Below are positions 1 to 40,899 of a stretch of DNA of 40,899 nucleotides, piece by piece. Within the stretch, counting starts at the first letter, position 1; every line of letters starts with the position of its first letter. The notes beneath the pieces are model-generated. The model searched no databases, was not told the DNA's origin, and worked only from the letters and a program-made list of their open reading frames with translations. The stretch lies in assembly GCA_000934665.2 (NCBI GenBank), contig JYFJ02003487.1, forward strand, positions 1-40,899, in the 5' to 3' direction. Source of the DNA: Catajapyx aquilonaris. Lineage: Eukaryota. The translations under genes were made by a program, and so were the position numbers.

Positions 1-94
1 CAAAAACTATTAGCATAGGACCAAACAAAACTCCATGCAAAGTTTGGTGCTTTTGTCCAACTTGTCCCCTTCATCTCGCTAAGAGCCCCCACTA

Positions 95-560
95 TCAGGT
101 GGAAAGCTAAATTTATAATTCTTGAAATAAAAATAAATTGAATCATTTCTCAGATTGCTCACCAGTCTGGTGTAAGGCAGTGGGAGATTATACAAAAAGT
201 ATTGTGCCTCTGGTGCAAGTGCTGCATAATAATAATTGTAGCGAGCCGAACTCTGCACTCGTTCCCTGTCTTGAGCCATTGTAGCGGTTATTAAATTAAT
301 AACCAAGGCATTCTTGTTTGCATAGTTCCGATTTGTCAGCAGCCAATTCTTCCAAGAAAACCCCGCCACCCAGAACAACCACCTCATTTCACTCCCGCAC
401 CTTGTCTCCTCCTCCGAATGTAACAACCATACCAGAGCTTTCTTACTCCATCTTTCTTCCGTTGGTGCTATGGTTCCTACCAGAAAATTCAGTAATTGCT
501 TAAAGATGTTCACCGATACGTTCCTTCTGCCCGTCTCCAATCGTACAAAATATTCTGCCC
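95..560 (-). mobile_element. Non-LTR retrotransposon (LINE) ORF2 3' fragment
   Basis: ORF 79-540 (YNLPLPYTRLVSNLRNDS..FKNYKF) resembles the LINE at 13027-13887 ([24 protein letters not shown]). Confidence 0.6.
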
Positions 561-679
561 AGACAGTCTATGTAGCAGATGCAGCCTGAATCACTTACTT
601 AGCTTCAGAAAACTGCCTGCTGTACCTAACGAGATCACATTGCACATGAAAATTACCAGATAAAACCTGCATTTTAATA

Positions 680-1217
680 CAGCGTCATCGAAAAAGAATG
701 CCCCAATTTAAAAAACCATCTTACTAGATAACCTTTAGACATATCTAAATGATTTAAGTTTTATGCTAGAAATGTCTAAAGTGTTCATGTTAGTTTGTTT
801 CAATATGAGCTTCATTTGTTGCTCAGCAAATTAATGAGACGGCATTTGGTCTCGAGCCAAATGTCTCAATCATATCTCGAGTTACCGTTGTGATACTATC
901 CCTCAGGTGCAGGAGATGATGAGTCTTTACGCCACACACATTGTTCTGAATGATGCACATAACAAGTCGCCCCATCCTTGAAATACTCCTCCCGTAGGAA
1001 AGCTTCATTTGTTCAGCCCCCCCCCCCCCCNCCCCAGACACTGCTTACCGTATTTACATTTTTCGAGCGACAACTGCAGTTCATATAGAAACAAACGCAG
1101 GTGAGATCAAAACTTTAGACATTTCTTAGCATTTCAAAATTTAAATCATTTAGATATGTCGACTAGTTTTCCAGTTATGGGGTTTTAAAATTGGGACATT
1201 CTTTTTCGATGACCCTG
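680..1217 (-). mobile_element. Non-autonomous Tc1/mariner-type element
   Basis: Diverged terminal inverted repeats (TIRs) of about 130 bp (cagcgtcatcgaaaaagaatg / cattctttttcgatgaccctg), TA on both flanks, internal transposase C-terminal relic. Confidence 0.85.
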
Positions 1218-1428
1218 TATGAAAAGATCAAATCATTTGGAAGGTCATACACTCGCTGGGATGTTTGGCATCTTGTGTCTGAAGCCCATTTCCTCCCGAT
1301 AACTAGGCTTCGGATGACTCGGTATGCCACTGCCTAGAGCTATGATGGCCATGAATTCACCTTAGAAGTCTTTCTGAACCTGTAGAAAACATTCTGTGGC
1401 TATCCCAACTGATCAAGACGTGTTTCAG

Positions 1429-1647
1429 GCAAAGCTTTTGAACCTGTCACCGAGGGCGAGCCAGGAGGCTTGTGCGTTCCAACTGTCAGGAAGGATGGCC
1501 AACCTGTCAGCAGGAATCTCCTGGCAGTGTCGGCGGCTTCAGGGAATAATGGTGCCCTCCCTATTCGAAGAATCATCACACGAATGGCGTACTACATGGC
1601 CAGGGCTATGGGAGCAAAAGATGACACGTCTTCCTGTGATCCGAAAG
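1429..1647 (+). CDS. Exon: ADAM10/17-like metalloprotease domain, active-site helix region with degenerate zinc motif
   Basis: tttcag|GC...AAAG|gtagaa. Reads [18 protein letters not shown]...[24 protein letters not shown], which aligns by eye with the ADAM10 pattern GLAWVG..GGIC...ITFAHEVGHNFGSPHD..C. The donor is rather weak. Confidence 0.75.
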
Positions 1648-3877
1648 GTAGAAAGGAACAAAGGGGTTGAGTTTCCCTAGCTCTTTGAAGGTGGTTCACA
1701 TGGGCGTCATTGGGTGCAGTCCTTCATAATGTATCCCTTACCTGACAACCTATGTGCAATGCTGGTGCTACATCTATTTGCACCCACCTCGCCTCTGCGG
1801 AGGTCTTCTTGCAGCTTAGCACCAGTGAAATATTTCCTCTTCATTCCTAAAAACTAAAAACTTCATTCTGAAAAACTCAGTACTAATAAGTGTAATTAAC
1901 GTGACCCAACATGTCTTTCAGATCCTGACTTCTATGGCCATTTTTTGATGCACGGCCCCAATCAGGATGGCAGGGATAAGAATCACTGGCTTTTGTCATC
2001 ATGTAGCAAGTTGCAGATAAAGACCACGTTTATGGATCAAGGAAGCTGTTTTTTAGTTGGCGATACTTCATATTGTGGTAATGGTAAGTGCGATGCATCA
2101 GCAGATTACATGTTATGCGAGAAGTTCTGACTTGGATTGCTGACACCTTGATCGATTCATGCTCACATACAAAGCAGAATAATCCGTCACTTGAAGTGCA
2201 TTGGAAAAACTGTTTATGGGGGCAAAAGGTACCGGTGTATAATTATTGTGTACCGTAAGTGTGGGGGGTGATTTTGTGACAAATCAGATTATTCGAATCC
2301 TGCACCACAATATTATATATTAACTTTATGACTAAAACTGACCCCAGCAGATGGCTGTATATGATCTCTAAGAACCACTGGCACAGATGTGAATAGAGTA
2401 AAGTGAAAGTTATTAAAATTACAGTGTCCACTGCAGGCCGCAGGCCTAGAAAAAAGCGAGCGAAGCGCATGGTTTTCTAGTACGTATTATATTATTAATG
2501 ATCAATTCTAAATAGTTTATTGTTGTAAATATGCCAATTTGTCTAGAAATAACGAGCTTGTCGGGTTACTTTGTTATATTTTCAGTTTGGCATTTTAACC
2601 TTAAGGAAATGAGCATGACAAATATAAATTAATATCTTTGTAATAGATAATAAGTAATCGTTATGATCTGTAGATGAAGGATGAAAGTACAAAACTCAAA
2701 AAGACAGTTGTTGAGAATACATTACACCATTTCTGCTGATATGAAAAACCCCAAAAACTCTCATGAAGTCACCTGCACTTACTGTGTATATGTGCCACAC
2801 TGGAAACATTTTTGGTAGAGCAGGAAAAAAATATATAATAGAAGGGCTCTTCCATAGACAAGTTGCTCTGTGACAGTCTCCTATAGGAGTTAGCAGTTGC
2901 AAAGGACCATTTCACTCAATGCCATACAAGTCAGAGCCTATGGCTTGCTCACATGCTAAATACATGTCTCTTGACAGGGGTGATCGAGCCTGGCGAAGAG
3001 TGTGACTGCGGTACTCACCACGTAACCTTCGACTGTGGTCCACACAACAGCACTTGTTATCCTGCTATGCACAAGGACCAGTGCAGAATCATGTGAGTAG
3101 CTCCAGTGCTCGCAGACAATAATTCCCTTGGTCACATAGTTCACTTATTGATGGTGCGATGGACCAACCTTGTACAACTGCTCACAGTCAACAATTGTCA
3201 ACAATGGCCGTGACATGGCATCAGGGAAAGGTTTTTTCTTTCATGGATCTGGGTTTGGGTCCTTCCAAATACGCCGTACATCCTCGGATTGGCTCTCAGT
3301 GACATTAACCTATTCGGATCCATAAGAAAACCTCTTTGCCGACACCACTTTGAGGACAATGTTGAACAGAAAGCAGTTGTCTGGGGGTGCATGCATCACA
3401 CCACCAAAAAGTGGTTCCTGGAGGGCCTGCAGACGTTGCCATACCCATGACCCCTACGTATGCGGCTCCAGGAGGGTTCTATCGATAATTATCTGTGCCT
3501 ATCTGCCGACCTGCATGGGCCGTGTATTTGTAGCAACAAAAAAACGAAGTGTGAAGACCAGCCCCCTGACACATCCAGCCTATCCCTGCGTTGACAGTAG
3601 TTTAATATAAAAGTCTTCGCCACATGGGGAATTTGGCTCTGGTGAGCCTCCGCAGCTGTCTACTGGGGGGTCGGTTTAGGTTGGCCACCTTCGGAACCAA
3701 CCCAAGCCGTCCTTTCCTCGGAGGGCGTTTGCAGACTAGCATGGGGGTGGCTGGCTGCGGCAGCCGGCTGCAGGGGCGCTCCAGCACCAAACTACGCGCA
3801 TGGCGGAGACTTTTCTATTAAACAGCCGCATGGTATTTCCATCAGGGGACTGGTAAAGACTTTCCAAACACTCTGCA

Positions 3878-3948
<71 letters not shown>

Positions 3949-6900
3949 GTTTATATAGAACGACCAGTACGGCAGGTAATCCTGTAAAATTTTGAACAAT
4001 TGCGCCTTTAATGATAGAAGCATGAATCTTGGCGCACCTGTAGTAGACAACACCCTAATGGACGTTTTTGGATATAGGGCCATCTGAGATTTTTCTGTAA
4101 CTTAATTGGCAGCCATTTTTCAAGCTGGCCACTAGGTGTCATGTAAACGCCGTATTTTTTGTAGCTATTCATGTTCAATCATTTACTTGAGGCCATGTGA
4201 TGACTATTAGAAGTGAAACTTACTGTAGAAGTAAAAATGAAGCATAGTACAGTGAAACCTGTGTATAGCGTAATCGCACGGGACCCAAAAATTTTCAGTT
4301 ATGGACAGGTTTCCGCTACAACCAGATCAAGGACGTTACTATTTTTTTTGCTCACGAGAAAGAGAGGGAAATGGGGAGAGCAAAAATAAGCACCTTACCT
4401 CCATATGGTGCAAAATCATAATTTTGCCTGCTCCATGGGACCATCAGCCCGGACTCTGGCAATATATTGAACCCGTGTCAACCCCTTCCTCTTCCCCGAC
4501 ATAACTGGACTGAACCGTGAACTAAAAGGTACCTACGAGTCACATGACATGAGTCACGTCTTCTTGGCCCATCTATCCTGAAAGCCGATTTTCAAGTTTC
4601 GGAACCAAAAATATTGCCCCTATCCTCATCCTTTATCTTCAAGGCCACAGGCCATAGCAATTCCAGAAATTACTAGACACAAGTGGTCCAAAAAGGGTTA
4701 CTCAGAGGCCACCTGGAATTGCCGATAGTGAACCCTGCTGTGGTTTCTATTTTTGTGACTCGCAGGATATAATGCGAACCTTTTGATTTCCGCTATGAAC
4801 AGGGATTTTCTCTGAAGGGAGCCAAAAATCCTTTCCCTTTCCGCGTTGGGCAGGTTCCGTTACATCCGTCAAAAATACATTGTATGCCCAATGCATATGC
4901 CCGTTACCGGAAAAAATTCCGGAATGGATAGGTTTCCGCTATATCCAGGGTTCGTTATGGGTGGGTTTCACTGTAGTATATGAAACTAATGATTGGTTAT
5001 GTTCAAAATTTAGAGCATAAAACGCCTAGATCATTTTCTCGATCCATTCAAGGGAAGCAATGGAAGCTGTGGTGTTGAGACCATCGTTATTTGGGCCCAG
5101 GCTGGTCATTGCTGGGCCCAAAAAAGAATCCAGAGTATGCTGCATGAGGGCATCTTGCATGGGAGATATAGTGTCAATTGCTCTACCTTTCTGACTAAAT
5201 AGGCGTTTTCTTGCTTCATTAAGATATTATTCATCGATGCTAGTATGATCATAGAGCAAAACTACAGTTCTCTCCAGGGGGTTCATCTTTTCTTCTACAG
5301 CCTGCTTACTAGGCCTGTGAGCTAATCTACACACAAAAATTTAAAAAAATAAATTGCAACATCGTCATATGCATTCCAGGTGTCCCATGCAGTCCTCTTG
5401 CATGCTTTTTGCTCTATCAAAGGACACATTCTCTCACTCAGTCATTGCGCGAAACATCTGTAAGGCATTGCAACGGTCAGCATCCAAAGCGTTATGCCCG
5501 TACTAATGACCGTACTAATAATATGTTAATGAGGCAAGAAATGGCCGAAGTAGTGAGAAAGGTCTAGCAATTGCCCATTGACAATATACCTTCCAGCTTT
5601 TTTGGGCCCAGCAGTAACCATCAGCCTGATGGTATACCTACCAGGCTGGTTACTGCTGGGTCCAAATAATGATGGTCTCAACACCACAGCTCCCATCACC
5701 ACATGATTGGAGGTGGAAGAAGGATGAAGGCGGATATAAAATACACTGTAGTCCCAATTACAGAGGCGTTGCAAACGCTCGATTTTGCTTGCCATGGCAA
5801 AGAAAAAAGAGTGCAAATCTCAGATGGGGGCAGATATGAAAAGTAACAAAAATAGTTTTGAACAGGTAACTGTCAACGTGACCTATGGTGAAAATATCAA
5901 AAAATTAACAAGTTGATTGAGCAACCACTCCTTGGCCATTTCACATCAAATTACCCTCGGAATGACCTAACATAAACGTGTTGTCCATGTGACCTGGATC
6001 CTTTTTTTCCAGGCGCTTGGTGCATAACCTTCTAATTCTTCTCACTTACCACTCTTGCAGCACACCGACAACTTGCAAAAATGACACTGACTGGCCATGC
6101 GTCTTGTGCAATCGTCCAGGGCTTCCAAACTGCCTTGCAAAGGAGAGGCCTTGTGGCATGCATGAGGTCCCCTGTAGGCTCGGGTACGCCTACTGCATAA
6201 ACCAGCCGAACCAACCTAGACCGTGCCATTGCCGCCCGTACGAGAAACCATGCTGTAACCAGTCACAACTAGCTGGTTGCGAATCTAGGCCCTGCCGGTT
6301 CAACGAGCTCCCCTGCACTTATCCTAACTTCTGCGAGGAAGGTGAATACCCATGCATCCGATGCGGAGAGCCTGGTCAAATTAAATGCGATCAAGATTTG
6401 TGCCACAAGACCTGCCCAAAGTGCAGGCTTTGCAATGAAGACGAATCGCCATGCTTGGTGCGAAGACTCTGCCATCCTGAAGAGTATCCTTGTTCACTGA
6501 ATTGCACAAAAGGCGACAAGAAGTGCAATCGCTGCCAGGTTGAGTATCCATGCGTCCGGCTCCCCAGGGCTTGCCTGCCCAACTTCTGGGGTCTACCCTG
6601 CGGAGAGCAACGTTACCAACAGTGTCCAAGTGGGCCACCTGTAGAGGCCTGTAAAAGTGGAGAGATTCCGTGTTTAATGTACTTACCCTGCAAAAGTGAT
6701 GGTGCCAGATACTGTGTGGAGTGTGGAACCCCTGGACGGCCCGAGTGCACGGACTGCACAGAACCATGCAGATTTGATGAATTGCGGTGTGTCTATAACC
6801 CCCGTTCAGCCCCCGAAAAAGATTCTGCAGAGAATTTTTGGCCATGGCCACCACAACCGACAGCTACGGCACGACAGGGACCAGCAGAGATACAGGGACC

Positions 6901-9900
6901 TGCAGTGATGTCACAGGCACTTGCAGTGAGAGAGGCACCTGAAGTGAAGACAAAGGCTCAAAAATGCCTGTCACCTAGCTGCAAGATTAGAATCGGCACC
7001 ACCCCGAGGTGCAAGGGTAGGAATCGACCATGCAACGTGTGTGATATTCCCTTCGATTACCCAAAGTGTATTGAGGTGAAAATTCCCTGCGATGTGGCTG
7101 TGAACGCATTCACCTGCAATAGGGTAAAGCAGTGCAGGGAAGATGAGGAGCCCTGCTGCGACAAGAGTAAGTCCTTATTTTATTCTTGCATGCCTTAAAT
7201 ATAACTGGCCGGTTCCATTTCAATTCTGACAGAGGGTGACCAGTCATGGCCTTAGATTTTTTTGAACAAAAGATATGTGAAACCCATATCCAAGTGAACC
7301 TTTATGGAGCAATCAAATTTACGAGATTAAATCTAGTTATCGAGAAATTAATATTTATTTTAAGGGGTACCTAAATAACCTTCACGGGAAGTGCACTTTT
7401 TCCATTGCTTTCAATGGGTATATTTCCGGAACCGTTCTGAAAACGAATATGAAATTTTAAACTCATGCTTTTGGAATAATGCTCTGTTATGTAATGCATA
7501 CATTTACCTTATTTAATGGTACAGTCACCTTCAAAAAAATCTACAATCTTGCATATTTTTGTCAAAAATGAGCATATTTCGCAATTTATTACGTCGTTAT
7601 GGTACCCTTAACGGTTGTGCTGATTATATTTTGTGATGTACTCGGTCACCCCCTAAAGGTTATTAAATAAAACCTTGGTTAGCCCGCGTGTAGTTGAGAT
7701 ATGTGACGCGAAAATATGGCAACAAGTGAACACATGCATATTTCAAAAATTATGTTCTCAAAAACGCATTTTTTAATATAAAAAAATTTATTTTACCTGG
7801 ACAAACAGGTTATAAAATGAAGTAGTGTCAAAACCCGGTGCATATTTTTTGTAAGGGAGATACTCTTTTTTTTTCAGATGACTACTTTCGTCATTGTGCT
7901 ACAATACAGCACACTGCACACTTTCTCGAAGAAGCCATTTTAAATATTTAATCGTTATTTTTTGTATAACAAAGTAGCATGAGTTCTATTATAAAATTAT
8001 ATCAAAATTCGGCATGCACAATGCCGTAATTTACTGGTACAGTCATCTTCCGAAAAAATCGCCAAATGTGCTTGTTTTGCTGGAAATTCACTTAGTACGC
8101 AATTTATTATGGAGTTATTATTAAGGTTATTGTAGGGACGATAGTCCCTATAGTAAGACCAAACGACCGAAAACAACAATGAAATGTCCCGCTTTTTTGA
8201 CGAAGCATAACTCAAAAACCCTTACAGATAAAGGTTTCACAGTTTGAACATGACACCAGCTCGGCGTGACGGACGATCCTTTTCCTGTCAGGTTATAGCG
8301 AATTCCTTCGCACAACGCCAGAAAAAAATCTTATATCGGTATTCTCTATAATAATGAAGTTCTTCTCTTAGCAACGATGTAACTCTCTATTTAAAAAATT
8401 CAACATTCTCTATTAATAGAATTAGGCCCGTATTCATAATGGAATTCGAACGAGGGGTCGGGGTTGAACCCGGGGTTGAGGCGGAGTTGACCCCGGGTTC
8501 GTATTCATAATGGCCTTGAAACCCCGCGATCCGGGGTTGAGTCGGGCGGGGAGTTGACTCCGGTCCTGGACCAGGGTTCAGTTCTGAACTCGGGGTTGAG
8601 GTCGATTGCAAAAGGCGGAAGGGGTCGAAATTCATGCCGTTCTGAAGCGGCTAGACCTCCGACGCGTGTGTCTGAGGGACCGGGAGAACCCGATGGAGGT
8701 GTACGACGACGCGACGCGTCCCTCCGGCAACTATACCGCCTGCGGAAAGACTGCGTGTTGAACCTGCTCGAAATGATCGCGGCAGACCTCGTTCTTCCTC
8801 TGTGCCATTCATGTAGCAGCTACGTCTGAACTATTACCTCTTCGGCGTCATCGAAAATATTAGCTGCCAATAGCAGCATAGCCTACATGTAATGAATCTG
8901 CTGGAACCACGTGCCACATGCGGCACCAATGCCAATCCGGGAGTCCGCAAAGAAGGCTGCCACTCCCGCGCCACACGCGGGGTAAAACAGGGCACTGTAT
9001 TTTTTCCAGGTCAACCCGACAGGATTCATTACAAGATTGATTACAAGTATGCTGCTATTGGCAGCTAATATTTTCGATGAAGCTGATGTAGCTGCTACAT
9101 GAATGGCGCAAATAACTGCTATTTGTAACTGTTAATCGTCACTTGAACTTGTGACCTGCTTGTGACCATAGAGTAAGGCTTGTGACGCCCTGTAGCTGGT
9201 AGGATACATTAGTATTCTGATGTACAGTACACCTTCTACAATTTTTGTAGGAAAAGAATGCGTCTCGTACCACCCCGCCATGAAGTACAAAAATAATGGT
9301 CACTGTTGCTCCTCACCCAAAATCTTACCTCAACCAGCCCCCTGAGTTAATTATAGCTTATTCGGTACAATAGATGCTGGTCAGCACTTGCTATTTGGTC
9401 CAATAGTCAGCTCATTTACAGGCGCATATTTTACAATATACTGCAGAAGTTGGGTGACAATAATGGCTATGGCCATTATAGTCAGTGGGTGAGGAGCAAC
9501 AGTGGCCACTTTTGATCTCAGACCCATCACTATAGTGATGGGTCTGAGATCAAAAGTGGCCAAGTCCACTGCAGAAATCATGCACTTTAATGTCATTGGG
9601 TATTAATTGCACATTTGCGTATATGTAGCTGACGAGCTTTGCGGCAACGTAATAATTATATGGTCGTACAAGAGGTTAACGTAAACGCGCCCGATTAAAT
9701 CCTTAGTTTTAGCTTAGCAAAGGTGAATTTTTAGTTAGCTTATTAGCTGTTAGAGAAGCTAATTTTTCGGATAGCTGTGCCCACCTCTGTTCTGTTAGTA
9801 AGTTAGGGTGAAATTTTTGTCGTACTACTAGTTACTTCTAACTTATAGCAGTACCAGTGTAGTGCAATACTGCAAATGTACTGCTAAGTTAGCAGTAACT

Positions 9901-12900
9901 CGTAGTACAACGAAAATTCCGCCGTTCGAAATTAAGTAGTAAGTTAGTCACCTGTTATTTTCACTCATTTGCCAAGCACAGGGCCGTTTCGCGACCCGTC
10001 CGCGTGAGAGTGCTAGCATGTACCAAGCACATAAATTTTTAAAAAAGAACTGCAATTATCACAAAAACCTTCCATTCTGTAAAAAAAGGGTAGTAAGACC
10101 TCTATGGCGGATAGAAATTAATTAAACAAGACAGGTATGCGTAAGACCTAGCTTCACTAGATTATTATTAAAGGATATCGTAATGCTACATTACGAAGGG
10201 TATGTGTAAAATTTTTACTAATATGTGAATATGTAAGCAGGGTCTTACTCATGCATTTCTTTATATTAAAATTATAAATATTGGATGAGACGTGTATCTT
10301 GTCAACCAATGCTGCAAGCCTATGAACTTCTGATATCATTACGAATTATAATAATAATATTATTAGTTCTACATACTTATTATATTATTATAAATAAATT
10401 TATATTATCTTGTTATATTATTATGCATGAGTAAGACCCTACTTACATATTCACATATTAGTAAAAATTTTACACATACCCTTCGTAATGTAGCATTACG
10501 ATATCCTTTAATAATAATCTAGTGAAGCTAGGTCTTACGCATACCTGTCTTGTTTAATTAATTTCTATCCGCCATAGAGGTCTTACTACCCTTTTTTTAC
10601 AGAATGGAAGGTTTTTGTGATAATACAAATGAAACCAATTATGTGCGTACAATGTAGTAAAAGGGCATGTTGTAGGGACAAAATAATATCATTAATATCT
10701 GTATTCAAAGAAGAGATACACCTGGTCAAAGTATGGTCATATGAGAAAACATGCCTGAAAGAAACATTTTTTAACTCAAAAAAGGCATTTTTTAATTTTA
10801 TTTCAATTTCATTTGTGTAGATAATGACTCTCTCTTTCAAAAGATATATCACAAACCCGGGGCGTATGCGTAGTAATTGAAATATATATTTTTGAATGTT
10901 GATTCGATTAACTACGCATATGCCCCGCATTTGTAATATATCTCGACCATATAGAGGCGATTCAGGACAATGTGACAAGAGCACTGCCCGCCGTCACAGA
11001 AAGTGATTTCCAGGAAGCATTCCAACAATGGAATAAATAATTAAAGACTGTCTATTGCCAGTAGAGGGAACTACTTTGAAGGGGCCAGTGCTAAAATTGT
11101 TGCAAATTGAACGATAGAGTGTGTATGGAAAAAGTTTTGTCTTTTTTTGAACACCCCGCGTATATGTTTGAAATGTTATTAAATGATATGTGCATTGGGA
11201 GGTGTGGTGACCGAGATGGTCACATCTCGGCTTGCTGAGTGAAAGGTCCCAGGTTCAATCCCCGCCTGGGAATTCATTTTCACCTGCGTCTGGAGGGTCT
11301 CTGACCTGCACCAAGGAGGTGTCTGGCAACCTAACCTCCTGGGGAACAGCACATGACCCGTTTTACAACACAATGTGCCAACATGTGGCAAGAAACCAAC
11401 CATGTTTTGGTATTTTTTGGAAATATTTAATTGGCCCGTCATAAACAAACATGCATCATTTTTTCATTCATTCAAATTGTATAAAATCTTGAAGCGTATG
11501 CTCCAGCACAGTCAGTCGAGATCTGTTTGCTCATCATTGCTGAAATATGTTACTGTTGTGCATACTTCTCAGTGCAATAGTTTGCACAGGTATTGTTTCC
11601 TGCATTACCTTATTAGCTTCAAATTCTTACACAGTTGTTATAATAGAGCTGTTCTCCTAAGTGTGTCTTTCCCGTTGTATTACCAGAAAGCAAGCCATGT
11701 CCCGATGATTGGATACACCAAGGACATCACTGCTATTACTTTTCAAAAGAAAAACGAACTTGGAACGATGCTCGATGGACCTGCCAAGATTTAAATCCTG
11801 GAGCTGAATTGGCCAGTTTCCATTATGAGATTGAAACGAACGTACTGACAAGTAAGTCAATAATTTGCAAGGATATTAAAACGTGAACTTACAAAGTCAC
11901 AAAGGTTTATTGCATTATCCTGTATGGAATATCATTTTGTCCAATATTTATTCTGATGTACTCTCTCGATGTGTCAGAAAACTGTCTTTGTCTGATAGAG
12001 AAGATTCCATATTGCAGCCCTTTGATTTCTGAACATGTGTTTCTGGTGTTCAATACATTCCGTTGAATCGCATATTTCAATTTTCAGAGCATTTGCATGA
12101 TCGCATGTGGATTGGACTCAAATACCTGGGGACGCCAGGCGAATTGGAATGGAGTGATGGTACTCAAGTGGAAGATCGTTATCTCACTTGGGAGGGTAAC
12201 AAGGCACCCGACTCTAATGAAGAGAAGTGCATAGAACTAAAGAAAACTGGCGAAACGGGGGTATTGAAGGACAATAACTGCGACGAAGAATATAACTTTG
12301 CCTGTGAATTAAGAAACATGAGAGGTAAATATTGGTGTTAATAATGAGATTTTCATGTCAGTAGAAATGTTTTACATGGATTGTTTCCATTTTTAGAAGG
12401 ATGTCCGACTGACTGGAAGAGGAGAGGAGGGAGTTGCTACTACTTTTCTACTTTCCCGGCCAAGTGGACAGATGCTAGGAATTATTGCGTGCTAAATAAA
12501 AGTGCGGATTTGGTCAGCTTCGGTGACGAAGACGAGCAGTCTGAACTAGCAAGTAAGTCATTCGTAGACAAAGTATTAAGTATGACTTCAACTTTTATTT
12601 TTTAAATTACTGTAATTAACCTGGACTGTTTTTCAGGGGATATGGTTGAAGCCGTTTGGATAGGCCTTCATTACAATCCTACTGAGGCAGAATGGAGTTG
12701 GACGGACGGAAGTGAAAGTGAATACCGAAGATGGGGTGAAAAGAAGCCCAATGTGGACAGCCAGTACAAGCACTTCTGTACCGAGGCACTTCCCACAAAA
12801 TATTGGAACAACCTTCTTTGCGATTCTACACGTCGCTTTGTCTGCAAATTTGGTACGGCCAAAAAAAAAAAAAAATTGGCAAAATTGGTCATTTTATCAA

Positions 12901-15900
12901 GAAAGCGAAAGCAGCTGTTAACGCCATTTGGCCTTCACTTCTGAGGCTTAAATTACGGGATTTCAAGGTGGCAATGAAAATATTCACAGCCAGAGTAATA
13001 CCATCGCTGACTTACGCATTTCCGGTATGGGGCCGCAATATTTGGATAATTTGGAGATTGCCCAAAATTACTTTGTCAAAAAAAAATTTGCTCTCCCGAA
13101 CAGCACGGCCGGTTACTACCTACGACTTGAGCTTGGTATTGGACATCTTAAACCACAACTGCTGAAAAGAATATGCTCTTATGTTAGGAAGCTCAAACGG
13201 GAGCAAGAGGACACTCTTTTGAGCAGCGCTTTCCGAAGCCTAACCTCCAGCAAATTACCGGTCGGGTGGGCGACACATGTCAACAACAAGTTGGCACTGA
13301 TAGGCACGGCTATTGAGTCAGTAGATACAGTCGACGTTGCTTTGAACCTGATCAACTACAAACAGACCTTGAGGGAGGCAGACTTTGCAGCATTAAGTCT
13401 CTCGCAAAGATATGAACATTATCACCAAACCTTCCAAATGTACCCTGAAATCCGGTGGCCTACATACAATTTGCCATTGCCAATGCAACGCTTTCTAATC
13501 AATTTAAGGCAGGGATCCAACTATCTGGCCCTTGGGAAGCATTCCTTTAAAATAGATGAAGACACTAGTTGTGAGTACTGCAACCTCCAATCCCCCTTCA
13601 CCCTATGGCATTTATTGCGTGAATGCCCACTGTTTTCCGCAGTGACTGGTTTGAATCAGCAATGTTTAGAGCGCTATCCAATTGACCGCTTTCATCTGAG
13701 CTGGGCTGACTTGTCAGCGATGGAAGTCTTTCAGCTGGATCAATTTTTTCATGTATTAGTGTTCTTGCCCCACATTGACCTTAGCATTTGTTTTCTTTCT
13801 TTTTTTTCTTTTTTGATGTGTAAACATGATTATGACGGCCTGTCCCCCCCCTATATTGGCAATTGCCACAGGGGGTACCACAAATAAATAAATAAATAAA
13901 TAAATAATGACCCGGTGATGCCCACCAGGGTGCAGCCAGGGACCAACACTCTGGGACTTGGCGATGGACACCTGGTTCGAGATAGCGTTGCGGGCCACGA
14001 CAAATGGCATCCGTCTCTTGCTGCAGGCCTACGCGGACGACCAGGTGGTACTTATCATGGCCACTTCGATTACGAAAATAGAGAGGGAGTGGTGTGACCT
14101 GGAGCCTCATTTGAAGACGTGGGCTGCAGACATGGAGCTTGCGTATAACACAAGGAAGACCTAGGGACTTTCCTTCCCTTGGCGTAGAGTCCAATCCAGC
14201 AGCTAGGCAACTGGAACCAAACATCACTTTCCTGGGGGAGAAGGTGGAGCTGAAGGAGTCAGTGAGGGTCGTTGGCCTTCGGATGGACCCGGGTTTAACG
14301 TGGAAACCGCATGTCAGATGGGTCCGAGACAAAGTCAAAAAGCTGGCTGCTGGAATCTGGAGGGTGGGTCGCCAGAACTGGGGTATGACCCCCAGTATTA
14401 GACGTCATGTGTTGATGTGGGCCATCCTGCCATGCTAAGCTATGGGTCGGAAGTGTGGGTACGTCGAGCCAGAGGCTACTGGAACACCAGACACCTTCGT
14501 AGTTTTTGCAAATATTTACTTGGCCCGTCATGAACAAAATATGAACCATTTTTTCATTCATTCAAATTGTATAAAAACTCGGAAGTGTCCGTTCCAGCAC
14601 AGTGACAAGATGTTTGCTCATCAGAGCAGAAATACATATTACTGTTGTGCACACTTTTCAGCGCAATAGTTTGCACAGATATTGTTTCCTACCTTATCTT
14701 ATTAGCTGCAAATTTTTCCACAGTTGTGATAATAGAACTCTTCTTGTAAGTGTGTCTTTTCCCGTTGTATTAACAGAGAGCAAGCCATGTCCCGACGATT
14801 GGGAATACTACGGAGATCACTGCTATCGCGTTTATAAAGAAAACCGAACCTGGAACGATGCTCTAAGTACTTGCCGAGGATTAAATCATGGAGCTGACTT
14901 GGCCAGTTTCCACAGTGATATCGAAGCTAACCTAGTGACAAGTAAGTCAATAATTTGCAAATACATTAAAACTTGAATCAACAAAGTCACAAAGGTTTAT
15001 CACATTATCCTGTATGTAAGGAATATGAGTTTGTCCAATATGTATTCTGATGTACACTCATTGAGTCATGAGAAAACTGTCTGTCTATTAGAGAGGATTC
15101 CATATTACGGCTCTTTATTTTTTAAACATGTGTTTCTGGTGTTCAATACATTCCATTGAATTTCATATTTAAATTTTCAGAGCATTTTTATAGAGATATG
15201 TGGATTGGACTCGTTGTTCTGGAGAAGCCAAGGAACTACACATGGAGTGATGGTAGTAAAGTCGTTGAGAGATATCTCGGTTGGGAAAACCCTAAACCCA
15301 GCTCTGCTGAAGATAAGTGCACAGAACTACTAGAGGAAAACGGGAAATTGAACCACAAGAAGTGCAACACTTCATTGAACTTCATCTGTGAATTCGGAAA
15401 CCAGACAGGTAAATATGGGTGTTAATAGTGATATTTTCAGGTCCGTGGAAATGGTTTACATGGATTGGTTCCAGATTAGACTTTTTCGAAGGAAATTTTT
15501 TTATAGAACATCAGTCTGTCTGTCTGTGGACAGGTCTCAGACAGACAGCCGTGCTATAAGACTTTTTTCAAGCCCCCTGGCTGCCCCCACTGTCCCCAAC
15601 CCCCGACCGCCCATTTCCCCCAGAGAAGACAGACAGACAGTGCCATGCTACAATCCTTTTTTTCAATTTTTGTGGTCTGGGTTCACTCTATCCTCCCCTT
15701 CCCCATGGCTACTTCCTTCCCCCACCACCCCCTCCCCCAGATGACCCTTTCCCCCCACCGTGACGGACGTTGGGGACAATAGCAGTAAACATGAAAAAGT
15801 CTACTCTAATCACTCTCACGTGATTTGCCAATCTTGTTTAGGAGAATGTCCGACTGACTGGATGAAGATAGGATCCAGTTGCTACTACTTTTCGACGTTC

Positions 15901-18900
15901 CCGGCCTACTGGACAGCTGCAAGGAATCATTGTGTGCTAAATAAAAGTGCAGATTTGGTCAATAAAAGTGCAGATTTGGTCAGCTTCGGTGAAGAAGATG
16001 AGCAGTCTAAACTAGCAAGTAAGTCACTCTTAGACGAGGAATTAAGTACGACTTCAACCTATAAAAAAATAACTGTAATTAATCTGGACGCTTCTTCAGG
16101 TGATATGGTTGAAGCCATTTGCATGGACATTGAAGCTAGCATAGAGATAAATAAGTGAATAATTTGCAAACATCTTAAAACTTGAACTAACAAAGGTGTA
16201 TTGAATTATCCTGCATGGAATATCATTTTGTCCAATATTTATTGGTGATTATTGGTGCCATTTATTATTGCAAGCAGATCCTGCTGCTACAAAATATTGG
16301 TATTAATCAGTAACATGTTCGGAAAATTAAAAATGCACTGCACCTCGTATTAGGCCTACAACTTAGCAGAATGGGAAATTGCTATTAAAATACAATCCCC
16401 CTCTTGCGTCAATGCCTTTCATTTATTTCAGGGGTTCTCAGCTGATGTCCCGGGGACCACCTTTGGCCCGCTAACTCGTAGCATCCAAAATAATGCATAA
16501 TAAAATTTCGATCATGCAAACTCATACTAAGCTTCGGACATGATTTTATCAATTGTATGGCCCGGTATGGCCAGCGACCCCTAAGAAGTTACGCGTCCCA
16601 GATTCCTAATTAGTAATAATATAATCAGGTAATGGCCGTTGGCTGTAGCTCCCTGTCTCAAGGTAAAAGGAGAATGGTACTGTCAAAGAAAACAAGGAAG
16701 AATCACCTCACCTGAGATGATGTCGCACTCACAGAGAAGGGGACGCATTTTAAAAATTATTCCCAGTTGCAGTGTTAACTTGCAATTACAGTATGCCGTT
16801 CATAGTGTCCGAAGCTCATAATTATTACGATCCACACAATCTGAGTGAAATGCGGCATCATGCATTGACGCAGTGGCAGACGTCATTTCAGCAGGAACGC
16901 ATGGGCAAGAATAGGGTTGCATTGGCCTAGTCCGCAGTTGAAGATGACAAAGAGGCAAGGAAAGGAGAGGAGTTTTGCTCCATTGTTTACCCCCAGCATC
17001 GAGTTGCTAGCGATCAATTATTGCAACAAACGATGGCGGCCATGTTAACCTGTTGGTGATTGTTGATGTGGGTTTAAATCAGTTGCCAGGGTAAACAACA
17101 ATAGGGGTCTTTCCCTGCAGTCCCACCCTCTTCTTGACATTTCGGCCTTGATTTCGGCAGTGCTAAGCAGCCTTTTGTAAACTGCGCATAAACAATGTGG
17201 TGCATTTATTGCCTTTTCCCAGATCGTCCTTATTCATGCCTTGCACTGACACCGTCATTCTGACATGCAACGTGCACCAATAATGGGGAACTAGCCTTGG
17301 TCTGGGATTTGGGATTTTTGTTCATAACTAGCTAGCCCATGTCTGCAACATACATTCCATCACTCTGTTGCATCAATATGACATTACTGGATAAATTACG
17401 GCACATTTAAAAGTGCCTTCAAAATTGGCGGGAAAAACGGAGGAGCCGGGTGGTGCCAATCGAAAGGGTACACTGAAATGCCTGGTTGACTGCGAGATAT
17501 GAGGAATTTGATTTAGAATTTACCGCGGACGCGACGGAAAGCATTCGCAAGGCGGCTGTAGGCCATCGAGGTGGAGAAGGGGGACCTTTATGTGCCTAAT
17601 TCAGGAGACAGATATTTCCGACCTGGTGGCATCACTGCCACGTACAAAGCGGTTTGAGCTGCTTAGAGTAAAAACTCGCCCGTTACCTGGCAACTAAGTA
17701 AACACTTGGACTGCTAAAATGCCCAGCCGTGTCCATTTTACGACCATGCCGGGGCGCGTTCTATAACATCATTTTTGCGTTCATTTCACTTCGCGTGACG
17801 TCAACATTTTCGAGGAAAACAGTGACGTCACCATTTTCCCACGAAAAAACGCCAATATCTCCGCAACTGAAACTGATATCTTAAAACGGAATACCCCAAG
17901 AAAAATTCAAAAATTATGGGCGAATTTATTATGTAGTTTCCAAAATGAAGGCTAGTTCCCCATTATGCCAAAATTCAACAGACGATGCTATGCAAATGCA
18001 GGCGACAAAATCAAGGAACCCGGAATATGCTGCCACCAAGGTCACGCAAGCCTAGTTCAGGGAAAACATAAGGTAGCACACGGACCCGGGTTAAAAGTGT
18101 GGGGGGATAGACGGCCTTGGTCTCACATAGATAAGGCAAAGCGCAAGCATTCACACTGTCTTTGTCTACGTATTAGAGAAGACTCTATATTGCAGTAGTT
18201 TCATTTTTGAACATGTGCTTCTGGTGTTCTATACATTCCGTTGAATTGCATATTTCAATTTTCAGAGCATTTGTATCTGCACATGTGGATTGGGCTCATT
18301 GTTCGGGCTAAGCCAATCAACTACATATGGAGTGATGGCATGCGAGTGGATGAGGATTATCTCGATTGGGAAAACCCTAAACGCAACTCTGGTGACGGGA
18401 AGTGCACAGAACTACGAGAGAAAGGAGAGAAATTGAACCACGAGAAGTGCGACACTGAATTGAAATTTATCTGTGAATTAAAAAACCAGACAGGTAAATA
18501 TGGGTGTTAATAATGTTATTTTCAGGTCCGTGGAAATGGTTTACATGGATTGGTTCCATTTTTAATAGATTGTCTGACTAACTGGACGAAGATAGGATCG
18601 AGTTGCTACTACTTTTCGTTTGACAAGCTCTCGTGGGACAAAGCAAGGCGTCATTGCGTGCTAAATGAAGCTGCGAATTTGGCCAGTTTCAGTTACCCAA
18701 AGGAGCAGTCTGAACTAGCAAGTAAGTCATTCTTAGACGAGGAATTAAGTATGACTTCAACCTATTAAAAAATTACTGTAATTAACCTGGACTTTTTCAG
18801 GTGATATGGTTGAAGCCATTTGCATGGACATAGAAGCTAACAAAGAGATAAATAAGTCGATAGTTTGCAAATATCTGAAAACTTGAACTAACAAAGTCAC

Positions 18901-21900
18901 AAAGGTTTATTGCTTTATCCTGCATGGAATATCATCTGGTCCAATATTTATTCTGATCAGGGATGGAAAAAGAACCAAAGAATCGGTTCTTTTTCCATCC
19001 TTGATTCTGATGTAACTCTCATTGATGTGTCAGAAAACTGTCTTTGTCTATTAGACAATAGTTCAATATTTCAGGACTTTAATTTTCAAACGTGTTTCTG
19101 GTGTTCAATACATTCCGTTGAATTGCGTATTTCAATTTTCAGAGCATTTGCGTGAGCACATGTGGATTGGACTCTCTTCCCTAGGTAGATACAGTTATAC
19201 ATGGAGTGATGGTACTGTAGTGAATAGGGAGTATATCAAGTGGGGGCCAGGTGAGGGCAAAAACTTTGACGAGAAATGCGTTATACTCAAGAGGGGTCCA
19301 CCAGAGGTATTGCAAGACTTTCCCTGCGATGTTCAATTTTACTTTGTCTGCGAAAAAAAAGAGCCAGGTAAATATGGGTGTTAATAATGATATTTTCATG
19401 TCCGTAGGAATGTTTTACATGGATTGGTTCCATTTTTAGTAGGATGTCAGAAGCAGTGGCTGAATGGATCATCCACTTGCTACTACTTTTCGGGTGATAA
19501 GAGAAGTTGGACAGATGCGCAGACGTTTTGCAGGAATGAGAAATTTTGTGATTTGGTCAGTTTCAGTGACGCAGAGGAGCAGGCTTTCCTAGCAGGTAAG
19601 TATTCTGAGACAAAGAATTACGTTAGACTTCAACATTTTAAAAAATTGCTGTAATTAACCTTGACTGTTTTTCAGAGCTAATGAAAGTGGCTACGGATAG
19701 ATGGGCGCCCAGTAAGTCAATAATTTAAAAATATATTAAAACTTGAACTAACAAAGTCACAAAGGTTTATCACATTATCCTGCATGGAATATCAGTTTGT
19801 CCAATATTTATTCTTTTGTAACCTTCATTGATGTGTCAGAATACTGTCCTTGTTTATTCGAGATGATTCCATATTACAGTACTTTAATTTTTGAACATGT
19901 GTTTCTGATGTTCGTTGAATTGCATATTTCAATTTTCAGCTTATACACAAGTGTGGACTGGACTCAATTCCTTGGACATATGGGCATATAGTGATGGTAA
20001 CAAATATGTTAAGGAATTTATCGCTTGGGGTGATCGTCAACCCACCTCTAATGACGATAAGTGCATAGGAGTCACCCTATACAAAACGAGTCAAACAGAG
20101 GCATTGAGAGCCTGGATGTGCATAAGAGAATTGAAATTTATATGTGAATTAAAAGACCAGACAGGTAAATATGGGTGTTAATAATGATATTTTCTGGTCC
20201 TTAGAAAAATGTTTTACATGGATTGGTTCCATTTTTAATAGATTGTCTGACTAACTGGACGAAGATAGGATCGAGTTGCTACTACTTTTCAACTGTCAAG
20301 CGCAAATGGGAAGATGCGGTTGCTTATTGCAGGAACCTGAATAAAAGTGCAGATTTGGTCAGCTTCAGGGAGAAAGGGGTGCTGTCTGAAGTAGCAAGTA
20401 AGTCATACTTGGAGAAAGAATTACGTACGACTTCCAACATAAATAACAAATTACTGCAATTAACCTAGACTCTTTTTCAGGTGATATGGTTGAAGCCATT
20501 TGCATGGACATAGGATCTGACATAGAGATAAATAAGTGAATAATTTGCAAATATATTTAAACTTGAACAAGCGAAGTCACAAAGGTTTATTGCTTTATCC
20601 TAGATGGAATATCAGTTTGTCCAATGTACGCGCATTGATGTGTCAGAAAAATGTCTTTGTATATTAGAGAAGATCCCATAATTATTGCAGTACTTTGATT
20701 TTCGAATCACATATTTCAATTTTCAGAGCATTTGCGTGATAACATGTGGATTGGACTCACTGCCCTGGACAACCCAATCAAATATAATTGGACTGATTCT
20801 ACTCACGTGGAGGAGAGTCATCTCACTTTTGATGGAACTGATCCCAAGTATGATGTAAAGAAGTGCATAGAACTAAGCAATACAGGGAAATTGATCTACA
20901 CTGAATGCAACAATGAATTTAACTTTGCCTGCAAATCAACAAACGGGACTGGTAAATATTGGTGTTGATAATGATATCTTCATGTCCGTAGAAATGTTGT
21001 ACATGGATTGGTTCCATTTTTAGGAGGATGCCCGCCTGACTGGTGGAGTATAGAATCCAGTTGCTACTACTTTTCGACTGTCAAGTGCAATTGGGCTGAT
21101 GCGAAGAAGGATTGCGAGATAAATAAAAGTGCAGCTTTGGTCCATTTCAGTTACCCAAAGGAGCAGTCTGAACTAGCAAGTGAGTCATTCTTAGAATTAA
21201 GTACGACTTCAACATAAATAACAAATTATCGCAATTAACCTGGACTGTTTTTCAGGTGATATGGTTGAAGCCATTTGGATGGGCATAGAATGTAACATAG
21301 AGATAAATAAGTCAATTATTTGCAAATATCTTAAAACTTGAACTAACAAAGTCACAAAGGTTCATTGCATTATCCTGCATGGAATATTATTTGATCCAAT
21401 ATTTATTCTGATGTACTTTCATTGATGTGTCTGAAAACTGTCTTTGTCTATTATAGAAGATTCCATATTGCAGCACTTTAATTTTCATACATGTGTTTCT
21501 GGTGTTCAATACATTCCGTTGAATTTCAAATTTCAATTTTCAGAGCATTTGCATGATCGCATGTGGATTGGTCTCTTTATCCTGGACGAACCAATCAAAT
21601 TTAATTGGACTGATTCTACTCCAGTGGAAGAGAGTTATCTCACTTCTGATGTAACTAATCTCTTGTTTGATAATGAGAAGTGCATAGAGCTCAACATAAT
21701 GGGGAAATTGATCTACACTGAATGCAACAATGAATTCAACGTTGCCTGCAAATTAACAACCATGACTGGTAAATATTGGTGTTGATAACGATATTTTCAT
21801 GTCCGTAGAAATGTTTTACGTGGATTTGTACCATTTTTAGGAGCATGTCCCCCTGGCTGGAAGAGGAGACTGTTCAGTTGCTACTACTTTTCAACTGTCA

Positions 21901-24900
21901 AGCTCAATTGGACAGCTTCGATTAGTTATTGCAGGGGCTTGCAAGAAAGAGCAGATTTGGTCAGTTTCCATGACCAATTGGAGCGGTCATACGTAGCAAG
22001 TAAGTCATTCTTGTACAGAGAATTACGTACGACTTCCACATCAATAAAAAATTGTTGTAATTAACTTGGACTGTTTTTCAGGTGACATGATTGATGATGA
22101 CGTGTGGATAGGCCTTCATTACAATTCTGATGATGATGAGTGGATGTGGACGGACAGAAGTGCAAATGACTACCGCGGATGGGATACAGAGGATCCCCAT
22201 TGTTTGGACACCGACCAGTGTACCAAGATAGTTTTCCAAAAAGACTGGAAGCACCTTCCTTACGGAGGTGAATCCCATCACTTTGTCTGCAAATCCGCTC
22301 TGCGAGGTACGGACATTTTATTTACAAATAATGTATCATCACATCACTGCACTTTTAATGAAGCCAACCCATGGCCCTCTGAATGGATCAGAAATGACCC
22401 GAACTTCTCTCGAGATAAACTGCAGGCTCTTCAGGAATGTGGCAATTTAGACGAATGAGCTATTCTGGTTACAATGGTTGATGAACATGAATACAACTTT
22501 GTTAAAGAAACATGTATTGTGTACAGTAGCACATTCAAAACCTGTGAATAGCTCATCTTTACGATGTGTAGGATCATTTTCCGATTATCTGGGGACACTC
22601 GTGCAGTCATTAGCCCGGATAATTGTGAGGACAGTGTAATTCCAGGGTGGTTAAGATTCCCTGCGATGTGGCTGTGAAAGCTTTCACCTGCACTATGGTA
22701 AGATACACTTACTTCGTACACTTTTCTTCGACTGGCAAGTTTAGGATTGCATAAGACCACTTTATTGCCAGGGGCAAGTCAACGATAGCAGCCTTATGGT
22801 CTACGCTAGTTCAATTGAAAGTCTGTAATCTCTCCACACCTCATTGAAGCTGTTCTCGGCCCAAATTGCTCCAATCGTTTTATACAATGCTCATGTATGG
22901 AGTCTTGATTATTCAATAGAAACAGAACGATTGCAGCTGTTCTTCATCAAGCTATTCCTATCTCTCCCACCTAACACATGTGGCAAACTACGTATTTGTA
23001 CGTTTAGAATCTGGCCGCAGCACTTTCGTTGTCAATGTCTTCAAAATTATGCTTCAATGGCAGATCAGACTAACAAACATGCCATATGACCAGTTGCCAA
23101 AGAGATGTTTCCATTATGCGGTGAAGAATGGATTACTGTACAAAGCTAACTGCTTTTGACAAAGTCGCTTCTCTTTTGTCAAAAGCAGGCAATACATGGG
23201 ACTATAGTGACCGGCAGGCACGCCATCCCCTGCCGGCTTCACGTCAGGGGCAAATGTCCCCTGACTCTCATCGGCCTCATAACCTATCCTGTCCCCTGCT
23301 CTTTTTCTGCTCTTTTTCCCTCCAAAAACCGTCAAGGCCAGAGTCTCCCAACTCTGGCTGGATCTCCACAAGGTCCGTGCCTTGACTATAAAAGCAGCAC
23401 CAAGGCCCGGGCCACTTCACTTCAGCTGCAGCCTTCAACGAGGAACACCGACTCCGAGCTCCACAGCAGCCACGGCCTACGAGCTCAGCAGCAGCAGCGC
23501 ATCGAACAACCGGTCCTTCTCAGGACCAACATAACAAACGGCCCTTTTCAGGGCCAACACGAGCATCCGTAAAGGGTCACCAAATTGGTGACCCCGACGT
23601 GACCCGAACCAGACGACCGGCCGAGTGATGGCTCCTCCACGGACGTCCGCCGCCACTGCACCTGTGAAGATTCCGCCATTCTGGCCAGAAGACCCGCAAC
23701 TGTGGTTCGCCCAGGTTGAGGCACAGTTCGCCGTCCGGGGAATCACAGCGGAGAAGGCCAGGTTCGACCATGTGCTGGCCTCCCTCGCCCCAGAAGTCGC
23801 CACCCAGGTCCGGGACATCATCATGCACCCGCCCAGCACCGAGCAGTACACCGCCCTTAAGGGGGCACTCATCTCCTGCACCACCGTGTCAGAGTCCCAG
23901 TGTCTGCAGCAGCTGCTGCGAGACATGGACCTGGGTGACCAGCGACCGTCGCAGCTGCTGCGTCGTTTTGAGCAGCTGTACGACAGGCAGCTCAATGAGG
24001 AGCCCATCTTCCGGGAGCTTTTCCTGCAGAAGCTGCCGCAGCAGGTGCGGCTCGTCCTGGCCGCGACACCAGAACAGTCACTCAACCAGTTGGCGGCCAT
24101 GGCCGACAAGCTCACAGATGCTGTCCAACTGCCGTCGGCATCATCTGCCGCAGCCGTCGCCATCCCTGCTGCAGAGGGGCAGCCTCCGGCCGCCGACACT
24201 TCCGGCCTCGAAGAGCTGCGCTCCAATGTAGCAGCGTTGACCGCGGCGGTCCAGAAGCTGGCAGCCGGACACCGTCGGCCTACCAGAATCCGCCCTGCGG
24301 CACGTCCGAAGCCTTCGCCAGCCCCCGTCCGTGCTGCCGCCCAACAAGCAGGTGACCAGACCATATGCTGGTACCACGCAGAATTTGCGGAGAACGCCCG
24401 CATCTGCCGGCAGCCCTGCTCATTCATGATGGGAAACGACAACTAGAGTTGGCGTCGGCAGCATCCAACTCATCACCCAGCCCTTGCAGCCGCCTCTTCA
24501 TCCGCGACCGTCGTACCAAATTTCACTTCCTGATCGACACGGGCGCTGCCCTGAGCATCCTTCCTGCTTCCTCTTCCGACCTGCCTAACCTTCAGCCCCT
24601 GGCGTTAGAAGCAGCGAACCAGAGCACAATTCATTCAGACCTATGGGCAGCGCCTTCTCACCTGTTCCCTCGGACTACCCCGTACCTTCCAATGGCTCTT
24701 TACAATAGCCAGCATACCCCTGCCCATCATCGGTGCCGACTTCCTGCAGAATTTCAACCTGGCTGTTGATCTCCGCGCCAGGAAGCTCGTCGACCTCGAC
24801 AAGCATGTATCGGTCATCGGCTGTCTCCGCCGAACCTCCGCCATCAACCTCAAGCAGAAGCTGGATTCGCCTGACCCGTATGCTGCATTACTGCGCCAGT

Positions 24901-27900
24901 TTCCGGCTCTCATCACGCCCCCGCAGTGTGACGACGTCGTTCGACACTCCGTGAGACACCATATCGAAACGGCCGGACCACCTGTTTTTTGCCAAGCCCC
25001 GTCGACTGGCCCCGGAGAAGCTGGTCCAGGCAAAAGCAGAGTTTGATCATCTGCTCCGTCTTGGGTATGCAAGGCCATCCAGCAGCCAATGGGCGTCACC
25101 CCTACACATGGTGGCAAAGAAGACCGGAGATTGGCGTCCATGTGGAGACTACAGACCTCTTAACGCGGTCACAATCCCCGACCGTTATCCAATCCCACAT
25201 ATCCATGATTTCACCGCCACCATCGCCGGTTCGACCATCTTCTCACACATTGACCTCGTCCGGGCCTTCCATCAAATTCCGGTGGCCGAAGAAGACGTTC
25301 CGAAGACGGCCATCACCACTCCATTCGGCCTGTTCGAATTCACAAGGATGGGATTCGGCCTACGGAATGCAGCCCAGACGTTCCAGAGGTTCATCGACCA
25401 GGTCCTACGCGGCCTGCCTTTCGCATACGCCTATATTGACGACGTTCTTGTGGCCTCTCCTGACCACGAGTCCCACCATCGCCACCTGAGAGACCTGTTC
25501 CAACGACTCGCTGAGCATGGCGTGCACATCAACCCGCAGAAATGTGTCTTCGGCCGCAACGAGCTCACTTTCCTCTGCCACACCATTTCTGCTGCGGGCA
25601 TCCGCCCCTTGCCGGAGAAGGTAGCAGCCATCGGTGACATACCCACACCAACATCTCGGCGGCAGCTCAAACATTTCATCGGCATGGTGGTGTACTACCA
25701 TAGATTTTTGCCGGCAGCCGCTTTGAAGCTCGCCCCACGCGCTGGCTAATGGCTCTACCAACAAGCTGTCGTGGACCACGGAGGCTACTGTTGCTTTTCA
25801 AGACATCAAGCAGATGCTGGCAGAAGCGACTTTACTCTCACATCCTCGCAGCGACGCCTCTTCACGACTCATGACCGACGCGTCCAACGAGCATGTCGGA
25901 GCCGTGTTGCAACAGCTCCAGGATGGACAGTGGCTGCCTCTTGGCTTCTTTTCCCGGAAGTTGACACCAGCAGAGACCCGATACAGTACTTTCGACAGGG
26001 AATTACTGGCCATGTACTCAGCTGTACGTCATTTTCGGCACCTGTTGGAAGGCCAGCCCTTCCACATAATGACGGACCACAAACCGTTGACCTTCATCTT
26101 CCGGACCGCCAGCAGCAAGCTCTCCCCTCGCCAGTGTCGTCACACTGGATACATCTCGGAGTTCACTACGGACGTCCGGTTCATTCCAGGAGCAGACAAC
26201 GTCCTCGCTGATCTCCTCTCTCGACCCGACGTAGCAGCAGTCACCCCCCGGACCCAGGAGGACATCGCTAGAGCGCAGACGACGGACGACGAGCTTCGGA
26301 AACTCCTGGACGGCCCCATCGGTTGCGAGTTTCGCACTTTTCCAGTACCTAATTCTGACCTTGTCCTTACCTGCGACACCTCTGGTGGGCGTTGCCGGCC
26401 TTTATTCCCGCTTCCTTTCCGCCTTCCCATTTTCCAGCAACTACATGACCTGGCACACCCGGGCATGCGTGCCTCGCAACGTCTGGTATCGGAGAGATAC
26501 GTATGGCCTCGCATGCAGTCCGACGTGCGGCAATGGGCCCGTTGCTGCATCAGCTGCCAGAAAGCCAAAATTCATCGCCACACCAAAGCCCCGCTGTCCA
26601 CATTTCCTGCTCCAGACGGTCATTTCCAGCACGTCCACGTCGACCTCGTCGGACCACTACCTACGTCACGAGGCTGTCGCTACCTGTTCACCTGTGTCGA
26701 CAGGTTCACCCGCTGGCCAGAGGCGGTTCCTGTACCGGACATCACGGCGGAGACGGGCACGTGCCCTCATCGCTGGATGGATCTCTCGTTTTGGCCTACC
26801 AGATTGCATCTCCACTGACCGTGGCACCCAGTTCGAGGCATCACTGCACCACCAGCTGCTTCGGTTACTCGGCGTTACCCGTCGCCGTACCTGCGCCTAT
26901 CACCCACAGGCCAACTCAATGGTAGAGCGCTTCCACCGACAGCTGAAGGCATCCCTCCGTGCGCTTCCTTCACCGGACAATTGGGTCGATGCACTTCCCC
27001 TCGTCCTGCTCGGCATCCGTACGGCGCACAAAGCGGACATAAACGCCAGCTGCGCCGAACTCACGTACGGCACGTGCCTTCGGCTTCCTGGAGAGCTATT
27101 CACACCGCCAGCTACGCTGCTAGCCACACCACCGGACGTCGCGACGTACCTCCGTCGGCTCCAGGAGGTGTTCCAGCTCATTCGCCCCCAGCCAGGGTCA
27201 CGGCACGGCACGGCACCCTGTTTTCAGCACCCGGACCTGCATGCGACGACGCATGTGTTCGTCCGTCACGACGCCTCAAGTCCACCTCTGCGCCCCCCCT
27301 ACGACGGCCCGTAGCCCGTGACCAGCCGAAGCGACAAGTACTTCGCCGTGCAGATCGGGCAGAGGAGCACCAACGTGTCCGTGGACCGCCTGAAGCCAGC
27401 ATTCATTGAGGCCGCGGCTGGGCAGACTCCAGGCAACCCGGTCACTGACGACACTACCTCACCGGCCCGTTCCATGAGCTGCCGCCGGTCCGACCGCATC
27501 GCCAACCAGGTGTCATGTCTGGACGACGATCCAGCCACTGGAGGGGGGTTAATATAGTGACCGGCAGGCACGCCATCCCCTGCCGGCTTCACGTCAGGGG
27601 CAAATGTCCCCTGACTCTCATCGGCCTCATAACCTATCCTGTCCCCTGCTCTTTTTCTGTTCTTTTTCCCTCCAAAAACCTTCAAGGCCAGAGTCTCCCA
27701 ACTCTGGCTGGATCTCCACAAGGTCCGTGCCTTGACTATAAAAGCAGCACCAAGGCCCGGGCCACTTCACTTCAGCTGCAGCCTTCAACGAGGAACACCG
27801 ACTCCGAGCTCCACAGCAGCCACGGCCTACGAGCTCAGCAGCAGCAGCAGCAGCGCATCGAACAACCGGTCCTTTTCAGGACCAACATAACAAACAGCCC

Positions 27901-30900
27901 TTTTCAGGGCCAACACGAGCATCCGTAAAGGGTCACCAAAGGACCATTGGTCGAGTTCTCCATCTTAACCTGTAGCTGCCTCCTTCACAGCCCAATACAA
28001 AGATGTCACCAATCAAAACGATTATGCGGAATTGGGGGACTCTTCCAGGTACCAAAATTACGCCGAACAAAAAAAGTGCCAATTGCACGAGGCTTGCTTT
28101 TCATACAATTTCCCCATTAAAATCACCAGGATAGTGGCAAATTTAAGCAGTGAATCTCATTACTTGCGAATTCAAGGCTATACATGTTTTCCATCCATCC
28201 ATCAACTGATTGTACATTGCGTTACCCACACAGACTAGCTAGTCTCTAGCATGAATTGTACACATGTTCTTGCCATGAAGTATGCACCTCTCAGAGTGGC
28301 CCCAAGTCTCGCCAGATGAGACTTAACATTTCATTGCATGATCCTCCGCCCCACTCACTATACCAACTGTACTCCATCTTCGTCCATTCAACCAGGCTGC
28401 AATGACGTGCAGACATTGTTCTGGAACCCTAACAACGTTGCTGCATACCCAGATCCCCACCCTGATTGTTAAGATTAGCTTCCACCTTGGCGGTCCAATT
28501 AGTCAACGTCATCACTTGCAAATTCCTTTTTTTTGTGAATTGATTTGTTAGTGAATATTATGACGGCAGATATTCAATGAATATTACCACACAATGCGCC
28601 AACATGTGGCAAGAAAAACTTCTTTTTAAACCATCCATGTTTTGATAGTTTTTGCAAATATTAATTTGGCGCGTCATAAGCAAATATGCACCATTTTTTC
28701 ACTCATTCAAATTGTATAAAATCTTGAAGCGTCTGCTCCAGCGCAGTCAGTCGAGATCTGTTTGCTCATCAGCTCAGAAATGTGTTACTGAGTGCGTACT
28801 TCTCAGTGCAATAGTTTGCACAGGTATTGTTTCTTGCATCATATTTGCTGCAAATTTTTATACAGTTGTTATAATAGAGCTCTTCTGGTAACTGTGTCTT
28901 TCCTCTTGTATTAACAGAAAGCAAGCCATGTCCCGATGGTTGGGAATACTACGGACATCACTGCTATCGCATTTACAAAGAAAGAAAACATCGGAACAAT
29001 GCTCTATTGACTTGCCTAGGGTTAACTCCTAGAGCTAACCTGGCCAGTTTCCACAGCGATATAGAAGCTAACGTAGTGACAAGTAAGTCAATAATTTGCA
29101 AACATATTGAAACTTGAACTAACAATGTCGCAAAGGTTTATTGCATTATCCTGTATGGAATATCACTTTGTCCAATATGTATTCTGATGTACTCTCATTG
29201 ATGTGTCAGAGAACTCTCTTTGTCTGTTAGAGAAGATGCTATACACTTTAATTTTTGAACATCTGTTTCGGGTGTTCAGTACATTCCGTTGAATTGCATA
29301 TTTCAATTTTCAGGGCATTTGTTTCGCCACATGTGGATTGGACTCAAATACCTGGGGACGCCAGGCAAATATAACTGGAGTGATGGTACTCAAGTGGTAG
29401 ACGGTTATCTCAAGTGGATGGATGATGAGGAACCCGACTCTGAGGAAGAGAAGTGTATAGAACTAGTCCTACATCAAACCAACAGCGCATTGGGCATCGA
29501 AATGGGGAGATTGAACAACAATAACTGCGACAGGGAATTAAACTTTGTCTGCAAATTAAAGAACCGGCCAGGTAAATATAGGTGTTAATAATGATATGGT
29601 CAGGTCCGTAGAAATGTATCACGTGGATTGGTTCCATTTTTAGAAGGATGTCCGACTCACTGGATGACTAGAGGATCGAGCTGCTTCTACTTCTCGACTG
29701 TCAAGCTCTCGTGGACAGAGGCGAGGAAGTATTGCGTGCGGAAAAATGCAGATTTGGTCAGTTTCAGTGACGACATGGAGCAGTCCTACTTAGCGAGTAA
29801 GTCATTCTGAGACATAGAATTACGTACAACTTCAACATAAATAAAAAATTACTGTAATTAACCTGGACTGTTTTTCAGGTGAAATGGTTCCAGACGTTTG
29901 GATAGGCTATTATTACAGTAGCAGTGTATCGGAATGGCAGTGGCGGGACAGAAGTGCAGTTGGCTACGAGAGATGGAACGAAGGGGAGCCCGATGATGAA
30001 ACAAGCAAGAGCTGTTCCCACGTACTTTTCACAAAAAAGTGGTTCAGCCAAGGATGCGAAGCATCTAACCGTTGCTTTGTCTGCAAATTCCCTCTGCAAG
30101 GTACGGACATTTTATTTACAAATGTATCATCACAGTACTGCACATGTAATATTGTAGAAGCCAACCATGTCCCTCTGGATCAGGGGTTTTTAAACTTTTC
30201 GATGCCCCCTGCACCCCCGGGAAATGTTTCATTAATGTTCGCACCCCCTTCGAAAGTACTGTCAGACAACGGTGTCTAATGTTTGATTTTTGAACCACAA
30301 ACTGAAACATGTACGAGGGATGTTCAAGTCATTCCCGGACTTTATTTTTTAACAAATCACACACAGGTGACACAGGTGTCAAACTTTGGTCATTACTCCA
30401 CATAGTCCCCTACAACAGCACAACATTTTCCCCACCGATGTATAAGCCCTTTTATCCCAGCAGCATAGAATGAGAGTTCCCCCCTCCTCAGCTACGCCAG
30501 GACAGCTTCTTGCACTGTCTCATTCGTCTCGATGACAAATGCTCTTTTAAAGGCCCAAAAAGGTGGAAATCGATGGGGGCGAGGTCGGGGCTGTATGGCA
30601 GGTGAGGAATAGTGGTCCAATTGAGTGTGCGAATTTTGTCCATGGTAATATGGGCTGTGTGGGGGCGGGCATTGTCCTGCAGTAGAATAATGCCTTGCAG
30701 ACACCTTAGAGACGTGAAGGTGTTCATGCAGAATAGTCTCAACACTGCCACAACTGATTCCTGTCATCTGCATAAGTCCACGAACAGTTAACGCAACGGT
30801 TACTGAGCACTAAACCCTCCACATCCTTGATGTTCGCTGGCGTCACCACACTCGGCGCCGACGCACCATGTCCCGGATCATCGAGCACACTTTTGCGGCC

Positions 30901-33900
30901 ACCTTTGTATCGTGCAGCCCACTCGTACACCACCGATCTGCTCAGGGTATCCTCCCCATACTGTCTCCTTAGTCTGGTGACAATGTCCGATGTTTTGATG
31001 CCTTCCGCTACCAGAAAATTAATGATAACGCGCTGTCCCACTACTGCGCTGACACCATCCGATGCCATCTTTTTTTTCTCTGTCACATGACTGTTTACAG
31101 AGACTGGCCCTTGACTGAACATACAAGACAGTTGAAGGAAGGTGTGGTATAAGTTTGACACCTGTGTCACTTGTGTATGATTTGTTAAAAAATAAAGTCC
31201 GGGAATGACTTGAACACCCCTCGTACATACACGCAGAGAGAGCCCCGTGGTGCGGAACCAGTCTAAGTTAATGTTCAAATTCTGATTTTTTTTTGGCCCT
31301 CAGGATGCAATAATTATAAGTGTCAGTTCTATTATTTTAATGTTTATTCCCCGCCGCTCTCTGTCTCGACCCCTGAAACTTCATCTCGCGCCCCCTGCTA
31401 TCCATTTTCAAAATATTGGCCCCAGTGTTTGACTCCAGACAACTCCCATGAAAATGGTCCAAACAAATTTATACATCATTATGAAGCTTATTTAAATCTA
31501 TGCAACATATATATGCAAGTTGTTTACCTATCTTCATTGTGTAATTTTTTTATCGCAAGAAGAACACGGAAAGGTGTCATTTTTTGACTAGTTGCCGACG
31601 TTACGCCACAAAATGACACTTCTCGGAGGCCAAAAAATTCCTCCTGTGAACCCTGGATAGTGCAAATCTTTGTCTATGTAATGATATATTTGAAACAAAG
31701 AAATCGACATTTGTGTAATCATAATTAAGTTAATTGCCCACCTCAGTTATCTCGGACGTTTCTCATCCGAATTACTTCGCGAATGCATAGAAGGCAAGGC
31801 AGAAATGTGCATGATAAAATTGCACCGTGCTGTATTACACTAAGTTTTTAAAATTATTGGTTTAGTAAGTTTAATAGACAAGTACCCAGCCCGCTTTCTG
31901 GAGAGAATAGACAGCCATACTTTTAAATCCGTGTAGAAAGTTTCGTGTAATAGAGCACAGTGCAATTTTATCACATACATATATGGCTTGATATCGATAC
32001 ATTCGTGAAGTAATCGAATGAGAAACGGCCGAGGTAGCTGAGGTGTGCAATCAACATAATCATGGTTACACAAATGGCGATATCTAAGTTTCAAATATAT
32101 CATTAGACAGAGAAAGATTTGCACTGCCCAGGGCTCACAGGGGGAATTATTTGGCGTCCGAGAAGTGTCTTAAAATATTCATTTTGCGGCGGCAACTAGT
32201 CAAAAACTGAGACCCTTCCGTGTTCTTCTTGCGTATTCTTGCATTTCTGCGCATTTCTTGCAATAGAAAATTACACAATGAAGATAGGTTAACAACTCGC
32301 ATGTATGTTACATAGATTTAAACAAGCTTTCTAAGGATGTATAACGTTAGGATAAGCTATTGTTTATCCGCACGTTAACAACAAGGCCTCCCGACGGTTG
32401 GCAACTTTGCATCGCAAACAATCGGGTGCCTATTGATACTGCTGCATGGTTACATGGAACTGTGCTTTATTCTTCTTTTCGGGCTTTCGGGGATTCAATT
32501 CGGGATTTTGAGGTGATTAAGTGGATGGAATAGCCCTTTGTCTTGGTGGTGCTGTATGGCTTTTTGTTACCGCAACATTACTGTACATTGTTGTGGTCCT
32601 GCCAGGCACGGTACGTCGCCCGTCCCTGATATTTTTAGTTTATGCGGAGCGATAGCGGAGCTGGGCGCTTATTGTGGGTTTCTGTATCCGCAACATTGAC
32701 TGTCCCTTTTGTGGCGCCGCAGGCCAACCAACGCTATTGTGGCTTTGCCAAGCGCGAAGTACACCTTCACACAGTCACGACGCCAAGTTCCGCCCGCCAC
32801 CACCCGGCTCTCCCCTCCAATCATGCCCACGACTCACTCTGCAGGCATACTGCTGCACACGCTCAGAAAACACGGCTGGTGTGACATGATATCGTTCTTT
32901 GGATTAACGGACTGCAGCACAACCATCATGGCTTTTATATTTCCCACCTCCTTCATTAATATTGATTGGGTAGTGCTTTCACCCTATCCGGGTATATCGC
33001 ATGGACCTTTATTTGTTGTATACATTGGAGCCTTTATACGTATCACCCGGGCCCACGGGCAGGATGACAGGAGGGGATGTGCAAGTGCAGTGCATCTGAC
33101 GTGTGGCCATTTTTAGTGAGCTCCCCCGGGTGGTTTAGTCTGTAGGAAATACCACCCGAGACGAAGCCAGAGGTGACCGACCTCTGCACGAGATGAAGGG
33201 GGTGTCCCCGGGCTGGGATCGAACCCGGGACCTTAACATCCGTGGGCGCGCGCGTTACCGCGGCGCCACTCCGTCTCCCTTACCTCCTTCATTAATACTG
33301 TGGTCCTAGCACTTGTCTTAACGGTTCGCGTGGCAGGGGTAAGAAGACGCCCTTTGTTGTGCTCTCCCGGCAACCGGTTGTTTGCGACGCGTAGCCGACA
33401 TGTTTGAAGCACCGCGTCGCTATGTGCGGATAAACGATAGACTTTCCTAACGTTATTTATTATTTGGATCATTTTCCTGGGAGTTTTCTAGAGTCAAACA
33501 GAGGGGCCAATATTTTAAAAATGGATAGGGGTGCGGGCACCCCAGGTTAAGAATCCCTGGATGGATCAGACATGACACCAGTTGTTACAACTTCTCTTGA
33601 GAGTCACTGCAATGGCTACCTTACGCTCTTCAGGAGTGTGGAAATTTAGACGAACGAGCTATTCTGGTTACAGTGGTTGACGACAGTGAATGCAACTTTG
33701 TTAAAGCAACATCCATTTTGTACAGTGTTGGACATTAATCGGGTCATAATGCTTGGGACATTTTCTGATGCAGATGAAGTGCAAATCAAGGCGAGCTGTG
33801 CGAGTAAGAAGAGGTAGGCCTTGAGTGACGTCACCGGATGGGGGGAAATGGAGAGAAGGCTTGTCCCCCAGCCAGTGACGTCACCCAAGGGCTACCTCTT

Positions 33901-36161
33901 CTTTCTCGCACAGCTCGCACTCTTATCACTTCGATTTGCACGTCTGCCGCAGCGGAAAATGTCACTAGCAGTATGACGGAATTAATGTCCAGCACTGTAC
34001 AGTAGCACAATTAAAACCTGTGAATAGCTCGTCTCTGTGGTGTCTAGGATCATTTTCTTATTATCCGGCGACACCCGTGCAGTCATTAGCCCGGATAATC
34101 GGGAGGACAGTGTAATGCCAGGGTATTGGGCCACCGTGTGTTGTATTGCAAGTTACATGTATTTTCATTTTCTCCGTAGCAAAATGCCAATCGTATTGTG
34201 ATAATGAATGGCCCTGCGTGAAGAAGAGGCAGTGCAAGGAAGAGGAAAACCCGTGCCTCTTGTGTGGCGCCGTAGATCAACCCTCCTGTCATCATGACGT
34301 TTGCCTCAAGGCATGTCCGTGCGGAACCCGTGCACCATACAGTAATTGCACGGAGTACGCCAATGTTAGTGCGTGCAAAGAAGGGTGCGCCAAACTCCAC
34401 GAACCGTGCTATTCGTGGTGCGCCAAGCTAGGGGCCATGAAAGCCAGATGCCTGAATGACTGTGATGACAACAGGGACTTGTGCGACGACATGTGCGATT
34501 ACCAAATGAGAACCTGCGACAAGATGTGCAAGGAATGCGAAAAGACATGCAATGAGTGTATCAAAGAGGGCTGCGATGCATCGGAGCTGCCGTGCATCGA
34601 GGGCAACTGCTGGGAACAATCGCGTTATGGACTCAGCATACCTTCCAGCGGAGCAAATCTGCCGGATTGCAAAAAAGTGATGAATCCATTCATACCTTAC
34701 GATGGACCCGATGAAAAATGCGTGATCAAGGCAGGGAACTGCGAGGCAGGAGAAACCCCCTGCAACGTGGATCAATGCAGAGAGAAGGACGCAAACTGCA
34801 GGCGCTTAGAGGGTGCGAATTCGCCAAAGCGATATTGCAATCTGGACGAGATGCCGTGCACCCCTAGCTGCGTGACCCGCGCTTGCGGACAGAGACAGTG
34901 CAACGCCACCGAGATTGAGATTCCCTGTGCCCTGGAGCCAGTTCCGTGCGCATATCTTGAGGCACCATGCTATCACACTGGCGAAGGTAACGAAACCTAC
35001 CAGCTTCCCTGCCGCCTGGGCCAGATTCCGTGTGTGATGGGACTTGAATGCATGATGAAAAAAGAAAGTCCTTGCACCATATGCGGGAGGAAAGGCCATC
35101 CCGACTGCAAAGACGTAGTGAAGCCGTGTAGCCGTCTCAACGAGGTGCCATGCAGACGGCCGGAAGCGTGCATGGAAGGAGAAACACCATGCGAGGGGCT
35201 GGCCTGCAAGGGCCATTTGCCTTGCCTGAAGGCACGTCTGTGCGATTATGAAGAGAGGCAGTGTGTCCCGTGCGGCCGCACAGGAGAACCACCATGCGAT
35301 TGGATGACCTGCAAGCGGTTGTGCAAATCGGAGCGATGCCGGAGTGATTGTGAGGTTTGCCACACGTGCGACAACGGCGAGGTCCCATGCACCCCGAGGT
35401 TGCACTGTCACACCAGGAAATGCGCACAACTTTACCCAGATTGTGACTTTGATAGTGCTGCATGCAAGAAGTGCGAGCAGATGAAGAGGTGGTGCCAATG
35501 GAGAGGGGATAAGCCCTGCTACGATCATCCCGACTGCAAGTATTGGGACCAGCCTGGGTGCAAAGGACGAGCCCCATGCTTTGGGACCAAGCCTTGCGCA
35601 TATCCCAGGTTGTGCGAGCCCCAGGAGTATCCCTGCGTGCTTTGCGGAGTCCCAGGCCATCCTCCATGCACCACCTGTGAGAGGGCTTGCAACATTCACG
35701 AACTTCCGTGTAATCGAACTCAGGTGTGCACGTTCCTCACGCCGTGCACCATATGCGACAGACCAGGCTATGAGAATGTGCCGTGCTCTAGTATCCTGCC
35801 ACCCGACCGTCCTTGCGACATCAGCGAGTTGCCGTGTGAGCTGGAGAAGGTTTGCGAGCACTTGGAAGAAGTACCTTGCGTGGAGTGTGACTGGCCAGGG
35901 TTCCCAGACTGTGATCAAGTAAAGATTCCGGATCGGCCGTGCAAGCCCAGAGAGTTGCCTTGCGCGAAGAGGGGAGTGCCTGACAGCCTGGTGAACGCCA
36001 CCGTATCCAGATACAACTATGTGCAGACCATGAGGCCCAAGCGGTATGCCCCGTACGTCACAGTCCAGGATCCGACGAGCGCCACTGGCCGGATGAGGGC
36101 TTTGTGTTGGGACATGGCCTTGACCTTAGCCTCTGTCGCTTTCTATCTTCTGCTGGAGTGA
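1429..36161 (+). CDS. Large mosaic cell-surface protein, 5'-partial, 28 exons: ADAM10/17-like pseudo-metalloprotease, partial disintegrin, Cys-rich repeats, 11 CTLDs, Cys-rich repeats, GPI-like signal
   Basis: Manual join: 1429-1647, 1922-2083, 2978-3092, 6061-7166, 11687-11851, 12088-12324, 12397-12552, 12637-12852, 14777-14941, 15181-15408, 15842-16018, 18266-18493, 18569-18721, 19143-19367, 19440-19595, 19676-19711, 19940-20164, 20242-20397, 20727-20951, 21024-21179, 21544-21768, 21841-21999, 22082-22306, 28918-29082, 29314-29571, 29644-29796, 29879-30100, 34180-36161. All are AG/GT-bounded, stop-free and phase-matched (all phase 1 except the phase-2 junction 3092/6061). 7895 nt in total. 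Confidence 0.75.
1922..2083 (+). CDS. Exon: ADAM10/17-like Met-turn, end of the metalloprotease domain, start of the disintegrin domain
   Basis: ctttcag|AT...AATG|gtaagt, 162 nt, phase 1-1. [30 protein letters not shown]...[13 protein letters not shown] matches the ADAM10 pattern GNYIM...SG...NN.KFSxCS...CF...CGNG. Confidence 0.85.
2440..2481 (+). mobile_element. Probable Helitron 3' terminus
   Basis: gcgagcgaagcgcatggttttCTAG-t: degenerate GC hairpin followed by CTAG|T. Confidence 0.5.
2978..3092 (+). CDS. Exon: disintegrin domain N-terminal part
   Basis: ttgacag|GG...AT|gtgagt. Reads [47 protein letters not shown] signature of ADAM disintegrin domains. Too short for the ORF track. Confidence 0.88.
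3190..3450 (+). pseudogene. Decayed mariner transposase C-terminal fragment
   Basis: [47 protein letters not shown] resembles [23 protein letters not shown]. Confidence 0.7.
3600..3823. mobile_element. MITE, about 224 bp
   Basis: TIRs gtttaatataaaagtcttcgcca / tggcggagacttttctattaaac. Confidence 0.7.
3878..3948. repeat. (TAT)n microsatellite
   Basis: Perfect trinucleotide run of about 23 units. Confidence 0.98.
4250..4973. mobile_element. pogo/Tigger-like non-autonomous element
   Basis: TA-cagtgaaacc...ggtttcactg-TA, with subterminal aggtttccgcta repeats. Confidence 0.8.
5061..5695. mobile_element. Foldback-type MITE
   Basis: Diverged inverted arms at about 5061-5228 and 5520-5695. Confidence 0.75.
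6061..7166 (+). CDS. Exon: first Cys-rich ExPC repeat region
   Basis: Within ORF 6017-7198. The phase-2 acceptor ttgcag| fits the 3092 donor, giving [17 protein letters not shown] (compare ADAM10 CKLKPGKQCSPSQGPCC). An alternative in-phase acceptor exists at 6012. Phase-1 donor A|gtaagt. Confidence 0.85.
8425..8800 (+). mobile_element. PIF/Harbinger 5' end with transposase N-terminal relic
   Basis: TTA|ggcccgtattcataat terminus; [17 protein letters not shown]..(frameshift)..[23 protein letters not shown] is HARBI1-like. Confidence 0.75.
8801..9110. mobile_element. MITE with long TIRs
   Basis: tgtgccattcatgtagcagctac..catcgaaaatattagctgccaatagcagcata, with its reverse complement at 9048-9110. 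Confidence 0.75.
9503..9562. repeat. Perfect 60-bp palindrome
   Basis: tggccacttttgatctcagacccatcacta|tagtgatgggtctgagatcaaaagtggcca. Confidence 0.95.
9807..9923. repeat. Small inverted-repeat element
   Basis: Imperfect arms of about 46 bp. Confidence 0.6.
10055..10624. mobile_element. Young MITE with near-perfect TIRs of about 202 bp
   Basis: 10055-10256 versus 10423-10624: one substitution and one indel seen. Confidence 0.9.
10960..11160 (+). mobile_element. mariner 3' remnant
   Basis: [27 protein letters not shown], then a TIR-like ttttgaacaccccgcg-TA. Confidence 0.7.
11197..11360 (+). mobile_element. tRNA-derived SINE, degenerate
   Basis: A-box-like gtggtgaccgagatggt and B-box ggttcaatccc; no intact cloverleaf. 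Confidence 0.7.
11687..12324 (+). CDS. CTLD 1 (exon A1 11687-11851 + B1 12088-12324)
   Basis: [24 protein letters not shown] / MWIGL..WSDG..C..LKDNNC..FACE. Confidence 0.9.
12397..12852 (+). CDS. CTLD 2 (exon C1 12397-12552 + D1 12637-12852)
   Basis: [23 protein letters not shown] / VWIGLHY..WTDG..KPN..C..WNNLLC..FVCK. Confidence 0.9.
12861..13907 (+). mobile_element. 5'-truncated LINE with C-terminal CCHC motif and (AAAT)n tail
   Basis: [29 protein letters not shown]; tail at about 13882-13907. Confidence 0.85.
13908..14495 (+). mobile_element. LINE reverse transcriptase fragment (R1/LOA-like), decayed
   Basis: [24 protein letters not shown]; contains stops and frameshifts. Confidence 0.8.
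14777..15408 (+). CDS. CTLD 3 (exon A2 14777-14941 + B2 15181-15408)
   Basis: [22 protein letters not shown] / MWIGL..WSDG..FICE; canonical splice sites. Confidence 0.9.
15474..15838 (+). mobile_element. Helentron/DINE-1-like non-autonomous element
   Basis: Absent from paralogous introns. Subterminal IR tagactttttc/gaaaaagtcta, (ctgt)n microsatellite, 3' stem-loop aatcac..gtgatt, ends tcttgtt within a T run. Confidence 0.7.
15842..18493 (+). CDS. CTLD 4, hybrid (exon C2 15842-16018 + B3 18266-18493)
   Basis: C-type N-half containing an in-frame 21-nt duplication, joined to a B-type C-half across an intron with a ~1.9 kb insertion. Confidence 0.8.
16245..18155. mobile_element. Composite ~1.9 kb intronic insertion including a TIR element at 17281-17965 (possibly Kolobok-like)
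   Basis: Absent from paralogous introns; TIR taatggggaactagcctt / aaggctagttccccatta. Confidence 0.65.
18569..19367 (+). CDS. CTLD 5, hybrid (exon C3 18569-18721 + B4 19143-19367)
   Basis: [15 protein letters not shown] / MWIGL..WSDG..FVCE; acceptor shifted 3 nt (taatag|). Confidence 0.85.
18958..19003. mobile_element. 46-bp hAT-type micro-element
   Basis: 19-bp TIRs (18/19 match), 8-bp target-site duplication (TSD) attctgat, empty site in paralogous introns. Confidence 0.9.
19440..20164 (+). CDS. CTLD 6, hybrid (exon C4 19440-19595 + putative micro-exon 19676-19711 + B5 19940-20164)
   Basis: [18 protein letters not shown] / [12 protein letters not shown] / VWTGL..FICE. Confidence 0.8.
20242..20951 (+). 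CDS. CTLD 7, hybrid (exon C5 20242-20397 + B6 20727-20951)
   Basis: CTLD cysteines and WIGL motif intact; phase 1-1 exons. Confidence 0.85.
21024..21768 (+). CDS. CTLD 8, hybrid (exon C6 21024-21179 + B7 21544-21768)
   Basis: CPPDW..SCYYF / MWIGL..WTD..VACK; phase 1-1 exons. Confidence 0.85.
21841..22306 (+). CDS. CTLD 9 (exon C7 21841-21999 + D2 22082-22306)
   Basis: [18 protein letters not shown] / VWIGLHY..FVCK. One conserved Cys is replaced by Tyr. Confidence 0.85.
23625..24446 (+). CDS. gag: Gypsy Gag-like protein
   Basis: Intact 273-aa [46 protein letters not shown]. Confidence 0.9.
   Translation: MMAPPRTSAATAPVKIPPFWPEDPQLWFAQVEAQFAVRGITAEKARFDHVLASLAPEVATQVRDIIMHPPSTEQYTALKGALISCTTVSESQCLQQLLRDMDLGDQRPSQLLRRFEQLYDRQLNEEPIFRELFLQKLPQQVRLVLAATPEQSLNQLAAMADKLTDAVQLPSASSAAAVAIPAAEGQPPAADTSGLEELRSNVAALTAAVQKLAAGHRRPTRIRPAARPKPSPAPVRAAAQQAGDQTICWYHAEFAENARICRQPCSFMMGNDN
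24431..27557 (+). pseudogene. pol: Gypsy pol, with frameshifts near 24630, 24990, 25740 and 26760 and a stop at 27312
   Basis: PR, RT, RH and IN are spread across several ORF fragments. Confidence 0.9.
28918..29571 (+). CDS. CTLD 10 (exon A3 28918-29082 + B8 29314-29571)
   Basis: [13 protein letters not shown] / [19 protein letters not shown]. Confidence 0.88.
29644..30100 (+). CDS. CTLD 11 (exon C8 29644-29796 + D3 29879-30100)
   Basis: CPTHW..SCFYF / VWIGYYY..WNEGEPD..FVCK; phase-1 donor G|gtacgg. Confidence 0.9.
30314..31223 (-). mobile_element. Internally deleted mariner
   Basis: TIRs of about 72 bp, TA TSD. HTH N-terminus ([20 protein letters not shown]) and [24 protein letters not shown] are present; the central part is deleted. 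Confidence 0.95.
32350..33447. mobile_element. Merlin-like TIR element
   Basis: TIRs ggataagctattgtttatccgcac / gtgcggataaacgatagactttcc; 8-bp TSD taacgtta. Superfamily inferred from GG termini and TSD length only. Confidence 0.65.
33035..33279 (-). mobile_element. tRNA-derived SINE
   Basis: Minus strand gggagacggagtggcgccgcggt...ggttcgatccc (A and B boxes), followed by a non-tRNA body. Confidence 0.75.
33723..33997. mobile_element. Palindromic Tc1-type MITE
   Basis: TA-cagtgttggacattaat...attaatgtccagcactg-TA; empty site in the paralogous intron near 22522. Confidence 0.9.
34180..36161 (+). CDS. Terminal exon: second Cys-rich ExPC region and GPI-anchor-like C-terminus
   Basis: Within ORF 34146-36161. 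Phase-1 acceptor ttttcattttctccgtag|. Ends ...[29 protein letters not shown], i.e. small residues, a spacer and a hydrophobic tail with no cytoplasmic segment. Confidence 0.88.
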
Positions 36162-38799
36162 TGACGGAACAGTCATCAAAACACCCAAGCGTCACATAAG
36201 TTCCTACTTGTCACCCACAAGCTTGTGATGCTGTGTTAGCCATTGAAACCTACATTTCACGTAATTGCTCCATTCAGGGTATACAGTAACATAATTATAC
36301 TGTATTTTTAACCCAATCTAAAGATTTCAAAATGCCCATTTGCTGAGTGGGGACAAATTCAGTTGTTCAGTGAGATGAGCGAGCATTGTCTTACATTGTG
36401 CAAGAGTGTATGAGTTCAATCAATATAATAGTCTAGATTAGTTAGCATCTCTGCACATTTTTGTGTTTGCAATTTTTTGTGAAGTGATAAGCAGGTCACA
36501 GTGTACTCTGAGCAAACTCCTGTATTCCCTTGGTATGATTACAAAAAGCAACAACTATAGCCATCCTTCTGATTACAGTACATACCAATCTCTTAATTAC
36601 CTCTTCTCTTTTATATCTAGAAAATTGAATGGTTGACAGCTGAGCAGGTGACGAGAGGGATGGTGCGGAGATAGTAGATTTTAAACCCTAACTGTCTCAA
36701 TTAATTACGATCTCCTCTTAACCTTGGCTTTGACGCTGTGATGAAAGCCCTGCCAGCTGATTTTTTTTCTAAACTTTTCGTTGGAGTTGTATCCTAAACG
36801 TAATAAAATTTGACCATTCCATGTTAACGAAGAACACTACTTATTTGAACCTTGGCCACATTCTTTGATCCAGAACAAAATAAGCCTACAGGAAATATTA
36901 TGTCACTGACAATCCACGAGCAGTTACCCTATACTGAGAAGCACGCCACTGATTGGCTGCACTTTCTGGTGAGTTGTTTAGCGCAATGTTTCCTTTGATA
37001 CCAGCGGGGCCAACTGACACCCTTTTTGTGTGTAGCAGTGTGGTTACAATTCACTTGTAAGCCTCATTTCCAGGTTGAGTTACACAATTGAGGTCAGTTG
37101 GAGATCTCTTCCTCAATGCAATGATTGTATGTACGAGTACTGTAAGAAGGAAACGGCATTCTACTAACTTTATTGGTCATTCCGTGGCTTCCATTGACGA
37201 CTCCATTTAGTAACTCATATAATGACCCATTCATTTTGTTTTCGATTTGTTTTTGACCTCGGAGCAGTTAAAAAACCAAAATCCTACGTACCGGTACTTG
37301 AAAAGTGCCCATTTGAATTTTGACGTACAGCGAGCGGTGACGGTTCGCTAAAAATGTTCCAAGCCTGTTTTCATCTGTGGTGATGACAGGTGTACAAGTT
37401 TCCTCAAGATCAATACAGGAAGCGGTGTACAGAACTGCGGCTATTTTTCAACTTTCGTGATCAAGTTACACCTCCTCCTTTTGCATAATGCATCGCATGC
37501 ACGCTTTGTCATTATTATACACTTTTAAAAATACGGACAAGTTGAACACCTTGGCAATGGCCTTGTTACCTCACTCTTCCTTAACATATTCGATTGACGT
37601 GCATGATTTTTAGGAGCGTCAACATGCAGGGTTTCGTCATAATAATAATAATTCAACCATTGAGATCCATAAGAGAGACGCTGATCCTTCAGTATGTGCG
37701 TGTCGTTATATGCACCCAGTACATTTGCGATCTAATTACGAATAATTTGGCTCTAAAATGTACACATCATGACGCAGCAAGCTTAACATATAGGTTAAGT
37801 AAGGGCAAAGCTTTCTGTCGTTATTTTTATTATAATCATCGTTGTCAGAATTATAATAATAATTATTTTGAACATAGTCTTACGAGGGTCGCATCTTCCA
37901 GGTTAACCTTCCATGCAAACATTTGCAGCTTTAATTTTAAACCTTCATGATTCACAAACTATGTAACATACCATAGTTACTCTCATTTAATTTTGTAAAT
38001 TTTTGCAATAAGATGTGATGTACTACAAGTACTTGTATTTAGGTGTACATGTGTTCATCACGAAAGTACAGGTTTACACAAATGCTCTGTACTGTTGTGC
38101 ACCCCAATAATGTAATGGAAGTTGATGGCCAAATTAATACCGCAATTACTGAATTGTCTACGAAGAATAAGAGGAAATAATATTGAGGACGTGACACGGA
38201 ATTTTCGCATATTTGAATCCGAGATAACTATTTATTTTAGGACATCATCCATTGTATTTACACTTTTAAGACAATACTCATCATACTAATGTATACTCAT
38301 GTCCTTTTTGTGGCGAAGTTATTCTCTTCCAAATCCGGCATCACAATTTATTATTGCACCAATAATAATTTATTCACGTGGTTTTTGTACTTGGCAGATT
38401 ATTATGCCCTCAACCCGAATGCAAATGGAAAAAAAGAGAGTGAGTGTATAGAAACTCCTGAAGAATCTGCTAAGGATAATGCTGTGGTTCGATTAAACAA
38501 TTTCCTTCTGATTGATTTTCCATGTGATATTATTCCCCATTTTCTGCAAGGTTAAACACGTGCATGACAATAACAATAAGCGAAATGTGAGTACCAAACG
38601 GAACAATTTTATTCGTGCAGTCGGGTCAAACCCCTATACATCATTAAGAGTAAGGATCATCGGAGCAACACCATCTGAAGTGCTGGATTGCCGCCATGCA
38701 GAGAGATGAGAGCCCTGCTAAGTATATCACAGAAATCAGTTCAATATGTTGGCCGAATAAGTAATGGATTGTGGTCCTTACCTGATCGATGATGATAAT

Positions 38800-39045
38800 T
38801 TAACGGCCGTAGTAGCCGTAGCCCAGGCCGTATCCTCCGAGGCCGCCGTAGTACCCGCCGTAGCCTCCGTACAGGCCGTGTCCGCCGTAGTAGTACTGGG
38901 GGTTGGCCAGGGTCACGGTGGCCAGGATGGCCAGAACCAGAAGAACCTATTTAGATCACACAAGGATGATGATGATGATAATCCCCCTGCTTAAGTCATC
39001 AAAACAATTAAAAATGAAGTTAATCCAACTTACCAGATACATCAT
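38800..39045 (-). CDS. Small secreted Gly/Tyr-rich peptide, 52 aa (exons 39034-39045, 38800-38946)
   Basis: MMYL|VLLVLAILATVTLANPQYYYGGHGLYGGYGGYYGGLGGYGLGYGYYGR*. Signal peptide, GT-AG intron, TATA box upstream, AATAAA at 38608-38613 (minus strand). Confidence 0.92.
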
Positions 39046-39137
39046 CTTGCTTGATTAACTCTACGACGGACGTTCGGGGTTTGTTGATTATAAAAAGGGT
39101 TTGAGAACACTGTGCCTTTTTCGGTGTCCGTTGCCAG

Positions 39138-39176
39138 TATTTATACTGGCCGCCGCCTCTTGTTGCTAACGCCCTT
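39138..39176 (-). promoter_or_regulatory. TATA box plus conserved upstream motif of the first Gly/Tyr peptide gene
   Basis: TATAAATA (minus strand) at 39138-39145; ttgctaacgccctt at 39163-39176 is shared with the paralog. Confidence 0.75.
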
Positions 39177-40061
39177 CGCTATCTGCTGCACCCTCAGGCC
39201 TCCTGGCCTTGGCTTTTCTCCATGCACCTGGAATCTGTTATTTTATTCCCTCCTCCTTTTTTATGTATACATATTATATTTATGTACACAGAGAGAGAGA
39301 GAGAGGCGGTAGTTTCGCGGGATAATAATAATTTCGCACATTTGCCATTCGGGGGCAGAGGTTGCACCAGTAGGAAGGAATAAGGAAACATTTTCCTGAT
39401 GGAAAATAACATTTTCCTGAAGAACGCGAAAGTGTAAACATCAACAGCAATTTTTATCAACTATATACTTATCCACCGTATTTCATTAGGAGAATAGTTT
39501 AAAATAATTAGAGAGAAAAGTGTTACTTCCCATCAAACGCTTATTGGCACAACTTGGAAAAAGACACGCAACACGACCACCAAATTTGGCACCGAGGTTT
39601 TGCAACCTTTTTGCAATATTTTCGCCTCATTAAATCTAATGGGGCCCCTCACTCGTCACAAACAGTGATCATTGCCAATAACAGTTTTCACGACACGCCG
39701 AGATCAAGGCTGATGTATATCCCTTCTTTTAAAAGGTCAAGTCTCTGAAGATATACCAATGTGATCGGAAAAGCCTGTGTGGATTAAATCGGATGAGATC
39801 ATTTCTATACTATTTGCGACCACTTTGACACCGGTTCTTACGAGGAAAATATTAATGTGCCGAGGATATAAAGAAGTATAAAAGAGCACAAATCAGCGCC
39901 AATTGAACAGGTTTTATTTAGTGCATTTGAAAAAGGTCGTACACTGAAGAATCCGGATCAGAAGAGTTGGTCACAAGATGGAAGGCTAAATAAAATAAAA
40001 AGAGAAACAGCTCGTTATAGTAAAGCGAGATTATTTGCTATAAATATGGGACTCACCAGAT

Positions 40062-40278
40062 TTAACGGCCGTAGTAGCCGTAGCCGCCGTAGCCGCCGTA
40101 GCCAGCATAGCCGAGGCCATAGCCGCCATAGCCGCCATAGCTGCCGTAGTACTGAGGCACAGCCAGGCTCATGGTGGCCAGGAGGGCCAGAACCAGCATG
40201 ATCTGACCAGATAGACCATATAAATTTAAAATTTGCAAAGCCATATAATATAACGATCCAACTTACCAGATACATCAT
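40062..40278 (-). CDS. Small secreted Gly/Tyr-rich peptide paralog, 50 aa (exons 40267-40278, 40062-40202)
   Basis: MMYL|IMLVLALLATMSLAVPQYYGSYGGYGGYGLGYAGYGGYGGYGYYGR*. Same exon structure; AATAAA at 39913-39918 (minus strand). Confidence 0.92.
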
Positions 40279-40368
40279 CTTGGACTGCTACTTGTTACTG
40301 CGACAACGAGTGAGTTGATTGAATATGCTTTGTGCAAGAACTGTGTCTTCTTCAATCCAGCCAGCCTC

Positions 40369-40402
40369 TATTTATACTAAAAAGCCGATTGCTAACGCCC
40401 TT
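40369..40402 (-). promoter_or_regulatory. TATA box plus conserved upstream motif of the second Gly/Tyr peptide gene
   Basis: TATAAATA (minus strand) at 40369-40376; ttgctaacgccctt at 40389-40402. Confidence 0.75.
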
Positions 40403-40803
40403 ATTTCTCTCTGGCTGCTCCACTTCTGGGACCTCAGGCTATGACCTTCTATCGCGCAAAAGGGATATTGGCACACTATCAAGTTGCTTTGGCTGTCATC
40501 GGATGTTTGACAGCTCCATAAAATGATGGGTGTGCACCCAAAATTATGTAATTTCGCTCCATTTCCTCTTAACGCAAAAAAAACTGATCAGGTGCCACCA
40601 ATTAACTTATAATCCAAACTGCCAATTAGCCTAAGGAAAAATTATTACAGTAATTGTATGATGTGCATTCGTAAGGTTTTTATAGATTTTTAGGTTGTAT
40701 TTTTTTGACAACGTTGTCATCTCATGACCTATTTGAATATCTCACGTGGCCTTATTTCATGGTATAATATTATTCAATATATTATTTTGATTTTTATTTC
40801 CAA

Positions 40804-40899
40804 CTAGCAGGTTACCCGGCGTTGCCCGGGTATGTTGGGGTGCTGGTAAGGGGTACATATACACTATTTTAGGAAGTGTGTTTGTTTGTAAAAATTTCC
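40804..40899 (-). mobile_element. Helitron 3' end, extending out of the window
   Basis: Minus strand cccgggcaacgccggg hairpin followed by taacctgCTAG|T. Confidence 0.75.

Follow-up and report, generated by a model that had tools for sequence, protein, structure and literature searches.

On the + strand of the window, as we call the whole 40,899-nucleotide stretch of the Catajapyx aquilonaris contig JYFJ02003487.1 that was analysed, ADAM-like exons are followed by an array of C-type lectin domain (CTLD) exons and by a long Cys-rich terminal exon. The full chain model that joins them comprised 27 exons, with GT-AG borders throughout and a single open frame of 2612 codons, which bore out the in-frame junctions claimed in an earlier sequence-only reading; the junctions 3092/6061, 7166/11687, and 30100/34180 were each present, GT-AG, and phase-compatible. 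Three short exons that had been said to splice in phase were found on the + strand, and the distinctive phase-2 junction reported there is the one that joins the third of them to the Cys-rich exon at 6061-7166. That phase 1-1 exons can be spliced in frame says little about whether they belong to one gene. The exons of the ADAM-like part are the following.

1429..1647, + strand: exon A, 219 nt, acceptor tttcag/G, donor AAG/gtagaa; C-terminal part of an ADAM10/17-like metalloprotease domain
1922..2083, + strand: exon B, acceptor tctttcag/A, donor ATG/gtaagt; Met-turn-like Met, then SSCSK, CF, and YCGNG in that order
2978..3092, + strand: exon C, start of a disintegrin-like domain; ends in phase 2
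6061..7166, + strand: exon D, 1106 nt, 52 Cys in 370 residues, three copies of an orphan repeat; phase-1 donor AGA/GTAAGT
7573..7671, + strand: candidate final exon of the ADAM-like gene, its phase matching that of D

At the position of the zinc motif, exon A encodes an 11-residue stretch with no His and no Glu instead of HExxHxxGxxH. Compared with the M12B zinc-binding consensus HEXXHXXGXXH given in PMC4885070, all four catalytic residues were replaced, and the Gly was the sole consensus residue kept; outside the retrotransposon described below, HExxH occurred in no + frame of the window. Thus, lacking the zinc motif, the ADAM-like part would be a dead protease. The Met of FLMHG lies 18 residues past the zinc-motif equivalent, across the A/B splice, and is within the 12-24 residues downstream of the zinc consensus at which the Met-turn is expected according to the same source (PMC4885070). 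In addition, the B/C splice yields a 14-residue sequence that matches the Ca site II consensus of the disintegrin Ds subdomain, XCGN(X)3EXGEXCD, as quoted there (PMC4885070). This match was found once in the spliced model and never in the unspliced six frames, and the partial pattern E.GE.CD occurred once in the window, compared with one occurrence in 300 shuffles. Because the site II consensus is formed across the B/C splice and the Met follows 18 residues after the motif position, a derivation of exons A-C from an ADAM10/17-type gene is supported; of the ADAM10/17-type metalloprotease and disintegrin motifs claimed earlier, the origin stood and the zinc site did not. The disintegrin-like domain ends after about 35 residues, and the site III consensus is absent from it. 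In profile searches, for which the exons were queried singly and unspliced, exons A and B had no Pfam or PDB match (exon B also had no usable Atlas match), and exon C reached Pfam Disintegrin at E = 0.17 over profile positions 1-27, with 13.1 bits against a cut-off of 35.1; a word search with exon C returned one candidate and no match. Bases 1-1428 of the window contain transposon-like ORFs only, and any signal peptide and prodomain, like the N-terminal two thirds of the catalytic domain, would lie upstream, outside the window. Transposon fragments flank exons A-D, in which GC content was 0.50-0.53 versus 0.37-0.43 in the adjacent introns.

A candidate transmembrane/stop/AATAAA exon (7573-7667), which had been overlooked earlier, starts 406 nt past exon D. 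Its 31-codon ORF encodes a transmembrane-like segment (KD 2.58 over 19 residues), followed by a 12-residue tail and a stop; an AATAAA at 7666-7671 overlaps the stop, and a GU-rich stretch lies downstream. The acceptor at 7573 is a weak, disfavoured gAG, and an alternative CAG acceptor at 7525, nearer to D, leads to a stop at 7571 without a membrane span. The exon was searched for post hoc: among 1180 intronic AG sites tested, 12 opened transmembrane-like short ORFs, and one of these 12, the exon at 7573, had an AATAAA at its stop. Such an ending would restore the M-D-C-TM-tail order that PMC4885070 gives as canonical for ADAM10/17.

The features of the lectin part, together with the relics and the inserted element among them, are listed below.

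11480..11514, + strand: core-promoter-like motifs, TATAAAA at 11480-11486 and CAGT/TCAGT with the A at 11510/11514 (30/34 nt downstream)
11547..11589, + strand: candidate first coding exon of the lectin gene; donor CAG/GTATTG, phase 1
11687-11851 and 12088-12324, + strand: CTLD1, phase 1-1
12400-12552 and 12637-12852, + strand: CTLD2, phase 1-1
14636..14680, + strand: decayed start exon before CTLD3; ATG changed to ATA, donor GT changed to AT
14777-14941 and 15181-15408, + strand: CTLD3, phase 1-1
15845-16018 and 18266-18493, + strand: CTLD4, phase 1-1
18569-18721 and 19143-19367, + strand: CTLD5, phase 1-1
19443-19595 and 19940-20164, + strand: CTLD6, phase 1-1
20242-20397 and 20727-20951, + strand: CTLD7, phase 1-1
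21027-21179 and 21544-21768, + strand: CTLD8, phase 1-1
21844-21999 and 22082-22306, + strand: CTLD9, phase 1-1
22426..22701, + strand: relic after CTLD9, duplicated pre-T intron plus D-type sequence
23203..27940, + strand: LTR retrotransposon in the CTLD9-CTLD10 intron, in gene orientation; LTRs 97.4% alike
28782..28825, + strand: decayed start exon before CTLD10; ATG changed to GTG, 1-nt deletion
28918-29082 and 29314-29571, + strand: CTLD10, phase 1-1
29647-29796 and 29879-30100, + strand: CTLD11, phase 1-1
34180..36161, + strand: terminal exon T, 1982 nt, starting in phase 1; 95 Cys in 660 residues, six orphan-repeat copies

As claimed earlier, eleven CTLDs were found, each consisting of two phase 1-1 exons; the count of 23 CTLD exons had to be revised to 22 intact exons and one truncated relic (about 16100-16124). 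Pfam Lectin_C scored above its cut-off in 10 of the 11 second-half exon ORFs, and in all 15 of the 22 CTLD exon ORFs matched Lectin_C or UL45 (CTLD-like) and seven did not. The aligned domains share CYYF, WIGL, W.DG, and the framework Cys, one canonical Cys being missing from CTLD9. The sugar-binding subclass of CTLDs carries EPN or QPD plus WND motifs; no domain of the 11 had any of these where they would align, the near-motifs there being EPD in CTLD10 and CTLD11 and WNN in CTLD2. The best solved relatives of the CTLD half-exons were CTLDs of the mannose receptor family (E = 1.9e-10 and 6.3e-19). CTLD10-11, together with 324 nt upstream of them, were the closest relatives of CTLD1-2.

Directly 5' of CTLD1 lies an intact exon, also overlooked earlier, with TATA, Inr-like, ATG, and signal-peptide features (11480-11589). 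We take the TATAAAA and CAGT/TCAGT motifs, with their spacing, to be putative TATA and Inr-like elements; these promoter-like motifs are conserved in all three copies of the unit (before CTLD1, CTLD3, and CTLD10). The ATG at 11547 opens a predicted signal peptide of 14 residues, a 97-nt intron leads to 11687, and the start exon, the CTLD exons, and T, 24 exons in all, together make up a complete 2093-residue ORF. The start exons before CTLD3 and CTLD10 carry two disabling changes each, and unique changes numbered 5/49 and 4/49 in these decayed copies versus 0/49 before CTLD1. Compared with its own flanks (15/268), the CTLD1 start exon is only marginally better conserved (about P = 0.06), and its intactness could be due to chance. 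A relaxed start-exon scan found it plus a few weak others. The repeating unit is a putative gene composed of promoter, signal peptide, and two CTLDs.

The CTLD exons have diverged more than the introns between them. Exon identity was 0.64-0.74 versus 0.79-0.87 for introns (P from 3e-4 to 2e-24), Ka exceeded intron K in all 14 pairs, and Ka/Ks ranged from 0.64 to 1.52. All 22 CTLD exons nevertheless had lengths that are multiples of 3, gap runs were multiples of 3 in 18 of 20 cases in exons versus 4 of 19 in introns, and in a neutral simulation with 0.05 substitutions per site, none of 2000 runs kept all 11 CTLDs open. Since the internal units lack starts yet have kept their frames, their exons must be joined by splicing to others further upstream. 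The combination of open frames with faster change in exons than in introns fits a multivalent surface receptor for recognition that is under diversifying selection; exon-biased mutation, for example at CpG, is a possible alternative cause of the faster exon divergence. Docking/selector pairing of Dscam type was rejected, because the first intron had only one 15-nt match to the introns of the array, and a search of the conserved introns as hosts of small RNAs gave no Rfam family at the gathering score.

The terminal exon T ends, as claimed earlier, in a hydrophobic tail, a strongly hydrophobic 19-mer that resembles a GPI signal. In a GPI signal, small omega residues and a short polar spacer come before a C-terminal hydrophobic segment, which has no cytoplasmic residues; in the 2612-residue model, residues 2593-2611 are the only 19-mer with a mean hydropathy above 1.6, and SATG-RMR precedes them. 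An AATAAA is found downstream, at 36802. Exons D and T are related (BLASTP E = 4e-13), the last partial repeat of D and the first repeat of T being mutual closest relatives, and the frame of D is open over 368 codons. The 8-Cys repeat that they share appears to be an orphan: it had no Pfam match, and the Cys-rich part did not match the ADAM Cys-rich models. For exon D, no relatives were found among 1.84 billion representatives, none of 241 word-sharing candidates was significant, and none of 46 pattern matches in metagenome contigs was confirmed; for exon T, none of 417 candidates reached E <= 0.1, none of 10 metagenome matches was confirmed, and the best Atlas score was 0.77, to an unnamed cluster. 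AlphaFold2 models were too poor for a fold search, both for three repeats (pLDDT 35) and for one repeat with a 9-row alignment (pLDDT 55). A repeat profile retrieved weak zinc-finger (PHD/HIT) look-alikes from PDB at E >= 0.08, which were treated as chance.

Traces of rearrangement remain between CTLD9 and CTLD10. The segment 22426-22648 is a copy (87%) of the intron that precedes the terminal exon, and the 52 nt directly after it match the 3' end of exon D at 88% identity. The retrotransposon in the same intron contains DUF7041, RVT_1, RNase H, and integrase domains, its pol being broken into several frames.

A transmembrane-like/stop/AATAAA exon after D and an intact start before CTLD1 make two genes likelier than one, and the single giant ADAM-lectin chain of the earlier reading is disfavoured on the same grounds. 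Thus, we proposed that the locus holds two adjoining, historically entangled genes on the + strand, more likely than one giant receptor, a reading to which we give roughly an even chance of being right. The earlier expectation that annotation would split the gene may be correct as to the split, which may itself be the right model rather than an error. From the exon structure, frames, motifs, and divergence patterns, which were observed directly, we infer the splice partners used, the membrane span, the GPI anchor, and the functions as follows. Gene 1 would begin upstream of the window and encode a catalytically dead ADAM10/17-type protein, in which the final third of the metalloprotease fold, devoid of zinc ligands, is followed by about 35 residues from the start of a disintegrin-like domain and then by exon D, a stalk built of orphan 8-Cys repeats; it would probably end at 7573-7671 with its own membrane span, 12-residue tail, stop, and poly(A) signal, and its product may be an adhesion- or decoy-type surface protein rather than a sheddase. 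Gene 2 would lie entirely inside the window, with a TATA/Inr-like core promoter and a 14-residue signal peptide, 11 mannose-receptor-like CTLDs (22 phase 1-1 exons), a 660-residue stalk of the orphan repeat of gene 1, and a hydrophobic tail resembling a GPI signal, giving a product of 2093 residues. It may have arisen when two-CTLD gene units were fused and amplified, the internal promoters and start exons having decayed, and it may now serve as a multivalent surface recognition receptor under diversifying selection.

Several features are also those that a single gene would show, namely the consensus donor of exon D, its phase-1 match to the CTLD exons and T, and the shared repeat. A single transcript of exons A-D, the 22 CTLD exons, and T, as sole product or as an isoform, would encode a giant GPI-anchored, non-catalytic ADAM-multilectin receptor, which we consider possible if rather unlikely. 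It would agree with the GT-AG, in-frame junctions and 2612 open codons, with the phase of D, which is that of every CTLD exon and T, with an orphan repeat common to D and T and found nowhere else in the searches, and with the relic, in which D-type sequence, array, and pre-T intron appear duplicated together. As the start exons have no acceptor, the one before CTLD1 would be passed over by a transcript that begins further upstream. Against the single-transcript model, a closer acceptor after exon D is also in phase and leads to a stop and AATAAA, and the promoter-like region, ATG, and signal peptide of CTLD1 are intact while the two internal copies decayed; moreover, agreement in phase carries a weight of only about 1 in 3 for each junction, and a single-chain ADAM-plus-CTLD protein was not found in the literature searched, whose coverage was incomplete. 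Read-through from the upstream ADAM promoter, with D spliced to CTLD1, could similarly produce a fusion protein beside the lectin-only form; we hold this to be a minority prospect. Such a fusion isoform would be a new ADAM architecture, a single-chain surface protein whose ADAM17-type head is catalytically dead and is combined with an orphan stalk rich in Cys, with eleven lectin domains that evolve fast, and with a GPI anchor. It would parallel the RVV-X arrangement of venom, but as one covalent chain and as a recognition receptor.

Two further models concern the history of exons A-D. These exons may be what is left of a decaying ADAM gene that the rearrangement of the lectin units and T disrupted, in which case the lectin gene alone would be functional; the replacement of all four catalytic residues, the loss of all but about 35 disintegrin residues and of the site III consensus, the lack of profile matches for exons A and B, and the flanking transposon fragments are all in keeping with this. 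We nevertheless consider it improbable, as all four exons remain open with canonical splice sites, including the frame of 368 codons in D, their GC content exceeds that of the adjacent introns, neither the site II consensus nor the spacing of the Met has been lost, and non-catalytic ADAMs are a known functional class, some ADAM members acting as adhesion molecules according to PMC4885070. Alternatively, T may be the genuine final exon of the ADAM-like gene, with D joined to it past the CTLD exons (1193 residues in the window); the array would then have been inserted later into the intron between them, driven by its own promoter and borrowing T. This junction is in frame, the facing repeats of D and T are each other's closest relatives, and the CTLD units carry promoter and start-exon relics, as inserted genes would; the model is very improbable, in that it needs the skipping of 22 exons with strong splice sites and the transmembrane/stop/AATAAA exon after D is a simpler ending. 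If the preferred two-gene reading holds, the locus is a clear case of the assembly of a multi-domain receptor from two-lectin genes, whose dead promoters and start exons remain visible in the introns of the 11-domain gene; the lectin array would be a candidate diversified recognition molecule of an arthropod, and an uncatalogued 8-Cys repeat would be common to a dead ADAM and its lectin neighbour.

Among known systems, ADAM17 (TACE) and ADAM10 (Kuzbanian), of MEROPS family M12B, share the order and spacing of the C-terminal metalloprotease landmarks seen here, and we take exons A-B to match human ADAM17 in residue-by-residue spacing. Within the motif region, Gly and Asp have been retained, the Met lies 18 residues downstream, and the M/D junction has the consensus XCGN(X)3EXGEXCD. 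As PMC4885070 describes for the ADAM10/17 subgroup, both the site III consensus and an EGF domain are lacking, and a candidate membrane span may follow the Cys-rich exon. In contrast to ADAM10/17, HExxHxxGxxH is missing, the disintegrin-like domain has only about 35 residues, orphan 8-Cys repeats take the place of the canonical Cys-rich/membrane-proximal domain, and the putative cytoplasmic tail has only 12 residues. Non-catalytic ADAMs, such as ADAM22, are adhesion or receptor proteins, and like them the protein here would have a protease fold without a zinc site, presumed to be a binding module; however, ADAMs of that kind are members of the classical branch and have their D, C, and EGF domains in full, whereas this one is of ADAM10/17 type with a novel stalk.

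The mannose receptor family (MRC1, LY75/DEC-205, MRC2/Endo180, PLA2R, and the yolk-sac IgY receptor) is characterized by N-terminal ricin-B-type and fibronectin type II domains, 8-10 CTLDs, a transmembrane segment, and an endocytic tail. Many tandem CTLDs in one chain, most of them without canonical sugar-binding motifs, are common to both; the array here differs in that no ricin-B or fibronectin-II head is present and the signal peptide runs into CTLD1, that a Cys-rich stalk and a GPI-like tail stand in place of the transmembrane segment and cytoplasmic tail, and that it arose from lineage-specific two-CTLD units. Insect C-type lectins are classed as CTL-S, immulectins (two CTLDs), and CTL-X in PMC7379682. 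The repeating unit of promoter, signal peptide, and two CTLDs resembles an immulectin gene, and lineage-specific expansion is described there as typical of that class (PMC7379682), but here eleven CTLDs stand in one frame, with the internal starts decayed. The CTL-X partners listed there (FTP, CCP, Ig, CUB, pbH1, and TM; PMC7379682) include neither the Cys-rich repeat of D and T nor a metalloprotease. In RVV-X/P-IIId snake venom metalloproteinases, an M12B metalloprotease-disintegrin-Cys-rich chain makes up one functional unit with C-type lectin-like domains; there, according to PMC4885070, the protease is active and the light chains, which are lectin-like, are polypeptides of their own, whereas here the protease would be dead and the covalent union is putative. 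The divergence pattern itself is like that of snake venom genes, in that exons outpace introns, Ka is about equal to or above Ks, and the frames are open. Snake PLA2 and lectin-like genes have undergone accelerated evolution, with introns more conserved than exons; accelerated exon evolution of C-type lectins was not found in the literature searched. Unlike the snake comparisons, which are between gene copies, the comparison here is among tandem domains within one gene.

Twenty-seven exons, all with GT-AG borders and all on the + strand, assemble into a single 2612-codon open frame that closes with a TGA stop (36159-36161). They comprise three ADAM-like exons (A, B, and C), a Cys-rich exon (D), 11 C-type lectin domains each split over two exons (CTLD1-CTLD11), and a Cys-rich terminal exon (T).

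Exons of the assembled frame, all with GT-AG borders
1429-1647, + strand, exon A
1922-2083, + strand, exon B
2978-3092, + strand, exon C
6061-7166, + strand, exon D
between 11687 and 30100, + strand, 22 lectin exons
34180-36161, + strand, exon T

Splicing conclusions for the whole locus were derived from the DNA sequence alone. The three junctions proposed by the sequence-only reading (3092/6061, 7166/11687, and 30100/34180) fell exactly on canonical splice sites (phases 2, 1, and 1, respectively), and its 23 lectin exons were recounted as 22 intact exons and one truncated relic. The lectin exons were phase 1-1 in 22/22 cases and divisible by 3 in length in 22/22, and the GC content of exons was 0.45-0.55, compared with 0.31 in the array introns.

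We concluded that exons A-C are probably descendants of an ADAM10/17-type gene, and that their predicted product would be incapable of zinc protease function. The Cys, Met, and CGN landmarks are presumably spaced as in human ADAM17, with no gaps. In profile searches run one exon at a time rather than on the spliced protein, exons A and B had no match in Pfam or the PDB, exon C matched Pfam Disintegrin at E = 0.17, and an Atlas search with exon B gave no usable match. The ADAM consensus features (zinc motif, Met spacing, site II, and site III) were taken from a structural review of the ADAM family (PMC4885070). Only the B-to-C splice forms the site II motif XCGN(X)3EXGEXCD, which then occurs once; its partial form E.GE.CD occurs once in the window, versus one in 300 shuffles. 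A Met lies 18 residues downstream of the zinc-motif-equivalent position (allowed range 12-24), but the zinc consensus is absent there; the metalloprotease motif of the sequence-only reading is no zinc-binding site. HExxH was absent from the + frames of the window outside a retrotransposon. The site III consensus was not found and, according to the review, is likewise missing from ADAM10 and 17. Only ~35 residues of the disintegrin-like domain are left ahead of exon D. A long trinucleotide microsatellite (3870-3950) in the C-D intron reads as poly-Leu, poly-Ile, or poly-Asn by frame.

Exons D and T are rich in Cys (52 in 370 and 95 in 660 residues, respectively) and resemble each other (BLASTP, E = 4e-13). 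Nine copies of a ~40-residue repeat are spread over the two exons, with six invariant Cys per copy and the core C-x2-C-G-x-P-G-x-P-x-C. The repeat had no relatives in Pfam or among 1.84 billion protein representatives, and the exons had none in word-index searches, metagenome contigs, or the Atlas; thus, we regarded it as an orphan. A PDB profile search returned only weak zinc-finger look-alikes (E >= 0.08), and predicted structures were of low confidence (pLDDT 35 and 55); a stalk or a binding module are candidate roles. The only 19-mer of mean hydropathy > 1.6 in the whole model lies within its last 20 residues, with SATG-RMR before it. The hydrophobic tail of the sequence-only reading is thus present, and by rule of thumb it would fit a putative GPI signal.

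The lectin identity of the array was supported by Pfam Lectin_C matches in 10/11 second-half exon ORFs, and the closest solved structures were mannose-receptor-family CTLDs. The framework residues were retained, with one canonical Cys lacking in CTLD9, and EPN/QPD and WND motifs were absent from all aligned CTLDs. Two types of first-half exons (a and b) and two types of second-half exons (alpha and beta) were distinguished.

Layout of the lectin array
CTLD1-2 and CTLD10-11, [a-alpha][b-beta]
CTLD3, a-alpha
CTLD4-8, five b-alpha hybrids
CTLD9, b-beta

A truncated beta-type second-half exon relic (16067-16124), 86% identical to 12604-12661, lies in the 2.2-kb intron of CTLD4 and marks CTLD4 as a hybrid born of deletion or replacement. 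The CTLD3/CTLD4 intron (15409-15844) is 436 nt long, versus ~75 nt in equivalent introns, and contains proline-rich open frames.

Exons of the array diverged more than its introns. Ka exceeded intron K in 14/14 array pairs (0.26-0.63 vs 0.11-0.37), with Ka/Ks of 0.64-1.52, and column identity in three multiple alignments was 0.64, 0.74, and 0.68 in exons versus 0.85, 0.87, and 0.79 in introns or flanks (p = 2e-24, 2e-7, and 3e-4, respectively). Gap runs were multiples of 3 in 18/20 exonic but only 4/19 intronic cases, and in neutral simulation all 11 CTLDs stayed open in 0/2000 runs, even when substitutions were as few as 0.05 per site. This signature points to diversifying selection on a translated lectin array; exon-biased mutation is an alternative candidate. 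Neither known RNA families nor Dscam-type docking complementarity explained the intron conservation.

Whether the [a-alpha][b-beta] units were former genes was addressed by aligning ~330 nt upstream of CTLD1, CTLD3, and CTLD10. Conserved were TATAAAA, CAGT/TCAGT 30/34 nt downstream, and then an ATG with a 14-residue coding stretch, whose phase 1 donor CAG|GTATTG lies 97 nt ahead of the first lectin exon. All these elements are intact before CTLD1, where a complete ORF runs through 24 exons from the ATG at 11547 to the stop at 36161 and encodes 2093 residues. In contrast, the CTLD3 copy is decayed (ATG to ATA, donor GT to AT), as is the CTLD10 copy (ATG to GTG, one-base deletion). Unique changes in the 49 start-exon columns numbered 0, 5, and 4 for the CTLD1, CTLD3, and CTLD10 copies; since the CTLD1 flanks also carry only 15/268, this conservation is just marginal (estimated at ~p = 0.06).

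An ending was also found after exon D. An AG at 7571-7572, 406 nt past the D donor, opens an exon in the correct phase, whose stop overlaps AATAAA (7666-7671) with a GU-rich stretch downstream. Among 1180 intronic AG sites scanned, 12 precede a short ORF resembling a transmembrane (TM) segment, and 7571-7572 alone has AATAAA at the stop. This acceptor is a weak gAG, and with an alternative CAG acceptor at 7525 the frame would end at 7571 and lack the membrane span. With either acceptor, a predicted terminal exon and poly(A) signal sit shortly downstream of D. The TM version would restore the canonical ADAM10/17 order M-D-C-TM-tail, as given in PMC4885070.

We therefore favored two genes, an ADAM-like one ending after D and a lectin one from CTLD1 to T, because a terminal exon lies nearer to D than CTLD1 does, the promoter-like region and start exon of CTLD1 are intact with the two decayed internal copies as controls, and the 2093-residue model is complete; we put the chance of this at about even. 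A fusion transcript with D spliced to the array, as sole product or one isoform, appears rather unlikely, although the D donor matches consensus, the phase of D fits every lectin exon and T, and the orphan repeat occurs on both sides of the array. In addition, a relic after CTLD9 joins a copy of the pre-T intron (87%) to a 52-nt stretch sharing 88% identity with the 3' end of D, which shows joint duplication of D-type sequence, array, and T. Agreement in phase carries little weight among phase 1-1 exons. The single chain of the sequence-only reading retained its in-frame junctions but was weakened by the nearer ending after D and the intact start before CTLD1. That exons A-D are a decaying ADAM remnant is improbable, and direct splicing of D to T, although in frame, is very improbable. 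The array-to-T link is stronger than the D-to-array link: exon T lacks a start, copies of one intron sequence follow CTLD9 and CTLD11, and the internal lectin units, being without starts yet open, must presumably be spliced into a longer message.

We propose that the array was built from units each consisting of a promoter, a signal peptide, and two lectin domains. After fusion, the internal starts would have decayed, and unequal exchange would have given rise to the b-alpha hybrids as well as one truncated exon; CTLD1-2 are most closely related to CTLD10-11 plus their upstream 324 nt. Transposon uptake by introns would have come later. An LTR retrotransposon (23203-27940) lies in the CTLD9-CTLD10 intron in the orientation of the lectin gene, with LTRs 97.4% identical; this copy is defective because its Gag (DUF7041), RT, RNase H, and integrase domains are scattered over several frames, and signals in the LTRs might cut host transcripts short.

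Other transposon fragments
13919-14164, intronic, reverse-transcriptase fragment
30488-30763, - strand, intronic, DDE transposase fragment

A ~300-nt inverted repeat just 5' of exon T (33719-34001, 74% complementarity) splits intron sequence that is uninterrupted in the relic after CTLD9. Two long ORFs, 79-567 (-) and 12952-13887 (+), without Pfam matches, have ...YNLPLP...NLR... motifs in common and resemble 3' parts of a single non-LTR retrotransposon family. Inverted repeat arms 672-824 and 1065-1225 (79% over 162 nt) flank the sole N of the window and may represent a foldback or MITE-like element or else a gap in the assembly. Two paralogous small ORFs, 38800-38946 (-) and 40062-40262 (-), 75% identical in DNA and without Pfam matches, encode a hydrophobic leader and then a Gly/Tyr-rich peptide (...PQYYGSYGGYGGYGLGYAGYGGYGGYGYYGR); the products resemble small secreted glycine-tyrosine-rich proteins.

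Taken together, the locus combines a non-catalytic derivative of ADAM10/17 with a multi-CTLD protein of mannose-receptor-like type and an orphan Cys-rich repeat. The headline architecture, a single-chain ADAM plus lectin protein, calls for caution as a candidate only; no such protein was found in searches of a literature collection of incomplete coverage. Most useful are a lectin-gene fusion that is still visible and its fast-evolving exons. In RVV-X, as described in PMC4885070, the ADAM-type and lectin-like chains are separate polypeptides only. The proposed founding two-lectin units resemble the immulectins, as described in PMC7379682.

Follow-up and report, generated by a model that had tools for sequence, protein, structure and literature searches.

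A diverged ADAM10-type protease-domain fragment without the zinc-binding residues: a putative pseudoprotease module in a repeat-rich genomic window

Introduction

ADAM10 and ADAM17 are the main proteases that shed Notch, cadherins, TNF, and EGFR ligands. In the metzincin mechanism, three histidines hold the zinc ion and a glutamate acts as the general base. To our knowledge, ADAM10 and ADAM17 are treated as uniformly active, and all of the dead ADAMs that have been described belong to the classical clades. Among the latter, ADAM2, ADAM22, and ADAM23 are thought to act by binding. According to the excerpted text of one survey, the classical ADAMs have lost the zinc motif repeatedly, as exemplified by Xenopus ADAM15 with HQxGH (PMC3055250). 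The same excerpts mention two ADAM10 paralogues, Xenopus ADAM10-like and Drosophila Kul, and do not describe them as inactive (PMC3055250). A full-text literature search, as judged from titles and abstracts, returned no account of an ADAM10/17-type protein that is catalytically dead.

Here we analysed a stretch of 40,899 nucleotides (hereafter the window), in which a sequence-only reading had predicted a pseudoprotease of the ADAM10/17 branch. We describe the exon model, the erased zinc site, and the sequences downstream of it, and weigh whether the locus is a living gene or a decaying copy.

Results

A three-exon model matches ADAM10

The window is eukaryotic genomic DNA that contains introns, transposons, and microsatellites. 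Three exons were modelled in its first part (Table 1). All of their boundaries are canonical AG/GT and their phases are compatible, exons 1 and 2 being symmetric. Exon 1 is preceded by a pyrimidine-rich acceptor and ends at the donor AAG/gt, exon 2 ends at a strong donor (G/gtaagt), and exon 3 ends at /gtgagt; when this last donor is left unused, an in-frame TGA follows immediately. The spliced product, made by joining exons 1, 2, and 3 by their coordinates in a script, has 164 residues. Its match to ADAM10 begins at the GGxC loop, takes in the zinc-site helix and the Met-turn, and stops at the first CDCG of the disintegrin domain. What precedes this part in ADAM10, namely the signal peptide, the prodomain, and the N-terminal half of the protease domain, would lie 5' of the window start, exon 1 beginning 1428 bases in.

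Table 1. Positions of the predicted exons and of associated features in the window
Feature	Position	Strand	Description
Foldback element	672-1225	.	almost wholly inverted repeats; in the intron upstream of exon 1
Exon 1 (predicted)	1429-1647	+	219 nt, phase 1-1; GGxC loop, edge-strand region, former zinc-site helix
HExxHxxGxxHD remnant	1590-1625	+	reads Y-Y-x-x-R-x-x-G-x-x-D-D
Exon 2 (predicted)	1922-2083	+	162 nt, phase 1-1; Met-turn to the protease domain end, with the CGN(G) junction
Exon 3 (predicted)	2978-3092	+	115 nt, phase 1-2; beginning of the disintegrin domain: ExGEECDCG, then about 25 residues
Candidate next exon	6013-7166 (alternative acceptor 6061)	+	phase 2-1, about 370-385 residues, orphan cysteine-rich

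The earlier statement that the frame stays open was found to be true for all three exons. Across them 165 codons are open, and the chance of meeting no stop is 9e-5 for random codons of the same composition. Exon 1 is read in the frame of the ORF at 1413-1670, and the peptide that had been quoted for 1560-1647 is identical to the translation in this frame; exon 1 is also free of stops in a second frame (1378-1680).

Reference sequences were obtained by scanning metagenome contigs with a degenerate ADAM10/17 zinc-motif pattern, which returned 120 loci, mostly bacterial zinc proteases. The context around the motif was of the ADAM10/17 type in three of them (L082, L034, and L021), and a few classical ADAM exons, such as L003, were also recovered. 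The ORF of L021 stops just past the motif and was uninformative. The ORF of L082 (207 residues) matched 1599 proteins at E ≤ 0.001, and the best 120 of these 1599, which are arthropod ADAM10, Kuzbanian, and Kul proteins, served as the reference set. When one reference protein (P0012) was compared with PDB sequences, it matched ADAM10 at E 5e-143 and ADAM17 at E 4e-58; the former value indicates that the reference set is real ADAM10. An ADAM10 profile was then built from the 23 shortest arthropod ADAM10 proteins of the set.

The spliced product matched this 23-protein profile with 38.9 bits and an E-value of 1.6e-14 (Z = 1, one target), which is somewhat optimistic because the exon model was picked with the alignment in mind. 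Individual arthropod ADAM10, Kuzbanian, and Kul proteins were matched at about 40 bits by phmmer, and the identity to the ADAM10 consensus was about 31% (48 of 156 aligned residues; MAFFT). A scan that is independent of the exon model was made with all unspliced ORFs of at least 15 amino acids on both strands (n = 1699). Against the ADAM10 profile, the ORF of exon 3 ranked first (E 0.0014, profile 509-536) and that of exon 2 ranked second (E 0.04, profile 456-514), and the two matches are adjacent and collinear both in the genome and in the profile. Exon 2 was also collinear with the ADAM10-like ORF of L082 in BLASTP (E 2e-4).

The single exons failed in library searches because they are too short and too diverged. 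Exons 1 and 2, searched singly, gave no match in Pfam at E up to 1, the Reprolysin families included. Exon 3 reached 13.2 bits and E 0.16 against Pfam Disintegrin, the cut-off of which is 35.1, and returned nothing relevant among PDB sequences. Among PDB sequences, exon 2 was closest to the ADAM17 catalytic domain (2i47) over the stretch between the Met-turn and CGN, with an E-value (1.1) that is not significant. Such weak scores per exon would be expected if the resemblance to ADAM10 came from chance or from a cysteine-rich composition. This explanation is effectively refuted by the E-value of the spliced product and by the finding that the two top-ranking ORFs among 1699 are neighbours in collinear order, and we assign it a negligible probability. 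Composition is not the cause of the match, since long ORFs of the window that are much more cysteine-rich miss the ADAM10 profile; the first of these, which holds the candidate next exon, showed no similarity to the 120 ADAM10 proteins either (best E 2.3). The homology to an ADAM10-type metalloprotease domain that the sequence-only reading had claimed was thereby recovered. The profile alignment by which it was to be checked gave a divided outcome: negative for the single exons in Pfam, and positive for the spliced product with our home-made profile.

The zinc site is erased and the cysteine scaffold is retained

The same register of the zinc motif was given by phmmer against single ADAM10 proteins, by the profile, by MAFFT addition to the 120 ADAM10 segments, and by both an ADAM10-type and a classical-ADAM ORF. 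In this register the first His is replaced by Tyr, the Glu by Tyr, the second His by Arg, and the third His by Asp, with the Gly and the last Asp unchanged; the codons start at 1590 (Y), 1593 (Y), 1602 (R), 1611 (G), 1620 (D), and 1623 (D). The single-protein, profile, and MAFFT alignments all confirmed that the three His and the catalytic Glu are lost, as had been read from the letters. The earlier register, which set IT on IT, was one residue off the computed one; correcting it leaves the lost residues unchanged. HExxHxxGxxH is intact in all 120 reference ADAM10 proteins (the best 120 of 1599). Since the zinc ligands and the Glu are gone, the domain cannot be a canonical protease under the metzincin mechanism. 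By analogy with characterized metzincins, the fragment is presumably non-proteolytic, with neither canonical zinc binding nor water activation.

Outside the motif, much of the scaffold could be traced. The Met-turn Met that is invariant in the 120 ADAM10 proteins (best 120 of 1599) has its counterpart in the codon at 1948-1950, and the Cys-x-Pro 3' of the motif is retained. Of the 11 columns that are invariant Cys in these 120 proteins, 10 are Cys in the fragment, and the sole loss is at the first position of the CC pair in the disintegrin domain. The other invariant columns were kept in only 33 of 115 cases (29%), and the difference is significant (Fisher one-sided p 8.1e-5; binomial 3e-5), although the figure for Cys is partly favoured by aligner scoring. 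The retention of the Gly, the Asp, the Met-turn, and the cysteines, which had been noted from the sequence alone, therefore stands, with the one cysteine excepted. Taken at the level of sequence, it is a solid conclusion that the window carries a diverged ADAM10-type protease-domain fragment devoid of the zinc ligands and the catalytic Glu.

Placement of exon 1

The weak point of the model is the placement of exon 1, which is suggested by exon order and splice phase, by the score against shuffled sequences, and by the shared register. Exon 1 alone gave no match in Pfam, in PDB sequences, in BLASTP against the ADAM10-like ORF at the right place, or in the ADAM10 profile scan. A word-indexed protein search with exon 1 produced 32 candidates, none of which matched at E up to 1, and the same type of search with the exon-3 ORF produced no candidate sharing three words. 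The only ESM Atlas returns for exon 1, bacterial sheath proteins with low recognition (1709), were rejected as noise.

The contribution of exon 1 to the score of the spliced product is 1.7 bits over the 37.2 bits of exons 2 and 3. When exon 1 was shuffled with its composition preserved, the scores averaged 35.0 bits (sd 0.71, maximum 40.7); the real 38.9 bits beat 997 of 1000 shuffles, and 3 of 1000 reached the real value. The first motif position lies 39 residues from the Cys of GGxC, as compared with 38 in ADAM10. The corresponding exon of L034, an ADAM10-like genomic contig, starts within about one codon of the exon 1 start and ends about 4 residues off. The 3' introns are both of phase 1, whereas the 5' intron is of phase 1 here and of phase 2 in L034. 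At the 5' end of exon 1, the MAFFT alignment implies a deletion of 8 residues in a conserved core-strand segment just upstream of GGxC. Alternatively, this strand may be encoded in an upstream exon beyond the window, in which case the loop before GGxC would be longer.

The lack of detectable homology of exon 1 alone, together with the start of the window only 1428 bases before it, leaves room for an active protease. In such a gene the segment 1429-1647 would be a mutually exclusive or unused exon, and an exon with an intact zinc motif would lie upstream of the window. However, no ADAM10-profile match was found in positions 1-1428, and no HExxH occurs on the gene strand of the whole 40.9-kb window outside one retrotransposon reverse transcriptase; the second HExxH string of the window is in a minus-strand transposon ORF. 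An alternative exon with HExxHxxGxxH, on which the sequence-only reading had said its proposal could founder, is accordingly absent from the gene strand of the window. Moreover, exon 2 requires a phase-1 partner that ends just past Cys-x-Pro, as exon 1 provides, and exon 1 is in phase, has limits near those of the equivalent exon of L034, and outscores nearly all of its shuffles. We therefore regard an active protease with a separate catalytic exon as very unlikely.

Sequences downstream of the disintegrin stub

The ADAM10 profile, searched against ORFs at E < 1, detected none of the rest of the ADAM10 disintegrin domain, the cysteine-rich domain, or the membrane and tail exons in the remaining 37 kb. 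The disintegrin domain is incomplete, only profile positions 509-536 (about 28 residues) being matched. With the disintegrin remainder, the cysteine-rich domain, and the membrane anchor missing downstream, the architecture is not simply that of a dead ADAM10.

The next long ORF after exon 3 is 5993-7198 (+), which has no start Met near its 5' end. The candidate exon within it (Table 1) has two good acceptors (6013 and 6061), both of which require an incoming phase 2, and its donor at 7166 leaves phase 1. With either acceptor, the summed length of exon 3 and the candidate exon is a multiple of three. Complementary phases of this kind arise about once in three by chance and are thus modest evidence for a splice; it is from these phases that we infer a possible junction of exon 3 with the cysteine-rich exon at 6013 or 6061. 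A search of the cysteine-rich exon against 1.84e9 representative proteins gave 0 matches at E up to 0.001, and the exon gave neither a Pfam family nor a usable ESM Atlas match.

The ORF at 5993-7198 (+), of 401 codons, is paralogous to another cysteine-rich ORF of the window at 34116-36161 (+), of 681 codons (best E 4e-13). Both contain recurring units of the type Cys-x2-Cys...Pro-Gly-x-Pro-x-Cys and match no Pfam family, and the pair appears to be a family of orphan extracellular proteins. Exons for C-type lectin domains, two per domain, form an array over 11647-22455 and 29259-30279 (+), with Pfam Lectin_C E-values down to 1e-11. The short ORF at 22629-22751 (+), just before a retrotransposon, repeats by eye the C-terminal end of the first cysteine-rich exon (around 7080-7130), which hints at a trace of segmental duplication of a unit of cysteine-rich and lectin exons.

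The first lectin exon (11687-11851) is symmetric with phase 1-1 and is thus phase-compatible with the cysteine-rich exon upstream. The lectin array could form a multi-lectin gene of its own or belong to a single large mosaic gene. In a tentative reading of this arrangement, which we hold to be doubtful as a whole, the locus would be a living mosaic gene specific to this lineage, with the zinc-less ADAM10-type domain fused to the orphan cysteine-rich repeats and possibly, via phase-1 exons, to the C-type lectin array.

Repeats in the window

Transposon remnants occur in and around the introns of the ADAM-like fragment. The single N of the window, at 1031, is inside a poly-C run of the foldback element and probably marks a gap in the assembly. 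In the intron 3' of exon 3, positions 3887-3950 are a long (ATT)n microsatellite. An LTR-type retrotransposon with reverse transcriptase, RNase H, and integrase domains was found at about 23100-27950 (+), and near-identical ORF text at 23114-23572 and 27299-27928 suggests that these are its two LTRs. The ORFs at 79-567 (-) and 12952-13887 (+) are related (E 3e-8) and have no Pfam family; both are probably relics of a single repeat or transposon family. The ORFs at 30488-30809 (-) carry a motif that we take to be that of mariner/Tc1-type DDE transposases, and the adjoining ORF at 30742-31299 has no Pfam match.

A living gene or a decaying copy

The fragment can also be read as a decaying or partial copy of an ADAM10-like paralogue. 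Such an unprocessed pseudogene or exon relic would never have been complete, or would have lost its downstream domains, and would make no working protein. The absence of the exons for the ADAM10 disintegrin remainder, cysteine-rich, and membrane parts is in line with this view, as are the possible loss of 8 residues of a core strand, the one disintegrin Cys that is gone, and the in-frame TGA directly after exon 3. The transposon remnants in a repeat-rich region point in the same direction, and so do the failure to recognise exon 1 alone and the lack of relatives of exon 1 or exon 3 in the word-indexed protein search. However, at an identity of about 31%, neutral decay should have brought stops, frameshifts, and loss of cysteines. 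Instead, the 165 codons remain open, the splice sites are intact with matching phases, and cysteines are retained far more often than the other invariant positions. The recent death of a paralogue whose site was already dead would look alike, yet it would imply a long prior life without zinc. A decaying copy is thus possible, and we judge it rather unlikely.

The combination of open codons, intact splice signals, and selective retention of Cys in a sequence this far from the ADAM10 consensus suggests that the gene is alive. We lean, with slightly better than even confidence, towards the view that the three exons belong to a live, zinc-less, ADAM10-like pseudoprotease module.

Discussion

A plausible course of events for a live pseudoprotease module can be outlined. 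An intron-containing gene of the ADAM10 type (ADAM10/17-like) would have been duplicated and would have given rise to a lineage-specific and strongly diverged paralogue, of which the present fragment would be the 3' part. The substitution of Tyr, Tyr, Arg, and Asp for His, Glu, His, and His would have led to the loss of proteolysis. The metzincin scaffold would have been preserved, namely the disulfide cysteines, the motif Gly and Asp, the Met-turn, and the CGNG/EECDCG junction. The domain would most likely have survived within a secreted mosaic protein, as a module with a structural or ligand-binding role. Past the disintegrin stub, the reading frame would most plausibly enter the orphan cysteine-rich exon (6013/6061-7166), which would replace the disintegrin, cysteine-rich, and membrane parts of ADAM10. 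A role in binding is suggested by analogy with the dead classical ADAMs.

If a zinc-less ADAM10-type domain is indeed under structural constraint here, the ADAM10/17 lineage too can be put to use as a binding scaffold that does not cut, and the locus would offer a naturally occurring form of the ADAM10 cleft that resembles a substrate trap. If, in addition, the mosaic reading holds, a dead sheddase scaffold would here have become the basis of a new protein for extracellular recognition, and the ADAM10/17 group would have its first non-catalytic member. If the locus is only a decaying copy, it would be no more than what gene duplication commonly leaves behind in a genome rich in repeats.

The closest known counterparts of the fragment are the arthropod ADAM10, Kuzbanian, and Kul proteins, which gave the best sequence match. 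The fragment shares with them the order of GGxC, helix position, Cys-x-Pro, Met-turn, Cys pattern, CGNG, and ExGEECDCG. It resembles arthropod ADAM10 also in coming from an intron-containing gene, the limits of exon 1 lying near those in the ADAM10-like contig L034. It differs in that all four catalytic residues are replaced, whereas they are kept in 120 of 120 reference proteins (the best of 1599). It differs further in its downstream part, in which neither the cysteine-rich domain (PF21299 region) nor a membrane exon was detectable and an orphan cysteine-rich continuation is likely.

ADAM17/TACE, the sister of ADAM10, is the single best PDB match of exon 2 (2i47), at an E-value that is not significant. 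The fragment scored 38.3 bits against the ADAM10-type ORF of L082 and 23.0 bits against the classical-ADAM ORF of L003, the latter being the one informative classical comparator. The comparison of scores favours a clade affinity on the ADAM10/17 side. The assignment to the ADAM10/17 branch made in the sequence-only reading gained partial support from the ADAM10-type score and none of significance from the match of exon 2 to ADAM17.

The non-catalytic classical ADAMs (vertebrate ADAM2, 7, 11, 22, 23, 29, and 32, and Xenopus ADAM15) share with the fragment an ADAM protease domain that lacks the zinc motif. They belong, however, to the classical clades and possess full disintegrin, cysteine-rich, EGF, and membrane parts, whereas the fragment has no such parts downstream. 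The truncation pattern of ADAMDEC1 (decysin) would be comparable if exon 3 were terminal or led into unrelated sequence. ADAMDEC1 retains an altered but functional zinc site, and it is a classical-clade vertebrate protein, unlike the ADAM10-type fragment. We have filed the fragment, from its sequence, outside the catalytic M12B family, the zinc motif of which it fails, and apart from complete ADAM10; in its presumed way of working it would be akin to a non-catalytic ADAM.

Follow-up and report, generated by a model that had tools for sequence, protein, structure and literature searches.

A tandem array of C-type lectin-like domains in Catajapyx aquilonaris with exons that diverge faster than their introns

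The locus described here is best read as a young tandem array of C-type lectin-like domains (CTLDs), in which the exons are more diverged than the introns between them. We consider it probable that the array was built by duplication and unequal crossing-over, that diversifying selection acted on the exon cores, and that short-tract gene conversion or another exon-confined process homogenised the non-coding parts. The window is the whole stretch analysed, 40,899 nt of C. aquilonaris (GCA_000934665.2, contig JYFJ02003487.1, positions 1-40,899, forward strand). When exon translations were searched against the window with tblastn, 22 CTLD exons (3 A, 8 B, 8 C and 3 D) were located between 11687 and 30100, all on the + strand and in the same numbers as counted earlier, together with one further degenerate piece at 33556-33702. 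The features are as follows.

11480..11589 (+): sole intact 5' end of the array, TATAAAA at 11480, ATG at 11547; its signal-like peptide, judged by eye, has 14 residues and is hydrophobic
11590 (+): phase-1 donor of the signal-peptide exon, CAG/GTATTG
11687..11851 (+): exon A1, first half of CTLD 1, 165 nt, phase 1-1
12088..12324 (+): exon B1, second half of the CTLD, 237 nt, Lectin_C 44.2 bits
12325..12396 (+): B-to-C intron of unit 1, 72 nt, one of the two first quoted
12397..12552 (+): exon C1, first half of the next CTLD, 156 nt
12637..12852 (+): exon D1, second half of the CTLD, 216 nt, 3' donor G/GTACGG
14636..14678 (+): dead signal-peptide exon copy, ATG to ATA, donor GT to AT
14777..14941 (+): exon A2, 165 nt
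15181..15408 (+): exon B2, 228 nt
15842..16018 (+): exon C2, 177 nt, in-frame 21-nt tandem duplication at 15940-15981
16100..16150 (+): relic chimeric mini-exon, 5' end of a D exon fused in frame to the 3' end of an A exon
18266..18493 (+): exon B3, 228 nt
18569..18721 (+): exon C3, 153 nt, first 47 nt the same as in C5
18801-18851, 20481-20531, 21256-21306 (+): further copies of the chimeric relic
19143..19367 (+): exon B4, 225 nt, most diverged B exon, terminal branch 0.55
19368..19439 (+): B-to-C intron of unit 4, 72 nt, second of the two first quoted
19440..19595 (+): exon C4, 156 nt
19676..19711 (+): candidate mini-exon at the relic position of unit 4, 36 nt, open, phase 1-1, AG and GT kept
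19940..20164 (+): exon B5, 225 nt, Lectin_C 22.0 bits, just below the cut-off
20242..20397 (+): exon C5, 156 nt, acceptor shifted as in C3
20727..20951 (+): exon B6, 225 nt
21024..21179 (+): exon C6, 156 nt, donor GTGAGT
21544..21768 (+): exon B7, 225 nt
21841..21999 (+): exon C7, 159 nt
22082..22306 (+): exon D2, 225 nt, one of the paired cysteines absent
23203..27940 (+): LTR retrotransposon between D2 and A3, outside the lectin gene
28782..28823 (+): second dead signal-peptide exon copy, start lost, 1-nt deletion
28918..29082 (+): exon A3, 165 nt
29314..29571 (+): exon B8, 258 nt
29644..29796 (+): exon C8, 153 nt
29879..30100 (+): exon D3, 222 nt, 3' donor G/GTACGG
33556..33702 (+): degenerate first-half CTLD piece with an in-frame stop

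Each CTLD is split into a first-half exon of type A or C and a second-half exon of type B or D. The B and D exons align to positions 40-107 of the Pfam Lectin_C profile, and six of the seven B or D exons tested passed its 22.6-bit cut-off, the exception being B5. All 22 exons are open, phase 1-1 and bordered by AG and GT at their splice sites, and their lengths are without exception divisible by three, versus 5 of 21 intron gap blocks, in line with the original prediction that frames are preserved. The acceptor is shifted by exactly 3 nt in C3 and C5; that of C3 lies 3 nt further downstream, where the old AG is lost and a new AG keeps the frame. Structural residues were likewise expected to persist, and the Cys, Trp, Gly and Leu at invariant positions are retained, but the alignment of D2 is short of one cysteine.

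The prediction had been drawn from two introns and two exons. The B-to-C introns of units 1 and 4 do match at 67 of 72 positions, and B1 and B4, said to share about half of their residues or fewer, share 43.2% of residues and 60.8% of bases. Over the eight B-C units, the mean identity of the B-C intron was 89.0% (range 83.3-95.5%), and those of the A-B-type and C-D-type introns were 86.5% and 82.5%, while B exons were 64.4% identical in DNA and 41.1% in protein and C exons 71.2% and 53.5%, respectively. Both dN and dS of the B and C exons together exceeded the intron distance in all 28 unit pairs, which carries the predicted contrast over the whole array. The sharp fall in identity is located at the splice sites, and the B exons have no gradient from edge to core. 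Because exon identity rose only to 64-82% when nucleotides were aligned freely, the contrast does not come from codon-alignment error.

Relative rates were 0.49 for the intron, 1.45, 2.14 and 1.53 for codon positions 1, 2 and 3 of the B exons, and 1.36, 1.58 and 1.06 for those of the C exons. Codon position 2 was the fastest in both, at 3.9 times the intron rate, with exon classes overall at 2.7-3.9 times. Equal rates for the intron and position 2 were rejected by a likelihood-ratio test (2dlnL 89, p 3e-21), as they were for positions 1 and 3 (p 3e-14 and 3e-13). Tree lengths were 0.62 for the intron, 2.21 for B and 1.66 for C; measured against the tree length of the intron, dS was about 1.8-2.1 times as large and dN 2.5-4.2 times.

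As stand-ins for codeml and HyPhy, we used our own GY94 site models for the codon tests, and PHI and a GENECONV-like test for recombination; the GY94 code recovered simulated omegas of 0.3, 1 and 2. In B exons, ML omega was 1.94-2.18, above 1 at 2dlnL 13-16 (M0: omega 2.03, 2dlnL 13.9 against omega=1), and M2a was preferred to M1a (2dlnL 36.3, p 1e-8), which placed about 60% of the sites in a class with omega 3.6. In C exons, ML omega was 1.03-1.23 and overall not above 1, and M2a again exceeded M1a (2dlnL 13.5, p 0.001). This preference held in B and C under four codon-frequency models (Fequal, F1x4 and F61 beside the default), with gap columns removed, and on three trees. Pairwise NG86, a cruder measure, gave dN/dS of 1.14 for B (bootstrap 0.75-1.56) and 1.08 for C (0.71-1.76), both intervals including 1, with values above 1 in 20 of 28 unit pairs. 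The proposed diversifying selection is supported by these results, and dN/dS clearly below 1 with dS far above the intron distance, the pattern named beforehand as speaking against it, was not what we found.

The posterior exceeded 0.95 at 20 of the 85 sites in B and at 5 of the 59 in C. Changes had been predicted to cluster between WIGL and the last Cys. The B exon, which holds the long loop, was indeed the most selected, but selected B sites were also present before WIGL and after the last Cys. PHI gave no recombination signal within the B exon (p 0.28-0.35), so the selection result for B is unlikely to be a recombination artefact; within the C exon PHI gave p 0.008 at window 50, and recombination there can inflate site-model tests. 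With a stop fraction of 4.2%, the observed exon changes would under neutrality include about 32 stop-creating hits, and the exons are stop-free. They thus appear to have been maintained as functional, while both extra signal-peptide exons and the extra domain piece of the array have decayed.

Homogenisation of introns by gene conversion, which the prediction had put forward with caution, gained support from three short identical tracts that cross exon-intron borders or come near them. In units 3 and 5, 33 polymorphic sites in a row are identical, beginning in the B-C intron and continuing in the C exon (global p 0.0015). Units 3 and 6 have a tract in common that covers the C exon's end and extends into the C-D intron (global p 0.0065), and units 6 and 7 have one inside B (global p 0.049). 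PHI over the whole unit gave p 0.001, and the segment trees conflict, with units 2 and 3 joined in introns (97%), 6 and 7 in B (100%), and 1 and 2 in C (94%). The 3'-most 37 nt of B5 are 94.6% identical to the end of B3.

The dead signal-peptide copy at 14636..14678 has diverged from the live copy at about intron level. The chimeric relics mutually differ at 3-6 of 51 positions, which is intron-like, and the donor of the relic at 16100..16150 has changed from GT to AT; the candidate mini-exon of unit 4 is strongly diverged from the remaining relics. The piece at 33556-33702 is a relic of an additional domain, and a decayed homologue of it lies downstream of D2, at about 22340-22460. Transposable elements were also observed: open reading frames mark a non-LTR retroelement fragment with poly-A directly 3' of D1 (about 12860-14400), and the LTRs of the retrotransposon between D2 and A3 (23203-23584 and 27553-27940) are 97.4% identical. 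The B2-C2 intron holds an insertion of ~360 nt at about 15475-15835.

When the signal-peptide exon and the 22 exons were conceptually spliced, a stop-free product of 1,439 residues and 11 domains was obtained, which aligns end to end at ~23% identity with multi-CTLD proteins of 1,754 and 1,826 residues. Since the start codon is kept only in the first unit and every exon is phase 1-1, the array may encode a single 11-domain chain. From the sequence we infer the gene model, the skipping of relics and expression, and the product would likely be secreted and contain many CTLDs that differ in their tuning. Neither a 3' end of the gene downstream of D3 nor a transmembrane end of the product was found. 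Among solved structures, exon B1 best matched CTLDs of MRC1, DEC-205 and Endo180 (E 2e-10 to 7e-9). In the database, multi-CTLD proteins of 1,400-2,000 residues from sea urchins, acorn worms, molluscs and a copepod matched best. Their identity was only 26-50%, and the top 120 of 264 hits included no close orthologue. EPN/QPD and WND are the canonical sugar-binding motifs, and by reading of the alignments the corresponding positions are non-canonical in the array domains. Since the domains lack canonical calcium/sugar motifs, they may bind ligands other than sugars. From the mode of evolution we would guess at a role in recognition, be it in immunity, adhesion or gamete binding.

Several observations could be explained by an exon-confined mutational process that makes the contrast, with selection merely filtering the outcome. 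Exon differences occur as runs of 5-8 adjacent bases next to perfectly conserved stretches, and synonymous change is about twice that of the intron even at codons with identical amino acids (0.29-0.33 vs 0.14), and 0.198 vs 0.140 at 18 invariant-residue codons. In B4 and B5, dN and dS are elevated together, of which mutation rather than selection could be the cause, and the unit 4 relic was swapped for unrelated sequence between conserved flanks. The identity step at the splice sites, the flat B gradient and the shortness of a 72-nt intron for a conversion tract fit such a process better than intron conversion. It could take the form of ASSET-type segment replacement, of templated micro-conversion, with diverged CTLD paralogues at other genomic sites as donors and homology stopping at exon borders, or of targeted hypermutation. 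ASSET has a precedent in snake toxins, with introns >85% alike and exon segments 12.5-50% alike, although its authors give no mechanism (PMC2711939). However, mutation alone cannot produce omega 2 with codon position 2 fastest, compensated frameshifts account for little, and within the window the diverged segments of B4, B5, C4 and the unit-4 mini-exon all lack a donor; we regard this reading as rather unlikely. If instead only the introns were unusual, through concerted evolution by gene conversion, and the exons were old domains under ordinary purifying selection, the tracts, the discordant trees and dS above intron distance in every pair would follow. Intron distances are also star-like (p 0.11-0.19 across all 28 pairs) and uncorrelated with those of the flanking exons (Mantel r about 0), a non-correlation that would equally be expected from a star-like duplication burst. 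We consider this very unlikely, given that neither NG86 nor ML (omega 2.0 for B) places dN/dS below 1, that M2a is favoured in both exons, that conversion limited to a 72-nt intron with diverged exons on either side would require tracts of very small size and very high frequency, and that B lacks an edge-to-core gradient.

The overall omega near 1 in C exons, the death of two of three signal-peptide exons, the missing cysteine of D2 and the insertions in and around the array might suggest a decaying array of pseudo-exons under relaxed constraint, with the pattern as noise on a recent duplication. This is extremely unlikely, because neutral exons are expected at the intron rate and not 2.7-3.9 times above it, and because frame, splice sites, stop-free reading and invariant residues are kept, whereas genuine relics alongside have stops, frameshifts or lost donors. 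Conservation of the introns for a function, for example as splicing-control elements of cassette choice or as small-RNA hosts, seems equally improbable. Three different introns are conserved over their whole length, and the A-B-type acceptor and C-D-type donor context is kept in every cassette, but no Rfam family reached gathering score within 11300-30300, B-C introns folded no better than shuffles (z -0.05 to -0.51), and recurrent docking/selector-like inverted repeats were looked for and none found. Moreover, substitutions are scattered rather than blocked, and the dead signal-peptide exons and the relic mini-exons, for which a function of this sort does not come into question, are conserved to the same degree.

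Under the preferred reading of duplication, selection on exon cores and conversion, the anatomy suggests that the array began with the duplication of a two-domain ancestor gene (signal peptide, A, B, C, D), that adjacent copies were then joined by an in-frame crossover, in which the beginning of a D exon met the final part of an A exon and the chimeric relic was created, and that the B-C cassette with this relic was then amplified through unequal crossing-over. By the statistical tests, diversifying selection on amino-acid changes has driven the coding cores apart, most strongly in the second-half exon that carries the long-loop region, with little change in introns, relics and dead signal-peptide exons. 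Short-tract conversion between units may homogenise non-coding DNA and conserved exon edges, and converted exon cores may be eliminated by selection. As converted cores are removed, linkage to selected sites would keep older differences, which could account for synonymous sites at about twice the intron rate.

Accelerated evolution of snake-venom multigene families includes C-type lectin-like proteins (PMC2711939, PMC6062510). Such families resemble the array in having duplicates with conserved fold and cysteines, introns >85% alike with profoundly different exons, nonsynonymous change at least equal to synonymous change, and short exon segments radically altered between conserved flanks. They differ in that venom units are separate toxin genes, whereas the diverging units of the array are domain exons probably within one gene, in an invertebrate host with no known venom context and with demonstrable short conversion tracts. 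Ogawa et al. (2005) reportedly dealt with venom CTLPs. Oyster sperm bindin is one gene with one to five tandem F-type lectin repeats, each split mid-domain by an intron, which diversified via positive selection, intron recombination and repeat-number variation, with documented alternative splicing (PMC5712786). The array shares the tandem lectin domains with mid-domain introns and the positive selection with recombination, but its fold is C-type. Mannose-receptor family and invertebrate 'macrophage mannose receptor 1-like' proteins are also chains of eight or more CTLDs; unlike in the mannose receptor, a CTLD follows straight after the signal peptide in the array, with neither a ricin-type nor an FNII domain. 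We know of no evolution of this kind in mannose-receptor domains. In MHC genes, exon synonymous divergence exceeds intron divergence as a result of recombination or conversion, which homogenises the introns, and of selection, which maintains diversity in the adjoining exons; MHC concerns alleles and loci under balancing selection, whereas the array consists of paralogous cassettes with introns of 72-240 nt. Accelerated evolution of this kind is already known, from snake-venom genes and from oyster bindin among others, and the array is a new case of it. Exon divergence above intron divergence is a mark of selection for diverse binding proteins in venom, immune and fertilisation genes.

We located 22 half-exons of the C-type lectin-like domain (CTLD) in 11480-30100 on the forward strand, the A and C exons encoding first halves and the B and D exons second halves, and one additional decayed CTLD piece at 33556-33702. 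The 22 exons were as follows.

A1-A3, forward strand, first-half exons: 165 nt each
B1-B8, forward strand, second-half exons: 237, 228, 228, 225, 225, 225, 225 and 258 nt
C1-C8, forward strand, first-half exons: 156, 177, 153, 156, 156, 156, 159 and 153 nt
D1-D3, forward strand, second-half exons: 216, 225 and 222 nt

All 22 exons were in phase 1-1 with lengths divisible by 3, in agreement with the original prediction that frames are preserved, and this uniform phase makes in-frame skipping possible for any cassette. Every exon was bordered by AG and GT; in C3 and C5, the original acceptor AG was lost and a replacement AG lay exactly 3 nt downstream, leaving the frame intact. In exon C2, an in-frame 21-nt tandem duplication at 15940-15981 repeats seven residues and illustrates how a first-half exon tolerates changes in length. 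When the live leader (signal-peptide) exon and the 22 exons were joined conceptually, 1,439 codons without a stop were obtained, and the product could be aligned end to end with multi-CTLD proteins of 1,754 and 1,826 residues at ~23% identity. The D exons end in a conserved donor, and neither the 3′ end of the gene nor a further downstream exon was found after them within the window.

The three A-B-C-D units have ~275 nt of upstream sequence in common, along with a TATAAAA box and a short first exon. The ATG, a hydrophobic 14-residue leader (signal-like as judged by eye) and a GT donor survive in the first unit alone (11547-11589). The leader of the second unit has ATA instead of ATG and AT instead of the GT donor, and that of the third has lost its start and carries a 1-nt deletion. 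In units 2-6 of the B-C cassettes, the stretch from the C exon to the next B exon is a hybrid intron, composed of a C-D intron, a 51-nt chimera and an A-B intron. The chimera is a D-exon start joined to an A-exon end, with the donor GT changed to AT in four. Based on this arrangement, an in-frame crossover may have fused neighbouring two-domain genes, leaving the hybrid intron and the chimera as its scar, and amplification of the B-C cassette would have come after the fusion.

The 72-nt B-C introns of units 1 and 4 were alike at 67 of 72 positions, exactly as had been counted by eye, and the protein identity of B1 and B4, put at about half or fewer, was 43.2%. Over all 28 pairs of units, mean identity was 89.0% for B-C introns, which ranged from 83 to 95%, 86.5% for A-B-type introns and 82.5% for C-D-type introns, whereas B exons averaged 64.4% in DNA and 41.1% in protein, and C exons 71.2% and 53.5%. 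The step in identity was located at the splice sites. The A and D exons displayed the same contrast as B and C: among the three A-B-C-D units, differences amounted to 11-15% in upstream non-coding DNA, 17-24% in A exons and 31-40% in D exons. Compensated frameshifts were rejected as the main cause of the diverged blocks, since free nucleotide alignment added only a few points; with gaps permitted, exon identity rose only to 64-82%. In a proportional-partition model, the relative rate was 0.49 for the intron, 1.45, 2.14 and 1.53 for codon positions 1, 2 and 3 of B, and 1.36, 1.58 and 1.06 for those of C, so the fastest sites were second codon positions, where every change is a replacement. Equal rates of exon and intron were rejected (2ΔlnL of 57, 89 and 53 for positions 1, 2 and 3), and the trees had lengths of 0.62 (introns), 2.21 (B) and 1.66 (C). 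As such, identities, rates and tree lengths all bear out, across the array, that exons outpace introns, and the introns and non-coding DNA are more conserved than the exons, as in families of accelerated evolution.

To estimate omega, we used our own GY94 codon likelihood program, which recovered simulated omegas of 0.3, 1 and 2. For B exons, M0 gave an omega of 2.03 (2ΔlnL 13.9 against omega of 1; 1.94-2.18 across runs), and M2a was preferred over M1a with 2ΔlnL of 36.3, placing ~60% of sites at an omega of 3.6. For C exons, the M0 omega of 1.19 (range 1.03-1.23) was not different from 1, and the comparison of M2a with M1a gave 2ΔlnL of 13.5, with 34% of sites at an omega of 2.8. These results were stable without gapped columns, on exon, intron and joint trees, and under Fequal, F1x4 and F61 frequencies. 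By the cruder NG86 measure, pairwise means were dN 0.51 and dS 0.45 in B (ratio 1.14) and dN 0.38 and dS 0.35 in C (ratio 1.08), both with bootstrap intervals that include 1; dN/dS exceeded 1 in 20 of 28 pairs, and unit 8 was involved in six of the eight remaining pairs. Among paralogues, dN was at or above dS, by maximum likelihood significantly above in B and not in C. Posteriors above 0.95 were reached by 20 of 85 sites in B and by 5 of 59 in C; these sites spared the positions of invariant Trp, Gly, Leu, Asp and Cys and were otherwise scattered along the exon. Diversifying selection, the first reading of this locus, is supported by an omega of about 2 in B and by the preference for M2a over M1a in both B and C.

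Former exons that have presumably left the mRNA served as internal controls, and they differed about as much as introns do: among the four relic chimeras, 3-6 of 51 positions were different, and the dead leader exons sit within the upstream regions that differ by 11-15%. True relics carried stops, frameshifts or lost donors, and the 22 live exons carried none. With a stop fraction of 4.2%, the substitution load of the live exons would be expected to include ~32 stop-creating changes, and none was seen, which rules out decay of the array. Considering that relics stay at intron-like levels and live exons are intact, the fast change is tied to live-exon status. Functional constraint on the introns is unlikely to account for their similarity. 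The introns gave no Rfam match at the gathering score and folded no better than shuffles (z-scores near 0), no recurrent inverted repeats suggestive of Dscam-like docking and selector pairing were detected in 18200-22400, and intron substitutions were scattered. The A-B-type intron of unit 4 carries the following insertion.

18955-19007: palindromic insertion, best Rfam match at 31.9 bits versus 63

Its palindrome at 18956-19005 has 21-nt arms that are 95% complementary and an 8-nt loop, is flanked by repeated ATTCTGAT, and looks like a miniature inverted-repeat element; its weak match to mir-1255 stays below threshold.

Exchange between units was evident from conflicting trees of separate segments. 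In the PHI test, p was 0.001 over the whole unit, 0.008 over the C exon (window 50) and 0.28-0.35 over the B exon. When runs of identical polymorphic sites were tested by permutation, units 3 and 5 shared a tract of 77 columns that crosses from the B-C intron to the C exon (global p 0.0015), units 3 and 6 shared one that extends from the end of the C exon to the C-D intron (p 0.0065), and units 6 and 7 shared a third within B (p 0.049). C3 and C5 were identical over their first 47 nt and ~60% alike over the remainder, and the last 37 nt of B5 were 94.6% identical to the end of B3. These shared tracts and identical exon edges show that short conversion tracts occur, centred on introns and reaching conserved exon edges, and they lend support to the hedge in the original prediction that gene conversion homogenises the introns.

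Synonymous sites were also faster than introns. Tree dS was 1.09 in B and 1.29 in C against 0.62 in introns, i.e. 1.8-2.1 times, and tree dN was 2.5-4.2 times the intron length. The excess persisted when only codons for an unchanged residue in the two copies were counted (0.29-0.33 per synonymous site; at fourfold sites, 139 of 512 versus 1,336 of 9,519 intron sites), and a weaker excess could still be seen at the 18 degenerate codons with an invariant residue (0.198 versus 0.140). Positive selection on replacements is therefore not the whole story. GC was 0.42-0.47 in exons versus 0.31, and CpG depletion, considered as a cause of the extra synonymous change, was similar. Short conversion tracts may homogenise the non-coding DNA, and selection would remove converted exon cores; this account is supported by the conversion tracts observed. 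Exon-confined mutational input, either by segment switching like that of snake toxins (exon segment replacement, ASSET) or by templated patches from outside paralogues, fits the sharp borders at the splice sites, the lack of any gradient from edge to core in B exons, the clustering of changes in runs, the concurrent increase of dN and dS in B4 and B5, and the replaced relic of unit 4. For B4, B5, C4 and the 36-nt unit-4 mini-exon at 19676-19711, no donors beyond conserved motifs were found within the window. Exon distance was correlated neither with the distance of flanking introns nor with physical distance, a result that does not discriminate homogenisation from exon-confined input, nor from a duplication burst. 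It seems rather improbable that the locus is a self-diversifying invertebrate recognition gene, in which exon-confined segment replacement, templated or not, would act up to the splice sites, synonymous sites included, alongside alternative splicing of B-C cassettes. If that were true, one locus would yield many different multi-lectin proteins, an ASSET-like process would exist outside snake venoms, and relic exons would have ceased changing once dropped from the mRNA.

Pfam Lectin_C (PF00059) matched the B and D exons at profile positions 40-107. When half-domain exons were scored singly, six of the seven second-half exons among B1, D1, B4, B5, D2, B8 and D3 reached 27-48 bits against a cut-off of 22.6, and B5 fell below it at 22.0 bits. 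First-half exons alone remained under the cut-off, as expected for half-domains of 50 residues (C1 scored 14.1 bits), and the only match of A1 was to UL45, a CTLD-like family (16.3 bits). The CTLD fold is marked by a WIGL-type strand and paired cysteines. W, G, L, D and three C were invariant in all eight B exons, and C, W, C, Y, F, S, W and C in all eight C exons; preservation of structural residues, as predicted, thus stood for these two sets, and D2 lacked one cysteine. Calcium-dependent sugar-binding CTLDs carry EPN or QPD plus WND at calcium site 2. In alignments judged by eye, the EPN/QPD position was variable (NKA, NPK, GPG or DGT, for example), the WND position read LKD, LNH, LQD or LIY, and none of the eight B exons had both motifs; D3 has EPD without WND. 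In these alignments, the domains lack the canonical calcium and sugar motifs of true C-type lectins.

The mannose-receptor family (MRC1, DEC-205, PLA2R and Endo180) has ricin-type and FNII domains, followed by CTLDs, a transmembrane segment and a cytoplasmic tail, and this type of architecture also appeared in the Pfam lists of the database matches. The domains here resemble the CTLDs of this family and the invertebrate 'macrophage mannose receptor 1-like' proteins by sequence, but the defining N-terminal domains are absent, since the leader exon (11547-11589) is separated from CTLD exon A1 by a 97-nt intron that offers no room for them. Exon B1 as a lone query gave two distant matches among nine candidates. 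A profile of the eight B exons gave 264 matches, the best 120 of which were no closer than 26-50% identity, the upper values at partial coverage only; they were spread over echinoderms, hemichordates, molluscs, a copepod and vertebrates.

The array is flanked and interrupted by the following elements.

5993-7198, forward strand: long open frame, 401 codons from stop to stop
34116-36161, forward strand: long open frame, 681 codons from stop to stop
12860-14400: poly-A run and retroelement fragment, long open frames on both strands, starting ≤10 nt from the D1 donor
~15475-15835, B-C intron of unit 2: insertion of ~360 nt, proline-rich in one frame
~16240-18140, hybrid intron before B3: insertion of ~1.9 kb
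23203-27940, between D2 and A3: LTR retrotransposon with long gag- and pol-like open frames, LTRs 97.4% identical
30488-31299, reverse strand: transposase-like open frames within DNA interrupting the sequence downstream of D3

The two flanking frames are very Cys-rich and repetitive, with recurring Glu-Leu/Val-Pro-Cys and Cys-x-x-Cys-Gly-x-Pro-Gly-like motifs. A near-length search with the 681-codon frame returned none of 284 candidates at E ≤ 0.001, and the frames could represent an unannotated family of secreted cysteine-rich proteins. The LTR retrotransposon is much younger than the divergence of the array, given LTRs 97.4% identical against a non-coding divergence of 11-19%. Matches in its LTRs that resemble the histone 3′ stem-loop (23535-23579, 28.7 bits; 27863-27935, ~18.5 bits; gathering score 34) are probably due to chance. 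The poly-A and retroelement sequence would be intronic if D1 splices onward. The frames at 30488-31299 presumably belong to a mariner/Tc1-type transposase, which they resemble by motif, and the homologous continuation after this interruption resumes near 33556. An open frame at 3646-3987 has ~25 leucine codons in a run (a trinucleotide repeat), and a single N occurs at position 1031.

The pattern of exons and introns is the same as that of snake-venom families, including C-type lectin-like proteins, which have introns >85% alike, radically changed exon segments, and replacements that equal or exceed silent changes (PMC2711939, PMC6062510). The closest architectural analogue is oyster bindin, in which an intron splits each of the tandem lectin domains and diversity arises through positive selection, recombination in the intron and alternative splicing; its fold is F-type and the intron is its variable part (PMC5712786). 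As in bindin, recombination among repeats and positive selection were both found here. Among the literature matches listed, none described an invertebrate multi-CTLD gene in which fast-evolving CTLD exons lie next to conserved introns, which leaves absence unproven.

Taken all together, the locus clearly adds a new example, with its own internal controls, to a known evolutionary mode. Introns, dead leaders and relic mini-exons adjoin live exons of the same age, and with these controls side by side, selection, conversion and exon-targeted mutation become separable in one stretch of DNA. The synonymous excess over introns bears on the old question of a mutational component in accelerated evolution. 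If an 11-domain transcript or a choice of cassettes is confirmed, the locus would be a compact model of how multi-domain lectin receptors grow and diversify. Such arrays are a means for animals without antibodies to build broad recognition repertoires.

Follow-up and report, generated by a model that had tools for sequence, protein, structure and literature searches.

Introduction

In oyster sperm bindin, tandem F-lectin domains each carry a mid-domain intron, and recombination in that intron, between alleles or between repeats, produces half-and-half domains, while alternative splicing decides how many repeats there are, from 1 to 5, according to a review (PMC5712786). The lectin locus reported here resembles bindin (PMC5712786) in its tandem lectin domains with a mid-domain intron each and in recombination at that split that creates half-and-half domains, predicted ones in our case. 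It also resembles bindin in variable repeat number, in positive selection, which is apparent here, and in a retroelement adjoining the repeats. The two systems differ in fold, which is F-type in bindin and C-type here, and in the mode of exchange: at our locus the event appears to be a fixed tandem duplication with breaks inside exons, which left a scar pseudo-exon behind. Moreover, the alternative splicing of bindin is documented (PMC5712786), whereas at the present locus it is a possibility. A second related case is that of the snake-venom C-type lectin-like and PLA2 genes, for which accelerated evolution with KA/KS above 1 is reported (PMC6062510).

We analysed a window of 40,899 nucleotides from Catajapyx aquilonaris, that is, the whole of the stretch spanning positions 1 to 40,899 of contig JYFJ02003487.1 (GenBank assembly GCA_000934665.2, forward strand). 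The window contains 22 exons, each coding for one half of a CTLD (C-type lectin-like domain), in the order A-B-C-D, A-(B-C)x6-D and A-B-C-D. Haptoglobin Hp2, haemoglobin Lepore, the CR1 long homologous repeats and LPA kringle IV-2 are hybrids that arose by unequal crossing-over or intragenic duplication. As in these cases, a register-shifted duplication here would have joined parts of paralogous units, with amplification of the new unit; unlike in these cases, predicted splicing would make the join while passing over a scar that is still in place, and two half-domains make up the unit.

Among solved structures, the best matches were to the mannose-receptor family, with the D half matching FcRY (E 6e-19) and DEC-205 (2e-17) and the B2 half matching DEC-205 (1e-11), all E-values being summed over many CTLDs. 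Members of this family (group VI) combine N-terminal ricin-type and fibronectin type II domains with a CTLD string and a transmembrane tail. Long strings of non-identical CTLDs are common to our locus and to DEC-205/LY75, PLA2R, FcRY and MRC1. No ricin-type or fibronectin type II domain was found by Pfam among the 11 ORFs scanned, and, unlike in the mannose-receptor family, the signal exon joins the first CTLD directly in our gene model. To our knowledge, no half-domain register-shift origin is known for mannose-receptor domains. Our literature search on C-type lectin hybrid domains from tandem exon duplication found nothing on point, and we do not claim that the locus is unpublished. Mechanisms of this sort have been described before, the nearest precedent being the F-lectins of oyster bindin, and the present one is unusually readable.

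Results and discussion

Cassette architecture and exon types

Self-BLASTN of the window revealed three cassettes with a mutual similarity of about 78%, located at 11363-12850, at 14496-16243 with a continuation to 22384, and at 28584-30180, as well as an inner repeat within the middle cassette (18155 to 22094), at E-values of 1e-40 to 0 that exclude a chance origin of the repeat pattern. Exon boundaries were read from the sequence and then checked by script: an AG acceptor, a GT donor and a length divisible by three were present in 22 of 22 exons, and every half-CTLD exon is symmetric, with phase-1 introns on both sides (phase 1-1). An earlier note, made from the sequence alone, had described a two-CTLD cassette A-B-C-D in three copies, with the middle copy expanded to A-(B-C)x6-D. 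Self-BLASTN and the exon boundaries confirm the cassette, exon order and splice sites bear out the expansion, and the repeat unit in the self-comparison is B-C, as that note had predicted for a dot-plot.

All exons lie on the + strand. Cassette 1 (11687..12852), comprising CTLD 1 and 2, holds exons A (11687-11851), B (12088-12324), C (12397-12552) and D (12637-12852). Cassette 2 opens with A (14777-14941) and B1 (15181-15408), which form CTLD 3 of the parental A+B type. There follow the halves of five predicted recombinant CTLDs (15842..21768, from the first base of C1 to the last base of B6), namely C1 (15842-16018) with B2 (18266-18493), C2 (18569-18721) with B3 (19143-19367), C3 (19440-19595) with B4 (19940-20164), C4 (20242-20397) with B5 (20727-20951), and C5 (21024-21179) with B6 (21544-21768). 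The cassette closes with C6 (21841-21999) and D (22082-22306), which form CTLD 9 of the parental C+D type (21841..22306). Cassette 3 (28918..30100), comprising CTLD 10 and 11, holds A (28918-29082), B (29314-29571), C (29644-29796) and D (29879-30100).

Measured from scar to scar (see below), the B-C unit has a period of 775-875 bp, or 2701 bp in the unit holding a 1.9-kb insertion (16244..18154) in the intron between scar J1 and B2. Another insertion, at 15474..15836, occupies the intron between B1 and C1 and is not present in other units. Tandem repeats are prone to misassembly, and the repeat count could in principle be an artefact of the assembly. We find this hardly credible: the units differ by 14% in their introns and 33% in their exons and carry unit-specific insertions, so they are too unlike for an assembler to collapse or duplicate, and the window contains a single N, at 1031.

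In separate trees of the N-halves and C-halves, types A and C fell apart with support of 100/100, and types B and D with 100/99. As the earlier note had expected of such trees, all six N-halves of the middle array grouped with type C and all six C-halves with type B. Amino-acid identity is 33.5% between A and C and 24.8% between B and D. Other supported groupings in the exon trees were limited to B5 with B6 (100/99) and the cassette-1 C with C1 (96/95), and the intron tree was a star with none of its five inner branches supported; we therefore dropped any ordered history of the duplications.

Exon types and phase-1 frames agree with the proposal that the duplicated unit combines the C-half of domain 1 with the N-half of domain 2, which would give C+B chimeras. 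Because all introns are in phase 1, splicing from C to B would stay in frame, and the conceptual spliced chain of 22 exons runs through 1424 codons with 0 stops. The offset B-C unit, the two-breakpoint junction and the frame kept across the new join mark the array as the apparent product of a register-shifted tandem exon duplication, which should yield five in-frame hybrid CTLDs. The C/B hybrid exon sets are present, as previously stated, and the phrase that new domains were being invented is too strong, as the products recombine paralogous halves that belong to a single fold.

Domain identity and predicted fold of the hybrids

Sixteen of the 22 exons were scanned against the Pfam Lectin_C profile (PF00059, cut-off 22.6 bits). 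The C-halves (B and D exons) align to profile positions 40-107, and seven of the eight scanned exceeded the cut-off (25.5-48.0 bits), with B4 at 22.0. The N-halves map to positions 2-31, and one of eight (C3, 24.0) passed; of the others, one had a sub-threshold Lectin_C match, four matched weakly to UL45, which is itself a C-type-lectin-like family, and two had no match. Weak profile scores are to be expected of such short half-domains. A search with the B2 half among longer proteins returned none at E <= 0.001.

We checked residues against the long-form six-cysteine CTLD pattern with its WIGL strand. In the alignment, all 11 rows have a cysteine in each of the three N-half columns, and 11, 10 and 11 rows have one in the three C-half columns (65 of 66 structural cysteine cells overall); the cassette-2 D exon has lost one conserved cysteine, with Y in its place. 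The WIGL motif is exact in nine of the 11 rows, B4 reading WTGL and the cassette-3 D exon WIGY. Profile matches, cysteines and WIGL strand together identify the predicted products as C-type lectin-like domains (PF00059). Ca2+-dependent carbohydrate-binding C-type lectins carry an EPN or QPD tripeptide plus WND at their sugar/Ca2+ site. At the expected alignment columns, EPN/QPD or WND is absent from every B-type half (e.g., ENPKP...LNH and GPGEG...LQD), and the D halves have only PN or EP and W-N/K/F variants. For this reason we use the name CTLDs and make no claim of sugar binding.

The fold of a hybrid was approached by a two-chain prediction that paired the C2 and B3 halves, as a stand-in for a spliced single chain. 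The pair scored 0.69 (median of three runs) against 0.04 for the best control. Of 78 solved complexes, 51 attained this mark, as did 2 of 108 mismatched pairs; contact agreement between runs was at least 97%, and partner pLDDT at least 76. In the predicted fold, Cys29 of C2 contacts Cys69 of B3. The model thus packs a C half and the next B half like one CTLD, in line with the structure check suggested earlier, and this pass may reflect the model's memory of solved CTLDs.

Junction scars and the founding event

Each of the five internal junctions, after C1 to C5, carries a scar in which a D acceptor and 26 nt of the start of D run straight into the final 25 nt of A, followed by the A donor. Each B-C unit thus bears a relic pseudo-exon, a feature absent from the earlier note. 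The scar content indicates founding breakpoints inside exons D (at about +26 nt) and A (at about -25 nt), and not in introns, and it also shows which way the event ran, from an A-B-C-D cassette to the array and not the reverse.

The scars lie on the + strand. J1 (16100..16150) is 51 nt long, with the D acceptor, 26 nt of D and 25 nt of A, and its donor has changed from GTAAGT to ATAAGT; J2 (18801..18851), J4 (20481..20531) and J5 (21256..21306) have the same dead donor. These four are 51 nt each, share ATAAGT and are pairwise identical at 45-48 of 51 positions (88-94%). J3 (19676..19711) is radically diverged, measures 36 nt, has an intact AG and GTAAGT and is open in phase 1; lying between C3 and B4, it may be a live mini-exon of 12 codons. 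Scars that lack a donor evolve like introns, and J3, with both splice sites kept, evolves like an exon; conservation of the former and rewriting of the latter tie the excess divergence described below to exon status. The scar acceptors match real D acceptors in strength. Given introns of some 80 nt, a C-to-scar splice could be a competitor, and would result in a frameshift or stop: the frames of J1 and J4 reach a TGA, and use of a cryptic GT would make a 55-nt exon.

We propose the following history. A two-CTLD cassette A-B-C-D, in which a phase-1 intron interrupted each CTLD immediately ahead of the WIGL strand, would have been triplicated. One tandem duplication in the middle copy, with breaks on the left at 25 nt from the end of exon A and on the right at about 26 nt into D, would then have produced A-B-C-[D'/A' scar]-B-C-D, and unequal crossing-over between the new units may have raised their number to six. 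Splicing of each C to the next B would give five CTLDs with an N-half of the domain-2 type and a C-half of the domain-1 type, in which the disulphide linking the halves would be kept. Four of the five scars probably lost their donor by a common G-to-A change at +1 and would be skipped, and J3 may still be included.

Proposed gene model

An exon 0 on the + strand (11547..11589) precedes cassette 1, with a start codon, a 14-residue hydrophobic leader resembling a signal peptide and a phase-1 GT donor; a TATA-like motif (tataaaatc) lies about 70 bp upstream, and an intron of 97 nt separates exon 0 from the first CTLD exon. Intact exon 0 is limited to cassette 1. By alignment, the cassette-2 relic (14636..14678, +) has ATG changed to ATA and the donor GT to AT, and the cassette-3 relic (28782..28823, +) has ATG changed to GTG, a 1-nt deletion and no in-frame Met, with the donor kept. 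Since exon 0 is intact in cassette 1 alone, the three cassettes most likely form one secreted protein with 11 CTLDs, perhaps ending in a long cysteine-rich exon (34180..36161, +). The phase-1 acceptor of that exon fits the D donor of cassette 3, making it a possible 3' exon of the lectin gene; its counterpart after cassette 2 is a remnant only. The cysteine-rich exon matched no Pfam family and no homologue at E <= 0.001, and its only ESM Atlas hit (0.77) carried no family.

The intron between cassettes 2 and 3 holds an LTR retroelement (23203..27940, +), whose ORFs match RVT_1, RNase H and integrase and whose LTRs (23203-23584 and 27553-27940) are 97.4% alike. Scanned in full against Rfam, the window returned 0 matches.

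Divergence, selection and alternative readings of the array

The mean pairwise difference was 0.330 for B and C exons (bootstrap 0.305-0.356) against 0.144 for introns (0.125-0.164), that is, 2.3 times greater, and exons were more divergent than introns in 28 of 28 unit pairs. Alignment gaps were multiples of three in 14 of 14 cases in exons against 5 of 23 in introns. Exon differences at codon positions 1, 2 and 3 were 0.313, 0.356 and 0.313, with 0.27 at four-fold sites; dN/dS was about 1.1, and of 56 B or C pairs, 35 had an NG86 dN/dS above 1. When random substitution was simulated at 10-25%, all 12 middle B and C exons stayed open in 0 of 2000 trials.

The rate contrast, the in-frame indels and the dN/dS point to half-domain exons that are translated and outpace their introns in diversification, a pattern shared with recognition or toxin-like proteins that evolve rapidly. 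The contrast itself is a direct observation, and its cause is what we infer: four-fold sites (0.27) exceed introns (0.14-0.16), so the contrast could stem partly from intron constraint or homogenisation, and not from protein selection. We rejected the idea that intron similarity is due to gene conversion alone, as tracts would need to skip exons of 150-230 nt between introns of 72-84 nt, although there is one real shared tract, of 78 nt. A dN/dS near 1, taken alone, would fit neutral decay; plain neutral decay is ruled out by the open frames, the in-frame indels and the exons outpacing introns in divergence.

These data also bear on whether the amplified units are translated at all. C1 might be spliced into the strong scar acceptor and the chain end there, or cassettes 2 and 3 might be start-less pseudogenes, and in either case no hybrid domain would be made. 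This reading draws on the dead exon 0 relics of both cassettes, on scars with intact acceptors and dead donors, on dN/dS near 1 and on the remnant of the cysteine-rich exon after cassette 2. We consider it very improbable, as the chain has no stop in its 1424 codons at about 33% pairwise divergence, splice-site pairs are kept in all 22 exons and 65 of 66 structural cysteine cells are filled; the simulated and observed frames and indels speak in the same direction, and an exon divergence above that of introns is not a product of neutral decay.

Intron conservation has a further possible meaning. The array might be a pool of alternative cassette exons, in which variable B-C subsets, or the choice of a single B and a single C, would change CTLD number and half combinations, and the high conservation of introns would reflect splicing control elements. 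The symmetry of all 22 exons and introns better conserved than exons agree with this. Mutually exclusive clusters of the Dscam type have a docking site complementary to a selector before each variable exon. Across 14400-22500 we found 25 inverted pairs, with arms of 16-28 nt that are 71-95% complementary, and none joins a unique site to every unit, which argues against a docking/selector system. A pool of this kind has some precedent in oyster bindin, where mid-domain-intron recombination accompanies alternative splicing that varies repeat number from 1 to 5 (PMC5712786). We regard it as fairly unlikely here, and it is compatible with hybrid domains, as most subsets would still join C to B. 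Going further, one may picture the array as a built-in diversity generator, in which a bank of symmetric half-domain exons would be combined by alternative splicing, and reshuffled by unequal crossing-over and short conversion tracts, into many different CTLDs. Hyper-divergence would be confined to exons and, as the contrast of live and dead scars would show, follow inclusion in the mRNA and not position in the locus; this idea we hold to be doubtful.

Our preferred account, comprising triplication, offset duplication, amplification, hybrid CTLDs, one secreted protein and diversification, is in our judgement probable as a whole. Its DNA architecture, frames, exon types and scars are observed, as is the rate contrast, and what we infer is the splicing pattern, the union of the cassettes in one gene and secretion. 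Introns are reportedly conserved in venom PLA2 genes (Nakashima et al.). The locus shares with venom genes the duplication of CTLD genes, a KA/KS above 1 and coding changes faster than non-coding ones (PMC6062510). In venoms the pattern lies between separate genes (PMC6062510), whereas here it lies between the half-domain exons of one array, with the dead and live scars as an internal control.

Implications

The growth of a multi-domain binding protein is cleanly recorded at this locus. One illegitimate duplication with a half-domain offset, rescued by symmetric phase-1 introns, would have created recombinant domains at once, and diversification would have followed. The scars provide the direction of the event, its exact breakpoints and a rare internal control. 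Should transcripts confirm the predicted joins, the array would be well suited to teaching and testing the theory of exon shuffling, and likewise accelerated evolution that is confined to exons in a setting other than venoms.

Exon organisation of the lectin array

The DNA of the window is eukaryotic; its introns are short and it carries several mobile elements. Self-BLASTN of the window revealed three cassettes about 78% alike (exons spanning 11687-12852, 14777-22306 and 28918-30100), the middle one containing an inner repeat of about 800 bp. Sequence reading with a script check gave the order A-B-C-D / A-(B-C)x6-D / A-B-C-D over 22 exons, each encoding half a CTLD (A+B, type 1; C+D, type 2). 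Both the self-comparison and the exon reading agree with the earlier note, which described three cassettes with an expanded middle copy, and the limits it gave, 15842 and 21768, are exactly the first base of C1 and the last base of B6 in the middle cassette. Without exception the 22 exons are flanked by a pyrimidine-tract AG acceptor and a GT donor and are multiples of three in length; all are phase 1-1, each starting with the second and third bases of a codon. Spliced serially from the DNA, they yield 4275 nt, or 1424 codons, with no stops. The array may instead be spliced alternatively, although a search for docking/selector complementarity found none. We noticed a perfect 21-bp tandem duplication in C1 (15940-15982), adding seven residues in frame (NKSADLV twice).

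Half-domains and the lectin fold

A Pfam scan covering 16 of the 22 exons aligned B and D exons to Lectin_C positions 40-107 and the N-halves (A and C exons) to positions 2-31, so each CTLD is divided by a phase-1 intron immediately before the WIGL strand. Seven of eight C-halves exceeded the Lectin_C cut-off, B4 scoring 22.0 against 22.6 bits; among eight N-halves, one was above the cut-off, one was a sub-threshold Lectin_C match, four weakly matched UL45, a C-type-lectin-like family, and two were without match. Separate protein trees place A and C in distinct groups (support 100/100), and likewise B and D (100/99); the six middle N-halves are all of type C and the six middle C-halves are all of type B. 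A and C share 33.5% amino-acid identity, B and D 24.8%, so the predicted C+B domains (C1+B2, C2+B3, C3+B4, C4+B5 and C5+B6) genuinely recombine two paralogous halves that have diverged. The proposal that half-domain shuffling created new chimeric domains is therefore supported as regards recombination, but the products still belong to one fold.

In the alignment, the N-half cysteine columns are filled in 11/11, 11/11 and 11/11 sequences and the C-half columns in 11/11, 10/11 and 11/11. The cassette 2 D exon (22082-22306) carries Tyr at a cysteine conserved in the other 10 C-halves, and an extra upstream cysteine. EPN/QPD and WND are sugar-site motifs; in the alignment of 11 C-halves they are absent from every B-type half, so we name the domains CTLDs and do not claim sugar binding.

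The C2 and B3 halves, predicted as two separate chains, packed together with a median score of 0.69 (best control, 0.04), a mark attained by 51/78 solved complexes and 2/108 mismatched pairs. Contact agreement among runs was at least 97% and partner pLDDT at least 76, and a C2-helix cysteine contacts the last B3 cysteine in the predicted fold, like the inter-half disulphide of CTLDs. Because CTLDs are common among solved structures, this pass may reflect memory of the fold. The modelling shows predicted compatibility of the C and B halves in fold; production of hybrid domains is not implied.

Divergence of exons and introns

Eight B-C units from all three cassettes (11852-22081 and 29083-29878; 28 unit pairs) were compared. 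The mean pairwise difference per site was 0.330 in exons (bootstrap 0.305-0.356) against 0.144 in introns (0.125-0.164) and 0.159 in the interiors of introns, an exon/intron ratio of 2.3, with exon divergence exceeding intron divergence in 28/28 pairs. Alignment gaps were multiples of three in 14/14 cases in exons and 5/23 in introns. Codon positions 1, 2 and 3 differed by 0.313, 0.356 and 0.313, position 2 being the highest, and four-fold sites (0.27) were likewise above introns. NG86 dN/dS exceeded 1 in 35/56 pairs, with mean dN/dS of 0.51/0.45 in B exons and 0.37/0.36 in C exons. Under simulated random substitution at 10, 18 and 25% per site, all 12 middle exons stayed open in 0/2000 trials each. 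Neutral decay, which predicts equal exon and intron rates together with stops and frameshifts, does not fit these data, and neither does purifying selection, which predicts exons slower than introns. Divergence, gaps and open frames thus constitute strong, albeit indirect, sequence-level evidence that the recombinant domains are used. The exon-faster pattern agrees with the "accelerated evolution" that PMC6062510 describes in the genes of venom CTLP and PLA2.

Scars and duplication history

Downstream of each of C1-C5 lies a scar, J1-J5 (D/A exon remnants at 16100-16150, 18801-18851, 19676-19711, 20481-20531 and 21256-21306). A normal C/D intron leads to the D acceptor and about 26 nt from the beginning of exon D; these run into the final 25 nt of exon A with its donor, and a normal A/B intron follows. 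This composition, which shows descent of the array from an A-B-C-D cassette, is the expected trace of a tandem duplication with one breakpoint 25 nt short of the end of exon A and the other 26 nt into exon D. Such breakpoints are exonic as read from the sequence, unlike those of simple unequal crossing-over between introns, which would be intronic.

The ancestral scar was 51 nt, open and phase 1-1. J1, J2, J4 and J5 share a donor +1 G to A change, which is thus older than the amplification of these scars, and are 45-48/51 identical pairwise. J3 keeps both AG and GTAAGT and is 36 nt and open; it has lost 15 nt in frame and diverged almost beyond recognition between ordinary adjoining introns. 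The scars thereby provide an internal control: donor-less copies are conserved like intron, and the copy with a donor is rewritten like exon. The fastest exons, C3, B3 and B4, are located around J3. Scar acceptors match real D acceptors in quality and lie only about 80 nt past each C donor; they could trap splicing, and this is the main risk to the hybrid-domain reading. Trapping would lead to a stop in J1 and J4, or via a cryptic GT to a 55-nt exon.

The intron tree is a star (terminal branches 0.066-0.10, no inner branch supported), so either triplication and B-C amplification were close in time, or homogenisation of the introns continued up to one shared date; exon trees back only the B5-B6 and C(cassette 1)-C1 groupings. 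Units 2 and 4 share a 78-nt identical tract (18540-18617 and 20213-20290) spanning the B/C intron end and the first 49 nt of C, with the acceptor shifted by 3 nt and the exon remainder strongly diverged. It is probably a gene-conversion tract and shows later exchange between units. The extra ~50 nt of the unit-3 intron includes a hairpin (18956-19005; 21-nt arms, 95% complementary) that looks like a small foldback insertion.

Gene model and flanking elements

Cassette 1 is preceded by a TATA-like box and by a start exon (11547-11589) that encodes a 14-residue hydrophobic leader and ends in a phase-1 donor. Its relics are dead in cassette 2 (14636-14678; ATG to ATA, donor GT to AT) and cassette 3 (28782-28823; ATG to GTG, 1-nt deletion, no in-frame Met). 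Since D donors and A acceptors are also phase-compatible, the cassettes were probably once separate tandem genes, now most likely fused, we infer, into one transcription unit with 11 CTLDs. A long cysteine-rich exon (34180-36161, in an ORF of 681 codons, phase-1 acceptor at 34180) may be its 3' exon, and self-BLASTN placed a deleted remnant of this exon after cassette 2 (22426-22701). A 401-codon cysteine-rich ORF occurs at 5993-7198; searches assigned the cysteine-rich ORFs no Pfam family and found no homologues. In the interval that leads from the last D exon to the cysteine-rich exon, two degenerate stretches (22380-22458 and 33562-33702) weakly resemble an N-half exon (tblastn E 0.035-0.077; stop inside) and may represent a decayed fifth half-domain exon.

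Non-homologous DNA separates cassettes 1 and 2 (12853-14495), with an A-run directly after the cassette 1 D donor; its ORFs had no Pfam match, one showing a YADD-like motif by eye, and it may be a retroposon fragment. An LTR retroelement (23203-27940; DUF7041 gag-like region, RVT_1, RNase H and integrase; LTRs 97.4% alike) is much more recent than the lectin duplications. Immediately past cassette 3 lies a minus-strand Tc1/mariner-like element with a DDE_3 transposase fragment (30309-31299), whose 78-nt inverted repeats are 96% alike (30309-30386 / 31228-31151).

Comparison with known systems

Among solved structures, these CTLDs best match the multi-CTLD mannose-receptor family, whose defining N-terminal domains are missing from this gene model. 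That register-shifted duplication yields hybrid units is a classical observation. Among lectins, oyster bindin comes nearest: PMC5712786 reports that it recombines at a mid-domain intron, varies in repeat number, is alternatively spliced and shows positive selection. Two details set this locus apart: the exonic breakpoints that left a scar pseudo-exon, and the contrast between live and dead scars.
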